From Calditrichia bacterium (lineage in GTDB: Bacteria > Calditrichota > Calditrichia > RBG-13-44-9 > J075): DNA of 57,986 nt. Under the pieces are notes generated by a model. That model saw only the letters and a list, made by a program, of their open reading frames with translations. It had not been told where the DNA came from and did not search any database. Positions 1-57,986 of this stretch are shown here, piece after piece (positions within the stretch are counted from its first letter, which is position 1; every line of letters begins with the position of its first letter). Location: NCBI GenBank assembly GCA_050633245.1, contig JBOEGD010000004.1, positions 223,220 to 281,205 on the forward strand, read 5' to 3'. The position numbers and the translations under genes are program-made.

Positions 1-35
1 TTGACTATTGACTATTGACTATTGTCCATTGACCA
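1..35. repeat. Heptamer tandem repeat (TTGACTA)x3 + TTGTCCA + TTGACCA
   Basis: Read directly: ttgacta ttgacta ttgacta ttgtcca ttgacca. May extend beyond the left edge of the window. Confidence 0.9.
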
Positions 36-54
36 TTAAGAGACAGGTGATCTT

Positions 55-1365
55 ATGATATATAAATTGTTGCTTCACACTTTAATAACATGTTTTCTCT
101 TCGCTGGTTTTGCTCAGGGACAAACGATTCCCTGGGAGGTGTTGGCCCAGCCGACTCATTTAACGCTTAAGAAAATGGACTTCGTCAATACTCAAACCGG
201 CTGGGCTGTTGGAGACAGTGGTTTAATCATGCGAACAGATGATGCTGGTGCCAACTGGGTTATCCAGCCTATTGCTGTTGGTGATAATGTGATTGACGTC
301 GAGTTTGTTGATGCGAATGTTGGTTGGGCGCTGGCACCACATCGCTATATGTCTGAATTGGATCCTGCTGGAAGCTGGCTCCTCTCTACAACCGATGGTG
401 GCGCTAACTGGGATTCTACCTGGTTTCGCAATGAAGTCTTCTGGGGATTGACGTTCACGGATGCAAATACCGGCTGGATGGGCGGAGAACTTGGTGGATT
501 GCTGGGCACTACCGATGGTGGTGTAACCTGGGTGGAAGCTGTGTACGAGCCGGGAGCGACAACAGGATTTACTCTCGAAGATGTTTCATTTGTCTCACCA
601 CAAGTAGGCTTTGGAATCGGGGGGCGCTTCGACCTGACGTCTACCATTTGGACAACTGCCAACGGCGGCCAAACCTGGCGGGCAACAAATTACGGTTTGG
701 AGCCGATGTATGACATTCTCTACCTCGATTCGCAGCGGTTTATAACCGTAGGTGGCGATTTCGATTTTGGCGCAGCGGTTCTGTCCACAGAGAACGGTGG
801 GGGGGATTGGACATATTTTTATACCGGTTTTTGGGGACAGGGAAGAGCTGTCGCTGCACGCACTGAGCTTGAAATCTATGTACCTCTCGGATTTGCCGGA
901 ACAACAATGATAAGTAAAGATAAAGGGGGGACCTGGAATGTTTTTGAAAACCCCGGTATGGTTGATTTGTATGACATTGTTTTTTTTGATTCGACCAATG
1001 GACTAATGATCGGCGGAGAGGGCAAAGTATTGCGATATAATCCCATACTCACCGGTATAAACGAACCCAATTTAACCGCAGGACCAGTATCATTCGAATT
1101 ACTTTCGAACTACCCAAACCCATTCAATCCATCTACAACAATCCGGTTTAATCAAGAGCGGCGCTCGAAAGTTATGCTTGAGGTCTATTCTTCACAGGGC
1201 AAGAAAGTTGCATTGTTGGTAAATGACTTTCGTGATGCTGGTAATCATACGGTCGTATGGAATGGCACAAATCAACGTGGTGACAATGTGAGCAGCGGTG
1301 TGTATTTGTATCGGTTAACAATTGGTGCTGAGTCTCAGTCACAAAAGATGTTATTGGTAAGATAG
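55..1365 (+). CDS. Secreted YCF48/BNR-type beta-propeller protein with C-terminal Por/FlgD-Ig sorting domain
   Basis: Signal peptide (FLFAGFAQG); repeated FVxxxxGWxxG and TxDGGxxW motifs; C-terminal NYPNPFNPSTTI...SGVYLYRL...KMLLVR. Confidence 0.85.
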   Translation: MIYKLLLHTLITCFLFAGFAQGQTIPWEVLAQPTHLTLKKMDFVNTQTGWAVGDSGLIMRTDDAGANWVIQPIAVGDNVIDVEFVDANVGWALAPHRYMSELDPAGSWLLSTTDGGANWDSTWFRNEVFWGLTFTDANTGWMGGELGGLLGTTDGGVTWVEAVYEPGATTGFTLEDVSFVSPQVGFGIGGRFDLTSTIWTTANGGQTWRATNYGLEPMYDILYLDSQRFITVGGDFDFGAAVLSTENGGGDWTYFYTGFWGQGRAVAARTELEIYVPLGFAGTTMISKDKGGTWNVFENPGMVDLYDIVFFDSTNGLMIGGEGKVLRYNPILTGINEPNLTAGPVSFELLSNYPNPFNPSTTIRFNQERRSKVMLEVYSSQGKKVALLVNDFRDAGNHTVVWNGTNQRGDNVSSGVYLYRLTIGAESQSQKMLLVR

Positions 1366-1391
1366 GCTTCCAGAAGGCTTTACTTATCGGG

Positions 1392-1418
1392 CGCCCCTTC
1401 GGACTTATGGGGCGTTTT
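1392..1418 (+). terminator. Probable intrinsic terminator of 55..1365
   Basis: Stem cgcccc(1392-1397)/ggggcg(1409-1414) followed by tttt, just downstream of the stop codon. Confidence 0.55.
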
Positions 1419-1442
1419 GCTTGTTCGGTGACTTTGCAGAAC

Positions 1443-1463
1443 TTTCACATTTCACATTTCACA
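1443..1463. repeat. Heptamer tandem repeat (TTTCACA)x3
   Basis: tttcaca tttcaca tttcaca, abutting the stop codon of 1465..3084. Confidence 0.9.
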
Positions 1464-1464
1464 T

Positions 1465-3084
1465 TTACCTCAAAAGCATCATCTTGCGGACAGACACGAC
1501 TACTCCATCAACTTCAAGCTTGTAAAAGTAGACCCCGCTTGCCATAGGACTTTCTGAAGAATCGATTCCATTCCACTTTATATTTTGTTCTCCAACGTTC
1601 ACAAAATCATTCAAAAGTAGTGCGATTTGTCTACCCTGAAGGTCGTAGACAGCAAGTTTTGCATAACCTCGTTTTTTGACAGCAATAGGAATTGTGGTCG
1701 ATGGATTAAAGGGATTCGGAAAATTCTGAGACAGTTGAAAATCATTCGAAAGGGGAGAGGGCTCATCACTGATACCCACTTCGCTGAATGGAATGCGGCT
1801 ACTCCATAACTGATAGCGTCCAGTTGAATTGTCCATCCATACCGGGATCAAATGATCCGCAGTTGAAGATAATCCAATATTGTCTCCCTGATAGCCCTGT
1901 CCCAATTGACCAATTGGTGACGGTTTGAAATTGTGGTCACTAACCTGCCAGTCCGTCCAGGAAACTCCGCCATCATTTGAACGAGACATGAATACACCGG
2001 TTGAGTCTGTTGCCGTGTTGCGATCATCATAATAAAGCACGTTTACAACGCCGTCATCGCTTACATGAACGGTTGGGAAGTATTGTGTTTTGCCATTATT
2101 TAACGCATCCTGATTCACACGAATGCCGCTGGAGAAAGTTGCTCCGCCATCGATTGAGCGATACATAATAATATCCGGGTCGTTACCGGCTGGTGATAGC
2201 GTTGTTTGCGTAGTAACAATATAGATATTGCCGCTATGAACCCCGTTTGTTTTGTCGACATCAATGCGTGGCAGGCCGTTAACGCGAATATTTCCTTTAT
2301 CTGAAAAGATTCCTGCAATTCCGTTCATGTCGGCGGCATTTTCGGTAACAATCCAGCTTGTACCACCGTCGGTCGAACGCGCGAAGCCAAGAATGTCCTC
2401 TGTAAATGGTGAGGTGTTTATGACGCCAGCCCAAGTGACATAGACTTCGCCATTGGGGCCGGTAGACAGCTCTCCACCCTGGCTTCTTTGGCTGGGATTG
2501 TTTACCTGAGCGGGGCTGGTCCAGTTGGCTCCACCATCATCAGTTGAAGCGTGAAAAACGGCGAAAGGCGGCGCGAAACGCACCCATGCTGCGTAGGAAC
2601 GGCCATAGTGTGAGCTCGAGATGATTCCATCGGACGTTAGTGTTGCACGATCCTGATCATTTGTCGCGATGGTGTTTTGTCCCGACCAGGTTTGTCCATT
2701 GTCGGTAGAGAAATGTGAAAAAAGGCCCGGAAACGATCCGAGACGAATTATCAAAAAGGTGCCGTCTTTATCAATTGCAATTCCCGGATCGCCTTTGTGA
2801 AAGGTTATCGGATTGCCCTGGCAGGTGTCACTTCCAGCCCAGGTAACTCCGCCATCAGTGGTGCTATAAACCCCTTCACTAATAAAACCTGTAGATAAAT
2901 CTACGGTATTGCAGCTAATAAAAAGGATGTTGGGATTACCCGGATGGCGTGCAATAAATGTTTCAGATTGGGTGATCGGACTTGGAAAGACTCGAAAGTT
3001 TGGTGCAAGTGCTTTTTCCTCAGCCGATGTGAGGGTAACTAAGCAGGCTGTAACTAGTACTACACCAATGGAAATACGCAACAT
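1465..3084 (-). CDS. Secreted BNR/Asp-box (sialidase-like) beta-propeller with C-terminal sorting domain
   Basis: Signal peptide; multiple S/T-x-D-x-G-x-T/N/S-W/F Asp-boxes (STDNGQTW, STDDGGANW, STDGGTSW, SNDGGVSW); NFPNPFNPSTT tail. Confidence 0.85.
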   Translation of the reverse strand: MLRISIGVVLVTACLVTLTSAEEKALAPNFRVFPSPITQSETFIARHPGNPNILFISCNTVDLSTGFISEGVYSTTDGGVTWAGSDTCQGNPITFHKGDPGIAIDKDGTFLIIRLGSFPGLFSHFSTDNGQTWSGQNTIATNDQDRATLTSDGIISSSHYGRSYAAWVRFAPPFAVFHASTDDGGANWTSPAQVNNPSQRSQGGELSTGPNGEVYVTWAGVINTSPFTEDILGFARSTDGGTSWIVTENAADMNGIAGIFSDKGNIRVNGLPRIDVDKTNGVHSGNIYIVTTQTTLSPAGNDPDIIMYRSIDGGATFSSGIRVNQDALNNGKTQYFPTVHVSDDGVVNVLYYDDRNTATDSTGVFMSRSNDGGVSWTDWQVSDHNFKPSPIGQLGQGYQGDNIGLSSTADHLIPVWMDNSTGRYQLWSSRIPFSEVGISDEPSPLSNDFQLSQNFPNPFNPSTTIPIAVKKRGYAKLAVYDLQGRQIALLLNDFVNVGEQNIKWNGIDSSESPMASGVYFYKLEVDGVVVSVRKMMLLR

Positions 3085-3106
3085 AAAAACTCCGGTTAAA
3101 ATATAT

Positions 3107-5257
3107 TTAGAATCGATAGCCGAGCTTCATACTGATGAAGAAATGGCGTGGCTCTCCAGCTTCAAAAAACGTGGCATTCGATGAGTTTAAATTGATAAAC
3201 GCGATGTGCTCGACATCTGCAATATTATTGACACCACCATTGATTAACAGGTTATAGCTTCCAAGCAAAAGGTCGGCGCCAGCCGTAAGGTTTACAATCT
3301 GATAGCTATCCGTTTGATCTGAGTTTTGATCATCTACAAAAAGCCCGCTGACGAATTGATGCCCTATTCGAGTAAAGCCGGTAATGTTTTGTGAGAGCCG
3401 CTGAGAGAACGACAGGTTTGTGGACAAATTGTGTTTTGGAACGCTTGGAACGGTATTTCCACTAAAGTCTCTATCAACATTGACCTGATTACCACCATTG
3501 TCGAATTCAATTGAGCGCGCTGTGTATGTATCATAGTTAAAGTTTGACCAGGTGTACGCACCTTCAAAGCGCAGTGGTCCGTATATTCCCGTCGTTAACC
3601 CCAGCTCCAGTCCGGTGCGGTTCGTCTGTGCTGCGTTACGAAAAAATACCTCGCCAAATACCTCGAAAGGAACAATCTCCCCCTGAATCTTACTGCTAAA
3701 TAAAGTGGCTTCTGCGTAGAAATCGTTGAAAAAACGTGTTCCACGGTAGGGAGTACTGCTTTTTATGCCCACTTCAAAATTCACTGACTCTTGTGGCTTA
3801 ATATCAGGATTCAACAGGCCATTTGGATCACTGCTTAGAGGGTAGTTATCCAGCTCGTTTGAGGCCGGGCTTGTAAAGCTCTTTCCGGCGGAAGCGTAGA
3901 TTGCTGTGGTGGAATTCGGTTTGTAATTGAAAGCCAGTTTTGGAGTGAAGCTGTCGAAATCCCGTCTGCGGTTTACTGCTGTAAAAAGCTGATTTTTTTG
4001 ATCATAATAAACATTGTCGTAGCGACCGGTAAACAGCATATCCAGTCTGTCGGGAAGCAGATTGATGGTGTTTAAAAAATAAAGTCCGCCATTCCCGATT
4101 GTATTCACAAAAAGCTGATTAAGATTATCTCCGCGTTCACCGGCAATGTTGTCATAAAACTCGATCGGGCCGGTTTGATACAGCAGATCGCCTCCAACGG
4201 AGAAGTCGTGTTTTCGACCTAACGCATCATATCGCAGAATATATCGTCCACTGGCGCCTAAGCCGTAGCGATTAATAATGCGAAAAACACCGGAAGCCCG
4301 TTCAAAATATTTAATTGTTCCGTATCCGGTAAATTCAATTTGATGACGTTCGTTTTTATCCAAATAGGTGTTTAGGCGCAGGCCAATACGTCCTTTGTTC
4401 GAAACGCGCTTGCTGTCTCTGTCAACATCTCGTTGATTCGCCTGGAGGGGATCTTCCTCTATTTGCTCACGTGTCAATGAGCCAGGCAGGCGAATATCAC
4501 CCTTGACAAAATAGCCGAGTATCTGCAGGCGCGACAGTTCTGACGGATGCGCCTCTAACACAGTATTTAAAATTTTCCAATCATCTTGACTGTGTTTGCG
4601 GAAACCGTTGCTTTTATGATCGCTGTAAGTTGCAAGAAAGGTGTAGTTGTCGTTTCGATAGCCTGCCTTAGCTCCAGAGCGTTGCAGGCCAAATGAGCCT
4701 GAGCTGCTGAATACGTTGAGGAAACTATTCTCGAAATCGATATCATTTATGAAATTAACAACGCCGCCCGGTGCATTTGTATATAATGATGACGCGTTAC
4801 CCTTAACAATCTCAATAGAGCCAATGGACTCAAAATCAATTGCTTCAATGCGCGTTTGACCATCCGGTTCAGATTCCGGTATCCCGTCCAGGAGAATTCT
4901 AACGCCGCGAATTCCGCTGTTTGATCGGCTGCCAAATCCGCGAATAGATATGCGCACATCGTGATTTCCATATCGAGATTGCAAAAACATTCCCGGGACG
5001 GTGCCCAGCACGTCGCTGACAGACACTTTGCGATTGAAACGAAATTGACTATTGTCTATCCGTTGAATGGCATAGGGAATATCGATAATGCGCTTTTCTG
5101 TTCGTGTTCCCGTAACCACAATATCATTTAATATATAGTGTAATGTGTCTTGTGAAGCGCTGGAATCTAAACGAACCGCAGTGGGTTGCTGAGAATACAT
5201 CAGATTTGAGAGAAAACAGGAAAATACGCAAAGATAAAACAAACGATAATATGACAT
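3107..5257 (-). CDS. TonB-dependent outer-membrane receptor
   Basis: Signal peptide; IVVTGTR; plug motifs ISIRGFG, LLDGIP and IEIVKGNASSLY..APGGVVNF; C-terminal GEPRHFFISMKLGYRF. Confidence 0.95.
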   Translation of the reverse strand: MSYYRLFYLCVFSCFLSNLMYSQQPTAVRLDSSASQDTLHYILNDIVVTGTRTEKRIIDIPYAIQRIDNSQFRFNRKVSVSDVLGTVPGMFLQSRYGNHDVRISIRGFGSRSNSGIRGVRILLDGIPESEPDGQTRIEAIDFESIGSIEIVKGNASSLYTNAPGGVVNFINDIDFENSFLNVFSSSGSFGLQRSGAKAGYRNDNYTFLATYSDHKSNGFRKHSQDDWKILNTVLEAHPSELSRLQILGYFVKGDIRLPGSLTREQIEEDPLQANQRDVDRDSKRVSNKGRIGLRLNTYLDKNERHQIEFTGYGTIKYFERASGVFRIINRYGLGASGRYILRYDALGRKHDFSVGGDLLYQTGPIEFYDNIAGERGDNLNQLFVNTIGNGGLYFLNTINLLPDRLDMLFTGRYDNVYYDQKNQLFTAVNRRRDFDSFTPKLAFNYKPNSTTAIYASAGKSFTSPASNELDNYPLSSDPNGLLNPDIKPQESVNFEVGIKSSTPYRGTRFFNDFYAEATLFSSKIQGEIVPFEVFGEVFFRNAAQTNRTGLELGLTTGIYGPLRFEGAYTWSNFNYDTYTARSIEFDNGGNQVNVDRDFSGNTVPSVPKHNLSTNLSFSQRLSQNITGFTRIGHQFVSGLFVDDQNSDQTDSYQIVNLTAGADLLLGSYNLLINGGVNNIADVEHIAFINLNSSNATFFEAGEPRHFFISMKLGYRF

Positions 5258-5412
5258 TAAAGATCCGCAGCTAGGTTCGTAACAATTGATTGGAAAAATA
5301 GCGATATTGATTTCCGGAGACCATAATTGAGATTACAGTTTTTCTGATGAAAACAGGTAGGCTGAATTATAGCAAAGTCGGTGAGAAAAACAAAAACAAA
5401 TGAAAAAGAAAC

Positions 5413-7920
5413 CTATGGTGTCGTCTCTAAAATCCCCGGTCTCTGATTTTGGGAAGAAGTCTTTTCCAGATTTTCCTGCGCTGGAAGAGTGAAGCAAAAA
5501 GTGGTACCTTCACCAAGGGTCGATTCTACCCATATTGATCCGCCGTACAATGTGATAATCTTCTTTACGACGGTTAGCCCGATGCCGGTATTCTCAAAGG
5601 ACTGTTGATCTCCTACAGTCTGAAAAATACGGAAGATTTTTTCGAAATCTGATGATGGAATTCCGGGACCATTGTCGGTGACTGAGAACAGCCAGGTGTC
5701 TGTGCCACGAACCGCGGCTATTTGAACTTTCCCGATAGGTTTGTCCATGTATTTTATCGCATTACTGATCAAGTTTTGAAACACTTGTTCAATCCGGGTT
5801 TTACTCAAAAAAAGTTTCGGCAGGGGTGTCTCTACGGTTATTGAAATATTTTCGGGCGGAGCAAGAAGCTTAATTAGCTCATTTACCGATTCCGTTAAAT
5901 TGACGTCAGCCTTCTCTTCTTTTTGTGAGGTGGCCTTCGAGTAGTTTAAAACGCCTTCAATTAGGGCGTGCATTCGCGTGACCTGATTGCCAAGAAGTTC
6001 AAGCATATTGCGAGCTTCTTCATTCATACTGCTTCCGTAGTCGCTAATTAGCCACTGTGAGAGCGAATTAATAGAGCGAAGTGGAGCCTTTAAATCGTGT
6101 GATACAATATGGGCAAAATCATTAAGCTCTGCATTTACCTGCTTCACCTCACTGATCAGGTTGAGTAACTTTTGCTCGTTCTCAACGTGAGTTGTAATGT
6201 TTAATCCGATACCAATTATTCGCTCAACGCGATTTTCAGCATTCCTCAGAAGTTTAGCAATTACCCGAAAGTGTTTTAGCTTGCCCTGTTTGTCGAAGGC
6301 GCGATTTTCAACCTCTACCGTTTCCGTGTTGCTCTTAATTGCTTCTGCAAAAATTGGCAGGATATTTTCCTGATCATCCGGATGTAAAATGCTGCGATAA
6401 AGCTCATAGCCTACCTTTTGGGTCTTCTCCAGGCCAAGCATTTCAAATAATGGATCTGTCCAGGAGAAGGCATTGTCTTTTAGAGACCAGGTCCATACAC
6501 CCATGTGAGCGATTCGCTGAGCCTCCTCAAGCAGAGCTTTGTGCTCTATCAGTTCATTCTCAATACGTTTACGCTCGGTTATGTCCAGGACGCTGCCAAC
6601 CAGCCCCCCAACCGACCCATCTGGGTTATTAAAAGTGTCACGATACATAATGACGTCGTGAGCGATGCCATCATTAAATGTCAGGCATGATTCGAAAACT
6701 TGTTGCCCCCCAGTGGTGAACAATTCCATGTCCTTATCATGGTGCCTTATGCCTACTTCTGTTTGAGTACTCACATCGAGTGTGGTTTTCCCGTGCCAGT
6801 CTACATTCGCATCTCCAAGACATTCAATGAACTTCTTGTTGTAGCCAATAAAACGCCCTTTTGTATCCTTGACATAAATAGGGTTCGGTATCGTGTCCAG
6901 AACGGTATTTAGAAAGCTCTCAGATTGTTTTAGGTTCGCAAAAAGCTGTTCGCGCTCAAGTTCAATTATCTTTCTCTGCGTAATAATCCTATGAGTGGAA
7001 ATAAACACAGGGCGATTTTTATAGGTGCCTTTGGTGCTTAGTACCTCAACGAAGATGCGTTCACCGTTCTTTTTTTGATGTTCGTATTCTTTGGGAGAAG
7101 AACCGTCGTCGCTCATTGTGTCTTCGAGAGATTGTCTTTTATCTTCGTGGAGATGTAAAGCCAAAGATGTAAGACTAAGAAATTCCCCGCGCGAATATCC
7201 ATAGGTCGTAACCGCGGCATCGTTAACATCTAAGCAGTAGTTGGTTTCTTGATCAATGATCATAACGGGGTCGGAAATATCGTTGAAGAGAGCCTGATAT
7301 TCCTGCTGCGAACTAAGCAGGCTGTTTTCCAGTATCTTTTGCTCAGAGATGTCAATAAGAATGCCTTCCAAATACTTTGGAATACCATTCGCATCTCTCA
7401 CGACAACGATACGATCATTCATCCAGCGATATGAACCATCTTTGGTGCGGATTCGAAACGTTTGTTGATAGTTATGATGATTCTGTCTTATAAAATTAAA
7501 AACTTCTGCCCGCACATCCTGTAAATCATCAGGATGAACCAGCGAGGCAAAGTGCGTTTTGTCTTCGATCAGGTCACTTGCCTTATAACCAAGTTGATGG
7601 ATATTCTCAGAGACGTACGCAACCGGAAGGTCGGGCGTGGCATGGCATCTTAATAGAATAACCGGGCTTTTCTCCAGCATACCATGAGTCTGCTCGCGCT
7701 CAAAAAGACGCTGCTCCATCTGATCTTTTTGTTGGACAAGTTTCTTGTTCCTCTTCTTCAGGCCTTTGAGTTGATTACGAGTATTCAAAAACTTATCGAC
7801 GAGTAGGTATAAGGTAATGAGTAGGCTGAAGCTGATTAAAAACCAGCCAATCGTTTTGCTCCCGGGTGCCTCAAAAATAAGGATACCGGGATAAAAAGTT
7901 GTTATTAAGAATAGACTCAT
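5413..7920 (-). CDS. Membrane-anchored multi-PAS sensor histidine kinase
   Basis: N-terminal TM; four PAS/PAC-like segments (VHPDD, DITERKR); H-box SHDLKAPL; QVFQNLISNAIKY, DNGPGI, TGIGL. Confidence 0.95.
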   Translation of the reverse strand: MSLFLITTFYPGILIFEAPGSKTIGWFLISFSLLITLYLLVDKFLNTRNQLKGLKKRNKKLVQQKDQMEQRLFEREQTHGMLEKSPVILLRCHATPDLPVAYVSENIHQLGYKASDLIEDKTHFASLVHPDDLQDVRAEVFNFIRQNHHNYQQTFRIRTKDGSYRWMNDRIVVVRDANGIPKYLEGILIDISEQKILENSLLSSQQEYQALFNDISDPVMIIDQETNYCLDVNDAAVTTYGYSRGEFLSLTSLALHLHEDKRQSLEDTMSDDGSSPKEYEHQKKNGERIFVEVLSTKGTYKNRPVFISTHRIITQRKIIELEREQLFANLKQSESFLNTVLDTIPNPIYVKDTKGRFIGYNKKFIECLGDANVDWHGKTTLDVSTQTEVGIRHHDKDMELFTTGGQQVFESCLTFNDGIAHDVIMYRDTFNNPDGSVGGLVGSVLDITERKRIENELIEHKALLEEAQRIAHMGVWTWSLKDNAFSWTDPLFEMLGLEKTQKVGYELYRSILHPDDQENILPIFAEAIKSNTETVEVENRAFDKQGKLKHFRVIAKLLRNAENRVERIIGIGLNITTHVENEQKLLNLISEVKQVNAELNDFAHIVSHDLKAPLRSINSLSQWLISDYGSSMNEEARNMLELLGNQVTRMHALIEGVLNYSKATSQKEEKADVNLTESVNELIKLLAPPENISITVETPLPKLFLSKTRIEQVFQNLISNAIKYMDKPIGKVQIAAVRGTDTWLFSVTDNGPGIPSSDFEKIFRIFQTVGDQQSFENTGIGLTVVKKIITLYGGSIWVESTLGEGTTFCFTLPAQENLEKTSSQNQRPGILETTP

Positions 7921-8068
7921 AAATACAATCTTTTAGCCTTGTATAGTAAACCATCCTTCATCAGTAAGATTATCGGAGATGAAAACGTTTTCTTTATGTT
8001 CTCGCAAGGCATAAATTCAATAAAGACAGAAAGACACTCAGAGCTCTGCATAAAGGTAGCGTGATTTT

Positions 8069-10027
8069 ATGAAAGCCGTAATTTTGACAGAAACGTTGAA
8101 AAACTTTGATGAAGCCGTTCGTTTAGAATGGCTAGAGACAAATGGACTTGGTGGATGGGCATCGAGTACTATTACCGGTGCACAGACACGTCGCTATCAT
8201 GGACTTCTGGTAGCCGCTTTAGACCCACCGGTTAGTAGGAAGGTCTTGCTCTCCAAGCTGGATGAAACGCTTATCCTCAATGATAAGCGCATTCAATTAG
8301 GCAGTAATCGTTATCCCGGGGTGGTTCATCCTACAGGATATACATATCTCGAACGATTTGAGAAGGAAGTGTTCCCTGTTTTTTATTACCGAATTGGCGA
8401 TGTTTTTATACGAAAGACAATAGTAGCGCTGCATAATGAAAATACGACGGTTATTCTCTATGAAATACTCGAGTCTTCCGGGAAATTCGAACTTGAGCTT
8501 CAGCCATTTATAGCCTTTCGCGATTATCACTCGTTGGCAAAAGAGAATTCACAGATTAATCCGGGCGTTCTTCTGCAAGACCAAGGAATTTGCATAAAGC
8601 CTTACCAGGATATGCCTGAGTTATATCTTCAATGTGCCCCTGCTGTGTGGCAGTCACAACCTTTGTGGTATCGCAATGTTGAATATGATATGGAGCGCTA
8701 TCGGGGGCTGGATTTTCATGAGGATCTATTTTCGCACGGGTGTTTTAAACTCACTGCTGAAGAAGATGGCAAAATCGCCGTAATTGTTTCAACAGCAAAT
8801 CCGTCAGAACGCAATGGCTTCGCGTTGGTAGAAAAGGAATTGGCACGAAGGGTAAGATTACTTCACAAGTCTCCCTGCCAACACACTGCTTTCAACGCCC
8901 TGGCTCTTGCTGCCGATCAGTTTATAGTAAAGCGTGGTGATAAGCGAACAATCCTTGCGGGTTATCCATGGTTTACTGATTGGGGCCGCGATACTATGAT
9001 CTCTTTACCGGGGCTGACGCTTTCGACAGGCCGATACCATGATGCTGCACAAATTCTGCAAACATATGCCAATTCAGTAAGTGAAGGCATGTTGCCAAAC
9101 CGATTCACGGACACGAATAAACAACCAGAATTCAATACGGTTGATGCATCCCTGTGGTTCTTTGTCGCTGTTTATAAGTATTGGCAAGTAACAAAGGACG
9201 GGACATTGGTTGGAAACGAGCTTTTTCCGGTTTTAAAAGAGATCATGCAGCATCATTTGGCTGGAACGCGCTATAATATACGTTGTGATAGCGATGGACT
9301 GCTGGCGGCAGGTGAGCAAGGTGTTCAACTGACCTGGATGGATGCAAAGGTTGGCGACCAGGTTGTAACTCCAAGAGAGGGCAAGGCCGTTGAAATCAAC
9401 GCTCTCTGGTTCAATGCATTGTCTATTCTCTCTAAATTGAGTGAACAATTTAACGATGTTGAGGTAGAGAAATATCAAAAGCTGGCCAACCGAGCCAAGC
9501 GTAGTTTCAACAAGCTGTTTTGGAATGAAAATGATCAGTGTTTATTTGACTATGTTGACGGTGATCATCGCGATACTAAAATTCGTCCTAATCAGATCTT
9601 TGCCATTAGCCTGCCCTTTGTCGTTCTGCAAAAGAATCGCTGGAAGGCAGTATTGCATACTGTTGAAACACATTTATTTACGCCTGTTGGACTAAGGAGC
9701 TTGTCTCCGGAAGATCCAAAGTTCAGAGATCGTTATGTTGGAGATGCTGTAACCAGAGATGGTATGTATCATCAGGGAATAGTTTGGGGCTGGCTGATGG
9801 GACCCTATCTTTCTGCCTTAATAAAGGTGAATGGCAGGCGTGGTAAGAAGGAGGCAAAGTTAATAATTCAGCGGATGATGGAGGAGTTGAGCCAGGCGTG
9901 TATCGGGAGTTTGTCAGAAATTTTTGATGCGCGGGAGCCGTTTACTGCACGTGGAGCTTTTGCGCAAGCCTGGAGTGTTGCTGAAATACTGCGAGTCCTG
10001 ACTGAAGATTTAGAGGAAATAAAATAA
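8069..10027 (+). CDS. Glycogen debranching enzyme (amylo-alpha-1,6-glucosidase, archaeal-type GDE family)
   Basis: EWLETNGLGG, TRRYHGLL, AGYPWFTDWGRDTMISLPGL, LTWMDAK, PREGKAVEINALW, YHQG, QAWSVAE. Confidence 0.93.
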   Translation: MKAVILTETLKNFDEAVRLEWLETNGLGGWASSTITGAQTRRYHGLLVAALDPPVSRKVLLSKLDETLILNDKRIQLGSNRYPGVVHPTGYTYLERFEKEVFPVFYYRIGDVFIRKTIVALHNENTTVILYEILESSGKFELELQPFIAFRDYHSLAKENSQINPGVLLQDQGICIKPYQDMPELYLQCAPAVWQSQPLWYRNVEYDMERYRGLDFHEDLFSHGCFKLTAEEDGKIAVIVSTANPSERNGFALVEKELARRVRLLHKSPCQHTAFNALALAADQFIVKRGDKRTILAGYPWFTDWGRDTMISLPGLTLSTGRYHDAAQILQTYANSVSEGMLPNRFTDTNKQPEFNTVDASLWFFVAVYKYWQVTKDGTLVGNELFPVLKEIMQHHLAGTRYNIRCDSDGLLAAGEQGVQLTWMDAKVGDQVVTPREGKAVEINALWFNALSILSKLSEQFNDVEVEKYQKLANRAKRSFNKLFWNENDQCLFDYVDGDHRDTKIRPNQIFAISLPFVVLQKNRWKAVLHTVETHLFTPVGLRSLSPEDPKFRDRYVGDAVTRDGMYHQGIVWGWLMGPYLSALIKVNGRRGKKEAKLIIQRMMEELSQACIGSLSEIFDAREPFTARGAFAQAWSVAEILRVLTEDLEEIK

Positions 10028-10758
10028 TGATCCACTTCTTTAGAACGGAGGCTGGCATTCTTGTGCCGGCAATTACGACCCGGCAAATGCGAGAAGTTGA
10101 TAGACTTGCCATTGAAGAAACAGGGCCAAACCTGTATCAAATGATGGAAAATGCCGGTCGTAATCTTGCTATCATGGCGATAGATATGATCGGAGATAAA
10201 TGGCGATCTCAAGAAATTATTGTTCTTGCCGGAGTCGGCGGCAATGGAGGTGGTGGAATTTGCGCTGCGCGACATCTGATTAATCGCGGTGCCAACGTGC
10301 GGGTATGTGTAAGTAATGTGAACAAGTTAACCCCGGTTCCTTTATATCAGAGGCAGATCTATTTAGCCGCGGGAGGGCTTGAGCTTGAATTGGCAGATCT
10401 TCATAAACATGCACCAATTTTAATTGTAGATGCAATGATAGGCTACAGCCTTCAGGGACCACCTCGCGGGAATGTCCTTGAAATGATCCATTGGGCAAAT
10501 TCCTGCTCAGCTAAAACGCTGTCTCTGGATGCGCCGTCCGGAGTAGATTCTACGACTGGCAGCTTACCGGGTGAGAAGATAACGCCCGAGCAAACGATGA
10601 CCTTGGCACTCCCTAAAACCGGTCTCCTTCCAAAACTGACTGGTGACCTTTGGTTAGCAGATATTGGAATTCCAAAGTCTGTTTATGAACGAATTGACGT
10701 CCCCTATATATCGCCGTTTGAAGAAACGTATTTCGTTAAACTCGCCCCACAGGAATAG
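10027..10758 (+). CDS. nnrE: NAD(P)H-hydrate epimerase (stand-alone YjeF N-terminal domain)
   Basis: QMREVD, MMENAG, GxGGNGGGG..AARHL, VDAMIGY, SLDAPSG, LADIGIP. Start overlaps the upstream stop (TAATG). Confidence 0.88.
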   Translation: MIHFFRTEAGILVPAITTRQMREVDRLAIEETGPNLYQMMENAGRNLAIMAIDMIGDKWRSQEIIVLAGVGGNGGGGICAARHLINRGANVRVCVSNVNKLTPVPLYQRQIYLAAGGLELELADLHKHAPILIVDAMIGYSLQGPPRGNVLEMIHWANSCSAKTLSLDAPSGVDSTTGSLPGEKITPEQTMTLALPKTGLLPKLTGDLWLADIGIPKSVYERIDVPYISPFEETYFVKLAPQE

Positions 10759-10770
10759 AATATTAATCTT

Positions 10771-10798
10771 TGTAACCATTTGAGTCTTCATGGATATT
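10771..10798 (+). promoter_or_regulatory. Candidate ECF-sigma autoregulatory promoter (TGTAAC-N16-GATATT)
   Basis: tgtaac at 10771 and gatatt at 10793, then ATG at 10805. An AAC-containing -35 element is typical of ECF promoters (inference). Confidence 0.35.
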
Positions 10799-11305
10799 AT
10801 AGTCATGAAGAGTCCGCTTATCAGCTTTCAGGATATTTATAAGAAATACGCGAATGATGTGTTTCGATTTGCCTTCTACCTATGTGGCAATCAGGATGAT
10901 GCAAAAGATATTACTTCCGAAACCTTTGTGCGCCTATGGACATCCCGGAATTCGTTGATTGATAAAACACTAAAAGCCTTCCTCTTTACAATTGCCAGGA
11001 ATTTGTTTCTACAGCGTGTCCGAAATAGAAAACGACAAGTCGATTTCGATTCTCAGTGGATAGATCCTACGCCCTTACCAGATTCTGCTTACGCGACACG
11101 CCTGGAGTTGAAAGCTGTGCTGAAGGCCATGCAGGGGCTTCCTGATGTGGATAGGATGGCTCTTCTAATGAAAACACAACACGACTTCTCATATGGCGAG
11201 ATTGCTGAGATTTTGAACATTTCTGTGGCCGCAATAAAAGTAAAGATACATCGATCGCGAATAAAACTACTTGAATTCTCATCGTTGGAAAAGGAGAATG
11301 AATGA
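10790..11305 (+). CDS. ECF RNA polymerase sigma factor (start may be ATG 10805)
   Basis: Region 2 DAKDITSETFVRLW...FLFTIARN; region 4 SYGEIAEILNISVAAIKVKIHRSR. Confidence 0.93.
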   Translation: MDIIVMKSPLISFQDIYKKYANDVFRFAFYLCGNQDDAKDITSETFVRLWTSRNSLIDKTLKAFLFTIARNLFLQRVRNRKRQVDFDSQWIDPTPLPDSAYATRLELKAVLKAMQGLPDVDRMALLMKTQHDFSYGEIAEILNISVAAIKVKIHRSRIKLLEFSSLEKENE

Positions 11306-11730
11306 ACATAACTAATCAGATTATTATTGACCTGTTTCCTCTCTATCAAGCGGGGGAGGCAAGTGAGGACACAGAGCGTTTAATTGCTGACTATTTTCGG
11401 TTGCATCCGAAATTCGCTGAAGAGTTAAGTCAACTATCAAAGGTCGAGCATATCCAAGATTTGCCCGTAACGCTAACATCGGAGGATGAAATGTCTACTC
11501 TTAATAAAACGAAACGTCTTTTGAAAATTCGCTCTGTCCTTTTTGGGGCAGCATTGTTCTTCTCATGTCTGCCACTAGCATTCGGTGATATTTCAGCCTC
11601 GAATGAGCCGGGAGTCCATTGGTTGTGGACAAATTTCCCTGAAGGGGCTTTTGCTACAGGTTTTGTTGGGCTGATTTGTTGGGCAGGATATTTTTACTTG
11701 AAAAAACAGTTAAGTGTTACTGCATTATAA
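11302..11730 (+). CDS. Probable membrane anti-sigma factor
   Basis: ATGA overlap with the sigma gene; N-terminal DLFPLY..GEASEDT..LI (zf-HC2-like helix lacking Cys); two C-terminal TM helices. Confidence 0.75.
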   Translation: MNITNQIIIDLFPLYQAGEASEDTERLIADYFRLHPKFAEELSQLSKVEHIQDLPVTLTSEDEMSTLNKTKRLLKIRSVLFGAALFFSCLPLAFGDISASNEPGVHWLWTNFPEGAFATGFVGLICWAGYFYLKKQLSVTAL

Positions 11731-11906
11731 GTTAACTACTTGGAACCTCTGTGTTTAGCTGGCGAATGTCCTGTAAATGTCACGTTTTGTCACCTGATTG
11801 TTAGATCGCTGAGCTCTGATTGGCTAATTTATAATCAAAACGGACAAAGAGCGAATATGCAAGCCATGGCTGTTGATGTTGGCAGTAAGCTTTAGGGGGT
11901 AAAAGT

Positions 11907-12245
11907 ATGTGTTTTTTAGAATATGACGGGATTGTAAAAGTGATCATTAATCCGAGTGGCCAATCGGATGAGGATAATGCAGTAATCATCAGAACGTTAA
12001 ATACAGCAGAAACGGAGCAGTACTGCCTTCTCGTTGAAGAGGGATATTCTGAAGACACAATCTTCGAGGAGATGTTTCCTGAATATACAGATGCATTAAA
12101 TGAAGAGGTTGAGACTGAGTCAAAGCCGGCAACTAAAAGTGATTTGGCCAAATCTATCCGAGATAGAATTGGCAAGCAACTTCCATCACTGGAAAAAATG
12201 ACGAAGGCGGATTTAAATATACTAGAGCAAAAGTTGAAGACTTAG
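11907..12245 (+). CDS. Hypothetical small acidic protein
   Basis: 112-aa ORF with purine-rich RBS (aggggg) filling the intergenic gap; no family recognised. Confidence 0.6.
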   Translation: MCFLEYDGIVKVIINPSGQSDEDNAVIIRTLNTAETEQYCLLVEEGYSEDTIFEEMFPEYTDALNEEVETESKPATKSDLAKSIRDRIGKQLPSLEKMTKADLNILEQKLKT

Positions 12246-12285
12246 CGAAGAGAAGAATCGCCGGGCAAGTCTGCAATTAAATGAA

Positions 12286-13305
12286 CTAGAAATATAATTG
12301 AAGCCCAAGGTTTAGATTAATATAAGAAAGTTCCTCGCCATCCTCAGAGGTGAGAGTTTGTCCATTCAACTCAACCTCCTTAATTGAGGCTCCAAGCAAA
12401 GAGAGCGAACCGCCAATAGCGATGTTGGGCGTTAGAAAACGTTCAACGCTAATGTCGAAATGACCACCAAATGTGGATCCTGAAATTGTTGCGTCAAGAG
12501 TCTCAGTAGTGCCGTTGTCGCTAATACGTATGCTTCCGTTATTATCAAGATTAACTACTCCAAGGCTGATATTACCAACCACCATTATTTTTTTTGCGTC
12601 GAAATATGATCGCTGTGAAAACCCAACCCCCCAGAAGCTAATGGTTATATTATCCTCGACCTCTGCCGAAACGACAATACCATTTTCAAGTTCCAGGCTG
12701 AGGTCTTGCGCAGAATTCGATGATATAAAGCGCGAATGGGTGAGACTTATTCCATATTTTCCCCAAGGGAAAATCGAAGCGCTTCCGGCCAGCGCTTTTC
12801 CGGATTTGAGAGCGCCAAGATAATCTTCTTCAAAAGAGTTTAGCCCATCGGGAAGTTTGGTCGTTCGTCTGGCATATCCTCCGCTGAAACTAATTCTGGA
12901 TTTTGGAAGCCCAGCCATAACCTTGTCTTCCACATCCACGTCGTTCAGTAGTGTTCCAATTTCTGAGTTTTGTGGATTGATTGCCAGGTCTGGAGCTGTC
13001 CTTTCTTCGGCCATGCTATCGGCATTGATCATCGTAACTGTAGCGGGAAGCTCTCCGTCATAGATTTTTAGCTCCGAAGCCATGTGCGTTTTGAAGCGGG
13101 AACTATTATAGCCAATAGTATCCTCCTTTTGCAGAACTATCTTTTTACCCTTGCTGGTCCAAATAGTAAGCGTTGTGGTTGTTTCTTCACCCTCAAGAAC
13201 ATTAACGTTAAACCATGCCTCACCATTTTTTAAATACACTTCGTCTGCCATGCCTGTGCCAATAAGAAAAACTAAAAGTAAGATGCTGAATGTGGTTAGC
13301 TTCAT
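12286..13305 (-). CDS. Outer-membrane beta-barrel protein with small N-terminal domain
   Basis: Signal peptide; DEVYLKNGE N-terminal module; amphipathic strands; ends YINLNLGLQLYF (terminal Phe). Confidence 0.75.
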   Translation of the reverse strand: MKLTTFSILLLVFLIGTGMADEVYLKNGEAWFNVNVLEGEETTTTLTIWTSKGKKIVLQKEDTIGYNSSRFKTHMASELKIYDGELPATVTMINADSMAEERTAPDLAINPQNSEIGTLLNDVDVEDKVMAGLPKSRISFSGGYARRTTKLPDGLNSFEEDYLGALKSGKALAGSASIFPWGKYGISLTHSRFISSNSAQDLSLELENGIVVSAEVEDNITISFWGVGFSQRSYFDAKKIMVVGNISLGVVNLDNNGSIRISDNGTTETLDATISGSTFGGHFDISVERFLTPNIAIGGSLSLLGASIKEVELNGQTLTSEDGEELSYINLNLGLQLYF

Positions 13306-13391
13306 TTTGTCCTTTGACAGTAAATTAACCGGATTGTTTTCTACATATTTGACGTTTAATAAAGAATTCTGAAAAATAAATTCTGTTTTAT

Positions 13392-16300
13392 CTACTCTTG
13401 TTCAGGGTTTTCAGGTGTGTTCTGAGTCGGTAATACAATTATAAATGTGCTTCCGATGTTCGGATTACTTTTAACCAATATTTTGCCGAAATGACGATGA
13501 ACAATTGATTGACTGATAAACAAACCCATTCCGGCTTTTATTCGGCCATCCTGTTGCTGAAATCCCGCCTCAAAAAGGTTTTTTATTTGATCGGCAGGAA
13601 TTCCACAACCTGTGTCCTTAATGCTGATGTTGATGTTGTTGTCTTCTTCAGCAGTATGAATTGTAATCGTGCCATTGCCTTTAATCGCCTGCACGGCATT
13701 GCTTAGCAGATGCATAAATACTTGATTAAGCTCGCCCGGATGGCAATAGAAATCGGGGATATCTCCAAAGAGTTTTTCTATGGTTATATGTTCTAAATCC
13801 TGATCGAGTAATGCTAATGTGCTATTGATTCCTTCATGAAGATTGGCCATTTGTTGCGGTGCCTCATCAAGTCGAGAAAAATTCTTGAGTCTTTCGAGCA
13901 ACTTTGAAACGCGTTCTCCCGCGTTGGTCATTAGCTCGCTATTGTTCTTAAGAATGGTTAAGTATTTTCCGAAATGTTTCGGCGTAAGCGGAATATCTGA
14001 ATCTACAACTGAATTGAGTGTCGCTTCCAATCTTTCAGAACTGCGAATAGAAGTGTCTGCACTGCTACGAATAGCACCAATCGGAGTATTTATTTCATGA
14101 GCGATACCTGCGGTAAGTTTGCCGATTGAAGCCATCTTCTCTGATTGAAACAGCAGGGTTTGTGTGCGTTCGAGCTCGGCATGCCTCTCGACTCGGCGAG
14201 TAATATCTCTGACAATCCCGGTAATATATCGACCCTCATCAGCATCCCAGGCCGCCAGTGAGAGTTCGAGAGGGAATTCCGATCCATCTTGCCTAAGGCC
14301 ATGCATTTCAGCAATGCCACCGATTAGACGTCCTCTACCGGTTTCGACAAACTCTTGCAGCCCGATTTCATGCTTTTCACGATAGCGTTCGGGCATTAAG
14401 ATGGTGATTGGTTGTCCGAGAATCTCATCGGTTTTATAACCAAATATTGTTTCTGCCCGCCGATTCCACAGGGTAATATTACCATTAGCATCTGCAGTAA
14501 TAATGGCGTCATTTGCGGATTCAGTAACAGATTGGAATAGATTTTTTGACCTCTTTAATTCGCTCAGTAATGTGCTAAGCTGATCGTTCTTTTGCGCAAG
14601 TTCATGGTTCTTCTCCAGTGTGAGTTCTGTTTCACGGAGTTTTGCAAGTTCTTTTTCGCGCTTGCGAATGAGTTCCGCCGCGATCATAAATAAAGTGTAG
14701 AGTAGGGTGAAAGTCGTAGCAAAAGCGAGAAAGTAGAACCAATATGAGCGATACCAGGGAGGGCGAATTTTAAAGCGAAATGAATCGGCCGAAGAGATGT
14801 TGCCATAAATGTCTTTTGCTGTGACGCTGAAGCGATAGTCACCCTCTCTAAGGTTGGTATAGTCCCGTTGCGTAACGCTTGTCCATTGTGATGGCTCATG
14901 ATCGAATCCCTCCAGGAAGTAATGATAGCTATTCCCATCGGGATTATCATATGCTGTTGCCGCAAACTCAAAACGCAATGGATTAGGCCCATATTCCAAT
15001 ACCACGCTGCTTTCGTTTTTGTTGCCCGCGAAGAGTATCGAATCCTGTTGAAGTGTTACCTGTCTTATGAGCGCATTAAATGGGGCTCGTTCTTTTCCTG
15101 CTTCAGCAACTTCGTAACGTATAAGGCCCTCAGTTCCACCAAACCAAACGATATTCTCATCTGTCGGATCGGGATAAATGTCCCAAATGGAAAAATAGTC
15201 AGCTGCGCGAGATAGGGGAGTGCCAGACCAGCTCCAGGCGCGTTTTACGTTTTTTTGCAAAACGCAGATCTCTATAAAGTTCTCTAAAGGTTTACCTCGC
15301 TCTATCCAAACTCTACCTGCATGGTCCTCCGCAACTCTATGAATGGCAAACGTGCTATCTGCTGCCTCCACAAGATCTGTTGCTGGTAAAAAATGCTCTT
15401 TCCCGCCGTCAAAATAGCGTAAGCCCTTGCCTGTGGCAAAGTAGACTTCACCGGCAATGGTGTAGGTATTGACCTCTCCTTCCGGAAGCTTAGCAGACTG
15501 ATTGTATGATTTAAATACTGCTGGCGTCTTTGGAGTTGCTACATGTCTTACCAGTGATGAATAGCTTGCCATCGACACACCCTGAAATTGACTTCCCAGC
15601 CACAGGGCGTCTGATTTATCTCGTGTAATTGAGCGCACTTCGCGCTTAAATCCTTCAACTTTCTTCACAAATTGCCAGCCGCTCTTTCCCTCGCGCAACT
15701 GGGCCAGGCCATTTGCCATGCCGATCCAAATGAGGTTTAAATTAACATCTATGCGGGATAAGCAAAATGTCGGCTCTTTGTTTAGTTGCTGAATGGCGGA
15801 GCCGGAAGCAGATACCTGAAATACTCCATCGCTGGTTGCGACAAGTAGAAACTCTCCGGTTGAAAGTAAATCCCAGGTTTGTGTAGAGATCCCATCTACT
15901 CGCGCAAACTGTGGCGATTGGCCCGGTTGAGTTTCATTAAGGTAAAACAACCCTGCATTTGTTGCCGCATAGAGCGTTCCTTTAAAGCGAACAACCGCTT
16001 CTACATTGCCGGTTAAGCCATACGTCTTGGACAGAACACTTAGCTGACTATTTGCTTCTACTCTGACAATTCCATTGTTTTGTGCAAGCCAGAGTCCACC
16101 CTGCATGTCGTTGCCCAATCCCCAAATGGTATTGTCATTTAAGCCTGTGGTGTTGTCCAGGCGAGTTATCAGCTTGCCGGAAGAATCAATGAGCGCCAGG
16201 CCACCGCGTAGCGTGGCGATGGCAATGGTATTGTTGGGTTGTAAAACCGCATCATATATTTCACTCTCTTGCAGAAGGTCGTCTATCTCAGTCGGGAAGG

Positions 16301-17102
16301 CTGTAATATTTCCTCTATCATACAACTCGAGTGCGTTATTTCGACCACCGACTAAGAGCTTTTGACCCAGTGGCAACAACATGTCGACAAGTTGTGTTGC
16401 GAAGTGTTCTCCATTTTCAATCAATTCAAGACGCCCGCCGTTTAATCTTTTTAGCCCAACCTCTCGTTCGCGCACATAAAAATCGGTGTTCACCGTAAAT
16501 GAACGATGAAAACGCGTAGATGGCTTCAAAGTGGTAAGTGAGTCGCCTTCCAGGATAAAAATATGTGAGCTGCCGCGAAAAATTGTTCTCCCTGGTAGAA
16601 TATGTACTTTCCAGATGTTGCCGAACTGTAGGTTTTGCTCGTTAACCAGATTGAGGAGAGATTTATAGTGAAACTGGCCAAGAGAGTCCGCTTTTAGATA
16701 GCCAAAGTCGCTATGAGCGCCTACGAATAGTCTACCGGTTTCATCAATTGCCAAGGTTCTGGCAACGCTGCGGTTCGGGAGGGAGTGAAGTCGCCAGTTG
16801 ACACCGTCATATTCCAGGACACCCGCAGTATTGCCAAAAAACATAACCCCACGTTTATCTTGCACAACGGCCCAATTCTGAGCATGCGCGCGATACTCTC
16901 TTGGTGAATACGTCTGCAAAAATGGTGAACCATGTTCCTGCTGTGCGGTGAGTTTCGATGAAATTAAAAGCTGAAGAAGCAAAACTACTGCCAGTGTTTT
17001 AAGCAGTCGGAAGGGCCTAATCATGAATGTCCTTTTAACGCAAGAAGTGAATCGAGTTCGGGTGTGAGAACGGGTTGCTAAAATATACGAATCGCGTGCC
17101 AT
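13392..17102 (-). CDS. Beta-propeller/Y_Y_Y periplasmic-sensor histidine kinase with PAS domain (likely start 17024)
   Basis: QNWAVVQDKRG propeller repeats; YHYFLEGFD...YTNLREGDYRFSV (Y_Y_Y); PPWYRS then TM; PAS; EKMASIGKLTAGIAHEINTP; DTGCGIP. Confidence 0.93.
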   Translation of the reverse strand: MARDSYILATRSHTRTRFTSCVKRTFMIRPFRLLKTLAVVLLLQLLISSKLTAQQEHGSPFLQTYSPREYRAHAQNWAVVQDKRGVMFFGNTAGVLEYDGVNWRLHSLPNRSVARTLAIDETGRLFVGAHSDFGYLKADSLGQFHYKSLLNLVNEQNLQFGNIWKVHILPGRTIFRGSSHIFILEGDSLTTLKPSTRFHRSFTVNTDFYVREREVGLKRLNGGRLELIENGEHFATQLVDMLLPLGQKLLVGGRNNALELYDRGNITAFPTEIDDLLQESEIYDAVLQPNNTIAIATLRGGLALIDSSGKLITRLDNTTGLNDNTIWGLGNDMQGGLWLAQNNGIVRVEANSQLSVLSKTYGLTGNVEAVVRFKGTLYAATNAGLFYLNETQPGQSPQFARVDGISTQTWDLLSTGEFLLVATSDGVFQVSASGSAIQQLNKEPTFCLSRIDVNLNLIWIGMANGLAQLREGKSGWQFVKKVEGFKREVRSITRDKSDALWLGSQFQGVSMASYSSLVRHVATPKTPAVFKSYNQSAKLPEGEVNTYTIAGEVYFATGKGLRYFDGGKEHFLPATDLVEAADSTFAIHRVAEDHAGRVWIERGKPLENFIEICVLQKNVKRAWSWSGTPLSRAADYFSIWDIYPDPTDENIVWFGGTEGLIRYEVAEAGKERAPFNALIRQVTLQQDSILFAGNKNESSVVLEYGPNPLRFEFAATAYDNPDGNSYHYFLEGFDHEPSQWTSVTQRDYTNLREGDYRFSVTAKDIYGNISSADSFRFKIRPPWYRSYWFYFLAFATTFTLLYTLFMIAAELIRKREKELAKLRETELTLEKNHELAQKNDQLSTLLSELKRSKNLFQSVTESANDAIITADANGNITLWNRRAETIFGYKTDEILGQPITILMPERYREKHEIGLQEFVETGRGRLIGGIAEMHGLRQDGSEFPLELSLAAWDADEGRYITGIVRDITRRVERHAELERTQTLLFQSEKMASIGKLTAGIAHEINTPIGAIRSSADTSIRSSERLEATLNSVVDSDIPLTPKHFGKYLTILKNNSELMTNAGERVSKLLERLKNFSRLDEAPQQMANLHEGINSTLALLDQDLEHITIEKLFGDIPDFYCHPGELNQVFMHLLSNAVQAIKGNGTITIHTAEEDNNINISIKDTGCGIPADQIKNLFEAGFQQQDGRIKAGMGLFISQSIVHRHFGKILVKSNPNIGSTFIIVLPTQNTPENPEQE

Positions 17103-17129
17103 GATTGCAATGATGCTTACATCTTCACC

Positions 17130-17155
17130 AATTGTAAATTCGATTTTTTACAATT
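17130..17155. promoter_or_regulatory. Inverted repeat AATTGTAAA-N8-TTTACAATT in the divergent promoter region
   Basis: Perfect 9-bp arms at 17130-17138 and 17147-17155, between the kinase gene and the cytochrome cluster. Confidence 0.5.
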
Positions 17156-17295
17156 TTTAACTTTTCTGATTTTTTTTTGCAAGTTTTTGCAATGTTCGCA
17201 ATCTAAGAGTATAGATGATCCAGTGAATCACAGTCCGCTTTATGGGATTTGGTATGGGGATACATTAGCCAATCACAATTCAAGCGGGTAATTCA

Positions 17296-19347
17296 ATGTT
17301 AATTCGATCTGTTTGCGTGCAGTCTCAGTTCTCTCAAATCGTTATTTATCTGTTCCTTTTTCTATTGTGTCTTTTTGTAACCTCTGGTTGGGCTCAGGAA
17401 GATAGTCTGGACGCCAAGGCTGCTCATGATGCATTGTTTGCAGAGAGTCGGTTTCCATCGGCTTCTACCTGCAAAACCTGTCATGCCAGCCACTATGAGG
17501 AATGGTCTGTCTCTGCACATGCCTATGCGCAGCTGAGTCCGGTATTTAATGCTATGCATGCAGAGATCGTACAACGCACTAATGGTACCAATGGCGACTT
17601 TTGCATCCGCTGTCACACTCCTGTAGGCATGAATCTCGAAGAGCCGGTCTTTATGTCGAACCTCGATCGACATCCGACCTCCCGTGAGGGGATTACCTGC
17701 ATTTCCTGTCATCGTGTGAACAAGCCTTATGGCAAGATTAGTGGACGCCAGGCATTGCTCGAAGGCGACATTTTTGATAAGGTTTATGGCAGCCGCGGCA
17801 ATGTAAATCTCCAAGAGGCAGTTGAGAGCGGTAAATATAATATCCAACCACAACGGGGCAAGGCCGGTCGACCGGTACACGCCGAAGCCGAAAAGTCTTT
17901 CTATTTGGTTACCCCATCCTTTTGCGGAAGTTGTCACGACGTGAACCTCTTCAATGGGTTTCGTTTGGAGGAAGCCTTTAGCGACTTTAAAACCTCACCC
18001 GCTTCGGGCCAGGGAATTACCTGCCAGGATTGTCATATGGGTAAACAGCCTGGCGTATTCCTTGGTGAAGACAATTACGACATTGCACCAGCTGCCGTTA
18101 TCGGTGGCCGACCGACACCACCACGCAAGCGAACCAATCATATGTTTGCCGGGCCGGATTACTCAATCGTGCATCCGGGAATCTTTCCACATAATGTCGA
18201 AGCTCAAAAACTCGCTACGCTTCGTGAATGGCTTCAGTTTGACTACAAGGCGGGATGGGGAGAAGATGAATTTGAGGAACAAATTGATGAAGACAACGAA
18301 TTTCCAACCTATCAGTTGAGGGATATTTCTTTTAGCAAGTTGAAGGCAGACCGTGTGCCCAATTCCATATTGGAAAGGCTATCCGGATTGAACAATACCG
18401 TTATTCAAACTGAAGATGACTTTCTCAGACATCTTGCCAGGACTGGTGTCTACAAGATAGTTGAATACAAGGAGCCAATCCTGAAGCACGCCAGGATCGA
18501 TCTGGATAAGTTCCGCTGGGGTACGCGCGATGATCGTGTTGAAGGAAGAGACATAATTAAAACGAATCAGGACCTGTTGGAAAAAATCAGCGAGCAGCGT
18601 CATCAGGTGCTGCGCGCCGGAATTGTTCTCGGTGATATCGTTGTGGATCAGGTAGACAACGATAAGATTAAATTTAAGGTGCAGGTTAGCAACGGTACTA
18701 ATGGACACAGTGTACCAACGGGATTCGATGCAGAACGCCTCTTTTATTTGCGAGTTACCGTTCTGGATAAAAATGACAATGTCGTTTTCGAATCCGGCGA
18801 TCTGGATCCCAACGGAGATGTGAGGGATTTACACTCTCTGTATGTGCACGATGGAAAGTTGCCATTAGATGAGCAATTATTCAGTCTGCAGTCCAGATTC
18901 CTGGTACGCATGAACCGCGGTGGTGAACGCGAGCAGGTGCTTGCCGTTAATTATTCACTCGATCCGCTTCCATTTATCCGACCGTCTACACGTTCCACGG
19001 CAATCCTTGGGCGTCCGGTTGGTGCGCGTAAACACCGTCAGGTTATTCCACCATTGCAGAGTCGCTGGCCGGAATATGTCGTCTCAGAGGATGATTTGAA
19101 AGGAACATCCGGTCCCTACCAGTTAAACGTAAAATTTATTGCCCAGATGGTACCAATAAACCTGATTTTCGAGATTCAAAGTGTGGGGTTTGACTACAAT
19201 ATGTCGCCTCGTGAGATTGCCGACGCCATTTTGGCTGGACAACAGGTGCTATACGACAGAACGATTCCGCTTGAAACGGGCCGATTTACACCAAGCGATG
19301 CAAGAATTCTTTCCAACCACTCAACCAGCAATTTGGGAGGAAATTAA
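17296..19347 (+). CDS. Exported pentaheme cytochrome c (c554-like N-terminal domain)
   Basis: Signal peptide; CKTCH, CIRCH, CISCH, CGSCH, CQDCH; CxxCH..YEEW..SAH pattern; C-terminal GHSVPTG Ig-like region. Confidence 0.92.
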   Translation: MLIRSVCVQSQFSQIVIYLFLFLLCLFVTSGWAQEDSLDAKAAHDALFAESRFPSASTCKTCHASHYEEWSVSAHAYAQLSPVFNAMHAEIVQRTNGTNGDFCIRCHTPVGMNLEEPVFMSNLDRHPTSREGITCISCHRVNKPYGKISGRQALLEGDIFDKVYGSRGNVNLQEAVESGKYNIQPQRGKAGRPVHAEAEKSFYLVTPSFCGSCHDVNLFNGFRLEEAFSDFKTSPASGQGITCQDCHMGKQPGVFLGEDNYDIAPAAVIGGRPTPPRKRTNHMFAGPDYSIVHPGIFPHNVEAQKLATLREWLQFDYKAGWGEDEFEEQIDEDNEFPTYQLRDISFSKLKADRVPNSILERLSGLNNTVIQTEDDFLRHLARTGVYKIVEYKEPILKHARIDLDKFRWGTRDDRVEGRDIIKTNQDLLEKISEQRHQVLRAGIVLGDIVVDQVDNDKIKFKVQVSNGTNGHSVPTGFDAERLFYLRVTVLDKNDNVVFESGDLDPNGDVRDLHSLYVHDGKLPLDEQLFSLQSRFLVRMNRGGEREQVLAVNYSLDPLPFIRPSTRSTAILGRPVGARKHRQVIPPLQSRWPEYVVSEDDLKGTSGPYQLNVKFIAQMVPINLIFEIQSVGFDYNMSPREIADAILAGQQVLYDRTIPLETGRFTPSDARILSNHSTSNLGGN

Positions 19348-19348
19348 T

Positions 19349-20830
19349 ATGAAGATCAGTCATGTGGAAGTCTTGCATACAAGGATTTATCTAATTAAGA
19401 ATGTCTTCGCATTTCTCTTGACGCTGCTATTGGTTTTGACTCCGTCATTAGCTGCAGACGAAAAAGACGAGAAGTCTGGTAAGGATGTACATGCAGATGA
19501 TAATCATAGTCGGTTATCTGATGTACCAATCCCGTTACAGCTTGATGATTTTCCGGGACGAACACCACCATTGTTTGAATGGCCAAATCGTTTTCTGGGT
19601 AATGGAAATTTGTCCAAGGGATTTCAGCTGCCAACGGGTGCAGTGTGGCAACCCTACCTGGTTGTGTTTGGTAATTATCGCAGCGGCCTCCAGCATTTTA
19701 ATACATCACGGGATAATTCTATCTCGGAATGGGCGAACAACCTCGATCTGTTTGCAAATCTATATCTCACCTTTACAGAACGAATTCTTATTGGTTTTCA
19801 ACCATTACAGCAGGACGGTGGTTTTACCGGATTCAACTTCAATAGTGCAAATCAGGGCTTTCAGGATCGCACCAATTTTAATATCACAACCTTGTTCTTT
19901 GAAGGAGACTTCGGAGAGCTGTTTCCATTCCTGGATAAACACGACTCGAAACATTGGGATATAGGGTTCTCCGTTGGTCGTCAGCTGCTGAACTTTCAGG
20001 AAGGCCTACTGATAAACGACATCGTTGATGCCGTTGGCGTAACCAGCGTAAATCTAAAATTGCCATCAACTATTAATACGCGAGTTACTTTGCTCTATGG
20101 CTGGAATCAGTTGAATCGCACCGCCACACCCGGCAGTAACTTCGAAGATGATTTGGCATCAATGACTGCCCTATTTACCGAGACAGACTGGCAAAAAAGT
20201 ACGGTAGCCTTCGACGCCATTTATGTGAATGGCGATAGTACGGCAGGTGATGGTCTGTATTATGGAATTGATGCCGTACAGCGCATGGGACATTTCAACA
20301 CGTCTTTTCGCCTGGTTGGTTCACAACCAATCGGTGTTGAGACAGATTACAACTCGAGTGGTCTGGTACTATTCGGTGAAGTCTCTAAAACCCCAATTGG
20401 CACACATAACCACCTATACCTTAATGGTTACTGGGGGATAAACAAATTTCGATCGGCGGCACGTTCACCGGCAGCAGGCGGGGCCCTGGGAAGAACCGGA
20501 ATACTATATAGTGCTGTCGGGTTAGGACAATTTGGTTCTGCCCTCAATAATTTTGCAGATGATTCCTTTGGCGCAGCACTTGGCTATCAAATGTTCTTCT
20601 CGCATAACCGTAAACAATTGATTCTGGAAGCAGGAAGCCGTTACGCAACGAATATTAGTGGTCAGAGGGCAACAGCGTTTGGTGCACGCTTCCAAACGGC
20701 TATTAGACAGCGTTTTATTCTGGCCCTGGATGGATTCTCTGCATATGACTATAGCAATAGTGCATCACAATTTAGCACGACTAGCAACTTCCAATTTGGG
20801 AGCCGACTTGAATTCCAGGTGAAGCTGTGA
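19349..20830 (+). CDS. Predicted outer-membrane beta-barrel porin
   Basis: ATG 19349 follows GGAGG at 19336-19340; signal peptide ending SLAA; aromatic/Gly-rich amphipathic strands; ends FGSRLEFQVKL; lies between two cytochrome genes. Confidence 0.75.
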   Translation: MKISHVEVLHTRIYLIKNVFAFLLTLLLVLTPSLAADEKDEKSGKDVHADDNHSRLSDVPIPLQLDDFPGRTPPLFEWPNRFLGNGNLSKGFQLPTGAVWQPYLVVFGNYRSGLQHFNTSRDNSISEWANNLDLFANLYLTFTERILIGFQPLQQDGGFTGFNFNSANQGFQDRTNFNITTLFFEGDFGELFPFLDKHDSKHWDIGFSVGRQLLNFQEGLLINDIVDAVGVTSVNLKLPSTINTRVTLLYGWNQLNRTATPGSNFEDDLASMTALFTETDWQKSTVAFDAIYVNGDSTAGDGLYYGIDAVQRMGHFNTSFRLVGSQPIGVETDYNSSGLVLFGEVSKTPIGTHNHLYLNGYWGINKFRSAARSPAAGGALGRTGILYSAVGLGQFGSALNNFADDSFGAALGYQMFFSHNRKQLILEAGSRYATNISGQRATAFGARFQTAIRQRFILALDGFSAYDYSNSASQFSTTSNFQFGSRLEFQVKL

Positions 20831-22806
20831 TTGCCAACTCCACAATAAATAATTTGAATCGCAAATTACCGAAGGTTCTGGTCCTGATATGTTTTGTCTA
20901 CACCTCGGCTGTCTCCGCACAGTCTGCCGAACAAAAAAGCTATCTTCGGCAGGATGTAAGAGAAATACTGGTAAAGGATATTGATCTGGATCCCTGTAGT
21001 CAATGTCATCAATCCGAGTTTAAGGTTTGGAAAAAATCAGCTCATGCTACCGGATTTAATGAGCTGCACAAAAAGGCTGCCGCTCAGCGCATCGTTAAAA
21101 AGATGGGCTTTAGTCTGGTTAAGCGCGAAAGCCTCTGCATGAAGTGCCACTACACTCCAAATATAAAAAATGACAAGCTGATTGCTGTAGCCGGGGTGTC
21201 ATGCGAGTCCTGCCACGGAGAGGCAAAAGGCTGGGAGACACTTCACAGTGATTTTGGAATAGCTGGGTCAGATGGGTTTGGAGAGAAAAAGGCTCAGGAA
21301 AGTGCCGGGCATCGGCAGCAACGATTGGCAGCAACCGAGCAGGCAGGTATGCTGCGTCCGGGAGATATTTATGATGTTGTTGCGAACTGTTTCGAATGTC
21401 ATACCGTTCCACACGAACGATTGGTGAATATTGGTGGACACAGTACTGGCTCTCAGGGGTTTCATCTTCCTGAAAAGATTGAGAAGATCCGGCACAATTT
21501 TTTACAGTCATTTTTGTTCTCCGATGGTACAGAAAACGCGAAGAATCCGCCAGCAAGAAAACGCCTGCTGTACATAACTGGTCGAGCACTGGATTTGGAA
21601 TACAATCTGCGAGGAGCTGCGGAAGCCACGGAGGAAGGCGATTATTTTGAAAATATGGTTAATCGTATAGGCGACGCAGTTGCCGAGCTTGAATTGGTTA
21701 GCGAACGCATTAAGATCCTTCAGGTTGAGAAGATGATTAATACTTATAAAACAGCTACTGTTTCGCTCAACAACAGGGCTGGCCTACTGCAGGCCGCGAA
21801 GAACGTTCAGAGCCAGGCCAAAGACATTCTAAGGGAATACGATGGATCAACCTTTTCAAAGCTGGATTCACTCATTGCAGGTCAAAAAGATAAAGTGTCC
21901 CGAAGGCTGGAGTTGCAGCTTCAGGTTTCACATCAGCCTACGGCACAAGCTGGGGAAAATGCTGCGACCGGTGGTGTTCAAAACCCATACCCGGTAAAGC
22001 CTAAAATTCGGCCCGGCAGCAAGTTTGCAACCATTGGGCCACGCGGCTGCAATTGCCATGATACGCAAGTCGACTGGCTGAAGAACAACTTCCATAACAC
22101 GTCACTGCAGCCTTTTCAGATACTTGATGACAAGGTGCTTCGTATCGCCGTGAACTATGGGATTGCGATAGAGAATATTACTAAAGGCACGTCATTGTGT
22201 ATGGACTGTCATAGCACGGTTATTACCGGAAAGGAATTTAGAGAGGTGCGTAACGCGGTTAGTTGTGAAAGCTGTCATGGGCCAGGTAAAGACTATAAAA
22301 AACCGCATCAGGATGAGGATCGGGGATATGAGATAAGTGCCGGCTTTGGCATGAAGCAGTTGGAACAGGCTAATGTAAGGGCAGCCAATTGCGCAGAATG
22401 TCATTACATAACCGACAAGCGACTTTTGGCTTCCGGGCATCCTTCAGGAAAGGATTTTGATCTTGCCAGGGGAAATGACCGCGTTAAGCATTGGGAAGGG
22501 CCAAAGCTTTCCTCATCCAGCCTCAACTCTGCCTATAAAACGGTTGCTGCCGGTCGTGGCCAGATTCCAGTAGTAGACATTGTAAATATCTACAACCCAA
22601 ATAAGCTGACTCAAATTTCGCAGCTACGAGCTGCAAAATCCAGAGCTCTAAGTGCTATTCGAGAGAAAGTTAGCCCCTGGTCTTCACGGTCCTCGAATAT
22701 CGAGCTAAGCGAATTTCCGGAAATTGATCCAAATGCTTCAGTAGAGGAAATCCTGTTAATATTGAAAAATCGTCTGGAAGAAATATATGAAAAATCCGCA
22801 AAGTAG
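20827..22806 (+). CDS. Exported multiheme cytochrome c with two c554-like tetraheme modules (7 CxxCH + 1 CxCH)
   Basis: CSQCH, CMKCH, CESCH, CFECH, then CNCH, CMDCH, CESCH, CAECH; signal peptide; GTGA overlap with the porin stop. Confidence 0.92.
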   Translation: MIANSTINNLNRKLPKVLVLICFVYTSAVSAQSAEQKSYLRQDVREILVKDIDLDPCSQCHQSEFKVWKKSAHATGFNELHKKAAAQRIVKKMGFSLVKRESLCMKCHYTPNIKNDKLIAVAGVSCESCHGEAKGWETLHSDFGIAGSDGFGEKKAQESAGHRQQRLAATEQAGMLRPGDIYDVVANCFECHTVPHERLVNIGGHSTGSQGFHLPEKIEKIRHNFLQSFLFSDGTENAKNPPARKRLLYITGRALDLEYNLRGAAEATEEGDYFENMVNRIGDAVAELELVSERIKILQVEKMINTYKTATVSLNNRAGLLQAAKNVQSQAKDILREYDGSTFSKLDSLIAGQKDKVSRRLELQLQVSHQPTAQAGENAATGGVQNPYPVKPKIRPGSKFATIGPRGCNCHDTQVDWLKNNFHNTSLQPFQILDDKVLRIAVNYGIAIENITKGTSLCMDCHSTVITGKEFREVRNAVSCESCHGPGKDYKKPHQDEDRGYEISAGFGMKQLEQANVRAANCAECHYITDKRLLASGHPSGKDFDLARGNDRVKHWEGPKLSSSSLNSAYKTVAAGRGQIPVVDIVNIYNPNKLTQISQLRAAKSRALSAIREKVSPWSSRSSNIELSEFPEIDPNASVEEILLILKNRLEEIYEKSAK

Positions 22807-24454
22807 TGGCGCTGAGCAGAGCAGTTCAGCGAGCTTTTCAAATACACAGCTAATGCGCACGCAACAGCACAGCGATCGCTGGAGTGATTATCAGGGTAAT
22901 GACAACATAATAAAGTTTTCGAGAAGGCTCTCTGTTAAGCAATTGCGAACGCTGGAGCTCTTTAACGACTACTCGGATGAATTCCTGACCGAGATCAGTC
23001 CAGACATTTCTATTGCACAATGGATGAGCGGCACGGTTCTTTTTGAAGAAGGTAGCTATATCGACCTGATGTTTTTTGTGATCAATGGAATCGCAGAAGC
23101 TACGTTAAGCATTTTGGCTCCTGAGAATGAACGGCCAAACAGACCTATCTTTGCAACTCGCCTGCAGGAAAATCCTTCAGCAGAGGAAAGGGTGGTTACA
23201 AGCCAAACAGTCTTACATCAAAAGATAGCGTCTATGGAGGCCCGTCCAGATGTAACAATGCTAAGCGCCGTCGATTTTCAATTGAATGACAGCGATGCGT
23301 TTAAGTTGGGAAAAGGTGATATGTTTGGCGAGATTGGTGCTCTGAACGGCTGGCCTCAATCGGTTACTGTCAGAACAATTTCCGACTGCTTGCTTTGCCA
23401 GATTCGTCTACCGGCTCTGCGAAAGATGAAAGATCATTCCGAGACGTTTAAGCAAAAAACCGATACGGTTTATCGCGATCGATTTCTTTACTCACAGTTG
23501 AAGGCAACTCCCTTGCTTCGCGATTGTAGTCCGGCCTTGATTAATCACCTCAAGGATAAAGCGGAGTTAATCTCAGTTTCCCCGGGAAAGCCGGTAGTGC
23601 TGGAAGGAGAGGCAGTAGATGCTTTCTACTTACTGCGTTCAGGTAATATTAAGCTGACCCAGCGTGTGGGTAGCGGTGAAGCGACGGTCAATTATCTCTC
23701 GAAAGGGATGACCATTGGTGCGGTAGAACTGCTAATCGAAGATATTGAAAACTGGGCCTGGAGCGCAACTTCTGTTGCATATTCTGAATTAATCAAGATT
23801 TCACTGGCCGATTTTACTCTCATAACCCAGCACCATCCGCAAATCGAAAGGCGCCTATGGCGTAGCGCAGTTCGAACGATAAAGGAAAGTGGGTGTTCCC
23901 GAAAAAACCTGGAACAGTCCGAGTTGATTCAATTCTCACTTGAAAGAGGATTGGTTGAAGGCAATAGTATGCTGCTAATCGATCTTGAAACATGTGTACG
24001 ATGTGATGACTGCGTTCGGGGATGTGCAGCCGTGCATGATGGGCGTCCCAAGTTTGTACGCGAAGGTGAGAAGTATGAAAATTATCTAATTGCGCGATCG
24101 TGTTATCACTGTGAAGATCCGGTTTGCCTAATTGGCTGTCCTACGGGAGCTATCAGGAGAGCCAATGTGGACGAGATTGTAGAGATTAATGAAAAACTTT
24201 GCATTGGCTGCAGCAACTGCGCAAACAAGTGTCCATATGATGCCATCGTTATGCACGAAACGGGGGAAAGCTGGTCGGACGATGCTTTACCGGAACACCT
24301 GCGTGGCAAAGAACGCAAGGTAGCAAGTAAGTGTGATCTCTGCTTTAAAACGAATAATGAACCGGCATGCGTCGCAAATTGCGCGCAGGGTAGTGCAATT
24401 CGCATCAAGAATATCACTGACTTTCAGGCATTGATGGAGAGGAAAAATGCGTAG
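22787..24454 (+). CDS. Tandem cyclic-nucleotide-binding domains fused to a DmsB/NrfC-type 4x[4Fe-4S] ferredoxin
   Basis: LFEEGS..D.MFFVING...GDMFGEIGAL and VVLEGEAVDAFYLLRSG...GMTIG; Cys sets CVRCDDCVRGC, CYHCEDPVCLIGCP, CIGCSNCANKCP, CDLC..PACVANC; no signal peptide. Confidence 0.92.
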   Translation: MKNPQSSGAEQSSSASFSNTQLMRTQQHSDRWSDYQGNDNIIKFSRRLSVKQLRTLELFNDYSDEFLTEISPDISIAQWMSGTVLFEEGSYIDLMFFVINGIAEATLSILAPENERPNRPIFATRLQENPSAEERVVTSQTVLHQKIASMEARPDVTMLSAVDFQLNDSDAFKLGKGDMFGEIGALNGWPQSVTVRTISDCLLCQIRLPALRKMKDHSETFKQKTDTVYRDRFLYSQLKATPLLRDCSPALINHLKDKAELISVSPGKPVVLEGEAVDAFYLLRSGNIKLTQRVGSGEATVNYLSKGMTIGAVELLIEDIENWAWSATSVAYSELIKISLADFTLITQHHPQIERRLWRSAVRTIKESGCSRKNLEQSELIQFSLERGLVEGNSMLLIDLETCVRCDDCVRGCAAVHDGRPKFVREGEKYENYLIARSCYHCEDPVCLIGCPTGAIRRANVDEIVEINEKLCIGCSNCANKCPYDAIVMHETGESWSDDALPEHLRGKERKVASKCDLCFKTNNEPACVANCAQGSAIRIKNITDFQALMERKNA

Positions 24455-25280
24455 AACTCCCACATCCAGATTGAGTGCCTATGTTCGATCGCCCGGAATG
24501 TTCACAGGTTTTTTGGTGATCATACTTCTAGTGACGGCGAGCTATTTGCTGACTTCATTCTTTCCTGACTTGGAGGTAGAGCAGAACCTGCGCCTGGTTT
24601 ATGGTAGCATTGCCGCCTGCCTGTTAGTCGCGGCAATGCTGTATGGCATACGGCAACGGAGGGTGAAGTTGAACTGGGGAAGAAGTAATACCTGGCTGCA
24701 GCTTCACATTTATGGTGGCGGGTTGTTTCTCCTGCTGATGTTGATGCACAGTGGATTTAAGGTGCCGGTGGGATGGATCACCTGGTTGCTATGGACGCTA
24801 AGTTTTTGGATGACCGTCAGTGGTTTGCTTGGCGTTATTCTGCAAAAATGGATTCCCAAGCTGTTGTCTTCCGGGTTGAATGTTGAGGTAATATATGAAC
24901 GCATTCCCGACTTGGTTTTAGATATCCGCAGTAAGAGTGAAGAGCTCGTTGGAGAAGCTGAGCTGCCGCTGCAAGATTTTTATAGACAGCATCTTGCTGT
25001 CGCCTTCTCTGCACCAAAGAATCGTTTCATCTACTTTCTTGATATCACGGGAGGTTCTCAGGCACGTTTACGACAATTCGATTATTTGCGAGCTCTGCTT
25101 AGTCGTGATGGTCGAGCTTCATTGAATACTCTGGAGAGCTATTACAAAACGAAGTTGGAGTTAGATGCACATTATACACTGCAGAAGGCATTGCGCTGGT
25201 GGCTTTTTTTACACGCCCCATTATCGTTGTTGCTAATAGTTTTGCTGCTCCTGCATCTGTTCGCGGTGGTTTACTATTAA
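24447..25280 (+). CDS. Integral membrane protein, probable diheme cytochrome b (ferric-reductase-like TM domain)
   Basis: About five TM helices; two His pairs exactly 14 residues apart within TM helices (H87/H101, H256/H270). Confidence 0.8.
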   Translation: MRRTPTSRLSAYVRSPGMFTGFLVIILLVTASYLLTSFFPDLEVEQNLRLVYGSIAACLLVAAMLYGIRQRRVKLNWGRSNTWLQLHIYGGGLFLLLMLMHSGFKVPVGWITWLLWTLSFWMTVSGLLGVILQKWIPKLLSSGLNVEVIYERIPDLVLDIRSKSEELVGEAELPLQDFYRQHLAVAFSAPKNRFIYFLDITGGSQARLRQFDYLRALLSRDGRASLNTLESYYKTKLELDAHYTLQKALRWWLFLHAPLSLLLIVLLLLHLFAVVYY

Positions 25281-25315
25281 ATCGAAATTGACCCAAAGGT
25301 ATTGCTTAGAATCGC

Positions 25316-26947
25316 ATGAAAAATAAGAAGCCAAATAGGAAGAGAAAAGGAACGTTCACCGGAGCCAGATTACCGGTTGCGAGGCGATATATCCGTCCTG
25401 TTTCATCGAAAGGACGTTTGATGTTGACGTTTCTTCTTGCCGGCTGTGCAATGCTGGTTGTGTTGATTGGTAATCACATTTATTCCGGAAATGTCATGTC
25501 GAACGGCCCCCTTTCATCAAAACATGCGAATTTTGAAAACGACTGCGCAGCATGCCACTCAACCCCGTCCATTTCAGAAGGGATTGTTGCGGCGGTTGAA
25601 GATACGAAGTGCCTTACATGTCATAACGATGCCATGGGTGAGCTAAAATCTTATGAATTTGCGGTTCACTATATGTATCGCAGTCATGATAAACGTCGAA
25701 CCGTCGTAAAAGATAGTGTTCAGGCCCACGAAATGACCTGCGCAAACTGTCATGGGGAACATTACGGCAGAGACGGTCAACTAACTCATGTGGCTAAATC
25801 TATTTGCCAATCCTGCCATCAATACGATTCCTTTAATAGCGGGCATCCTGAATTCCAATTTGCCAGAGAGGAAATACCCGATCAGGCAAATCTGAAGTTT
25901 ACTCATGCGTTCCATGTAAAAGAGCTCCAGCGTCGTGGTGGTGTATCAACAACGGAGGAGGCTTGCGCAAGCTGCCATCAAACAGACGTCGGTGGGAAAA
26001 GCTTCAAACCTATTCGCTTCGAGTCCGCCTGCTCAGAATGTCACCTTGGACCGCTTAATCCAACACCTACAGCGGAGCTGGCAGTACAGATTCGCAGGCG
26101 CTCAACAGTGCCAGGTGTGCAGAGCCTTAAGACGATACAATCTACCAATGCACCGGGAAATTCCTGGGCCCGGTTCGCTAATCCTAATGAATATGATGAA
26201 TACGATAATACTATCGTTAAGCAGCTTCTTCATCATAAGGATCCATGGATCTTGTTTAACCTGCGGTTGCTGCGCAAGCAACTTTTTCCTCAAGCGGGTC
26301 TTGCCGATCTTCTGGCAAGTGATGGAAAAACGGTTCGTCAGGAATCTGCACAGATTTACCATGAGGCTATTGCCGCACTTGAAACTCAGGTGCGCGAACT
26401 GCGGTTACACCCGTCGCCTGTTGTTCATGAAGACCTGGAGCGCGTAGCCGACGAGCTGGTAAGGCTAAAAAAGCTGTTGGCCAATCCTGGCGATAGCCAA
26501 TTTGACTTTCGAAAGTTTGAATTGGGTCGAACGCAGCTGGCCCCGGCTTTTGAAAAAGACTCTACGAAACTCACTCGCTACAAGGCCTTTGTCGACGTGC
26601 TAACTGCTGAATGTCAGACCTGTCATCTAGTAGAAAATGCCACAATACTTCGCGTTCAAAAAGATCAACAGATTCTCACTCGCGCAGAATTCAGGCATGA
26701 TGCGCATGTGGTCCAAAATAACTGCCTCGATTGTCATCAGGGAATTGATTTCGCAGGCTTAGCGGAGCTTACGGAAATACCAGCTGAGGCAGATAACGCG
26801 GGAATCCAAAACATTCCCGTTATAGCAACATGTCAGGGATGTCATACGCCGCAGGCAGCCAGCAATAAGTGTATGACCTGTCATAAGTTTCACCCAAGCA
26901 AATCGCACCTATCTCAATTACACTTAAAAGTTGAACAGACATGGTAG
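25316..26947 (+). CDS. Membrane-anchored decaheme cytochrome c (cytochrome c3-like)
   Basis: Basic N-terminus plus one TM; CAACH, CLTCH, CANCH, CQSCH, CASCH, CSECH, CQTCH, CLDCH, CQGCH, CMTCH; c3-type FxHxxH motifs (FTHAFH, FRHDAH). Confidence 0.92.
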   Translation: MKNKKPNRKRKGTFTGARLPVARRYIRPVSSKGRLMLTFLLAGCAMLVVLIGNHIYSGNVMSNGPLSSKHANFENDCAACHSTPSISEGIVAAVEDTKCLTCHNDAMGELKSYEFAVHYMYRSHDKRRTVVKDSVQAHEMTCANCHGEHYGRDGQLTHVAKSICQSCHQYDSFNSGHPEFQFAREEIPDQANLKFTHAFHVKELQRRGGVSTTEEACASCHQTDVGGKSFKPIRFESACSECHLGPLNPTPTAELAVQIRRRSTVPGVQSLKTIQSTNAPGNSWARFANPNEYDEYDNTIVKQLLHHKDPWILFNLRLLRKQLFPQAGLADLLASDGKTVRQESAQIYHEAIAALETQVRELRLHPSPVVHEDLERVADELVRLKKLLANPGDSQFDFRKFELGRTQLAPAFEKDSTKLTRYKAFVDVLTAECQTCHLVENATILRVQKDQQILTRAEFRHDAHVVQNNCLDCHQGIDFAGLAELTEIPAEADNAGIQNIPVIATCQGCHTPQAASNKCMTCHKFHPSKSHLSQLHLKVEQTW

Positions 26948-28905
26948 AGTCTCTATTACATGGGAAGTTAATCGAAAATTATCGAATCCTCAGCGTACTG
27001 GGAACAGGCGGTATGGGGACGGTCTTTCGCGCATTTGATGAAGAGCTGAGGCGAGATGTTGCCTTAAAGATGATGAACCCTCGCTTTACGGAGAACGAAT
27101 CCTTTGTGCAACAATTTCGCAAAGAAGGCATTTCTCAGGCGCGGCTAAAACATCCAAATATTGTTGATGTCCACGCTCTGCGTGAGACAAAATTTGGACT
27201 CTTTATAGTTATGGAATTTATTGACGGTATTACCCTTGCAGAAAGCATCAAGCAGGAGGGGGCAATGCCGTGGAAGCAGGCGTTGCCATTGTTCATTCAT
27301 ATTATTAAAGGGCTAAGTCATGCGCATCAAAAGGGAGTTATCCATCGCGATATAAAGCCTGGAAACATTATGATGACACGAGGCGGTAACGTTAAAGTGA
27401 GTGACTTCGGAATCGCCACCATCAGCCAGGATCCGCGCATCACCAAAACTACTTTAACAGGCGGCACATTGGCCTATGCTTCACCCGAACAGCTGAAAAG
27501 TCTTAAGCTTGCCGATGAGCGTAGTGATGTTTATTCAGTTGGGATGACTTTCTATGAAGCGCTGGCAGGTAGTTTGCCCTTTGACGAAAACCAAACTGTT
27601 CAGGCTGTGCGAAATCAGATCATCGCCGGAAAGTTGCCTTCACCACGCCGCATTAATTCCCAAATCCCGGCTGATTTAACCAAGATCGTGATGAAGGCAA
27701 TTCACAAAAACCCTGAAAAAAGATATCAAAATCTTAATGAGATGCAGACCGATCTGCGGACGATTCAACAGCTCTACTTCCTTACAGAGGACACTGAGCT
27801 AACCAGTAGTCCTTCGCCGAAACGAACGCGTTCACGATCATTCAGCAAAAGACTACTGATGACCCTATTTTTATCTGCAATGATTTTTGCAGGCTACTCA
27901 ATGGACTTTCACACGATGCTGATGAATTGGAGCCGTTCAGCTGCATCTGAGGATAGTCTTATCTCGATAGCGTCTACACCTGAAAACTCCTTTATCTATT
28001 TCGATGAAAAAGTTGTTGGCATCACGCCGATATGGCGGCGCAAATTTCCGGTTGGCAAGCAAGTGAGTGTTAAAATTTCGAAGACCGGTTTTCGTTCACT
28101 TGATACTACAATCACTCTTGCCAAAGGCAGTAATCGAGAATTCTCATTTGCACTGGCGCGTGAGGATCAAAATGATGCTCGTGCAGTGCCGCGTGCTGAA
28201 CAAACGGAAGTCGTTAGATCTTTGCCGGAAGCGTCAGTATCAAAATACGGCGCGATACAAATTAATTCTACTCCATCTGGAGCAGCAATTTGGTTAAATG
28301 GCAAGATCCTCGAGAATCAGAAAACCCCAACAGTTATTCGTAAATTGCCGTTTGGAAATCATGAGATTGTTCTTCGCAGGAGTGGCTTTAAGGATTATTC
28401 AGAAAATGTGCTTGTTGAAGAGGGATATGCCACGGAGCATACGGCAAAGCTGGTTGCTCGGAAGGGGCAATTAAGCGTTCTCGTTCTTCCCTACGGCTCG
28501 GTTTTTATTAACGGACGCTTAAAAAAGGAAAATACCCACCTGGCTTATAATACTGAATTGCCGGGTGGTTTATATACCATTCGAGCGACACATCCGATGT
28601 TTGGGGTTTGGGAGAAGCGAATTCGCATCTCTGCGGATAAACATGTCGAGTTGTCGATCGATTTCAATCGCGTCTTCGATGTTCGGATTACCGCTTTTGA
28701 CAAAGAGAACAAACCTGTTATGGCCGAGATCTACATTGACGGTAAAGCCACCGGTTACACCACGCCTAAGAAAATTCAGTTGCGCCTCGGTCGCCATTCA
28801 TTCGAAGTGCAAAAGGATGGTTATCGGTTAGCTGGTGGGGCGCAGGTAGTTGATTTGGAAGAAGAAATGTCAAAGCCGTTGCGCCTCCAACTGGAAAGTG
28901 ATTGA
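26941..28905 (+). CDS. Hanks-type Ser/Thr protein kinase with TM and extracytoplasmic PEGA repeats
   Basis: GTGGMGTV, VALK, HRDIKPGN, DFG, GTLAYASPEQ, RSDVYSVG; TM; ISSTP/INSTPSGAAIWLNG-type PEGA repeats. Confidence 0.95.
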   Translation: MVESLLHGKLIENYRILSVLGTGGMGTVFRAFDEELRRDVALKMMNPRFTENESFVQQFRKEGISQARLKHPNIVDVHALRETKFGLFIVMEFIDGITLAESIKQEGAMPWKQALPLFIHIIKGLSHAHQKGVIHRDIKPGNIMMTRGGNVKVSDFGIATISQDPRITKTTLTGGTLAYASPEQLKSLKLADERSDVYSVGMTFYEALAGSLPFDENQTVQAVRNQIIAGKLPSPRRINSQIPADLTKIVMKAIHKNPEKRYQNLNEMQTDLRTIQQLYFLTEDTELTSSPSPKRTRSRSFSKRLLMTLFLSAMIFAGYSMDFHTMLMNWSRSAASEDSLISIASTPENSFIYFDEKVVGITPIWRRKFPVGKQVSVKISKTGFRSLDTTITLAKGSNREFSFALAREDQNDARAVPRAEQTEVVRSLPEASVSKYGAIQINSTPSGAAIWLNGKILENQKTPTVIRKLPFGNHEIVLRRSGFKDYSENVLVEEGYATEHTAKLVARKGQLSVLVLPYGSVFINGRLKKENTHLAYNTELPGGLYTIRATHPMFGVWEKRIRISADKHVELSIDFNRVFDVRITAFDKENKPVMAEIYIDGKATGYTTPKKIQLRLGRHSFEVQKDGYRLAGGAQVVDLEEEMSKPLRLQLESD

Positions 28906-28948
28906 GGGTAGCAGCAGGCACATAACATATAGCGGAAAGGAAAATAAA

Positions 28949-29572
28949 ATGACAAGATACCTGTATTCTTTTTCACCCTGGAATTCAAAGCTGAGCCTGG
29001 TTTTGTTCGCCTTGCTTTTCTCTGTGCAGACTTCTTTTGTAGTCCATGCTCAAGATGCACATGATTGTGAGGAAAAATTACTGGCTGCGGAAGAAAAATA
29101 CTTTACCGGTTACTTCGAAGAGTCCATTCAATTAATTGAGGATTGTTTGCAGCAAGGGGAGCTTACAGAAGCAACTAAAATTAAGAGCTGCAGGTTGCTC
29201 AGCTTGAACTTTCTCGCAGATGACAACACTGAGAAGGCGACGCTCTGTGTAAAAAAACTCCTCGCTATGAACCCGGATTACTTGCCTGATGAAGAAAAAG
29301 AACCACGCGAGTTTGTTGAGTTGGTTTACACTGTAAAACTGGATATCCAGAAGACAAATGAAGCGCTGCAAACGCAGCTTCTTGCACTTCAGACAGCGCA
29401 GGATAAACCCTCCAATGAAAGCGTGTCCGGGGGGAATGGAAAGTGGTTACTACTTGCCGCTGCTACCGGTGGAGTTGTGTCGGCGATTGTTGTTCTGACC
29501 ATGCGTCAGAGCGGGGATGATGGAAATGGTAATGGTAATGGGAATGGGAATGGAAACCCCGGGCGGAACTAG
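28949..29572 (+). CDS. Exported TPR-like helical protein with C-terminal hydrophobic helix and (GN)n tail
   Basis: ATG 28949 after GAAAGGAA; signal peptide ending VHA; helical domain; KWLLLAAATGGVVSAIVVL; GNGNGNGNGN. Confidence 0.7.
   Translation: MTRYLYSFSPWNSKLSLVLFALLFSVQTSFVVHAQDAHDCEEKLLAAEEKYFTGYFEESIQLIEDCLQQGELTEATKIKSCRLLSLNFLADDNTEKATLCVKKLLAMNPDYLPDEEKEPREFVELVYTVKLDIQKTNEALQTQLLALQTAQDKPSNESVSGGNGKWLLLAAATGGVVSAIVVLTMRQSGDDGNGNGNGNGNGNPGRN
29522..29557 (+). repeat. Hexamer repeat GGNAAY encoding (Gly-Asn)n
   Basis: gga aat ggt aat ggt aat ggg aat ggg aat gga aac. Confidence 0.85.
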
Positions 29573-29610
29573 AAAAGCAAATAACAGGCTGGAAGAAAAG
29601 GAGCTCAGTT

Positions 29611-30081
29611 TTGCATGCAAAATTAATATGTCAGACCGGATCTCATATCGGAAGCAAATTTGTTATAGGAGAAGAAGCAATTATTGGTCGAGACGCAGTT
29701 AATGATATTACCATCGTTGAACCAACGATAACCAATACCCACGTACGGATATTTCTTGATGCGCAGCAAGGCTGCTATTTTATTGAGGATCTTGGAAGCC
29801 GAAATGGCACGACAGTCGATGGCGTCTCGATTAGTGGCAGACAGCGGCTGGAAAAAATGCACGTAATAACTCTGGCCCGCAAGGTCGATCTAATCTTTGT
29901 TTTAAGTAAGAAGGCATTGCCGGAGTTGCAGCTGAAAAAGAATGGTAATCGTTTAGGTGAAACACCTGCTCTAAGACAAACCGCGGTCGAAGACTCTGCA
30001 TTCTCACTACCCAGGTTTAATAGAAGTCCGGATGCTCCGGATCCTAAACAAACTCATTTTGGTGACGGCTTCGATGACTAA
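29611..30081 (+). CDS. Stand-alone FHA-domain protein
   Basis: IIGRD..NDI, TITNTH, IEDLGSRNGT; TTG start after GGAG; low-complexity C-terminal tail. Confidence 0.88.
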   Translation: MHAKLICQTGSHIGSKFVIGEEAIIGRDAVNDITIVEPTITNTHVRIFLDAQQGCYFIEDLGSRNGTTVDGVSISGRQRLEKMHVITLARKVDLIFVLSKKALPELQLKKNGNRLGETPALRQTAVEDSAFSLPRFNRSPDAPDPKQTHFGDGFDD

Positions 30082-30122
30082 ATTTAGCCTGATAGATACT
30101 GTAAGCAAGGAACAATTATACC

Positions 30123-32444
30123 ATGTCTAATCCCATCGAAATATTGAATAATGGTGAAATAAAACTTAAGGAGCCTGTTGTTCTGCCTCATGTTTTAGAT
30201 ATGTTGATTGTCGGAGGCGGTCCAGCGGGAACTGCTGCTGCATTCCGGGCAAAGGAGCTTGGTCTATCGGCACTAGTGATCGACTTTGACGATATACTAC
30301 GGCGAATCCGAGACTATGCGAAGGAAAAACCGATTCTTCCAAACTATGGTGGAACAGACAACGTTCGTTTTCCCAAAGGTGGTAAGCTGTTTTCCAAACT
30401 TCACTTTTCCCCAATCGACAAAGATCAAATGCATCAGCGATGGAAAAGATATTATCATGAATACAGCGTGCCTGCCAGAATAGGAATAGAGTTAATTTCT
30501 CTTGCAAGATGCGATGATCATATCTGGGAGGCCCAAATAAAAAATCACAATACCCAGAGCGAAGAGGTCTTGCTTGCAAGGCATGTTGTCATCGGCATTG
30601 GAAAAGGCTTTCCACGTCGATTTGATATTCCGGGCAACAGCGACGGTATTATTCATCGTCTTTCTGATGCCAAATTATATGTTGATGCACCGGTATGCGT
30701 GATTGGTGGTGGAACATCTGCCGCTGAAGCCGTTATTGCAATTTCAAATGCCAAGTCGCGTGCCGGTAACTCAACAGCAGTGTATTGGTCTTATCGCGGT
30801 GCCAAAATGCCGAGAGTCTCTGCGGCACTTTCTGAAGTGTTCTTTGAGGCCTACATGCAGAACGGCAATATTCGTTATTATCCTGGAAGTGAACCGGTGG
30901 CCGTTGTAACCTCACGGGAAAAGGGCGACTACCTATCTGTACAAGTCGATCGTCGAGAGATCCCGGGACGTCCGGTTGAAGCTACAAGCCTTCAGTTTCC
31001 AAAGGATAAGGTAATTGCCTGTATCGGAGAAGATTTGCCTACGAGTTTTTTGGATGGCCTCGGTATTCATATGATCGCCGGTGGAGAGAAAAACAAAAAG
31101 CGTATGGTAGTAACACCATTTTTGGAAACACAGCAAGAAAATGTCTTCCTGATAGGAGATATACTTAGTCAGATATATCTCGAAACGAGTAATTTTAATG
31201 CCGATCCCGCTTCTTTTAAAGAAGTAAAGCATCGCGGAAATATAAAATCTGCGTTAAAAGACGGCTTTTTGGTGGCAGAAGCAGTTTCGCAAAAGATTAA
31301 GGGTGTCGATAAAATTCATGTTCAAATTAGATACGCCGATGCTACCGAAAACCCTCCCGGTAATACCACTCTCATTTCGCGAATGGGTAACGGAATTCCA
31401 TCCTCGGCAACAGAACGGAATATTGGCACTGATTTTTCAGGCACTTCCATAGAGAGTGGAGCGTACCTAATGCGTTGTCTGCACGATGATCTTGAAGGAG
31501 AAAGTTTTAAACTTTCCAGGAATACACCAATGACCATTGGCCGGAAACAAAGTGATATTTGTTTTCCGCAAGATATGCTTTTGTCTGACACCCACGCATC
31601 GATTGAGTATAAAAATAGTAGGTATATTCTCACCGATACCAATAGCTCGAATGGCGTATTTTTTAAAGCGGCGGGTGGTAAGACGCTTGAGATTAAGACA
31701 GGATGTCTTATTCGCATCGGGAAGCAATTTCTTCAGCTACAGAGGGTAAAAGAAAAATTTGCGCTGCTTCATTATGACATCAATGGGAACCGGAAGAATG
31801 AATTCCAGCTTCCCGATAAGACGATTGTTCTCGGGAGAGAGGCACCGGATGTTAGTCTGGATTCAGAAGATATGATGTTGTCTCGCAGGCATCTGGCAGT
31901 CCTTACAAAAAAGGACAAGGTGTTTATACGCGATCTAAAAGGTCTTAACGGTACCTATGTTAAAGTGGATGAGCCTCTTGAATTGAAATCCGGAGATTGT
32001 TTTAGGGTGGGAAAGCAGGTGCTACAGTTCATTTCCGTTGCTGAAAAAGTATCGATTTCAGGATCCGAAGTGCCACCTGTATCAGACTCTCTTCAACTAA
32101 ACGACATATCGGAGTCTTCCGTTGCTGCTACACAAGAAAATACGTCTATCGGCGAGCTGACAATCACCTTCAAAAATAGCGGGAAGGTTCTGCCCTTTCA
32201 GAAGGGACAGAGCATCTGCGAGGTTGCGGAAAAGAATGGCATTGAGATTACAGCAGAATGCCATTCTGGTAGTTGTGGTAGCGATCCAATTCGTATTGTA
32301 TCGGGATTGGAGCATATTGTACCACCAGAAGATTCAGAGATAACGACAATTGAAGATATTTGTGAGTTGGAGGCCGGGAAGTGCCGCATGTCCTGCATGG
32401 TGCGCCCATGTGGCCCTGTGGTGGTGGAAGTGCTTAAACCGTAG
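30123..32444 (+). CDS. TrxB/FNR-like FAD-NAD(P)H oxidoreductase fused to two FHA domains and a [2Fe-2S] ferredoxin
   Basis: IVGGGPAG, VIGGGTSAAE, SYRG, VFLIGD; FHA motifs IGR..LSDTH..SNG and LGR..LSRRH..LNGT; CHSGSCGSD...CRMSC. Confidence 0.9.
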   Translation: MSNPIEILNNGEIKLKEPVVLPHVLDMLIVGGGPAGTAAAFRAKELGLSALVIDFDDILRRIRDYAKEKPILPNYGGTDNVRFPKGGKLFSKLHFSPIDKDQMHQRWKRYYHEYSVPARIGIELISLARCDDHIWEAQIKNHNTQSEEVLLARHVVIGIGKGFPRRFDIPGNSDGIIHRLSDAKLYVDAPVCVIGGGTSAAEAVIAISNAKSRAGNSTAVYWSYRGAKMPRVSAALSEVFFEAYMQNGNIRYYPGSEPVAVVTSREKGDYLSVQVDRREIPGRPVEATSLQFPKDKVIACIGEDLPTSFLDGLGIHMIAGGEKNKKRMVVTPFLETQQENVFLIGDILSQIYLETSNFNADPASFKEVKHRGNIKSALKDGFLVAEAVSQKIKGVDKIHVQIRYADATENPPGNTTLISRMGNGIPSSATERNIGTDFSGTSIESGAYLMRCLHDDLEGESFKLSRNTPMTIGRKQSDICFPQDMLLSDTHASIEYKNSRYILTDTNSSNGVFFKAAGGKTLEIKTGCLIRIGKQFLQLQRVKEKFALLHYDINGNRKNEFQLPDKTIVLGREAPDVSLDSEDMMLSRRHLAVLTKKDKVFIRDLKGLNGTYVKVDEPLELKSGDCFRVGKQVLQFISVAEKVSISGSEVPPVSDSLQLNDISESSVAATQENTSIGELTITFKNSGKVLPFQKGQSICEVAEKNGIEITAECHSGSCGSDPIRIVSGLEHIVPPEDSEITTIEDICELEAGKCRMSCMVRPCGPVVVEVLKP

Positions 32445-32467
32445 AGTCGCTTTTGAAGCGAGTTCTG

Positions 32468-34204
32468 CTATTCGGATCTCTTTATGGGAAGAATTACTGT
32501 GAAGGTTGAACCGTTGCCAACACGACTCTCCACTTCAATCTGTCCGTCATGATCCTGAACTATTTGATAGCTGGTTGCCAGACCAAGTCGCGCTCGAACT
32601 TTAGCGCTTCTGGTTGTAAAACTGGGGCTGAAGATTGTCTCAAGCTCAGATTGCGCAATGCCTCTCCCGGTATCTTTAATTTCGATATAAACCGCCCCAT
32701 CTGTCAGACGAGAGGTGATGGATATTTCTCCTACGCCTTCAATTGCCTCGCCTGCATTTTTAATAATATTGAAAAACACCTGGTTTAACATTCGAGCGTT
32801 GCATATAAGCGGTGGGATGTCTGCATAGCTGCGGTTAATTTCAATTTTATCAGACATGTCATGAGCCAATAGAGCCAGGGCGCTGTCAATTCCTTCGTGG
32901 ATATCCGCTTTCAGATACTCCGATTCATCCAGGCGAGCAAAATTTTTCAAGTTGCTCATGAGTTCACCAAGTCGCGTAGTGCCATCATCAATTAGCTGGT
33001 CTGCATTTTCAATAATGTTTAATGCTTTTGAGATTTCTCGTTCGGACTTTTCGGAATCCGCTGCTCGATTGTTTAAAGCAGACTGTAGTTTGGCAATCGC
33101 TTTCGCTTTTGTATCGTTCATGCTGCGCATGGCGCCAATAGGCGTATTAATCTCATGCGTTAAACCCGCGACAAGCTGACCAAGGCCCGCCATCTTTTCC
33201 TGTAGTATGATTTGCTTCTGCATTTCCTGCAGCTGGTTGAGCGTCTCTTCCAGTTTAATGTTCTTCTCGCTCAACTCAAGCGTTCGTGCTTCAACCTTTT
33301 GCTCCAAAGTTTGGTTGGCTTCCTCGAGACTGCGTTGAGACGATTCCAACTCCGATATCATCGAATTAAAGGCACCTGTTACAATGCTGAACTCGTCGCT
33401 TGTTGTAACAGCTACACGGGTACTGTAGTTGCCTGCGCGGACGGCCTCTATTTTTTCGAGCAGAAAGTCAAGTGGTTTGGTGAGTGATCTGGAAAGCACC
33501 AGAATTGCCACGATAACGCTAAGTAGAATAGCGACCCTGTCAATTGCAATCGATTCCACAGGTTCCATTTGAGAGAACACCTCATAATGCTCGGCAAATT
33601 CACTTGCGGTGTAAATTTCCAGGATTGTAAGCAGAGCCGGCATCAGCACTAAAATGATGATTACGACAAGTAATTTCTTGCGTACTTTAGATTTTCCGGG
33701 CGCATAAGCAATGCCAAACTTCTGATGCACTTGTTTGCGAAGATCCAGACTGAAGTCACCAATTACGAGCGATGCAATAAATGTCGGAAGTACTGCAAAA
33801 ATAAAGAAGGTTGGTGGAATTCCCAAGAGCAAGAATCCCAACGGCATTTTATCAACAGAAAATGTTTCGATATTTCGATAAATGGATGAATCGATAAACA
33901 AGGGTAATTGGGCGACCAGGTTAAAAAGGATGCCAATGATAAATATGCCTAAGGTCGAGAGAAACGTCAATTTCTTGATGCGGTCACGTGCGGCTTCAAT
34001 ATTGTTCTGATGGTCATATAACTGTGCAATTGGCTTGTAAATCCAGCGGGCATTTAACAGGCTGAGCAGCCCATAGAGAACAAATAATACACCACTTAAC
34101 TGAAAGAATACCAGCACCGAGCGGTGAGACAGCAGATAGACCATGTTAATCATCAGCAGCAGCGGCAATGGGCTGAGCATGGAAAGATAATAGCGCGTCT
34201 TCAT
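32468..34204 (-). CDS. Multi-TM HAMP sensor histidine kinase
   Basis: About six TM helices; HAMP (LTKPL...DEF...FNSM); EKMAGLGQLVAGLTHEINTP; NQVFFNIIKNA; DTGRGI. Confidence 0.93.
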   Translation of the reverse strand: MKTRYYLSMLSPLPLLLMINMVYLLSHRSVLVFFQLSGVLFVLYGLLSLLNARWIYKPIAQLYDHQNNIEAARDRIKKLTFLSTLGIFIIGILFNLVAQLPLFIDSSIYRNIETFSVDKMPLGFLLLGIPPTFFIFAVLPTFIASLVIGDFSLDLRKQVHQKFGIAYAPGKSKVRKKLLVVIIILVLMPALLTILEIYTASEFAEHYEVFSQMEPVESIAIDRVAILLSVIVAILVLSRSLTKPLDFLLEKIEAVRAGNYSTRVAVTTSDEFSIVTGAFNSMISELESSQRSLEEANQTLEQKVEARTLELSEKNIKLEETLNQLQEMQKQIILQEKMAGLGQLVAGLTHEINTPIGAMRSMNDTKAKAIAKLQSALNNRAADSEKSEREISKALNIIENADQLIDDGTTRLGELMSNLKNFARLDESEYLKADIHEGIDSALALLAHDMSDKIEINRSYADIPPLICNARMLNQVFFNIIKNAGEAIEGVGEISITSRLTDGAVYIEIKDTGRGIAQSELETIFSPSFTTRSAKVRARLGLATSYQIVQDHDGQIEVESRVGNGSTFTVILPIKRSE

Positions 34205-34409
34205 TTAAAAAGGATTCTGTTTTTATGAAATGTGACTCTTGTAAATAGTATACAGGTTTGGTTAACTATTTACAAGCTCCAGCTATACTTGGGGAATGAA
34301 CGGATAGAATTATAGAAAGTTGCGATAAGGTATTTTCTTCTACGATCTGTTAATTGTCTGTGCCTAAAAGGGGTAGGGGAGTCTATTTTCAAAAAGAGAG
34401 TAACCAGCA

Positions 34410-35300
34410 TTAGACGAATATCTGAGAACTTTCTGTGGGACGCGTAATTTTTGCCCAAAGATGCATTGCCAATAGCGCTGCTGCAAGTATGGGAAGAATC
34501 AATACGCTGCCTTCCGGTCCGAACTCGCCACCTGTTAGCCAGTCAGCACCATTTGTTTGATGCTCGACTAACCGCACGGTTGTGTGTCCACTGGCTGCAA
34601 ACCCAAAAATCGGACCTTGAAAGAAATTCCAACCCATGTGCATTCCCATAGACAGCCACAGTTGCCTGGTGGCGATTAAGCCATAAATTCGTAGAAACCC
34701 GAATATCACGATGATTCCGGAAGACAGTAAAGTGGAATTAGGATTGGCTGCATGCATAAGTCCATATAGCAGACAGGATGTTACTATTGCCCAGGTAAGT
34801 CCAAGGCCGGCTTTCATATTGTCGAAAAGATAGCCACGAAAAAATAGTTCCTCCCACCATCCGACAATGATGTGTAAGGCAAGGTAACCAAGCAAAGAAA
34901 GAAGAAAGCCCTCTACTTGCCATGCGAAACCCGTTATCTCCAGTTTGCCAAAGCCTATCAGTAAAAAGAAGAATGTCGCAGCCATTGCGGCACTTAGAAA
35001 GCAGCCAAAAATGAGGTCTTTGATTGCATTTGCGTCAAAATGCAGGCCAAGCGATACCAGAGAGCGTTTATCGAGACGTTTGCGTGCAACTGGTAGTAGG
35101 AGAGTTACTATGATTGCTGCTGCACCTATCAGTAAAAAATCTCTACCCAAGCCGGGAGCCGGACGCCCGCCAATGAACCACATCAGAGGGAGAATTATTG
35201 CCCAGGAGCACGCCATCACGGCGACTAAAAAAAGAATTATTCGCCATCCTGCACGCAGACGTTGTTCTTCCTTATTAAAAAAGATGTTCCTGATGTTCAT
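34410..35300 (-). CDS. CPBP (Abi/CAAX) family intramembrane metalloprotease
   Basis: LRAGWR, EELFFRGY, YGLMHAANP, HMGWNF, LTGGEFGPEG. Confidence 0.93.
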   Translation of the reverse strand: MNIRNIFFNKEEQRLRAGWRIILFLVAVMACSWAIILPLMWFIGGRPAPGLGRDFLLIGAAAIIVTLLLPVARKRLDKRSLVSLGLHFDANAIKDLIFGCFLSAAMAATFFFLLIGFGKLEITGFAWQVEGFLLSLLGYLALHIIVGWWEELFFRGYLFDNMKAGLGLTWAIVTSCLLYGLMHAANPNSTLLSSGIIVIFGFLRIYGLIATRQLWLSMGMHMGWNFFQGPIFGFAASGHTTVRLVEHQTNGADWLTGGEFGPEGSVLILPILAAALLAMHLWAKITRPTESSQIFV

Positions 35301-35573
35301 CGTGAGAGCTCTCCATTGCCATTCGTTCTAAACAAGTAGACAGGTTTCCATTGAATAAGTTGCAATAATAACGAAGCTGATGATATTGTCTGATTTATTT
35401 ATTATTCAAAACTGTTTGTTGTGGGGAGAATAGGTGAGGGGCAGAATTAAAGATAACTCAATTGCGAGGGCAAAAATGAGCAAATATACAGAGCTCAATG
35501 GATTGGTTGATTCTTTTGGGATACCGGTTTGTTTATTGCCTTAACCCAAAACAGTCAGTTGTTTAAGGAATGC

Positions 35574-36245
35574 TTACATTTTTTCTTCGTCGAAGAAGAA
35601 GCGGATATGATCTAAGCTCTCAAGCTGGTTCAGCTCTTTTACGAACTGAGGGCTTGCGTCTTTGTGTTTCAAAACGACAAAATAAGATAGATCAAACTTT
35701 TCATCTACTCCGAGGGCTTGCATGTTTACCAGACTATGACTTTTGCAGTATTTCTTGAATATGGGTAGAAACGATTGATTTTCATCCTCCAGGACACTTT
35801 GAAATTGAATCAGAAAGTCCTTTTTCTGGGGCACAGCATATTGAGTTTTTGAGAGGATCAGTATAATTCCACCGATAAAGATGGTCGCAAAAAATGCTCC
35901 GATGCGTACGCCGACACCGGCAGCCATGCCCACTGCAAGTGAGAAGAAGATGAAAACAATATCTTGAGTGCTCTTTACCGCGGTTCTGAAGCGGATGATA
36001 GACATCGCGCCAACCAAACCGAACGCCCGGGCTAAATTGTTGCCGATTACCATAATAACAAGAGCGGTAATCATCGATAATAGAACCAGCGACTGCACAA
36101 AGCTTGGTGAATAATTAGGGCTTTCGCAGCTCCAGCGATAAATATAGGAAATAATAAATCCGCAAAAGAAGGCCATTAACAGGTTGAATACAACCTCGTC
36201 AAATTCCAGCGCGGTAATAAAGACATTCTGAAATTCATTTAACAT
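35574..36245 (-). CDS. DUF4956-family membrane protein
   Basis: IMVIGNNLARAFGLVGAMSIIRFRTAVK..DIVFIF...GMAAG; adjacent to the VTC gene. Confidence 0.9.
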   Translation of the reverse strand: MLNEFQNVFITALEFDEVVFNLLMAFFCGFIISYIYRWSCESPNYSPSFVQSLVLLSMITALVIMVIGNNLARAFGLVGAMSIIRFRTAVKSTQDIVFIFFSLAVGMAAGVGVRIGAFFATIFIGGIILILSKTQYAVPQKKDFLIQFQSVLEDENQSFLPIFKKYCKSHSLVNMQALGVDEKFDLSYFVVLKHKDASPQFVKELNQLESLDHIRFFFDEEKM

Positions 36246-36292
36246 CTTATAAAATCCTTTTTGTTCAAAACTAATTCTGTCGGGTTCGTTGT

Positions 36293-37045
36293 CTACTGTA
36301 CCCTGTTGTAAAACGGAATTGGCGGTTCAGAATTGCGATGTGAATCAATGCATATTGTATATTTGGACAACGCTTTAAGTGGAAATGCCATTTCTCCAAT
36401 AATATATTGTAGCCATTGAGGGTATGAGCCTCTGCCCTTTATCTCAAGAATGAAGTGTTCTGGTAACGGATAGTTCGTGCTTACTTCGGTATAGAGATCA
36501 TCCGATTTACAGAACAGCGAGCCTCTGAGGTTCTTATCAAATGTGATGCGCAGCGATCGATTAAACTTATAAAAATAGGCCTCGCGATCATATATTACTT
36601 TAACCACCGGTTTCAGAGAGTGTCTGTTCAGGTGATAAAAAAACTTCCGGGCATTTGCCAGCGAATTAGCCTTGCCCTTTTGTAAGCCGGCATAGGTTTC
36701 GATGTCGTTGGTCTCTAATAGCTGAGACAAGTTTTTGAAGTAAACCGGAGCGCGGTTTTTGCTGATTAAAGAATTTCGTTTGCGTTTAATTTCCAAAAAT
36801 ATTACAGAATCATCTTGTTCGCAGTCATATCCACGAATTCTAAGTTTTTTCCTGAACTGTAGCCCTTCGATTTTCTCATTGTAATATCGCAATCTGCTCG
36901 TGTCATAATAAATGCTACGGACTGTATAGGTGTTATCCACACACCTTGAGGCAAAGTCATCTACATTGATATAGCTACGAAGAAAATCACGTAGTTCAGA
37001 CATGCGTGCTTTGGGCACGAGGTATTTGTTCTCGAATCTGGCCAT
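36293..37045 (-). CDS. VTC-domain (polyphosphate polymerase, CYTH-like tunnel) protein
   Basis: RFENKY, VRSIYYDT, KKLRIRGY, FLEIKRK, YDREAY, RITFD, ILEIK, SKY. Confidence 0.92.
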   Translation of the reverse strand: MARFENKYLVPKARMSELRDFLRSYINVDDFASRCVDNTYTVRSIYYDTSRLRYYNEKIEGLQFRKKLRIRGYDCEQDDSVIFLEIKRKRNSLISKNRAPVYFKNLSQLLETNDIETYAGLQKGKANSLANARKFFYHLNRHSLKPVVKVIYDREAYFYKFNRSLRITFDKNLRGSLFCKSDDLYTEVSTNYPLPEHFILEIKGRGSYPQWLQYIIGEMAFPLKALSKYTICIDSHRNSEPPIPFYNRVQ

Positions 37046-37056
37046 AGTTCGTTCCG

Positions 37057-38127
37057 TTACCGTGAAAACATCTTGTTTAAGTATTTACCCATATATTGCG
37101 ACATCGTCAATTCTGTGCCTTCGATTGTGCATTTGCTAAATAGAAAGGGAGCCAGTTCTTGGCTAGGCTCCTCAAGTTCTGCTATAGCGGTAAAAACCTG
37201 TTTGCCGTTTAAAATCCCGGTATTAAGATTTAGTCTAATGATTTTCCCCTGCTGCTTCCCGCCGTTTTCCAAGGTTACGATATCACCTTCGGCAACTGCA
37301 TGGCGCTCTGTCCAGGGAATCGGCAGCACCACAAGGAATTTTTCCTCTCCGGCCATCAGAAGCGTATCGGCAGCAAAACTTTTGTAAATTCTGCCTGTTA
37401 TGCTCGAACGAAAGGTGAACTGACGTTGCCGCTCTTCTAACACTCGAATTTCTTCTTCATAACGTTCAATTTCAGATAAAACCAGTCTAAGTTGTTCCGG
37501 CTTTGCACCGGACGTCGTCGATTGTAAACGAGCCATTGCCAGTTCCGATTCCAACTTGGAAATGATGCTTGCACTACGGGCGATCTCTATCTCTTCTTTT
37601 GAAACCAAATTCTTTTCATAGAGAACCTTCTGACGCTCATAGAGGCGTTCCTGAAGTCCGGCCTTTTCTTTGCTTAGTTCACCGGCACTTAGTGCTGCAT
37701 TTACTTCTGTCTCTTTTGCGCCGGTGCGATAGAAGGCGAGTGAAGACTTGGCGATCTTAAGTTGCCCCTTTAACTCGGCGAGACGTCTCTCGTTTTCATT
37801 CGAGCGAAGATAGGCAACCGTATCACCATGAGTAATGCCGTGTTTTGTTAACACTTTACGATTAATGTTAAACTGTAACGCATCGCCTCTTTCGACCAGG
37901 ACGGCAAAGTAATTCTCCGTAAACCCGGAGCGGTGGTCTTTCACGCTGGAAATAAGTCCTCCATCACTGCTTCGTTGAATCAACCACTCGCGAGCAGGAA
38001 TAATTCGTGCAACGCTTGAGATGTCATATCGCAATTTGATGGGAGAGATCAGTGTAAATGCGATTAGAAGTATAGCGACAATTGCTCCGCCAATAATCCA
38101 ATATTTTCTACGATCACTACTTACCAA
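37057..38127 (-). CDS. HlyD-like periplasmic adaptor / membrane fusion protein
   Basis: N-terminal TM; GDTVAYL; long coiled coil with LYEKNLVSKEEIE; RSSITG. Confidence 0.75.
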   Translation of the reverse strand: MVSSDRRKYWIIGGAIVAILLIAFTLISPIKLRYDISSVARIIPAREWLIQRSSDGGLISSVKDHRSGFTENYFAVLVERGDALQFNINRKVLTKHGITHGDTVAYLRSNENERRLAELKGQLKIAKSSLAFYRTGAKETEVNAALSAGELSKEKAGLQERLYERQKVLYEKNLVSKEEIEIARSASIISKLESELAMARLQSTTSGAKPEQLRLVLSEIERYEEEIRVLEERQRQFTFRSSITGRIYKSFAADTLLMAGEEKFLVVLPIPWTERHAVAEGDIVTLENGGKQQGKIIRLNLNTGILNGKQVFTAIAELEEPSQELAPFLFSKCTIEGTELTMSQYMGKYLNKMFSR

Positions 38128-38395
38128 GATGTATCTCCATTCACTTTACCCGTGTGTAGCGGAACGAGTGTATAATCACTTCAAAAATCTAAAAGCATGT
38201 CTCTGTAGCCAGGCTGATAGAACTTTGCACTATATATCTTCTTCTAGATAAAGCCGGTGGGGCAATAGCTTATCCATAAACCGAAGTAGCTACCGCGATT
38301 TTAAATAAATAAGTTAAGTCTTTGGTGCTCCTGTGCTCACCCCAAAGCAAGAGTCCCACCCCTAAAAAAATTACTCTCACTAAAGACGAGGTTTA

Positions 38396-39613
38396 CTATT
38401 TAATCAGAAGCATCTTTATGGTGTCTCTAAAAGAATCGACATTCATCACTGCATAATAAAGCCCACTTGGTAAATTCGCTCCGGAGTCTGTCTTTCCATT
38501 CCATGTTATTTCAAAAGTGCCGGCGCTTAAAGTACCATCGTAAAGTTTTCTGACAACTTGTCCCAGCGCATTATAGATGACAAACTCAGCCCGACTTTCT
38601 CCTCTGTCAAGCAATGGAACATCAAACCTCAGTCTGGTCTCCGGATTGAAGGGGTTAGGATAGTTTGAATATAGTTTAAAGCTGGTTGGTATATCTGTAG
38701 ACAGTGAATTGATGTCTTCCCCATCTAAATTAAGCGTAATGGAAATGGGGTTGTGCAAGGTAATTCTTCCGGCGAAATCCACGTCGGCTAGTCTGTACCA
38801 ATAGGTGCGTCCGGCAACGACCCAACGATCGGTAAAATCGTATTCGTTGCGTACAACAGAGTTTCCCTGACCTTCCAGGTCCGGATTGTTTAAATAACTT
38901 GAAATAATGGTATATCCCTCAGCTTCATCATTCGAGCGCAGCACTTGAAATCCGAGATTATTCACTTCGCTCTCGGTTGCCCATTTTAATGCAACGGTAC
39001 TGTTGCTGGCAGTTGCTGCAAACGAACTAAGCTCAACCGGCAAAGCTTCATCACCAATTTCACTTGGAGAGGACAATGTTTGATTATTAATGACGCCGGT
39101 ATTGGGTTCATTTTGATAATTCTCAAAAAGACCGATGGCGTTACTTCCCGAGACTATTGTCAAATCGGTTGATCCACTCGCATCTGCAATTGTAAAGTTT
39201 ATCTGTGCCCAGGAGTCGAAGGTCGTTTCAATATCATAACCTGGGGGGTCTCCACCACCGTTTTCATTAACTCCAACTCCGGTAACCAAAAGCCGGACTG
39301 TGCTTGTCGAGAGTGATGAATTGTTTGTAGCAGACCGACTGTAGCCTTGCGCGAAACCAAATGCCCAATTGTTGGTGTTAACGTAGGTTAGTTTTGCAGG
39401 ATCGTAAACAATGTCGATAGTCGCTGAACCAAGTGTTCGTGCCGTCGGCAGGTTCGTACCTTTTATTCTGACCTCTACTTGGAAGTTACCACCGATTGTC
39501 TGGTCATTTGTGATAACTTCTAATGCTTGATCTACCGTCGTCTGGGCCGTTACAAAAGAGGAAAGGCAACAGAGAGCGATAATGCATGTGATTTGGTAGA
39601 CTTTAGTTAGCAT
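38396..39613 (-). CDS. Secreted cohesin-like domain protein with C-terminal sorting domain
   Basis: Signal peptide; FQVEVRIK...LGSATIDIVYDPAKLTY (cohesin-like); LPVELSSF...WATESE.NNLGF; NYPNPFNPET tail. Confidence 0.75.
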   Translation of the reverse strand: MLTKVYQITCIIALCCLSSFVTAQTTVDQALEVITNDQTIGGNFQVEVRIKGTNLPTARTLGSATIDIVYDPAKLTYVNTNNWAFGFAQGYSRSATNNSSLSTSTVRLLVTGVGVNENGGGDPPGYDIETTFDSWAQINFTIADASGSTDLTIVSGSNAIGLFENYQNEPNTGVINNQTLSSPSEIGDEALPVELSSFAATASNSTVALKWATESEVNNLGFQVLRSNDEAEGYTIISSYLNNPDLEGQGNSVVRNEYDFTDRWVVAGRTYWYRLADVDFAGRITLHNPISITLNLDGEDINSLSTDIPTSFKLYSNYPNPFNPETRLRFDVPLLDRGESRAEFVIYNALGQVVRKLYDGTLSAGTFEITWNGKTDSGANLPSGLYYAVMNVDSFRDTIKMLLIK

Positions 39614-42600
39614 GATTGAATTCCTTGATTTCTTCTATTATTTCTTGCGGTTCCATTTTTAAGGTTCCTCCTGGAACCTGCGTTTGTGCTGCAGTTTTTG
39701 CATTTGGATTGAAAAAGTTGAAGTCAGAGGATGTTATTTGTCCATCCAGATTCCAATCGGCAAGATGATAACCACTTTGTGCGGTTCTCGCAGCAGGCAA
39801 GAATGTGTTAAAGTCGCTAGAGGTTATCTGCCCATCTCCATTTGCGTCCGCAGCATATAGTCCGTAGACACCACTTCCCAAATCTTGCATAGCTGAAGAT
39901 CCGGCGGTGTAAGCAGTGCTTAGGGACGAAGTGAAATCGTATAAGGTGCTGGAAGAGCTTAAGCTCTGTGATGATGTGCTCATAATTGCAAGGTGATTAC
40001 GATGTTTAATTACAACGTAATAGCTACCGGCAGGTGAATCCATTGTGACGTATTCAGTGGTGCCGTCATCTCCTACAACAAGTCCGTCTTTCCGAAGTAG
40101 AACGCTTCTGGTATTTAATGCCGATCCATCATGTGCACTTCGAAGCTCTATCAAAACCCAATCGGTAATATCGTCGGGCATCGTTAAAACGCTGCGTGGA
40201 TTTTCATGATAGGGGGACGCCAGCGGTAGATAGCCGGATGTGTTGAGCGTTGCGCTCATTTCACCGGTTCCGGAATCATAGGCGCCTTCTAAGAATAACT
40301 TTACCCTGAGATTTACAGTGGTGCTTGGGGCGACATCAAAAGTGACTTCATCTTTTGCGCTCCATTCACTACCATCCAGCACACGTACGTTAATAGTTGT
40401 GTCTGCTGTAAGTGTGATTGCGGATGAATATACTACCGCACTGGCAGAAACAACTCCATTACTTGCTCTTGGATCGGTTCCATCTGTCGTGTAATAGACA
40501 GTGCCCGATCCATTAGGATTCGTCAAGGTCAGATCGAATCCGTGGTTAACATCGCCTCCACGCTGATTAAACGTCGGTGGATCAATGTCTGGGTAATAAC
40601 CCTCAGCGCGTAAGGCGGTAATAAACTGAGCCGTATTGCCGTCCATAAGGCCTCGAATAAGATCGACTTCATCTTGCCAATGCAGATCTCGCGTATGGCG
40701 ATCTTCACCAAGGCTTATCTGGCAATCGCCCCACTTGGCAGATTCCGCAATCATGGCATCAAATACATAGGCATTAAGCGTATCCCAGCGAGCAAGAGAA
40801 CTAGAGTCTGTTAGTGCACCGCTGTTGAAGCAGTGCAGGTAGATGCGGTCGGCGAAGAGAGCCATAAAGTCGTCATTTTGACGCAAAGCATGCCAGAGGT
40901 TAGAGTGGATGTCATCTTCATTTTCGCCAACTCTGTGAAACGGATGTACCCAGGCGCCGCTGACGGAAGGGTAGTCCTTTGTTACGTCCCACGACCATTC
41001 TGCATCCCAATTATAAAACATAAATGGGCCCGCCGGAGTATTGCGCATACCGCCCCAGTAGTTTTTACCGGGCCAGTCGGTAACGGCACCATACCAGCTG
41101 AGCATCATATAATCGATAAAGTTCTCGAAATCCAAATATTCCTGCATTTCGGCATACTTGGTAGAATCTGTCATGTCGTCTTCTACTAGATCTTCTTCTA
41201 AATAATCAAATCGGTTGCCGTCTCCCGAAATGGTTCCGGAGTGATTATGAGCATACCAATCTTCACTGTCTCCGCCGAAGTACTCTGCACTAAAATGATG
41301 GTCAGGACGCTCGACCGGGTTGTAGAGTCCCCAGTAGATGCCATTGATATAAAGGTGAACAAAATTACCGTGAGAGCCGTGTCCAGACATGGCAATTCGA
41401 GTATCACGGAACCACTGATCTTCCGTATGCGTTGTTTCCTCAGGATTCCATTTACGTGCCCAGGAACGATTGTTTCCGGCGCGAAGAACGATTCGCTTTT
41501 GGTCTTTGTCTGCGCTATTTCCGTTTAATGGTGCATCCTTGAAAATGTTGGTTCTCCATGAAGAGGTGCCGTATTCGGAACGGAAACTCAAGCGTAGTGA
41601 ACGCTTTAATCGTAGGTGACTATGACCCTCAATACCACACTCCAACTGTTCATTTCTATCGGGATTGTTAAAGTCCAGATACTCTAGTGAAATGCGCTGT
41701 TCGACATCCAGCTCGTCGTAGAAATGATTAGCGCCGAACAGGCTGTCCGGATCAACGGTGATCAGCATTGACGGGATGTCCTGTAACCCTTTAATAATGT
41801 CGCCGCTATAGGCCGGATCATCGACTATGTTCGGATCCATTTCATAGTCATGAGGTGCAACATCACTGCCTGCTACGCTATAGTTGTTAACAGGATAACC
41901 GGGGATTGAATGTGGCTGTTCAATGACGTAGTTCAGAAACAAATAGGTATTCGTCTCTACATTTGAAGGTATAAAGCCCGTTTTGTAGGCAGCGGCGCGC
42001 AGAACAGTTGTGGTGTCTACGGTAATTGGGCCGCTGTATATACTCCCGTTTGATGGCGTTGGTTTACTGCCGTCAAGCGTATAGCGAATTTCTGTTCCGG
42101 GAGTGGTTCCGGTAATTGTTACGTCGAATGAACTGCTGTAATAGCCGCGTTCCGGAGAGATCGTTAGTGGATCAATAGGTAGCGTTCCGTCGGTGTTGGC
42201 CGATCCGGGAGTAGGTGTCGTAAAAAATTGTGCAGAGCTATTAAAAATACCGTAAGAAACATCTTCTGATTGTTCTGGATACTCAGGGGTATATTCCGAG
42301 ACGACAATGGAACCATTTGGCTGAACGAGTCCCAGATATTCACCACCAGCACCGAGCTTGAAGTTGGTATGCAATTCTGCTCCGGTGCGATCTTTGTTTG
42401 ATGCAAAAAGAACAAGATACCCGCCAGCCGGAATAACAACCGACGGAAACTGCCACTTGTCGAGTTCGCCATCATCGTCCGTAATATACCAGTCTTCGAG
42501 ATCTACAGAGCTCGATCCTGTATTTCGGATTTCAATCCAGTCGGAATATTCGTTGTCTTCATCCTGAAGAATCGTTCCATTGCTGGCCATGAACTCGCTG

Positions 42601-44300
42601 ACTTCCAGGCTTGTTGTATAGAGTTGCTCAACATTAATTGTCAGCGTTTTATCTACCGTTGTACTGCCGTTATATGTTGAGCGAGCCGTAATCTGATGAG
42701 TGCTATCGGTAGCAAAATCAAGCAGACTGGAATTCGCAACCTGAACTTCATTACCAACCACCTTGAAACGACCACCAGCGTCATCCGTTAAAGAGTAAGT
42801 AACAGAGGTCGCGGTGTCTAGGTCCGTTGTAATGAGTGTACCAATATACGTGTCATTTGGGCTCTCTTCACCGACGCTATTGTCAGAAAGAGCCAGGTCG
42901 ACCGTTCCTACAGAGTTTGCCGTTCCCGGAGTGGGTGAATCAAAGAAGTAAATTGTGCTACCTACATTACCCAGAGAGATATCGGTGATTTGAAGCGGAT
43001 AATCGGGTCGAAATTCAGCTGCGATTAGCGTGGTATCCGGCTGAACGAGACCCAGATACTCGCCTGAGCTGCTGAGTTTAAAGTTTGTATGGAGTTCACC
43101 TACATCACGATCTTTGCCGGAAGCAAAGACAATGAGATACTCTCCCACATCCAGTGAAATTGCCGGAAATTGCCATTTTGTCAGACTCGTCGAATCATCA
43201 GTTAAATACCAATTGTTCAGGTCAAGAGCCGTGCTGGCAATATTATGAATTTCGATCCAGTCGGAGTAATCACCATCTTCATCCTGAAGTGTGGTTGCAT
43301 TGCTTGCCATAACTTCACTGATTTCCAAGTCCATCATGGAAACCTGATTCTCAATAAATACGGTAAAGATTCTATCGACCGTAGTGCCGCCGCCATATGT
43401 TGATCGCGCGGTAATCGCATGGCTCGTATCTACTGCAAAGTCCAGTAAGCTTGAATCGGCCACCTGTAGTGCATTGCCGACCACCTTAAATCGACCCCCT
43501 GCATCATCTACAATGGAATACGTTGCCGATGTCGCAGTATCGATGTCAGTAGTAATAAAGCTACCGATATAGGTGTCATTTGGACTGTCTTCATTAACCG
43601 TGCTATCGGAGAGCGCTAAAGTAATCGTTCCCGCAGCATTAACTGCTCCCGGAGATGGGGTAGAGAAGTAGGACGCCGAACCGGCGAGATTCCCGAATGA
43701 AACTCCGGAAACCTGAAGCGGAAAAGCCGGACGGTATTCCGAGACGATCTGAGTTGTATCTGGCTGCGTGAGTGCCAAAAACTCACCTTCCGCAGTCAGT
43801 TTAAAGTTGGTATGCAGTAACGGCGTGGTGCGGTTCTTGTTTGAAGCAAAAACTATCAGATAGTTTCCTGCTGGTAGAGAAATTGCAGGAAACTGCCATT
43901 TCTTTAGATTTGTGGAATCGTCAGATAAATACCAACCTGTCAGATCGACGGTGGTTGCACCCGAGTTGAACAGTTCCAGCCAGTCGGAATAATCCCCATC
44001 TTCATCGATAAGGGTGGTGGTATTGCTGGCCTGGAACTCATTAATCAGAATGTCACTTGGTGCATTAGTCAACTGCACATTATTTTTAACACTTTGTGCA
44101 GACAATGAGCTAAACGCAAACATAAGTACCAGAGTACACAAGATCAGAACTGTTGTGCGGTGGCATAAGTCTGAAAGCGGCTTTGCAGTATGGGTTTTCA
44201 TAGGATCATCTTTGAATGTTTTTGTAGCGTTAAACTTGTCGTTAGAGCTCATTAAGTTTGAGCTGCTAACAGGAAAGTGTTCTCTACTCTTCAATACCAA
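39603..44300 (-). CDS. Large secreted lamin-tail x3 / cadherin-like x2 / Fn3-associated / CotH kinase / dockerin protein (likely start 44201)
   Basis: Three NEF/MASN...DEDxxYSDW(I/L)E lamin-tail domains; two DDAGGRFKV cadherin-like domains; IRYTLDG and YYTTDGTDP; CotH motifs YWGLYNPVER, DWPGKNY, WDAE; paired DxNxDGQITSSDFN. Confidence 0.9.
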   Translation of the reverse strand: MVLKSREHFPVSSSNLMSSNDKFNATKTFKDDPMKTHTAKPLSDLCHRTTVLILCTLVLMFAFSSLSAQSVKNNVQLTNAPSDILINEFQASNTTTLIDEDGDYSDWLELFNSGATTVDLTGWYLSDDSTNLKKWQFPAISLPAGNYLIVFASNKNRTTPLLHTNFKLTAEGEFLALTQPDTTQIVSEYRPAFPLQVSGVSFGNLAGSASYFSTPSPGAVNAAGTITLALSDSTVNEDSPNDTYIGSFITTDIDTATSATYSIVDDAGGRFKVVGNALQVADSSLLDFAVDTSHAITARSTYGGGTTVDRIFTVFIENQVSMMDLEISEVMASNATTLQDEDGDYSDWIEIHNIASTALDLNNWYLTDDSTSLTKWQFPAISLDVGEYLIVFASGKDRDVGELHTNFKLSSSGEYLGLVQPDTTLIAAEFRPDYPLQITDISLGNVGSTIYFFDSPTPGTANSVGTVDLALSDNSVGEESPNDTYIGTLITTDLDTATSVTYSLTDDAGGRFKVVGNEVQVANSSLLDFATDSTHQITARSTYNGSTTVDKTLTINVEQLYTTSLEVSEFMASNGTILQDEDNEYSDWIEIRNTGSSSVDLEDWYITDDDGELDKWQFPSVVIPAGGYLVLFASNKDRTGAELHTNFKLGAGGEYLGLVQPNGSIVVSEYTPEYPEQSEDVSYGIFNSSAQFFTTPTPGSANTDGTLPIDPLTISPERGYYSSSFDVTITGTTPGTEIRYTLDGSKPTPSNGSIYSGPITVDTTTVLRAAAYKTGFIPSNVETNTYLFLNYVIEQPHSIPGYPVNNYSVAGSDVAPHDYEMDPNIVDDPAYSGDIIKGLQDIPSMLITVDPDSLFGANHFYDELDVEQRISLEYLDFNNPDRNEQLECGIEGHSHLRLKRSLRLSFRSEYGTSSWRTNIFKDAPLNGNSADKDQKRIVLRAGNNRSWARKWNPEETTHTEDQWFRDTRIAMSGHGSHGNFVHLYINGIYWGLYNPVERPDHHFSAEYFGGDSEDWYAHNHSGTISGDGNRFDYLEEDLVEDDMTDSTKYAEMQEYLDFENFIDYMMLSWYGAVTDWPGKNYWGGMRNTPAGPFMFYNWDAEWSWDVTKDYPSVSGAWVHPFHRVGENEDDIHSNLWHALRQNDDFMALFADRIYLHCFNSGALTDSSSLARWDTLNAYVFDAMIAESAKWGDCQISLGEDRHTRDLHWQDEVDLIRGLMDGNTAQFITALRAEGYYPDIDPPTFNQRGGDVNHGFDLTLTNPNGSGTVYYTTDGTDPRASNGVVSASAVVYSSAITLTADTTINVRVLDGSEWSAKDEVTFDVAPSTTVNLRVKLFLEGAYDSGTGEMSATLNTSGYLPLASPYHENPRSVLTMPDDITDWVLIELRSAHDGSALNTRSVLLRKDGLVVGDDGTTEYVTMDSPAGSYYVVIKHRNHLAIMSTSSQSLSSSSTLYDFTSSLSTAYTAGSSAMQDLGSGVYGLYAADANGDGQITSSDFNTFLPAARTAQSGYHLADWNLDGQITSSDFNFFNPNAKTAAQTQVPGGTLKMEPQEIIEEIKEFNHAN

Positions 44301-44917
44301 TCCATTGTGGACCGGAATTTTATATTCAAATGATAATTTAATAAGTCATTTCATAATCCAGTTTGTGAGAACGGATTATGAAATAAACATGCCCGTTGCC
44401 ATTAATAGAAATAGCAACAAATTAGCGAGTTGAACCGAAGTAAATACTTGTGTTCAAACGTTGCTAATTGTTAAGCATCATATCAGCAAAAATCAATGAC
44501 TGTACTGCATCCCAACTACTTGAGGGCACAAAGCCTGACGAAACTTTGTGGGTGAAGAATGTAATCTAAATATATTTGTCTTTGAGACGGATCCCGGATA
44601 ATAATCTGGAAACCATAGGCAGGATTTTAAAATTCTAAATAAGATCCGAACATTAACTAGCACAAACTCAAGTTAATGGGATATCCAACAAATGGAAAAC
44701 CGGATTGACGGTGACAATCCAAAAGACGTTGCGCTACCCACTCAAACTCTATCCCAAATAATCTAATCTGTTTGAGTTGAGAAACGCTTTTTCAAAGACG
44801 ATATAGATAATTGTAAACATGCTTAAAATATTACATATGAAGAAATAGTATATTCAATTGAAATACTATTGTAACAGGTATGTAATCGTATATTTTACAG
44901 TAATTGGCGATATCTCC

Positions 44918-44933
44918 TGTGATGACGATCACA
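44918..44933. promoter_or_regulatory. CRP/FNR-family binding-site consensus TGTGA-N6-TCACA
   Basis: tgtga tgacga tcaca, an exact match to the CRP core consensus, in a long divergent intergenic region. Confidence 0.6.
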
Positions 44934-44941
44934 TTGAGATT

Positions 44942-44962
44942 GGCAAAAAAGCCTTTTTTGCC
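44942..44962. other. Perfect inverted repeat GGCAAAAAA-gcc-TTTTTTGCC
   Basis: 9-bp arms read directly; could be an operator or a hairpin. Confidence 0.6.
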
Positions 44963-45063
44963 TGATTTTGCTTTTCTACGTGCCTAAGTGAACAGCATAA
45001 TTGGATTGAAGGTGGAATTAATAAAAAAGCCGTGATGATTTTTGTGCAGATGAGGAAAATCAG

Positions 45064-45441
45064 TTGGATGTACGTCAAAATTTATTGTGGATTGATGGCA
45101 CAGCAGGCTTAGCTGTGGGAGCCACTGTTCTTTTGCTTTCCAACTGGTTGATCGACTGGTATGGTTTGCCAATGATTTTGCTACTTTTTATTGGAGGTGT
45201 CAATATGCTCTATGGCACCTTCTCATTGTCACTGGCGAGGAGAAAAGAACGTCCTACAGGTTTTATCAAACTTCTTGTTTTTGCAAACCTGGCCTGGGTG
45301 CCAGTCTGCCTGTATTTAGCGGTTTCCTATTTTAATACAGCAACCCTATTCGGGCTGGGCCATATTATTGGGGAAGGCCTGTTTGTTGGCCTTCTGGCAG
45401 TCTTCGAATGGCGCTGGCGAGAGGAGCTTCAGACGCGATAG
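45064..45441 (+). CDS. Small four-TM membrane protein of unknown function
   Basis: Four hydrophobic segments; LWIDG..G, ANLAW, EW motifs; TTG start after GAGG. Confidence 0.75.
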   Translation: MDVRQNLLWIDGTAGLAVGATVLLLSNWLIDWYGLPMILLLFIGGVNMLYGTFSLSLARRKERPTGFIKLLVFANLAWVPVCLYLAVSYFNTATLFGLGHIIGEGLFVGLLAVFEWRWREELQTR

Positions 45442-46290
45442 AATCTTCAATACGAATACTTTATTTGTGCTGGCAATCTGATGGCTTGATGGATAGTAAT
45501 GTGTTTCGTGGAAAGAATGCAGAGTGAGGTGGTTTGTTGAGTCTCCGACCGGTAAGACAACCCAACTAAACGTATTTTTATTTTTCCTACGTAGATAGAG
45601 GCCATTGGTTGTTGCTCCGATTACTCTGTTAGAATCGTTAGGGTCCCAAGCAAGCTCGAAGAAGGCGTGCCCGGCCAAATCGCTGTCTTCCTGATCCCAT
45701 ATCATATCTCCGCTGTCATTATAATAGCCGCGGACTGGGCCTATTCCGTGGTAGCTTAGCCCATCTGCCGCAACGGCTTTATCTCCTTTGATAAATCGAT
45801 TACCCTCTCCGGTACCAACAAGTATCTCTTTCTGATTGGAAGGGTTTGTTGAAATAGCTCCACAAGCCAAAGAGTTTGAGTGTCGTGTGGTAGGCACAGT
45901 ATCGATGTTGTCCATAAGTGGAGTCCAATGCCAGCCATTATCTTCAGTGTACCAGACACCACCGTTTGAAGTGGCTAAAAAAAACCGCGGTATATTTGAC
46001 GGGCTTAATCCGAACTCGATACCGGTAATCCTTCCACAACATTCAGCAATACCCTTCATATTCATGTAGTTCACACTGGTGGGACCAAGGTGCTCCCAGT
46101 CAATCTTTTCTCCGCTATATCTGCGAGTTCTTATTAGCTCCCTCATACTACTAATTGCTTTTACACGATTTAGCGCAACCTCTTTTAGTTTACCGGGATT
46201 ATTTGTATCGATGTTTGATATGCGTTCTTCCAGAAATTGACGTTTACGAGCATGGGGACCACTGTCTTTATAGCTTCTTTCATTAGACAT
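45346..46290 (-). pseudogene. Probably truncated N-terminal part of a VPS10/BNR-type beta-propeller protein
   Basis: WEHLGP, GRITGI, NGGVWYTEDNGWHWTPL, ACGAISTNPSN..ILVGTGEGN. Propeller-like sequence stops near 45540 and the frame runs on antisense into the neighbouring gene. Confidence 0.55.
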
Positions 46291-46495
46291 AGGGCGCCTT
46301 TCTGTTTATGAAGTGAGATGATGTATTGGGAGAAGCGGATTGTTTCTAATAAGTACGAAAAAAAATGTATAAAAATCAACAGAATGTAGGTGGTCCTGAA
46401 AATATATTGAGGATGTCTCTTCTGTAATGTGTAAACTTGATCGTCCAAATCGTTAATGTAAAGGAACATTACCCGGTTTCAGTAAGGAAGTCTGT

Positions 46496-49087
46496 ATGAG
46501 AAATTTCATCAAGAAGTTTCAATTTGCTATCAGTGCAAAGTGTTCCGAGAGGCAAGAGTTTATAGGTCTCGGAGTATGTGGAGAAGTGTCTTACGAGGCA
46601 ATGCTTCGTTTGCAAAGGGACTTTGCTTATCAGTGTTTTATGCCAGTAACCAAGTTGCTTTTTGTCTTCCTCTTTTTGGTTCTTCTTCAACTGCAATTGA
46701 CAGCTCAAAACAATGGTTCTCCCCCTTTAAAAATCTTGCCGGTCTTTGAACAGACTCTTTTGCTCGAAACAACTTCCGAAAGATCGGCAAATGTTGCATT
46801 CGGTGACCTCAATGCCGATGGCAACCTCGACATTGTTTTAGCAAAGGGTAGGCACTGGCCGTTGGTTAATCGTGTCCTTCTTGGTGATGGAAAAGGCGGA
46901 GTCACTAAAGCTTATGACTTGGCGCCTGCGACAAGTCGCTCTTACTCCGGGCGTATTGCCGATATGGATGCCGACGGCGATTTGGATATTGTGGTCAGTA
47001 ATGATAAACCGGATTCAAACCTGGTATATCTGAACGATGGCAGTGGTTCCTTTTCTGTTGGTTCTGCCTTTGGAAAAGCGGATTGGCCAACCCGAAACGC
47101 AAGTGTCGTAGACTTAAATCAGGATGGTCTACCCGATATTGTTGTGGCAAATCGAGGCAGGGGAGAGGCTGGAAAAAGTTATATCTGTATCAATCAGGGT
47201 GGCGGCAAATTTGATAACGAAGGTATTGTCTTATCCACCTACGGTTCAACAACGATCACGCCGGCGGACTTCAATAATGATGGTATGATTGATTTGGCTG
47301 TTCCGCACCGAAATGGGGGACAGAGCTATGTGTTTCTGCAGACAGAAAGTTCCGGACTAAAATTTAAGCAGGTGCCATTTGGGACTGCAGAGGCTGCTAT
47401 ACGTATGTCGCAAGCCGCAGACCTTAATGGTAACGGTAGAATGGATCTCGTAACAATTGATACCAAGCGTGGTGTATTGATCCACCATCAGCAGAGCGAT
47501 GGAGTTTTCTCCCCAGCCAAATTTCTGGGGGAGCAAAATACAAAACCGTATGCCTTGGAAGTGGGTGACTTGAATTTGGATGGTCTTACGGATATTGTTG
47601 TCGGTTATGTCGAAGCGCCATCGGTTGTATATTTTAATGCCGGCGCGGGAAAAGGCTATCTTCCAAGAGTGTTTGGAGATGGCCTTGGAGCGGTGTATGG
47701 ATTTGGAATTGCGGATTTTAACAAAGACGATTTTCCAGACATCGCTGCCGCTCGATCGGGTGCACCGAATGTGCTATATTTTGGCAGTGCAGTAGATACG
47801 CAAGATAGACAAAACTGGCCTTCCTTTCGCGGGCCGAGTGCCACTGGTATTGCAGATGGATTCCCGACGCGTCGTTCATGGAATGCGGATTCTACTGCCG
47901 GAGAGATTAAAGGTGTTCTTTGGCGCGCAGAAATACCGGGACTTGGTCATTCCAGCCCTATTGTTTTTGGAGATCGAATCTACGTCGCTTCTGCTATTTC
48001 CGAACAAGGTGATGCGCCATTGATGGTTGGCAGAGGTGGGAAATCTACTGCAGCTTCTGATAGCGGAAAGCAAAGCTGGGTAGTTTTCTGCTACAACAAA
48101 AAAACTGGTAAAGAAATATGGCGAAGAACCGCCCGTCAAGGTGAGCCCCAGGCTTCACGACATATGAAAGCGACGCATGCGAATACCAGTTTGGCTACTG
48201 ATGGAAAAAGCCTGGTTGCATTCTTTGGCTCTGAAGGATTGTATTGCTATGACTTGGACGGAAAGCTTCTTTGGGAAAAAGATTTAGGCGTGATCAATAT
48301 TAGCAAGTATGGTATTGGCTGGGGGTATTCAAGTTCTCCGGTTGTTCATGACGGGCGTATTGCTTTGGTGTGTGACGATCCGGCTAACCCATTTGTTGTT
48401 GTCCTACAGTTATCGGATGGCAAAGAGCTTTGGCGCGTCTCGCGCAAAGATATTTGTGAGCGTAGCTGGGGCACACCGCTGATACACAGCTCGAAACAGA
48501 AAACACAGCTAATTATTAATGGTTGGCCTTGGGTTGTGTCGTACGATCTGGAGTCCGGCGAAGAAATCTGGAAAATTCGCGGCGGAGGTGATAATCCTGT
48601 TCCAACCCCCTTTGAAGCAAATGGCTGGATTTATGTCACCAATGCACATGGAGGCAAGTCGCCAATTTATGTGATCCGCCCGGAAGCAACCGGCGATATT
48701 ACGCCATCTATAGAAGCACCTGCGAATGAAGGAATCGTTTGGAGTGTCGAAAGAGGCGGGTCCTATTTATCGACGCCGGTGGTCTACGGGGAGTATCTCT
48801 ACCTCGGAAATACGAATGGTTCGGTACGCTGCTTTAACGCCATAACGGGCGAGATGCTCTTCCAGGAACGGCTTGATATCGGTGCGGGAATTATTTCCTC
48901 ATTAGTCGCAGCCGATGGGAAAATATATTGTGCCTCTGAGAACGGCAAGGTGTATGTGTTGGCAGCCGGACCTGAATTTAAACTGCTTTCCCGCAACGAA
49001 ATGGGTGAGCCCTGCTTTGCTACGCCGGCCATCTCGGAAGGGGTTGTATACTTTAGAACGACTGGTAGCTTGGTTGCTATTAAATGA
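46496..49087 (+). CDS. Secreted FG-GAP/VCBS-repeat + PQQ-like (BamB-type) double beta-propeller fusion (likely start 46640)
   Basis: Seven DxNxDGxxD-type repeats; then NWPSFRGP, PGLGHSSPIV, YDLDGKLLW, SWGTP, ATPAIS. Confidence 0.88.
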   Translation: MRNFIKKFQFAISAKCSERQEFIGLGVCGEVSYEAMLRLQRDFAYQCFMPVTKLLFVFLFLVLLQLQLTAQNNGSPPLKILPVFEQTLLLETTSERSANVAFGDLNADGNLDIVLAKGRHWPLVNRVLLGDGKGGVTKAYDLAPATSRSYSGRIADMDADGDLDIVVSNDKPDSNLVYLNDGSGSFSVGSAFGKADWPTRNASVVDLNQDGLPDIVVANRGRGEAGKSYICINQGGGKFDNEGIVLSTYGSTTITPADFNNDGMIDLAVPHRNGGQSYVFLQTESSGLKFKQVPFGTAEAAIRMSQAADLNGNGRMDLVTIDTKRGVLIHHQQSDGVFSPAKFLGEQNTKPYALEVGDLNLDGLTDIVVGYVEAPSVVYFNAGAGKGYLPRVFGDGLGAVYGFGIADFNKDDFPDIAAARSGAPNVLYFGSAVDTQDRQNWPSFRGPSATGIADGFPTRRSWNADSTAGEIKGVLWRAEIPGLGHSSPIVFGDRIYVASAISEQGDAPLMVGRGGKSTAASDSGKQSWVVFCYNKKTGKEIWRRTARQGEPQASRHMKATHANTSLATDGKSLVAFFGSEGLYCYDLDGKLLWEKDLGVINISKYGIGWGYSSSPVVHDGRIALVCDDPANPFVVVLQLSDGKELWRVSRKDICERSWGTPLIHSSKQKTQLIINGWPWVVSYDLESGEEIWKIRGGGDNPVPTPFEANGWIYVTNAHGGKSPIYVIRPEATGDITPSIEAPANEGIVWSVERGGSYLSTPVVYGEYLYLGNTNGSVRCFNAITGEMLFQERLDIGAGIISSLVAADGKIYCASENGKVYVLAAGPEFKLLSRNEMGEPCFATPAISEGVVYFRTTGSLVAIK

Positions 49088-49371
49088 ATTCGAATGTTTC
49101 TTGAACCGACCTGAATGGGCGTATTCAGTATTTTACAAAATGTTAATGATTTCTATTGCTTTAATCTTATCGAAGACCGTATATTCTTCTACCTCCCAGA
49201 AGTATTACCACCAAAATAAGAGCATTATTTTAACTGTGATCGCTAAAAAATGTGATACTGTTTAGAAAAGTGTCTACGGAACTGCTGTGCCAATTTGTGC
49301 TCTGGCAACCACTCTTGTTTGCCCGCTGCTCATTTATTGTTCACAGTTAATTTCTTTCTCTGGAGATGTAA

Positions 49372-49677
49372 GGGATTTTAGATGTCTTGCAACAACCCGA
49401 TGACTTTTCTCATTACCAAAATTATCCAAACCCATTTAACCCGAACACCACAATTAAGTTCTCTCTCTCGCAACTTGGCTTCGCTAATTTGAGCATCTAC
49501 ACTAGTCTGGGGCAACTTGTTAAGCAATTAACCAGAGGAAAACTGAATTCGGGGACGCACTCTATGAGTTGGATTAGTGCGGATGACTCAGGTCAAAAGG
49601 TAAGTTCAGGGTTTTATTTTCTAATGCTGCAGACATTTGAAGGATTACAAATCAAAAAGATGAAGTTGACTAAATAG
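49372..49677 (+). pseudogene. Orphan, degenerate C-terminal sorting-domain remnant
   Basis: In-frame TAA at 49369-49371, then linker GILDVLQQPDDF and QNYPNPFNPNTT...SSGFYF; no signal peptide and no passenger domain. Confidence 0.65.
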
Positions 49678-49950
49678 CGCATGTCTCATATTGGGCTGCG
49701 ACAGAGGAATAGTCTTTCCTCCTCCGTGTTACGGCGGAGAATGAATATGACACCAACAGATTAAAAGTAGGATGTTTTTTGTCTGAATGTTTTTGGAAAA
49801 TATCTATAACTCAGAGGCCAACTATAAACACATTAAATTTTCTCAGATTCTAACTTCTGTATATAATTATTTTTGAGATGCCGCTGCATGTCGTGACAGA
49901 TGCATTGGTATAAATTTAACACTCTAACTATTTATGATTGGGAGAAGCTT

Positions 49951-51222
49951 ATGCGTTTTCATATTAAATTTGTCTTATGTGTAGCTATTTTGATGATGGT
50001 TGGACTTTGGTCATCCTGCTCTAACCAGAACGATATTACCTCCGTCGAAGATCTCAGCTCGGCTGACTTAAAGATGGAAACACAAAATAAAATGGAAAGA
50101 GCCAACAATGATGATCGTTTAATGATTCCTGAAATTGGTTATCAAAGTTCATGCAGTAATTGGCAGTTCTCTACCGTCCCAGAAAGTCAGTGGATTCATA
50201 CAGAAACACCTCCTGAAATCCATGGCGACCCAGGGACTAGCGGGGTCAAATGTTGGCATTATGCAATGATTACAGCTTATAAAAAGAGACATTATAATTG
50301 TGGACACTTCCTGAATGCTAATCCTGAAACAGGATTAGGTGAAGACTTTGAAATGATGACTTTATATTTTGACGCCTCAGAGCCATATGAGAGTCGTGCT
50401 GAGCTAGAGGTTGCAATTTCAGATCTTGCTCCAGGTAACATTATTGGTATTGGTCCAGGTTCGGGAGAACATGTAGCAGTATACGAATCGGCTACATTAA
50501 TTACTCAGCGAAATGCAGGTTCAAATCCGAATACGATGACAATGAGCGCTTTTCTCGATGCCTATGCGCCAACGAGTGGCCCTGGATCACAAGGACCCTT
50601 CTTTACCCACACTGTTAAACCCCTGAATTTCTACAATGTACCACAAATAGTCAAAATTGAAACCGGGACATCGCCCAAGATTGAATGGGGCGGCATTTCA
50701 ATTGCGGATAGCTATAAAATTTTTAAAAAGATCGGCAGTGGTGGGACCTATATCGAAATAGCTGATTTTAGTGGTACTTATACTGGCTTTACAGACCAAA
50801 CTGAAATACTTGACACAGGATCTGGAGTGCCAACCGAAACTGCCTATTATTACTATAAAGGCAACGATGTAGAGGGCAAGTTCATCCCAAATTCAGTTGA
50901 AGTTTCATTTGTTGTTGAATCTTCAACCAATTCACCTCCAGGAGCTCCATACATTAGTTATTCAACCTCGAACAACCGTCCTAAGATATCGTGGGGTTAT
51001 GTTAGCTATGCTACGTCTTACAAAATTTACCGGAAGCTTGGAACCGGAAATTTTCAACACATTACGACAACCACTTCTCTGAACTATATCGACTATCTAA
51101 TGTCAACTCTGCCTGCAGGGCTAAAAAAGGTTACCAGTTATAAAGTGAAAGCTGTTAATAACAATGGCTCTTCCAGCTTTTCTAATAACAGAACTGCAAC
51201 ACTTTACATGCCTGAAATTTAA
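49951..51222 (+). CDS. Lipoprotein with possible Cys/His peptidase-like domain and two FnIII-like domains
   Basis: ATG 49951 after GGAG; lipobox-like LWSSC; two PKIxW..xx.A.SYKI(F/Y)xKxGxG repeats; YKVKAVN..GSSxFSN. Confidence 0.7.
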   Translation: MRFHIKFVLCVAILMMVGLWSSCSNQNDITSVEDLSSADLKMETQNKMERANNDDRLMIPEIGYQSSCSNWQFSTVPESQWIHTETPPEIHGDPGTSGVKCWHYAMITAYKKRHYNCGHFLNANPETGLGEDFEMMTLYFDASEPYESRAELEVAISDLAPGNIIGIGPGSGEHVAVYESATLITQRNAGSNPNTMTMSAFLDAYAPTSGPGSQGPFFTHTVKPLNFYNVPQIVKIETGTSPKIEWGGISIADSYKIFKKIGSGGTYIEIADFSGTYTGFTDQTEILDTGSGVPTETAYYYYKGNDVEGKFIPNSVEVSFVVESSTNSPPGAPYISYSTSNNRPKISWGYVSYATSYKIYRKLGTGNFQHITTTTSLNYIDYLMSTLPAGLKKVTSYKVKAVNNNGSSSFSNNRTATLYMPEI

Positions 51223-51640
51223 GCGAAGTCTGCAAACGCGTTGTAAACCTCCCTCTATTCAATTCTGTCACGATTCATCAATTTATAATAAGTGAAAATT
51301 TTATTAGCCAGGTGCAGGCAATATCCTCTGTGCCTGGTTTTAATTTTATATACTTTTTGGCTATTAGCCTCAGGTGAAAATCCAGCTTGTTTTTTCCGGT
51401 GAGGGATGGCTGAACAGTAGAAGGAGTTGGTAACTGAAGGTTCGATATTACCTACAAAGTTCACCTATGCAACGAGTTAAGGCAGTTGTCAGACTAAGGC
51501 AAATTTATATCTTTGAAAAGACTTCCTTCTACTTTTTATTCCTCATACACATGCTTGACAAGCATGCAGGATATTACATGACAACCTGGAGGGTGGATAG
51601 CTTTGCTAAAACGAATGACAGATTAAAGCTATCTCAGGGA

Positions 51641-53569
51641 TTAGCGTAGCAATATCATCTTCCGAGTATTCACAAACGATCCCGCCTTAAGACGGTAGAA
51701 GTAGACACCGCTGGTGAGCGAGATGCCTTGATTGTCTTTGCCGTCCCACTCAACCTGGTAGCTGCCAATGGGTTGGTCGTAATAGGATAAAGTTCTCACT
51801 TCCTGACCTAGTTGATTAAAGATGCTCAACTCAACGTTACTTGCCATCGGAATTGAATAGCTAATCCGAGTCGTCGGATTAAACGGGTTCGGATAGTTCG
51901 CATCAAGCGAGAACTTCTGCGGCTGAAGTCCATCCTGTTCAATTCCGGTAATGGTTCTCAATAATGTATAAGTCTGATTTGTGCCATCGGTATGAAAGTC
52001 GAATAGCGATCCATTCTCGTAATAAAGAGCGCTCATAAACCCGGCAGCATAGTTGTCCTTATGATCGAGGTCTATGCAAATAACCTTCTCGTTATATAAA
52101 AGCGTGATATCATCAAAAACGGTATGACCTATAACAACCATTTCACCGCCTAATTGTGAAATCATGTCGTCTACCTGCTGTTGGGCAAGTGTCTCTTCCG
52201 CCATGCCGCGATACCAATAAAGACCTACGCTGCTATTAACGGTTATGCAGAACGACCCCGAACAATTACCATCCATTTCATCGCGAGCCCAGTCGTTGAG
52301 TTGGTCGTAGGTGGCATTGATGGAATGAACCTGTGTACTGACTCCGGCGTGGAGAAAGACAAACGGCCCGGCTCGTTCAACAATGTTCTTTGTTCTCAGC
52401 CATCTGCCCAGTTCGGTGTCATCGGCGTATAGGCTTTCCAGCGTTTCGCCCATTAACTGAACATTGTTGAGATACTTTTGCGATACATATCTAAAATCGT
52501 ATATTAGATTCATGATGTCATGATTACCCATCACAAAGTGAATCTTACCACCACGAATTTCTGCCTGACTTTCCAGGCGATAAAGCAGCCACAGGCACTC
52601 GGCAACATTATTTCCGCGGTCGAACATATCACCTACAAAGAACAAATGACCATCGTCAAATGTCCAGTTGTAGTCTTCATCGATAACGCCGGCATCCTGC
52701 AAGACCATCACAAAGGCTTCCAGATTACCTTCGATGTCTGAGATAGCCAAAAACTTATCAGGGAGCGCATAATCTGAAGGCTCTATCGTCAGATTTGGTT
52801 GAAGCGTCACATTAAAGCTGTCTACGCCATTCTGGAACCGGCAGGTCAACACAACTTCTGAAGGATCTTGATAGGTATATGTCTTTACTCCCGTTGATTC
52901 AACGGTTTTTACTAAGATTTCGTCATTTCGATAGAACACATAGGGTCCGTCGAGTTTATAGTCGAATGAAAAGCTGTCTGATATGTAGCAATCGAATGAT
53001 ACATCAGAACTACCGACGCGTTGATTATGAATTTCAATAGCGATGATATTGTCACCATTTTGAAAATATGACTTTGGAACGGCATAGGACCAAAAGTCAT
53101 TTTCAACATCATTGGGAATAAATGTGGTGGTTCCTGTAAGATAAGTGATGGGACCGGATGGCATAAGTGAGGAGCGCAGCACTTCATGACCGTTTACATG
53201 AGCAACGGCGCCGTCATCATGAACAATATTAAAGTAGATGCTGTCTATTTCGCTGGTGTCGGCGATGTGTACGATTTTTCGAAAATAATAAGTGATATAG
53301 CCTGAGGTTAAAGTCGTCGTTTCATCACCTTCGCCGAATCCCATATGACCTTCACCCACATCCCACTGTGAATCATCAAAATTTAAATCCTGCCAGGCGG
53401 TATCTTGATTGCTGCCATTATCCAGATATTTCCACTCAGAACCCTGCTCGAAAAACAGCGTATCGCTTGAAGCGTTAGAGGAGAGAGTCGTTTGAGCGTT
53501 TAAGCCAAAGCTCATCACGATAATAGAAATAAATAGAATAGTTCTTCTCATTGTCCGATATCTCCGCAT
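51641..53569 (-). CDS. Secreted calcineurin-like metallophosphoesterase (Shewanella-like phosphatase type) with N-terminal jelly-roll-like domain and sorting domain
   Basis: SDIEG, GDMFDRG, GNHD, HAG, GHT motifs; WKYLDNG...GxGxMGFG..D...TYYFRK N-domain; NYPNPFNPTT. Confidence 0.9.
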   Translation of the reverse strand: MRRYRTMRRTILFISIIVMSFGLNAQTTLSSNASSDTLFFEQGSEWKYLDNGSNQDTAWQDLNFDDSQWDVGEGHMGFGEGDETTTLTSGYITYYFRKIVHIADTSEIDSIYFNIVHDDGAVAHVNGHEVLRSSLMPSGPITYLTGTTTFIPNDVENDFWSYAVPKSYFQNGDNIIAIEIHNQRVGSSDVSFDCYISDSFSFDYKLDGPYVFYRNDEILVKTVESTGVKTYTYQDPSEVVLTCRFQNGVDSFNVTLQPNLTIEPSDYALPDKFLAISDIEGNLEAFVMVLQDAGVIDEDYNWTFDDGHLFFVGDMFDRGNNVAECLWLLYRLESQAEIRGGKIHFVMGNHDIMNLIYDFRYVSQKYLNNVQLMGETLESLYADDTELGRWLRTKNIVERAGPFVFLHAGVSTQVHSINATYDQLNDWARDEMDGNCSGSFCITVNSSVGLYWYRGMAEETLAQQQVDDMISQLGGEMVVIGHTVFDDITLLYNEKVICIDLDHKDNYAAGFMSALYYENGSLFDFHTDGTNQTYTLLRTITGIEQDGLQPQKFSLDANYPNPFNPTTRISYSIPMASNVELSIFNQLGQEVRTLSYYDQPIGSYQVEWDGKDNQGISLTSGVYFYRLKAGSFVNTRKMILLR

Positions 53570-53738
53570 GTTTACATGAACAAATCGTTTATTCAGCGGC
53601 GCTGTAATCCCCCGTATTTATTGGGGAAGAAAAGTAGAATTTAGGCCGCAGTGGATCGTTTTCTAGCATAAAGATTGTTTTAGATAAAAACAACGAGTCT
53701 TTTGTGTGGGGTGAGAATGTAGGGTTCCATTTGTAAAC

Positions 53739-53775
53739 AGAAGATGCCATTTCGCATTGCGAAACAGCATCTTCT
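53739..53775 (-). terminator. Long hairpin, probable terminator of 53842..55791
   Basis: Minus-strand RNA AGAAGAUGC-UG-UUUCGCA-A-UGCGAAA-UG-GCAUCUUCU pairs along its length; the internal UG/UG pairs as G-U wobbles on this strand only. Confidence 0.65.
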
Positions 53776-53841
53776 TGGGAGGTCCGCAGGATTCAGATGG
53801 TCTCTTCCAGTGGACTTTCGGCAGCCAAACTCAATCGAAGA

Positions 53842-55791
53842 TTATCTGAGAAGCACAGCTTTCATCGCCTGAGTCGTGGTGTTTGCAGTAAGTCTGTAAA
53901 CATAAACCCCGCTGGCAAGGCTTCCTGCATCAAAGACAGTGCTATGCTCGCCCATGGGAAGCTTTTGATTGAGCAGGCCGGCCACTTCTTTTCCTTGAAG
54001 ATCATAAACCTTTAACGTGACGTGCTGAGCACTCAATAAAGAAAACCGAATGGTCGTGGTTGGGTTAAACGGGTTCGGATAGTTTTGCTGAAGATTGAAC
54101 TGGTGGATTTGGTTTGGAGAACTATCATTAATAGACGTTATTGTTTCACCTTCAGTGACTGTCATAAAAGCATCTGGTGTCAGATTGGAAAATGTATCCA
54201 CGATGCCGGACGGCCATTCTACAACCAATGAATCGATTGTTGTCGCATCGCCCAGACCGAAATGGGCACGCAGACTGTTATGTCCGGTAGAGGCGTTGTG
54301 TGCAGATATCTCGCGTAGTTGCCAGGTTGGGCTGCCGGAAATTGTGGACTTTAATTTGACTCGTGCCCCAATTGCAGATCTGTTGGAAGTCGTGCCAACG
54401 CAGCTTACGTTAAACCAGCTGTTGCCGTCTGTCAAGTCATTACGATAGAGGGCATCTTGTGCTGCTGCGGCAAATAGTGTGTTGATCGTTACATACATAT
54501 CCAAATCGCCATCATTGTCATAATCACCGGATGCAGCACCCCATCCCGCGCGACTGGAGGAAACAAAATCTCCATTTACAAATCGAGTGAAGTTGTAGTC
54601 CGGTGGGCCATCGTTTCGGTAGTAGTTGTTACCACCAAAGTTTGTAGGACTCGTTAAGTTCGTAACATATAAATCCAGGTCACCGTCATTGTCGAAGTCT
54701 CCCCAGGTTTGACCTAACGAGATTTTTACATCGTTAACAATTGCGCCAGTAGTGATCTTTGTATACGTTCCGTTGTCATTGCGGTAGAGGTCATTGGCCA
54801 TTCCGCTGGCAACTCCGGGGGTGCCTCCAAAGTTTGTCACATATAAATCCAGATCGCCATCATTATCAAAATCGATCCAGTTTGCCTGCTGTCCGTCCCT
54901 CTCGTCTGCAGCAAAGCTGCTGGTCGTGTCTCTTTCGAAGGTTGCACTACCGGTCTCCGTCAGCAAGTTTCGAAAGAAGTAGTCCGGCTCTTGCACGCCG
55001 GTTTGCACCTTACCGGCAGTAATGAATAAATCCATATCACCGTCCAGATCATAGTCCGACCAGGAAGGCATTGTATAGGTATCAACCGGGCCGGTGACAA
55101 TTGAGCTGTTGATATTGCGCGTAAACGTGCCGTCGCCGTTATTATCGAATAACACATTGGTCTGAGTTTCGTTTGGATAAAAACGACCGGGAGGCGTGGT
55201 GATGAACAAATCGACAAATCCGTCATTGTTGTAGTCTGCCCAGGCGGCGGTAAATCCTGCGATTCGGTTAATGCTGCTTATGTCTCCCGAGACTATTCGC
55301 CTAAAGGGGAAATCCTGCGGCCCTTCATTTCTGAATAACTCTGAGCCAAGATCTGCTGTGGTGTTTAGGAGCGTTTCATAGAATGAATTGAGGCTCGCAG
55401 AATAGAGATCGATGTAGCCGTCATTGTCATAATCTGCAAAAGAATGCCCGAGCGAAAAACTGGTGTCGTTGGCCATATCCAGTGGAAATGTGGCAACAAA
55501 GGTGTCATCGCCGTCATTGCGGTACAGCTTATTGCGGTTTTTGCTGGCATCGAAAGTTGCAGCGCCGCTGAAGTCATTATTGGTTACGTATAAGTCAAGA
55601 TCGCCGTCATTGTCGAAATCGATCCAGCTAACGCCGCGTGCCCAGGTAAAGTCATTGTCGATAGTCAGACGCGTAAAGTTCTGGGCCTGAAGATTTGGGG
55701 TGAAACTTAAACAGCCGAAAAGCCAGATGAGGATTATTCCCTTGAAAAGATCGGATCTTCGAATCAAACAGCTGTAGAAACATTTCGTCAT
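53842..55791 (-). CDS. CRTAC1/ASPIC-UnbV family FG-GAP repeat protein with sorting domain
   Basis: Repeated D(F/Y)DNDGDLDLYV; SNRSAIGARV; HFGLG; VEWPSG; NYPNPFNPTT. Confidence 0.92.
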   Translation of the reverse strand: MTKCFYSCLIRRSDLFKGIILIWLFGCLSFTPNLQAQNFTRLTIDNDFTWARGVSWIDFDNDGDLDLYVTNNDFSGAATFDASKNRNKLYRNDGDDTFVATFPLDMANDTSFSLGHSFADYDNDGYIDLYSASLNSFYETLLNTTADLGSELFRNEGPQDFPFRRIVSGDISSINRIAGFTAAWADYNNDGFVDLFITTPPGRFYPNETQTNVLFDNNGDGTFTRNINSSIVTGPVDTYTMPSWSDYDLDGDMDLFITAGKVQTGVQEPDYFFRNLLTETGSATFERDTTSSFAADERDGQQANWIDFDNDGDLDLYVTNFGGTPGVASGMANDLYRNDNGTYTKITTGAIVNDVKISLGQTWGDFDNDGDLDLYVTNLTSPTNFGGNNYYRNDGPPDYNFTRFVNGDFVSSSRAGWGAASGDYDNDGDLDMYVTINTLFAAAAQDALYRNDLTDGNSWFNVSCVGTTSNRSAIGARVKLKSTISGSPTWQLREISAHNASTGHNSLRAHFGLGDATTIDSLVVEWPSGIVDTFSNLTPDAFMTVTEGETITSINDSSPNQIHQFNLQQNYPNPFNPTTTIRFSLLSAQHVTLKVYDLQGKEVAGLLNQKLPMGEHSTVFDAGSLASGVYVYRLTANTTTQAMKAVLLR

Positions 55792-55909
55792 TTTGCCAAC
55801 TCCTTATAGTTTGGTTTTAGCAAAATGTGGGCGTAAAGCAGGTAAAAATCGACTAATCCGATAAGTCTTTACTCATTTTCGAAGAAAAAGTGCATTTTGT
55901 ATGTAGATA

Positions 55910-57088
55910 TTAGGGGGATAGGTGATTATTGCCTGCTGAAATGACATGACGCGAGTTTCTGAATTGTGTCGGAGTTTGTCGGGTATGTTTCTTAAACGCG
56001 GTGTTGAAAGAGGCTTTATTGTTAAAGCCCACGTCAAAGGCGATTTCCAGAACGGTGGTTTGATGCTCATCCGGATCGACCAAGCGCTGCTTTGCCTCAT
56101 TGACACGATAGCCGTTCACAAAATCATTAAACTTTTGATGCAAACGCTCGTTGAGAATTTGCGACAGGTGATGTGGGGAAATGTCCAGCAACTTTGCCAG
56201 GTCGGTAAGCTTGAGATCGCTGTTTCGGTAGGGCTGCTTGGTTTCCATGAGCGAAATCAACTGAGCGGTATAGTCAGATGCTTGTCCCGAAGTTAGAGTC
56301 GATCTTTCGTATTTGGGAAGCTGTTTGAGTATCAAACCGTCGGAGATAATTTCCGGCTGTTTGAAGGTTGAATAGCCGATCGCATAAATCATCAGACAAA
56401 TAGTGCCGGTTACCAGATAATCCAGTTCCATGAGGTAATTGGCACCAAAGATAATTGCAATAGTGTAGGCAAGCCATAGTGCAGATAAACCGCCATAACC
56501 GATCAGTAATTTCTCCAGCCAGTCCAGCTTAATTTTTTCCAGCGTTTGCAGCGAACCGTTTAGCTGCTGGCGATGGTGGGTGAGTGTTCTCCAGGTTAGC
56601 CAGGTGTAGCAGAGCAGATGTGGGATTTGAAACATGGCAAAGAGAAAGAAGCGATTGATTTCTATCGGTCCATTGGGATCGGCAACCAGAATTACATTGG
56701 TCAGCAGGTCTACTTTAAATGCATATGGAGCCATGAATAGGGGCAGAAAAATCCAGGTATGAGCAACGAAGGGAATGAAGTGGAAAACGTCCCGGGTTTT
56801 GAAATTCAACTTTTCGGTTAAGGCTAATGCGTAAAAGAAGAGCAGGGGACCGTATAGATATTTAAACGGTGCGGTTACTGAAAACAGCTGTGGGAATTCA
56901 ATAATGTATTTCGACCATATGGCAATCACTTCGACAATACGGAAGGAAAAAACGAATATCAGAATGCCAAGAATTATGTTGGCAGTTCGATTACCGCGTT
57001 TGTGCACGAATAAAACGGCAGACAATAAAATGCCATGCGCTGCGGCTAGTAGTATAATAAATGTCCAGAGATTGAGTGACGGTTCCAT
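55910..57088 (-). CDS. AraC-family regulator with multi-TM N-terminal sensor
   Basis: Six to seven TM helices (YGPLLFFY, HFIPF); KYERSTL; PHHLSQILN; FVNGYRV; IAFDVGFNNKASFNTAFKKHT..TP. Confidence 0.95.
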   Translation of the reverse strand: MEPSLNLWTFIILLAAAHGILLSAVLFVHKRGNRTANIILGILIFVFSFRIVEVIAIWSKYIIEFPQLFSVTAPFKYLYGPLLFFYALALTEKLNFKTRDVFHFIPFVAHTWIFLPLFMAPYAFKVDLLTNVILVADPNGPIEINRFFLFAMFQIPHLLCYTWLTWRTLTHHRQQLNGSLQTLEKIKLDWLEKLLIGYGGLSALWLAYTIAIIFGANYLMELDYLVTGTICLMIYAIGYSTFKQPEIISDGLILKQLPKYERSTLTSGQASDYTAQLISLMETKQPYRNSDLKLTDLAKLLDISPHHLSQILNERLHQKFNDFVNGYRVNEAKQRLVDPDEHQTTVLEIAFDVGFNNKASFNTAFKKHTRQTPTQFRNSRHVISAGNNHLSP

Positions 57089-57166
57089 CCGAGGCTATCC
57101 AAGCTTGAATTGACATGTCCTTGAGATTGTTACCACGGTAGGCGGAGAAAGGTTCCTTTAGTCTCA

Positions 57167-57986
57167 TTACTCGACTTTGGACTGTGGTTTAGAGGGCCAA
57201 AGAATTGGACCTGAATCCCAAGATGGAACATAATCATAATATGGAGAAACTATCTCTTTCTCACTTCGAAAATAAGAACTACCTATAGAATCGATCACAG
57301 TAATAGTAGTTGACAACTCAGGGAATCTCTTTTGTCCAAGATGAGTCAGAATGTATGTGTAAATCGAAACCTTTGATTCATAAAATGCATAGTTGTCAGC
57401 GACTTCATAGGCAGCTTGCCATTCATTTTGTGTCAAAGCTGTTTTGGCAAACTGTAAAAGCATATTGTCTTTATTTTCACCTGCTTGAATTAGTTGCTCG
57501 CTGGATAGTATTTTGTATAAAAAGTCTCTTCTTTTATTTACATCAAGTATACTTTCCGTTTTCTTTGCCAATAGAATAAAAAAAGCAGACTTCTTGCCAT
57601 TGTTGGTTAGATCTTTACAATCTGAAGTTGCTTCTAAAAATAGTTCGATCTTTAGGTCATCATATTCTATCCCTTCGATATTTGCCACTGAGTTTACTAT
57701 TAATTCCAGACTCCTAAATATGCTACTTTCTTTATTTATGTTATCAATTTGCTCCAGAGAGGAGTTTAAAAAAGTATGTGCCATGTTGTTGTTGCCGATG
57801 GTTATAGCGGAGTGTGCCAGTTCTGCCAGTGTAAGAACTTTAATAGTACCTGATTCCGGATTCATTGATTTGAGGATAAATTCGTTTAATGTAGTTAAAA
57901 TTTTTGTTGCGTAACTTGAATTACCAAGAGTTGCAGCCGCGCTGGCTATAGAGCGAAATACTCTATACTTGTTTGCTTCACTTTCC
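57167..57986 (-). CDS. C-terminal part of a helical-repeat hypothetical protein (5' end outside the window)
   Basis: The frame of 57167..57865 stays open to the window edge (…ESEANKYRVFRSIASAAATLGNSSYATKILTTLNEFILKS-MNPES…); amphipathic helical repeats. Confidence 0.7.
   Translation of the reverse strand, partial: ESEANKYRVFRSIASAAATLGNSSYATKILTTLNEFILKSMNPESGTIKVLTLAELAHSAITIGNNNMAHTFLNSSLEQIDNINKESSIFRSLELIVNSVANIEGIEYDDLKIELFLEATSDCKDLTNNGKKSAFFILLAKKTESILDVNKRRDFLYKILSSEQLIQAGENKDNMLLQFAKTALTQNEWQAAYEVADNYAFYESKVSIYTYILTHLGQKRFPELSTTITVIDSIGSSYFRSEKEIVSPYYDYVPSWDSGPILWPSKPQSKVE

Follow-up and report, generated by a model that had tools for sequence, protein, structure and literature searches.

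A putative Ptd-type porin-cytochrome system with FHA domains, specific to one clade, in a Calditrichia bacterium

Porin-cytochrome systems such as MtrCAB and Pcc (OmbB-OmaB-OmcB) employ multihaem cytochromes that are threaded through or docked to an outer-membrane barrel, and their electrons are drawn from quinol dehydrogenases. The gene cluster described here appears to follow the same concept, but with a cytoplasmic NAD(P)H module. It does not belong to the MtrA family, as the DmsE/MtrA model TIGR03508 gives only 29-33 bits (cut-off 192), and its barrel g2 is nearer to the 18-strand Occ/AlgE barrels than to MtrB. A pentahaem cytochrome of the c552/ExtKL type is likewise encoded beside an outer-membrane barrel in the Geobacter ExtHIJKL conduit, where ExtKL adjoins the porin ExtI. 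According to the available part of its source, c552 of T. tepidum is a member of the PHC pentahaem family (PMC11976967). The pentahaem g1 has its best NCBIfam match with the ExtKL model, at 34 bits and thus far under the cut-off of 250. Ext clusters are not known to have an input module of FeS protein, dihaem protein and flavoprotein.

Most relevant is ptdABCDEFG, which was named in a 2023/24 preprint as a putative porin-cytochrome operon with a function described as "completely unknown" (bioRxiv 10.1101/2023.11.21.568154). In the accessible part of that source, Alpha- and Gammaproteobacteria, Nitrospirales and Planctomycetes are listed as hosts, together with saline sites, and its main text to that extent mentions no FHA domain, kinase, Rhodothermales or Ignavibacteria (bioRxiv 10.1101/2023.11.21.568154).

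Gene layout and relation to ptdABCDEFG

The window, a stretch of 57,986 nt from a Calditrichia bacterium, was initially annotated as containing ten co-directional genes, several of them with overlapping or abutting ends, between positions 17296 and 32444. All ten ORFs (g1-g10, Table 1) were confirmed at these coordinates, with neighbour distances of -20 to +43 nt if the preferred ATG starts of g2 (19349 rather than GTG 19181) and g8 (28949 rather than TTG 28850) are used, and this spacing suggests co-transcription. Upstream of g1, a 193-nt divergent gap is followed by a histidine-kinase gene, and another histidine-kinase gene follows g10 after a 23-nt convergent gap. The count of 22 CxxCH motifs and one CxCH was reproduced, and the CxCH is conserved. 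Together, g1, g3 and g6 hold all 22 CxxCH among the window's 38 stop-to-stop frames of at least 150 aa (18,676 aa), while residue shuffles of each cytochrome gave on average 0.006-0.038 and at most 2 motifs (2000 shuffles).

Table 1. Genes of the cluster, with positions in the window
Gene	Product	Coordinates	Strand	Size and features
g1	PtdA-like secreted pentahaem cytochrome c, non-haem C-terminal domain	17296..19347	+	683 aa, 5 CxxCH
g2	PtdB-like outer-membrane beta-barrel	19349..20830	+	493 aa, AF2 barrel
g3	periplasmic octahaem cytochrome c, two PtdD-like tetrahaem modules	20827..22806	+	659 aa, 7 CxxCH + CxCH at residue 408
g4	PtdE-like cytoplasmic protein, two CNB folds and four-cluster [4Fe-4S] ferredoxin domain	22787..24454	+	555 aa
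g5	PtdF-like five-helix membrane protein, predicted dihaem cytochrome b	24447..25280	+	277 aa
g6	PtdG-like decahaem cytochrome c, N-terminal membrane anchor	25316..26947	+	543 aa, 10 CxxCH
g7	Hanks-type Ser/Thr kinase, three PEGA domains	26941..28905	+	654 aa
g8	small envelope protein, no family	28949..29572	+	207 aa (ATG 28949); 240 aa from TTG 28850
g9	single-FHA protein	29611..30081	+	156 aa, FHA 51 bits
g10	soluble TrxR-like flavoprotein, two FHA and [2Fe-2S] ferredoxin domain	30123..32444	+	773 aa

Six of these genes match ptdABDEFG. Related loci fall into two clades, and as the order g1-g2-reductase-g3-g4-g5-g6 in clade B matches the published ptdABCDEFG, the window, which belongs to clade A, can be placed with the Ptd system. 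It differs from ptdABCDEFG in several ways: PtdC is exchanged for the flavoprotein g10, PtdD is doubled with CxCH as first haem motif of the second module, g4 is devoid of the pocket arginines of its CNB domains, and the cluster also encodes a kinase, g8 and an FHA protein. The initial statement that no characterised system has this make-up thus holds as far as characterisation is concerned, but a cluster of this kind had already been named in the preprint.

Outer-membrane, periplasmic and inner-membrane parts

The N-terminal hydrophobic signal of g1 comprises residues 6-34, and its only PDB match is the pentahaem c552 of T. tepidum (5ZE8, E 9e-11). The protein shares 34-62% identity with the g1 products of other loci, and its non-haem domain spans about 430 aa. 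No Pfam or NCBIfam family matches g2, but AF2 folds it into a beta-barrel (pLDDT 81.3) for which Foldseek finds the OccK, AlgE and MOMP porins with E-values of 1e-12 to 1e-9 (OccK11, 4FSP, E 2.5e-12), and these predictions support the initial annotation as a porin. Among the best 80 of 320 related loci, g2 always adjoins g1. The two halves of g3, which matches Cytochrome_C554 with 77 bits, are 31% identical to each other (E 4e-14); the N-terminal half resembles the clade-B PtdD and the C-terminal half the short tetrahaem protein of clade A. A hydrophobic segment at residues 32-58, preceded by a basic tail, is found in g6, which matches Cytochrome_C7 and Paired_CXXCH.

In g4, which has no signal peptide, Pfam finds cNMP_binding (81 bits in two stretches) and Fer4 dicluster families, while the DmsB, DsrO and TtrB models match under their cut-offs. 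The four ferredoxin-type motifs contain 16 cysteines, of which 15 are invariant and one is conserved in at least 90% of 58 sequences, so that we count four [4Fe-4S] clusters, in agreement with the initial domain assignment. This differs from the two 4Fe-4S clusters given for PtdE in the accessible part of the preprint (bioRxiv 10.1101/2023.11.21.568154). Both CNB pockets of this copy are without the phosphate-binding Arg, and pocket 1 reads WPQS in all 33 clade-A sequences versus PR[STA] in 24 of 28 from clade B. We therefore propose, from the sequences, that canonical cNMP binding has been lost in clade A, and the suggested wiring to cyclic nucleotides is not supported.

The Hx13H membrane protein g5 was also recognised correctly, as its pairs H87/H101 and H256/H270 are invariant in 54 sequences. 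Its AF2 model has a pLDDT of 93.7. The Pfam matches to Ni_hydr_CYTB, DUF4405 and Ferric_reduct are weak, none being above cut-off, and within the family Ferric_reduct is matched weakly by 7 and Ni_hydr_CYTB by 25 of 54 members. VIA-align returned CybB (5OC0) with Z 8.3 and FdnI and HyaC with Z 7.0, and no fold match exceeded the helical-bundle background. Docking of g4 (residues 372-555) and g5, run on our own alignments, gave an ipSAE of 0.68 versus 0.00 for the best of three controls, a mark that 116 of 157 solved complexes attain, as do 2 of 215 mismatched pairs. At least 79% of contacts are shared between runs, with a partner pLDDT of at least 77. To the predicted interface g4 contributes its first and its fourth cluster motif, which lie against residues 70-84, 133-150 and 246-250 of g5, beside H87/H256. 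The FeS domain of g4 is thus predicted to dock at the cytoplasmic face of g5, although this result may partly mirror known structures, since complexes of FeS subunits with cytochrome b (FdnHI, HyaABC) have been solved. FdnGHI and Hya likewise have a four-cluster ferredoxin docked on a dihaem cytochrome b, whereas the FeS subunit of the window is cytoplasmic and carries additional CNB domains. NOX/FRE enzymes similarly lead from NAD(P)H over a flavin to two stacked bis-His b haems across the membrane, but here the parts reside on separate polypeptides, and a relay of 2Fe-2S and 4x[4Fe-4S] is added.

Reductase exchange and signalling genes in the two clades

Clade A is found in Calditrichota, Rhodothermales, Gemmatimonadota, Ignavibacteria and Zixibacteria, and a single branch with an SH-aLRT of 100 parts it from clade B in the g4 tree. 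All locus counts refer to the best 80 of 320 loci, which include close kin, so that they overstate independence. With enough flank, g5 and g6 occur in 38/38 clade-A and 29/30 clade-B loci, and g3 in 38/38 and 26/28 (best 80 of 320); the core g3-g4-g5-g6 in every clade-A locus of this set indicates one conserved system. The outer part is less constant, as in 10 of 21 clade-A loci among these 80 the place of g1/g2 is taken by other genes, among them one for a 1230-aa decahaem-LVIVD protein, with the core kept.

The reductase divides the clades completely: g10 is present in 21/21 clade-A and 0/17 clade-B loci, and PtdC (FAD_binding_6, NAD_binding_1 and Fer2) in 0/21 and 17/17 (best 80 of 320). 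PtdC was not found in the window or its contig. Judged by sequence, a membrane-anchored FNR-type PtdC is replaced in clade A by a non-homologous soluble TrxR-like flavoprotein-FHA2-[2Fe-2S]; a hydrophobic 19-mer occurs in only 1 of 29 sequences of the g10 family, versus an N-terminal hydrophobic anchor in 20 of 21 PtdC. Pfam matches in g10 are Pyr_redox_2 (73 bits), FHA (76 bits in two stretches) and Fer2 (22.5 bits, cut-off 21), and its PDB matches include thioredoxin reductase (7A76, E 2e-14) and YpdA, but its flavin part has no CxxC. The Fer2 ligands C713, C718, D721 and C758 are invariant in 29 sequences. Residues G571, R572, S587, R588, H590 and N609 of FHA2 are invariant too. The 876 homologues bear generic names only.

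The kinase g7 matches Pkinase with 171 bits and PEGA with 118 bits in three stretches, and has HRDIKPGN and DFG. Relatives of g9 mostly have two FHA domains and about 310 aa; g9 and g10 match the OdhI, FhaB and TagH models, under cut-off. Family matches thus bear out the labels first given to g4, g7, g9 and g10, whereas the TPR-like label of g8 found no basis, as this protein has merely two hydrophobic segments and no Pfam or NCBIfam match. A homologue of g8 (46% identity) occurs only in the related locus G003, with weak matches in L025, L040 and L056 (best 80 of 320).

The suggested kinase/FHA linkage is real in clade A. In all 27 clade-A loci with flank, g9 lies between g6 and g10, and a homologous STPK adjoins the cluster in 17 of 21 full-flank loci, across at least five phyla and in three different positions, and is missing from 4 (best 80 of 320). 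Homologous clusters without the porin or the kinase and FHA genes, which the initial annotation would have held against a signal-gated conduit, do exist in part: clade B has the kinase and g9/g10 homologues in 0 of 17 loci, besides the clade-A loci without g1/g2 (best 80 of 320). A multi-FHA protein follows PtdG independently in two clade-B loci of the same set. STPK-PP2C-FHA switches are known from T6SS PpkA-PppA-Fha1 and from OdhI/GarA, and resemble clade A in the Hanks kinase with periplasmic sensor, the FHA readers and a PP2C, which is found in 8 of 21 clade-A loci and missing from 13, including the window (best 80 of 320). They differ in that the presumed target here is a redox chain, with two FHA domains within the oxidoreductase itself.

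Proposed electron path and alternatives

We read g1-g10 as a clade-specific variant of the Ptd system that would carry electrons outward from NAD(P)H under control of Thr phosphorylation, and give these three elements jointly an even chance of being right. The soluble g10 would oxidise NAD(P)H and pass electrons from its Cys3Asp [2Fe-2S] to the four clusters of g4, which would rest on g5 from the cytoplasmic side. Within g5, two bis-His b haems would take them over the inner membrane, and g6 and g3 would form the periplasmic relay. Finally, g1 with g2 would bring them as far as the outer membrane or across it, where Fe(III)/Mn(IV), humics or O2 might serve as extracellular or surface acceptor. 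This order, already suggested by the initial annotation, is the best reading, because two unrelated NAD(P)H-flavin-2Fe-2S reductases occur at one conserved core and because g4 is predicted to dock on g5. Quinones would be bypassed, and no energy would be conserved, as the electrons would leave the negative side of the membrane and arrive at the positive one; left open, such a route would deplete NAD(P)H and dissipate the membrane potential. In clade A, the receptor kinase g7, with its periplasmic PEGA domains, may generate pThr sites, to be read by FHA domains in g10 and g9. As with OdhI/GarA, such reading may either bring the soluble reductase to the membrane complex or set it free. The switch is apparently protein phosphorylation and not cyclic nucleotides. 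We infer the electron direction and the terminal acceptor from thermodynamics, and the phospho-gating is a proposal.

The same hardware could be a periplasmic or surface reductase of a soluble substrate, such as nitrite, NO, hydroxylamine, sulfite, selenite or peroxide, with g1/PtdA as an NAD(P)H-fed catalytic pentahaem (NrfA-like or sulfur-related) and a barrel that only houses it or admits substrate. We think this unlikely, as all five motifs of g1 are CxxCH with no CxxCK, the NrfA, NrfB and NrfH models score far under cut-off, and the exchange of g1/g2 around a retained core (best 80 of 320) fits an interchangeable outer module better. The large non-haem domain of g1 speaks for it, as do the placement of PtdA with NrfA in COG3303 and the presence of ptd in nitrite oxidisers, both from the accessible part of the preprint (bioRxiv 10.1101/2023.11.21.568154), and the role in sulfur metabolism suggested for T. 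tepidum c552 in the available part of its source (PMC11976967). That part also terms c552 low-potential, as does the title of Chen et al. 2019 in its reference list (PMC11976967), which would suit an inward wire from an extracellular or periplasmic donor via g5, g4 and g10 to cytoplasmic NAD(P)+ or ferredoxin. Every cofactor is indeed a reversible carrier. Hmc/Tmc-type complexes of sulfate reducers move electrons inward, but such flow opposes the membrane potential, and reduction of NAD(P)+ needs a donor under about -320 mV. As the best 80 of 320 loci show no hydrogenase or formate dehydrogenase linked to the cluster, and most carrier lineages are presumably mainly heterotrophic, we regard inward flow as quite improbable.

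Signalling domains on both cytoplasmic redox proteins and a histidine-kinase gene on each side of the cluster could also point to a redox sensor, in which the haem chain reports the external redox state and the CNB domains of g4 and FHA domains of g10 are the output. This seems very improbable, since a sensor would need neither 23 c haems nor a dedicated NAD(P)H reductase that is kept through a non-homologous swap, and the flanking histidine kinases are not kept in G003. In a further reading, a simple Ptd conduit would have the kinase, g8 and the FHA genes next to it without any functional tie. This would agree with the absence of the kinase and of g9/g10 homologues from clade B and with the kinase being inside the cluster in Calditrichia only (best 80 of 320), but the fusion of FHA domains into the reductase and the linkage in clade A described above leave it hardly any probability. 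As for a target of the FHA domains in the preferred phospho-gated outward path, the search for conserved clade-A-specific Thr yielded none except g4 T492, which is 91% conserved in clade A and replaced in clade B by Ile (19 of 25) or Val (4 of 25).

The cluster and its relation to Ptd

The ten genes g1 to g10 encode, in this order, a pentahaem cytochrome c, a barrel protein, an octahaem cytochrome c, a CNB-[4Fe-4S] protein, a membrane protein, a decahaem cytochrome c, a kinase-PEGA protein, the protein g8, an FHA protein and a flavoprotein-FHA2-[2Fe-2S] protein. As described in the initial annotation, they are co-directional, and several overlap or abut: if g2 and g8 are read from the ATG codons listed in the table, neighboring frames overlap by at most 20 nt or are spaced by at most 43 nt. 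Two opposite-strand histidine-kinase genes bound the cluster, after gaps of 193 nt upstream and 23 nt downstream. The reported 22 CxxCH motifs and one CxCH motif were also recovered in the translations, with five CxxCH in g1, seven CxxCH and the CxCH in g3, and ten CxxCH in g6. All 22 CxxCH of the window's 38 long frames fall in these three genes, and residue-shuffled versions of them never contained more than two. Of the part labels only one, the "TPR-like" of g8, did not find confirmation, as g8 has no family match. N-terminal signals are found by hydropathy scan in g1 and g2, while that of g3 is seen by eye only and the scan gave none; g4 is without a signal peptide, and g6 is anchored at its N-terminus. 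Scans for promoter-like sites (24 versus 23.8 in shuffles) and terminator-like sites (22 versus 16.4 +/- 3.6) stayed at an uninformative level.

A preprint (bioRxiv 10.1101/2023.11.21.568154) has named a putative porin-cytochrome gene cluster ptdABCDEFG, the function of which is "completely unknown" according to its authors. As its main text describes them, PtdA is a pentahaem protein with a beta-sandwich, PtdB a porin, PtdC an FAD/NAD(P) oxidoreductase, PtdD a tetrahaem protein, PtdE a cNMP-domain FeS protein, PtdF a ferric-reductase-like membrane protein and PtdG a decahaem protein. Measured against that description the cluster is a member of the Ptd kind, with g1, g2, g3, g4, g5 and g6 as homologues of PtdA, PtdB, PtdD, PtdE, PtdF and PtdG. 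The PtdA and PtdB homologues are adjacent and recognizable by five CxxCH, a match to PDB 5ZE8, a barrel model and homology to their counterparts at loci with PtdC, and the order PtdD-PtdE-PtdF-PtdG is kept, with PtdD as a tandem double module. PtdC itself (FAD_binding_6 + NAD_binding_1 + Fer2) has no tblastn match in the window or elsewhere on its contig; the nearest match in the source genome is 31% identical, covers the FNR core only and lies on contig C10. The cluster differs from MtrA/DmsE decahaem and MtrB-type conduits, as g1 and g6 score 29 and 33 bits against TIGR03508, the cut-off of which is 192.

The make-up had initially been thought to match no characterised system. Its kind has already been named in this one preprint, and what stands of the claim is that the cluster is a distinct, undescribed variant within Ptd: its reductase is another one, its cNMP pocket is lost, its tetrahaem module is doubled, and control would be by FHA domains and a kinase. 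The main text of the preprint makes no mention of FHA domains, kinases, Rhodothermales or Ignavibacteria, and our literature search found no other paper using the name ptd and no publication combining an FHA domain, a multiheme cytochrome, a porin and a ferredoxin.

Positions of the cluster, of single sites and of features at related loci (L numbers: fetched loci with g4 relatives)
Feature	Sequence	Positions
Cluster g1 to g10 (+ strand)	window	17296-32444
Start codon (ATG) of g2	window	19349
Start codon (ATG) of g8	window	28949
CxCH of g3 (residues 408-411)	window	22048-22059
T492 of g4	window	24260-24262
D721 of g10	window	32283-32285
Canonical ptdABCDEFG cluster	L019 (G005:C39)	2736-14082
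Genes replacing g1/g2	L052	1601-8761 and 17271-21425 (genes downstream included)
Genes replacing g1/g2	L042, L046, L048, L049, L055, L058	
Multi-FHA protein directly after PtdG	L065	14889-16040
Multi-FHA protein directly after PtdG	L086	
Cys-rich extension of PtdG	L078 and others	12336-12650
Surroundings unrelated to the cluster	window	55-1365, 51641-53569, 53842-55791, 39603-44300, 35574-37045

Two clades of related loci

Full-length g4 occurs in only two of 40 relatives of the source genome, namely G003, which has all ten genes in the same order with 40-82% identity to the window, and G005, which holds three paralogous copies of the core g3-g4-g5-g6. Among 185,579 species genomes, a pattern scan picked out 320 stretches encoding a g4 relative, and all locus counts refer to the best 80 of these, which were fetched with flanks and include close kin; L032 is possibly the G003 assembly, and L020 and L022 are possibly G005 contigs, and none of the three counts as independent evidence. 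The loci were compared by ORF calling and clustering, and by tblastn, for which ten proteins from the window and six from other loci served as queries. One branch of a quick IQ-TREE tree of g4, with an SH-aLRT of 100, splits two deep clades. Clade A, to which the window belongs, has a g4 about 50% identical to that of the window and comprises, by record titles, Calditrichia, Rhodothermales, Gemmatimonadota, Ignavibacteria, Zixibacteria and Bacteroidota. Clade B contains the loci with PtdC, which agree gene for gene with the main-text description of ptdABCDEFG; here g4 is about 30% identical, and the record titles name Alpha- and Gammaproteobacteria, SAR324 and Planctomycetota.

A neighborhood search had been proposed as a check on the conservation of the cluster and on the retention of its kinase and FHA genes, and its outcome is divided. 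The core is conserved in both clades: where the best 80 of the 320 stretches offer enough flank, g5 and g6 are present in 38/38 clade-A and 29/30 clade-B loci, and g3 in 38/38 and 26/28. The kinase, g9 and g10 were not found in the 17 full-flank clade-B loci. The outer module, g1 and g2, is present in 16 of these 17 and in 11 of the 21 full-flank clade-A loci (again within the best 80 of 320), and is replaced in the remaining ten by a 1230-aa decahaem-LVIVD protein, a protein of about 570 aa of no family and an HbpS-like protein, so that each of the 21 has one outer module or the other. Replacement loci come from Ignavibacteria, Zixibacteria and Bacteroidota, and at those of the L052 type genes for a PP2C phosphatase, a Ser/Thr kinase, a TPR+CsgG-like protein and a TPR protein follow downstream. 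The protein standing in place of g2 (c11, 572 aa) was considered as a g2-like porin, an identity that is not supported (probability 0.08 in hhalign of the g2 alignment against c11).

Both cluster types occur in the family of the window, since G005, which holds clade-A copies on other contigs, also has a canonical ptdABCDEFG cluster (L019), with a PtdC 54% identical to an alphaproteobacterial one. The PtdA and PtdB of this locus are 73% and 66% identical to g1 and g2 of the window, whereas its core genes reach only 27-37%, which suggests from sequence that the outer module has been exchanged between the two cluster types.

Haem, barrel and iron-sulfur proteins

The barrel protein g2 has no Pfam or NCBIfam match, and its AF2 model (pLDDT 81.3) is a beta-barrel whose likeness to porins of the Occ, AlgE and MOMP types is seen in Foldseek at E 2.5e-12 and weaker. 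The octahaem protein g3 consists of two fused tetrahaem modules: its N-terminal half resembles the clade-B PtdD and its C-terminal half a short clade-A tetrahaem protein. Its CxCH is the first haem site of the second module, a site that reads CxCH in 14 and CxxCH in 4 of 18 long homologues. In 19 short clade-A tetrahaem proteins the homologous site reads Cx6CH (15), CxCH (3) or Cx4CH (1), and it is canonical in 24/24 clade-B sequences. Non-canonical haem-motif spacings may need a dedicated haem lyase. The clade-B PtdG decahaem proteins carry a cytoplasmic N-terminal extension of about 90 aa, rich in Cys with repeated CG..W/GxPC..GP..G.C, which may form a metal or cluster site; in clade A no such extension is present, and the tail, KGxF...RLPVAxxYxxP, is conserved and basic.

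By Pfam and NCBIfam, g4 combines two CNB folds with ferredoxin-type clusters. Its four Cys motifs hold 16 Cys, of which 15 are invariant and one is at least 90% conserved in 58 sequences. All named equivalog models of the DmsB/NrfC/HybA type score far below their cut-offs, and g4 is therefore a relative but not a member of any named four-cluster enzyme. The initial annotation regarded the cluster as wired to cNMP, and this is not borne out for the present copy, in which both CNB pockets lack the phosphate-binding Arg. In the alignment, pocket 1 reads PQSV where PKA R subunits have PRAA; Gln replaces the Arg in 33/33 clade-A sequences, and PR[STA] is kept in 24/28 of clade B. Pocket 2 has no Arg and is non-canonical in both clades. 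Without the Arg-containing phosphate-binding cassette, PR[ST]A, g4 is unlikely to be a functional cNMP receptor.

The two Hx13H pairs noted in g5 are indeed present, and none of their four His varies among 54 homologues. Matches to the Ni_hydr_CYTB, DUF4405 and Ferric_reduct HMMs are all below cut-off, Foldseek against the PDB gave no match at E <=1e-3, and the fold similarity by VIA-align to CybB (Z 8.3) and to FdnI and HyaC (Z 7.0) lies within the helical-bundle background. Binding of the g4 FeS domain to g5 is predicted with an ipSAE of 0.68, compared to 0.00 for the best of three controls, a mark attained by 116/157 solved complexes and 2/215 mismatched pairs. Between runs at least 79% of the contacts agree, and the partner pLDDT is at least 77. 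Part of this pass may reflect likeness to known structures, because the prediction used alignments made for this analysis and complexes of an FeS subunit with cytochrome b have been solved. The predicted interface joins the first and fourth cluster motifs of g4 to residues 70-84, 133-150 and 246-250 of g5, which by the positive-inside rule would be the cytoplasmic face, beside the H87/H256 haem.

Reductase, proposed control and likely direction of electron flow

PtdC occurs in 17/17 clade-B and 0/21 clade-A loci and g10 in 21/21 clade-A loci, with g9 and g10 together in 27/27 (all among the best 80 of 320). PtdC has an N-terminal hydrophobic anchor in 20 and a canonical Fer2 Cx4Cx2C in all of 21 sequences. 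The domains of g10 are Pyr_redox_2, two FHA and Fer2, with a TrxR/YpdA-like flavoprotein part whose nearest structures are PDB 7A76 (E 2e-14) and YpdA. It has two GxGxxG motifs, with GGGPAG and GGGTSA invariant, and no CxxC in residues 1-400; we infer that it stands on the side of the FNR-like ferredoxin/flavodoxin-NAD(P)+ reductases and is not a true disulfide reductase. A hydrophobic 19-mer is found in only 1/29 family members, so that g10 is predicted to be soluble. The third Cys ligand of a plant-type Fer2 is replaced by an Asp, D721, that is invariant in 29/29 homologues, as are the three Cys ligands. For a Cys3Asp 2Fe-2S cluster, E. coli SdhB offers a precedent. The non-homologous g10 probably takes the functional place of PtdC in clade A. 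As 876 homologues at E <=1e-10 were found among 8000 candidates scored, named in their sources only "FHA domain-containing protein" or thioredoxin reductase/FHA/ferredoxin, a function assigned to this family would annotate many genomes.

Reductase and control logic seem to have been exchanged as one: in clade B the reductase is tethered and the cNMP pocket canonical, and in clade A a soluble FHA reductase goes with a kinase, a phosphatase and a degenerate pocket. In the window, g7 is a Hanks-type kinase (Pkinase 171 bits, HRDxKxxN and DFG motifs in the translation) with three PEGA domains, and FHA exceeds the Pfam cut-off once in g9 and twice in g10. The g10 residues G571, R572, S587, R588, H590 and N609, predicted to bind pThr, are invariant in 29 sequences. 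We propose control by pThr-dependent docking of g10 and g9 on the complex, or by their OdhI/GarA-like release. The search for clade-A-specific Thr gave no convincing conserved phospho-acceptor, and the conserved cytoplasmic tail of g6 (KGxF...RLPVA) contains no conserved Thr. The sole clade-A-specific conserved Thr, T492 in the g4 loop between the third and fourth cluster motifs (Thr in 91% of clade A; among 25 clade-B sequences, 19 have Ile here and 4 have Val), is a weak candidate phospho-site. FHA control is not exclusive to clade A, since two gammaproteobacterial clade-B loci carry another multi-FHA protein of 383-389 aa.

The electron path proposed at the outset is well supported by the comparative evidence, and beyond the ligands and the docking we infer it. 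Electrons would pass from NAD(P)H to the FAD and [2Fe-2S] of g10, through the four [4Fe-4S] of g4 and two b haems of g5 to g6, g3 and g1/g2, and so to the outside. The strongest argument for this path is that two unrelated NAD(P)H-flavin-2Fe-2S proteins have been recruited to one core. The wire could also run inward, but electrons would then move against the membrane potential and have to reduce NAD(P)+ at about -320 mV, and outward flow is favored for this reason. When electrons flow outward through a dihaem b protein, no energy is conserved and the membrane potential is run down, which would account for tight control. The device could also be a sensor. The signaling genes could be bystanders; within the best 80 of 320, a Hanks kinase adjoins the cluster in 17/21 clade-A loci, at three different positions, PP2C is present in 8/21 and TPR/CsgG-like proteins in 10/21, and none of these was found with the same queries in the 17 clade-B loci. 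The outer end leaves room for another reading as well, in which PtdA would act as an enzyme on some soluble compound of N, S or Se. The protein g1 groups with T. tepidum c552 (PDB 5ZE8, E 9e-11), which has been grouped structurally with Geobacter ExtKL, encoded beside the porin ExtI (PMC11976967). ExtKL (NF040886) is the best NCBIfam match of g1, but with 34 bits against a cut-off of 250 it is a distant relative only.

We tentatively consider, as a possibility that we would not yet rely on, that the cluster encodes a quinone-independent two-membrane wire taking cytoplasmic NAD(P)H electrons to the cell surface. Its input flavoprotein would dock only after a receptor Ser/Thr kinase phosphorylates the complex, making it a phospho-gated bacterial counterpart of NADPH oxidase/ferric reductase. 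Such a wire would be widespread in Calditrichota, Rhodothermales, Gemmatimonadota, Ignavibacteria, Zixibacteria and KSB1, and would have evolved from a cNMP-gated ancestor by a swap of reductase and control logic. The Gram-negative extracellular electron-transfer routes known to us draw electrons from the quinone pool, and an NAD(P)H-fed, post-translationally controlled conduit would be a different design. Where abundant heterotrophs of sediment and soil lack Mtr or Pcc, it would be a testable candidate for extracellular reduction that has so far gone unexplained, whether of iron, manganese or humics or, possibly, in the form of superoxide production. The two clades offer a ready experiment: the core is shared, the reductases are unrelated, and control would be through a canonical cNMP pocket in one clade and through FHA and kinase in the other.

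The surroundings in the window are unrelated to the cluster and include three proteins with type IX secretion sorting tails, a 1565-aa LTD/CotH/cadherin-like protein, a VTC-domain and DUF4956 pair, more PAS histidine kinases and a TonB-dependent receptor.

Follow-up and report, generated by a model that had tools for sequence, protein, structure and literature searches.

Why a flavoprotein should be joined in one chain to two FHA domains and a ferredoxin, and why its gene should be the last of an operon of multiheme cytochromes, is the question raised by a stretch of 57,986 nucleotides of Calditrichia DNA (the window). The gene and the parts of its product are as follows:

30123..32444, + strand: flavoprotein-FHA-FHA-[2Fe-2S] gene, one open frame of 773 aa
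30189..31322 (aa 23-400), + strand: TrxB-fold FAD/NAD(P)H domain, Bdr/YpdA-like, no catalytic CxxC, with GGGPAG, GGGTSA and YRG
31323..31457 (aa 401-445), + strand: disordered linker 1, contains GNTTLI, sequence not conserved
31458..31757 (aa 446-545), + strand: FHA1, complete motif here, its Asn in only 47 of 120 homologues
31758..32048 (aa 546-642), + strand: FHA2, GarA/OdhI-like, its five pThr-binding residues invariant
32049..32156 (aa 643-678), + strand: disordered linker 2, the ferredoxin tether
32157..32441, + strand: plant-type-fold [2Fe-2S] domain with C713, C718, D721 and C758, predicted Cys3Asp ligation

The fusion is real, and neither chance nor an assembly artefact, because it is full-length in the best 119 other matches (48-58% identity, 97-100% query coverage) and because FHA1, FHA2 and the ferredoxin are present in 31 of the 32 long, more distant cluster representatives. 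The four-part architecture proposed in the preliminary description is likewise borne out by Pfam (Pyr_redox_2 at 26-348, E 2.7e-20; FHA twice, at 471-533 and about 557-637, E 2.3e-21; Fer2 at 684-762, 22.5 bits against a cut-off of 21) and by an AlphaFold model (mean pLDDT 85) with four folded parts and low-confidence linkers at 409-444 and 641-676; on the whole, both the observations and the interpretation of that description hold in part. Loci bearing the fusion belong to Bacteroidota-like, KSB1, Calditrichia, Zixibacteria, Acidobacteriota and other uncultured lineages, and neither the fusion nor its link to a cytochrome operon came up in searches of the open-access literature.

The flavoprotein domain has 142 positions that are at least 95% conserved in an alignment of 120 sequences, and both its FAD motif (GXGXXG, GGGPAG at 31-36) and its NAD(P)H motif (GXGXXA/G, GGGTSA at 195-200) are conserved. 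In low-Mr TrxB the redox-active CXXC lies in the NADPH domain, ahead of GXGXXA, and in the alignment this position is occupied by GIIHRLSD. The absence of a CxxC noted earlier therefore holds at the TrxR site, whereas C297-x-x-C300 occurs in 105 of the 120 homologues, in a strand away from that site (Cys300 is found in all 120, Cys297 in 105, and the Calditrichia protein has Val297). This pair was rejected as a catalytic disulfide because of its position in a strand, at TrxB's small residue before Ile-Gly, and because 35 of 152 sequences, as well as the Calditrichia protein, have it broken. Scores against TIGR01292 (TrxB; 33 bits, cut-off 343) and TIGR04018 (YpdA; 58.2, cut-off 339.9, with the control Bacillus YpdA at 464) are low. 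The best sequence match is nevertheless Bdr (7a76, E 1.4e-13, about 20% identity), which is also the best structure match (Z 23.8, rmsd 6.0, 305 aligned), with TrxR-like ferredoxin-NADP reductases (FNRs) next. Judged from sequence and model, the domain is thus nearest in fold to Bdr/YpdA rather than to FNR, without being a member of the Bdr/YpdA family. The position equivalent to Bdr Cys14, a residue near FAD that is common to the Bacillus and Staphylococcus enzymes and whose role is disputed, is never Cys (Ala 101, Gly 16, Thr 2, Val 1; n=120). In TrxR-like FNRs the FAD-stacking His, Val, Tyr or Phe is supplied by the C-terminal helix of the partner monomer. As to the electron donor, the sequence motifs point to NADPH, since GGGTSA (GXGXXA) and Arg225 are invariant (R225 in 120/120, K228 in 101/120 close homologues) and lie with a basic stretch, Y-R-G-x-K-x-P-[KR], which is a variant of the 2'-phosphate motif HRRXXXR of TrxR-like FNR; Bdr also has YRG.

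At the other end of the chain, the ferredoxin claimed by the preliminary description stands as a fold, with Fer2 above its cut-off and 23 PDB matches to proteins of ferredoxin type (E 0.01 or lower), but its ligands are not the expected C-x4-C-x2-C...C set. The motif reads C713-x4-C718-x2-D721...C758, with Asp721 aligned to the place where plant-type ferredoxins have their third Cys ligand; this position is Asp in all 120 close homologues, while the 32 distant ones have Cys (13), Asp (18) or Ser (1). A natural Cys3Asp plant-type ferredoxin, if confirmed, would be unusual. It has been reviewed that the Asp(Cys)3 [2Fe-2S] cluster of NfnA has a potential of +80 mV, and the same review gives only a moderate effect for an Asp ligand in a [4Fe-4S] ferredoxin.

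The fusion gene is preceded by nine others, named where possible after the porin-multiheme cytochrome operon ptdABCDEFG (Elbon et al., bioRxiv 10.1101/2023.11.21.568154), which they match in anatomy, that is in gene order and domains as published, rather than by sequence comparison with the named Ptd proteins:

17296..19347, + strand: PtdA-like pentaheme cytochrome c, 5 CxxCH, N-terminal hydrophobic signal
19181..20830, + strand: PtdB-like putative porin, true start probably near 19349, porin label from operon position
20827..22806, + strand: PtdD-like cytochrome of two c554-type tetraheme units, 7 CxxCH and one CxCH
22787..24454, + strand: PtdE-like protein, two cyclic-nucleotide-binding-fold (cNMP) domains and a DmsB/HycB-type domain, 16 Cys, predicted four [4Fe-4S]
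24447..25280, + strand: PtdF-like membrane protein, predicted di-heme b, H-x13-H pairs H87/H101 and H256/H270
25316..26947, + strand: PtdG-like decaheme cytochrome c, 10 CxxCH, one N-terminal membrane helix
26941..28905, + strand: Hanks-type Ser/Thr kinase, three PEGA domains
28850..29572, + strand: unannotated helical protein, two hydrophobic segments, homologue only in one (L001) of 80 loci
29611..30081, + strand: FHA adaptor, a one-FHA short form of the family's FHA-linker-FHA protein, tail with two [KRQ]-T-x-x-[DEG]

The sole PDB match of the PtdA-like protein is cytochrome c552 (5ze8, E 9.3e-11). The PtdB-like protein has no Pfam or NCBIfam match, and a gene of its kind lies in the corresponding place in 19 of 80 loci; in other genomes the outer module is instead an LVIVD-repeat decaheme protein. 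The Fe-S domain of PtdE matches DmsB/HycB/NrfC. For PtdF, a heme-binding, ferric-reductase-like role is suggested by its two H-x13-H motifs, which have been described for di-heme ferric reductase domains; in its fold search heme-b proteins (5oc0, Z 8.7, rmsd 3.0, 129 aligned; 1kqg_C, Z 7.5) tied with unrelated helical bundles, and Foldseek on the model returned nothing at E <=0.001. Promoter and terminator scans of the operon were at chance level (24 vs 23.2 and 19 vs 16.1). Complex prediction for the flavoprotein domain with PtdE scored 0.00 in two runs, with controls not folded, and counts neither way.

This arrangement is not confined to the window. In neighbour counts from tblastn, PtdE, PtdF and PtdG lie on the same strand as the fusion in 41 of the 45 loci with at least 9.5 kb upstream, in many phyla, and fusions elsewhere link the same parts. 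On plasmid pMSHV of Sphingobium herbicidovorans, a YpdA-like flavoprotein is fused to cNMP-cNMP-Fer4 (PtdE) and followed by PtdF and then by a decaheme PtdG that starts with an FHA-like domain; PtdE-PtdF fusions occur in one locus (L055) and in four database proteins; and on pEMTOL02 of Emticicia a Fer4-YpdA-like flavoprotein lies between a PtdF homologue (E 8.5e-20, with the same four His) and cytochromes of 23 and 40 hemes, with no FHA, cNMP or kinase gene within 16.8 kb. The Fer4 motif was present in 19 of the 27 nearest outside relatives examined, and plasmid searches gave no copy of the flavoprotein fusion itself and none of PtdA.

The co-location in 41 of 45 loci, together with fusions linking each step, argues that the flavoprotein is the cytoplasmic NADPH entry subunit of a ptd-type trans-envelope conduit, docked via phosphothreonine, and we regard this as the probable answer, held with moderate confidence. 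NADPH would reduce FAD in the Bdr-like domain, and the tethered Cys3Asp [2Fe-2S] domain would pass one electron at a time from FAD to the predicted four [4Fe-4S] clusters of PtdE. From there electrons would move through two b hemes of PtdF to the membrane-anchored decaheme PtdG, then to the c554-type PtdD and to the outer module (PtdA/PtdB, or the LVIVD-repeat decaheme protein). Counting against such a conduit are the 4 of 45 loci where the E-F-G core is partly or wholly absent within reach, L003 and L015 having none of the three. In L006 and L012, too, the fusion gene has only phosphatase or kinase neighbours. Among the 35 loci having both flanks, moreover, 9 have neither a kinase nor a PP2C phosphatase nearby and only 18 a same-strand kinase. 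The tie in the PtdF fold search counts in the same direction, as does the distance of the Sphingobium flavoprotein (E 7e-9 against the family profile); in a quick tree, where both it and YpdA sit on long branches, it does not group with the fusion family.

What the FHA domains might bind can be approached from their conservation. The preliminary description assigned GR/SxxH/NG to both; all five residues are kept in both domains of the Calditrichia protein, but across the family FHA1 is degenerate (Asn510 in 47/120, Arg474 in 96/120) and only FHA2 is complete, with G571, R572, S587, H590 and N609 each in 120 of 120 close homologues. The linker hexamer GNTTLI (aa 413-418, window 31359-31376) is present as reported, but as a conserved self-docking site it was rejected, since G413 is gapped in 90 of the 120 homologues and no linker column is at least 95% conserved (n=120). 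Docking of the protein on this hexamer of its own linker thus finds no support, and stronger candidate sites lie in the FHA adaptor and PtdE. Adaptor linkers carry Thr-hydrophobic-hydrophobic motifs in 37 of 47 cases, against 12.0 in shuffled sequences (max 21), and PtdE inserts in 34 of 48, against 7.1 (max 14); the Ser control was flat in both. In linker 1 of the fusion they occur in 47 of 88 sequences after 32 near-duplicates were dropped (shuffles 8.6), but the controls are also raised (Ser 22/88, reversed 21/88) and one sub-lineage gives much of the signal. A periplasmic linker control had the motif in 1 of 21, and the kinase juxtamembrane linker was not enriched (6/29 vs 3.4). These motifs were picked after inspection of the sequences, and counts that include related genomes lack independence.

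Docking on phosphorylated partners, also proposed earlier, is plausible and gains support from the intact FHA2, from the kinase two genes upstream and from the enriched Thr motifs in cytoplasmic linkers. The one-electron role from flavin to ferredoxin is likewise plausible, and the motifs that point to NADPH favour it; the accompanying view of a stand-alone reductase takes no account of the conserved membrane-spanning cytochrome operon. Since the protein carries phosphate-reading domains, its sequence suggests that a protein kinase controls when the flavoprotein plugs in. FHA2 would bind phosphothreonine in the disordered linkers of the FHA adaptor or of PtdE, set by the operon kinase and removed by PP2C, and the reductase would thereby be recruited to, or positioned at, the membrane complex. 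More tentatively, and on balance doubtfully, Ser/Thr phosphorylation could act as the switch of the conduit, keeping the NADPH dehydrogenase apart from the heme chain until the two are assembled through FHA and phosphothreonine, with the Asp-ligated ferredoxin as a swinging carrier; assembly of NOX2 driven by phosphorylation offers an analogy. Phospho-control may even have replaced cyclic-nucleotide control in the fusion lineage, because PtdE Gln191 is invariant where cAMP-binding domains, and the Sphingobium fused version, have Arg. Kinase-controlled extracytoplasmic electron export would, if true, be unusual.

The abundance of regulatory modules (two cNMP-fold domains, three or four FHA, kinase, PP2C and TPR proteins) would also suit a signalling device, in which the hemes would sense redox conditions outside and the cytoplasmic modules turn them into a phosphorylation signal, and the flavoprotein does keep PP2C or kinase when apart from the cytochromes (L003, L006, L012, L015). 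We consider this unlikely, as it would be costly to devote some 23 c hemes, four [4Fe-4S] clusters and a porin-like gene to sensing, and Emticicia keeps flavoprotein, PtdF and cytochromes without the regulatory genes in its 16.8 kb. Somewhat less likely again is the same wiring run in reverse, with a donor in the periplasm or outside the cell supplying the electrons from which the flavoprotein would make NAD(P)H. TrxR-like FNRs are reversible, and porin-cytochrome complexes are described as serving electron uptake too. The ptd genes occur in Nitrospirales (10.1101/2023.11.21.568154), and two to three of the loci analysed here are Nitrospirota. Electron flow from heme to NADP+ would, however, be energetically uphill, and the operon shows no device for coupling it, while a potential like the +80 mV of NfnA would suit an acceptor of flavin electrons, subject to the moderate effect of Asp in the [4Fe-4S] case. 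Least probable is a Bdr/YpdA-like low-molecular-weight disulfide reductase, or a stand-alone NADPH:ferredoxin reductase apart from the cytochromes, since the Bdr and then FNR matches, the invariant Cys300 and the frequent Cys297 that favour it are set against the low YpdA score, the Cys14 position that is never Cys, Val297 here, and a conserved operon and fusions left without explanation.

The protein can be placed among known systems. It shares with Bdr/YpdA (PDB 7a76, 7a7b) a TrxB fold without catalytic CxxC and the YRG motif, and differs in its about 20% identity, its lack of Cys14, its fused FHA and ferredoxin domains and its cytochrome operon; with the TrxR-like FNRs (B. cereus FNR1/2, B. 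subtilis, Chlorobaculum) it shares the fold, the missing CxxC and, as predicted, one-electron partners, whereas here a ferredoxin with an Asp ligand belongs to the same chain and FHA domains are added. The pairing of PtdE, which matches DmsB/HycB/NrfC, with a predicted di-heme b anchor resembles formate dehydrogenase-N type complexes, and the two H-x13-H motifs of PtdF recall NOX/ferric reductases as described. The catalytic end here, however, has a TrxB fold, unlike both a molybdoenzyme and the dehydrogenase domain of FNR type in NOX, and electrons would leave by a chain of c hemes. Rv1747/PknF likewise joins two FHA domains to a working enzyme with a Ser/Thr kinase in the operon, and FHA-bound phosphothreonine sites are reported to modulate Rv1747 activity (PMC3138270); Rv1747 is, however, an ABC transporter, whereas here a redox enzyme is concerned and the best candidate sites are on partner proteins. 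The Tenderiales uet cluster (10.1101/2022.05.06.490989), as published, was set aside as a different system.

The closest counterpart remains ptd itself, an operon whose function Elbon et al. call completely unknown and which is highly transcribed in oxygen-deficient ocean water (10.1101/2023.11.21.568154). Common to both are a pentaheme protein with a 5ze8 homologue (PtdA being described as a homologue of the cytochrome c552 that a thermophilic purple sulfur bacterium has), a porin-like gene, a c554-type tetraheme protein and then the E-F-G order of a cNMP and Fe-S protein, a ferric-reductase-like membrane protein and a decaheme. In the published operon PtdC, a FAD/NAD(P) oxidoreductase, lies between the porin and tetraheme genes; here ptdB and ptdD overlap by 3-4 bases and in 17/17 loci with both genes called the gap is below 300 bases, so that a conduit exchanging electrons with NAD(P)H must have another flavoprotein in place of PtdC. 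A search for a PtdC-type heme-flavin fusion among proteins related to the N-terminal domain of PtdD gave none in the 120 entries listed out of 164 matches and none in the Atlas, and a 1035-aa Nitrospirota protein at the PtdC position in L055 has heme domains only. Further differences are the doubling of PtdD (from a tetraheme to a double tetraheme), the 16 Cys of PtdE (four clusters, against two in the paper), the different phyla, and the added FHA adaptor, flavoprotein fusion, kinase and often PP2C; the main text of the ptd paper does not mention forkhead, FHA, kinase or thioredoxin. The same heme chain is thus found with a different and identifiable cytoplasmic end, which names NADPH as the likely electron source; the flavoprotein fusion is a soluble enzyme, open to expression and assay, and related versions are available in the cultured carriers Sphingobium herbicidovorans and Emticicia oligotrophica.

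The flavoprotein-FHA-FHA-[2Fe-2S] gene is a single frame, and the four-part fusion proposed in the preliminary description is borne out by its Pfam domains and by full-length homologues at 48-58% identity (the best 119 of 878 matches besides the query, with 8000 candidates scored):

30123-32444, + strand: flavoprotein-FHA-FHA-[2Fe-2S] gene, single frame, 773 aa
aa 26-348 of the protein: pyridine nucleotide-disulfide oxidoreductase domain (Pfam)
between flavoprotein and Fer2: two FHA domains (Pfam)
aa 684-762 of the protein: Fer2 domain (Pfam)

A structure model built from the 119 aligned sequences has a mean pLDDT of 85 and shows two disordered linkers, 409-444 and 641-676. The three domain types are already named in automatic JGI annotations of homologues; the architecture is annotated, yet searches of open-access literature for the fusion or its cytochrome link gave no description of either, yielding the ptd preprint and unrelated work. 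Searching 50%-identity representatives with a profile gave 150 rows, 39 of them at least 700 aa long; 32 of these 39 belong to the family, 31 of the 32 matching all of the FHA1, FHA2 and ferredoxin profiles, and the other seven match none of the three. The members tested form a single clade in a quick tree of 35 rows (SH-aLRT 97). Nearest to the family are stand-alone 370-aa flavoproteins without FHA or ferredoxin (P0173, P0195, P0208), and in a 721-aa relative (P0260) a single chain holds Fer4, the YpdA-like flavoprotein and a further ten CxxCH motifs.

Retention of the FHA motifs, initially described for both domains, holds for both in this protein and family-wide for FHA2 (five canonical residues in 120/120 sequences, query included), while in FHA1 the Asn occurs in 47/120; the linker GNTTLI (aa 413-418), also singled out, is not conserved across the 120-sequence alignment. 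The terminal ferredoxin is likewise present as a Fer2 domain, but with Asp721 where plant-type ferredoxins have their third Cys; Asp is found in all 120 close homologues, and among 32 distant ones Asp occurs in 18 and Cys in 13. NfnA/SudB has a fold that differs from the plant-type ferredoxin fold. Asp(Cys)3 ligation of a [2Fe-2S] cluster is known from this protein, at +80 mV (PMC8097209).

Upstream genes lie on the same strand as the flavoprotein gene, with overlaps or short gaps between them, in the order pentaheme cytochrome (PtdA), unannotated gene, double c554-type cytochrome, cNMP-cNMP-Fe-S protein (PtdE), membrane protein (PtdF), decaheme cytochrome (PtdG), Ser/Thr kinase with PEGA domains, small helical protein and FHA protein (the adaptor). 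Of 182 relatives confirmed by a GTDB scan, the best 80, all from metagenome-assembled or uncultured genomes, are titled Calditrichia, Bacteroidota and relatives, KSB1, Zixiibacteriota, Acidobacteriota, Nitrospirota, Gemmatimonadetes, Eisenbacteria and one Chromatiales. Neighbours were counted in the 45 loci whose upstream flank is 9.5 kb or longer, 35 shorter loci being excluded: PtdE, PtdF and the decaheme cytochrome are all on the same strand in 41, the adaptor is present in 43 and the c554-type gene in 40. The outer module is a pentaheme plus porin-like gene in 19/80 loci and a ten-heme LVIVD-repeat protein in 23/80, never both. This LVIVD cytochrome (1200-1400 aa) replaces PtdA/PtdB at L002:1-3900 and 22 other loci, and occurs at L081:20848-24837; in L013, L017 and L081 it lies with an HbpS-like heme-binding protein and an unannotated gene. 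Among 35 loci with both flanks, a kinase occurs in 23 (same strand in 18) and a PP2C phosphatase in 15.

Several further neighbours were observed. Four loci (L003, L006, L012, L015) pair the flavoprotein gene with PP2C, and L006 with a kinase too, with no cytochrome genes in the fetched flanks; a recurrent tail downstream of the gene (L016, L024, L035-L037, L076) comprises PP2C, kinase-PEGA, two TPR proteins (one with a CsgG-like domain), a MetA-pathway-like protein and a large secreted protein of Ig or propeller type. In the window, the operon is flanked on the opposite strand by three histidine kinases (5413-7920, 13392-17102, 32468-34204), which carry PAS, propeller or HAMP domains and have no response regulator next to them. 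A row of genes at 35574-44300 (- strand) encodes a CotH kinase with lamin-tail domains, FlgD-type and membrane-fusion-like proteins, a VTC domain and DUF4956. FlgD/Por-secretion-type C-terminal domains occur on several secreted proteins, which lie together with a TonB-dependent receptor at 55-5257, 38396-39613 and 51641-55791; among loci sharing the gene order, the closest is titled Calditrichia.

In the first cNMP domain of PtdE, Gln191 is invariant and stands in for the usual Arg, which the Sphingobium version has and which binds cyclic phosphate in cNMP domains; the second domain looks degenerate. PtdE (22787-24454) carries four DmsB/HycB-type motifs whose 16 Cys would suffice for four [4Fe-4S] clusters, and the ptd preprint states two (10.1101/2023.11.21.568154). 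In PtdF, H87/H101 are invariant (44/44) and H256/H270 conserved in at least 90%; these are the two H-x13-H motifs that He et al. report for di-heme b ferric reductase domains (PMC5566968). Its nearest Atlas clusters are named ferric-reductase-like, and fold searches with its model are no more than suggestive, heme-b proteins tying with unrelated helical bundles. In L055 and in four database proteins, PtdE and PtdF form a single polypeptide. Plasmid searches gave one example each of two other arrangements. In Sphingobium herbicidovorans, pMSHV encodes a fusion of a YpdA-like flavoprotein with PtdE, followed by PtdF and a decaheme cytochrome with an N-terminal FHA-like domain, near an LVIVD cytochrome 51% identical to that of the compared loci. 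On Emticicia pEMTOL02, a Fer4-YpdA-like flavoprotein has a PtdF homologue on one side and cytochromes with 23 and 40 CxxCH motifs on the other, in a cluster (L082:3533-15331) that also holds a CcsA-ResB fusion. Both flavoproteins fall outside the clade of the 773-aa protein in the quick tree. A Bdr-like flavin, PtdF, Fe-S clusters and multiheme cytochromes are thus found together in three arrangements; in that of the window the flavoprotein is separate from PtdE, with a tethered ferredoxin and FHA domains.

Candidate phospho-docking motifs are enriched in two putative partners. After removal of near-duplicates (49 to 47 adaptor linkers, 50 to 48 PtdE inserts), Thr-hydrophobic-hydrophobic occurs in 37/47 linkers (shuffles: mean 12.0, maximum 21) and 34/48 inserts (mean 7.1, maximum 14), with Ser controls at chance in both; [KRQ]-T-x-x-[DEG] occurs in 45/49 linkers (shuffles 12.1, maximum 23), twice in the window's adaptor, and in 1/21 of a periplasmic linker control. 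Because the motifs were chosen with the sequences in view and come from related genomes, they serve as leads. Certain FHA domains favour Asp at pThr+3, a loose rule (PMC4037201), and Rv1747 with PknF is an earlier case of an enzyme with two FHA domains whose activity is modulated through the kinase of its operon (PMC3138270).

It seems probable that the flavoprotein would take the place of PtdC, passing NADPH electrons via FAD and the tethered ferredoxin to PtdE, on to PtdF and into the heme chain, and that contacts between FHA2 and phosphothreonine would hold it in position. Against this stand the 4/45 loci without the complete PtdE-PtdF-PtdG core and the 9/35 with neither kinase nor PP2C. 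Redox signalling is an unlikely alternative, and electron flow inward rather than outward slightly more so. Least likely is a Bdr-like or stand-alone reductase: Bdr/YpdA is nearest by sequence (7a76, E 1.4e-13) and by fold (7a76, Z 23.8, rmsd 6.0, 305 aligned; best named FNR 21.5), but its score with the YpdA model is 58, the cut-off being 340, and the position of Bdr's Cys14 (PMC8945050) is never Cys in the 120 sequences. Conservation within the protein is highest in the flavoprotein domain (142 positions at 95% or more), which retains GGGPAG, GGGTSA and Y-R-G-x-K, and, as first noted, is missing the TrxR CXXC; Cys297 in most homologues (Val297 in the window) and the invariant Cys300 lie in a strand.

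The closest published counterpart of the operon is ptdABCDEFG, named by Elbon et al. and of unknown function, whose parts are, in order, pentaheme, porin, FAD/NAD(P) oxidoreductase, tetraheme, cNMP plus Fe-S, ferric-reductase-like membrane protein and decaheme (10.1101/2023.11.21.568154). Background was also drawn from PMC10294844, PMC8564101, PMC11138216 and 10.1101/2022.05.06.490989. Matched by anatomy to the published descriptions of the Ptd proteins, the operon appears to be ptd-type: gene order and heme counts agree (5 and 10 CxxCH), and the sole PDB match of PtdA, cytochrome c552 5ze8, accords with a remark in the preprint. Unlike ptd, it is without PtdC, the porin-like and tetraheme genes abutting here as in 17/17 loci, and the main text of the preprint makes no mention of FHA, kinase or thioredoxin. 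In conclusion, the system is a variant of a known but uncharacterised kind of operon.
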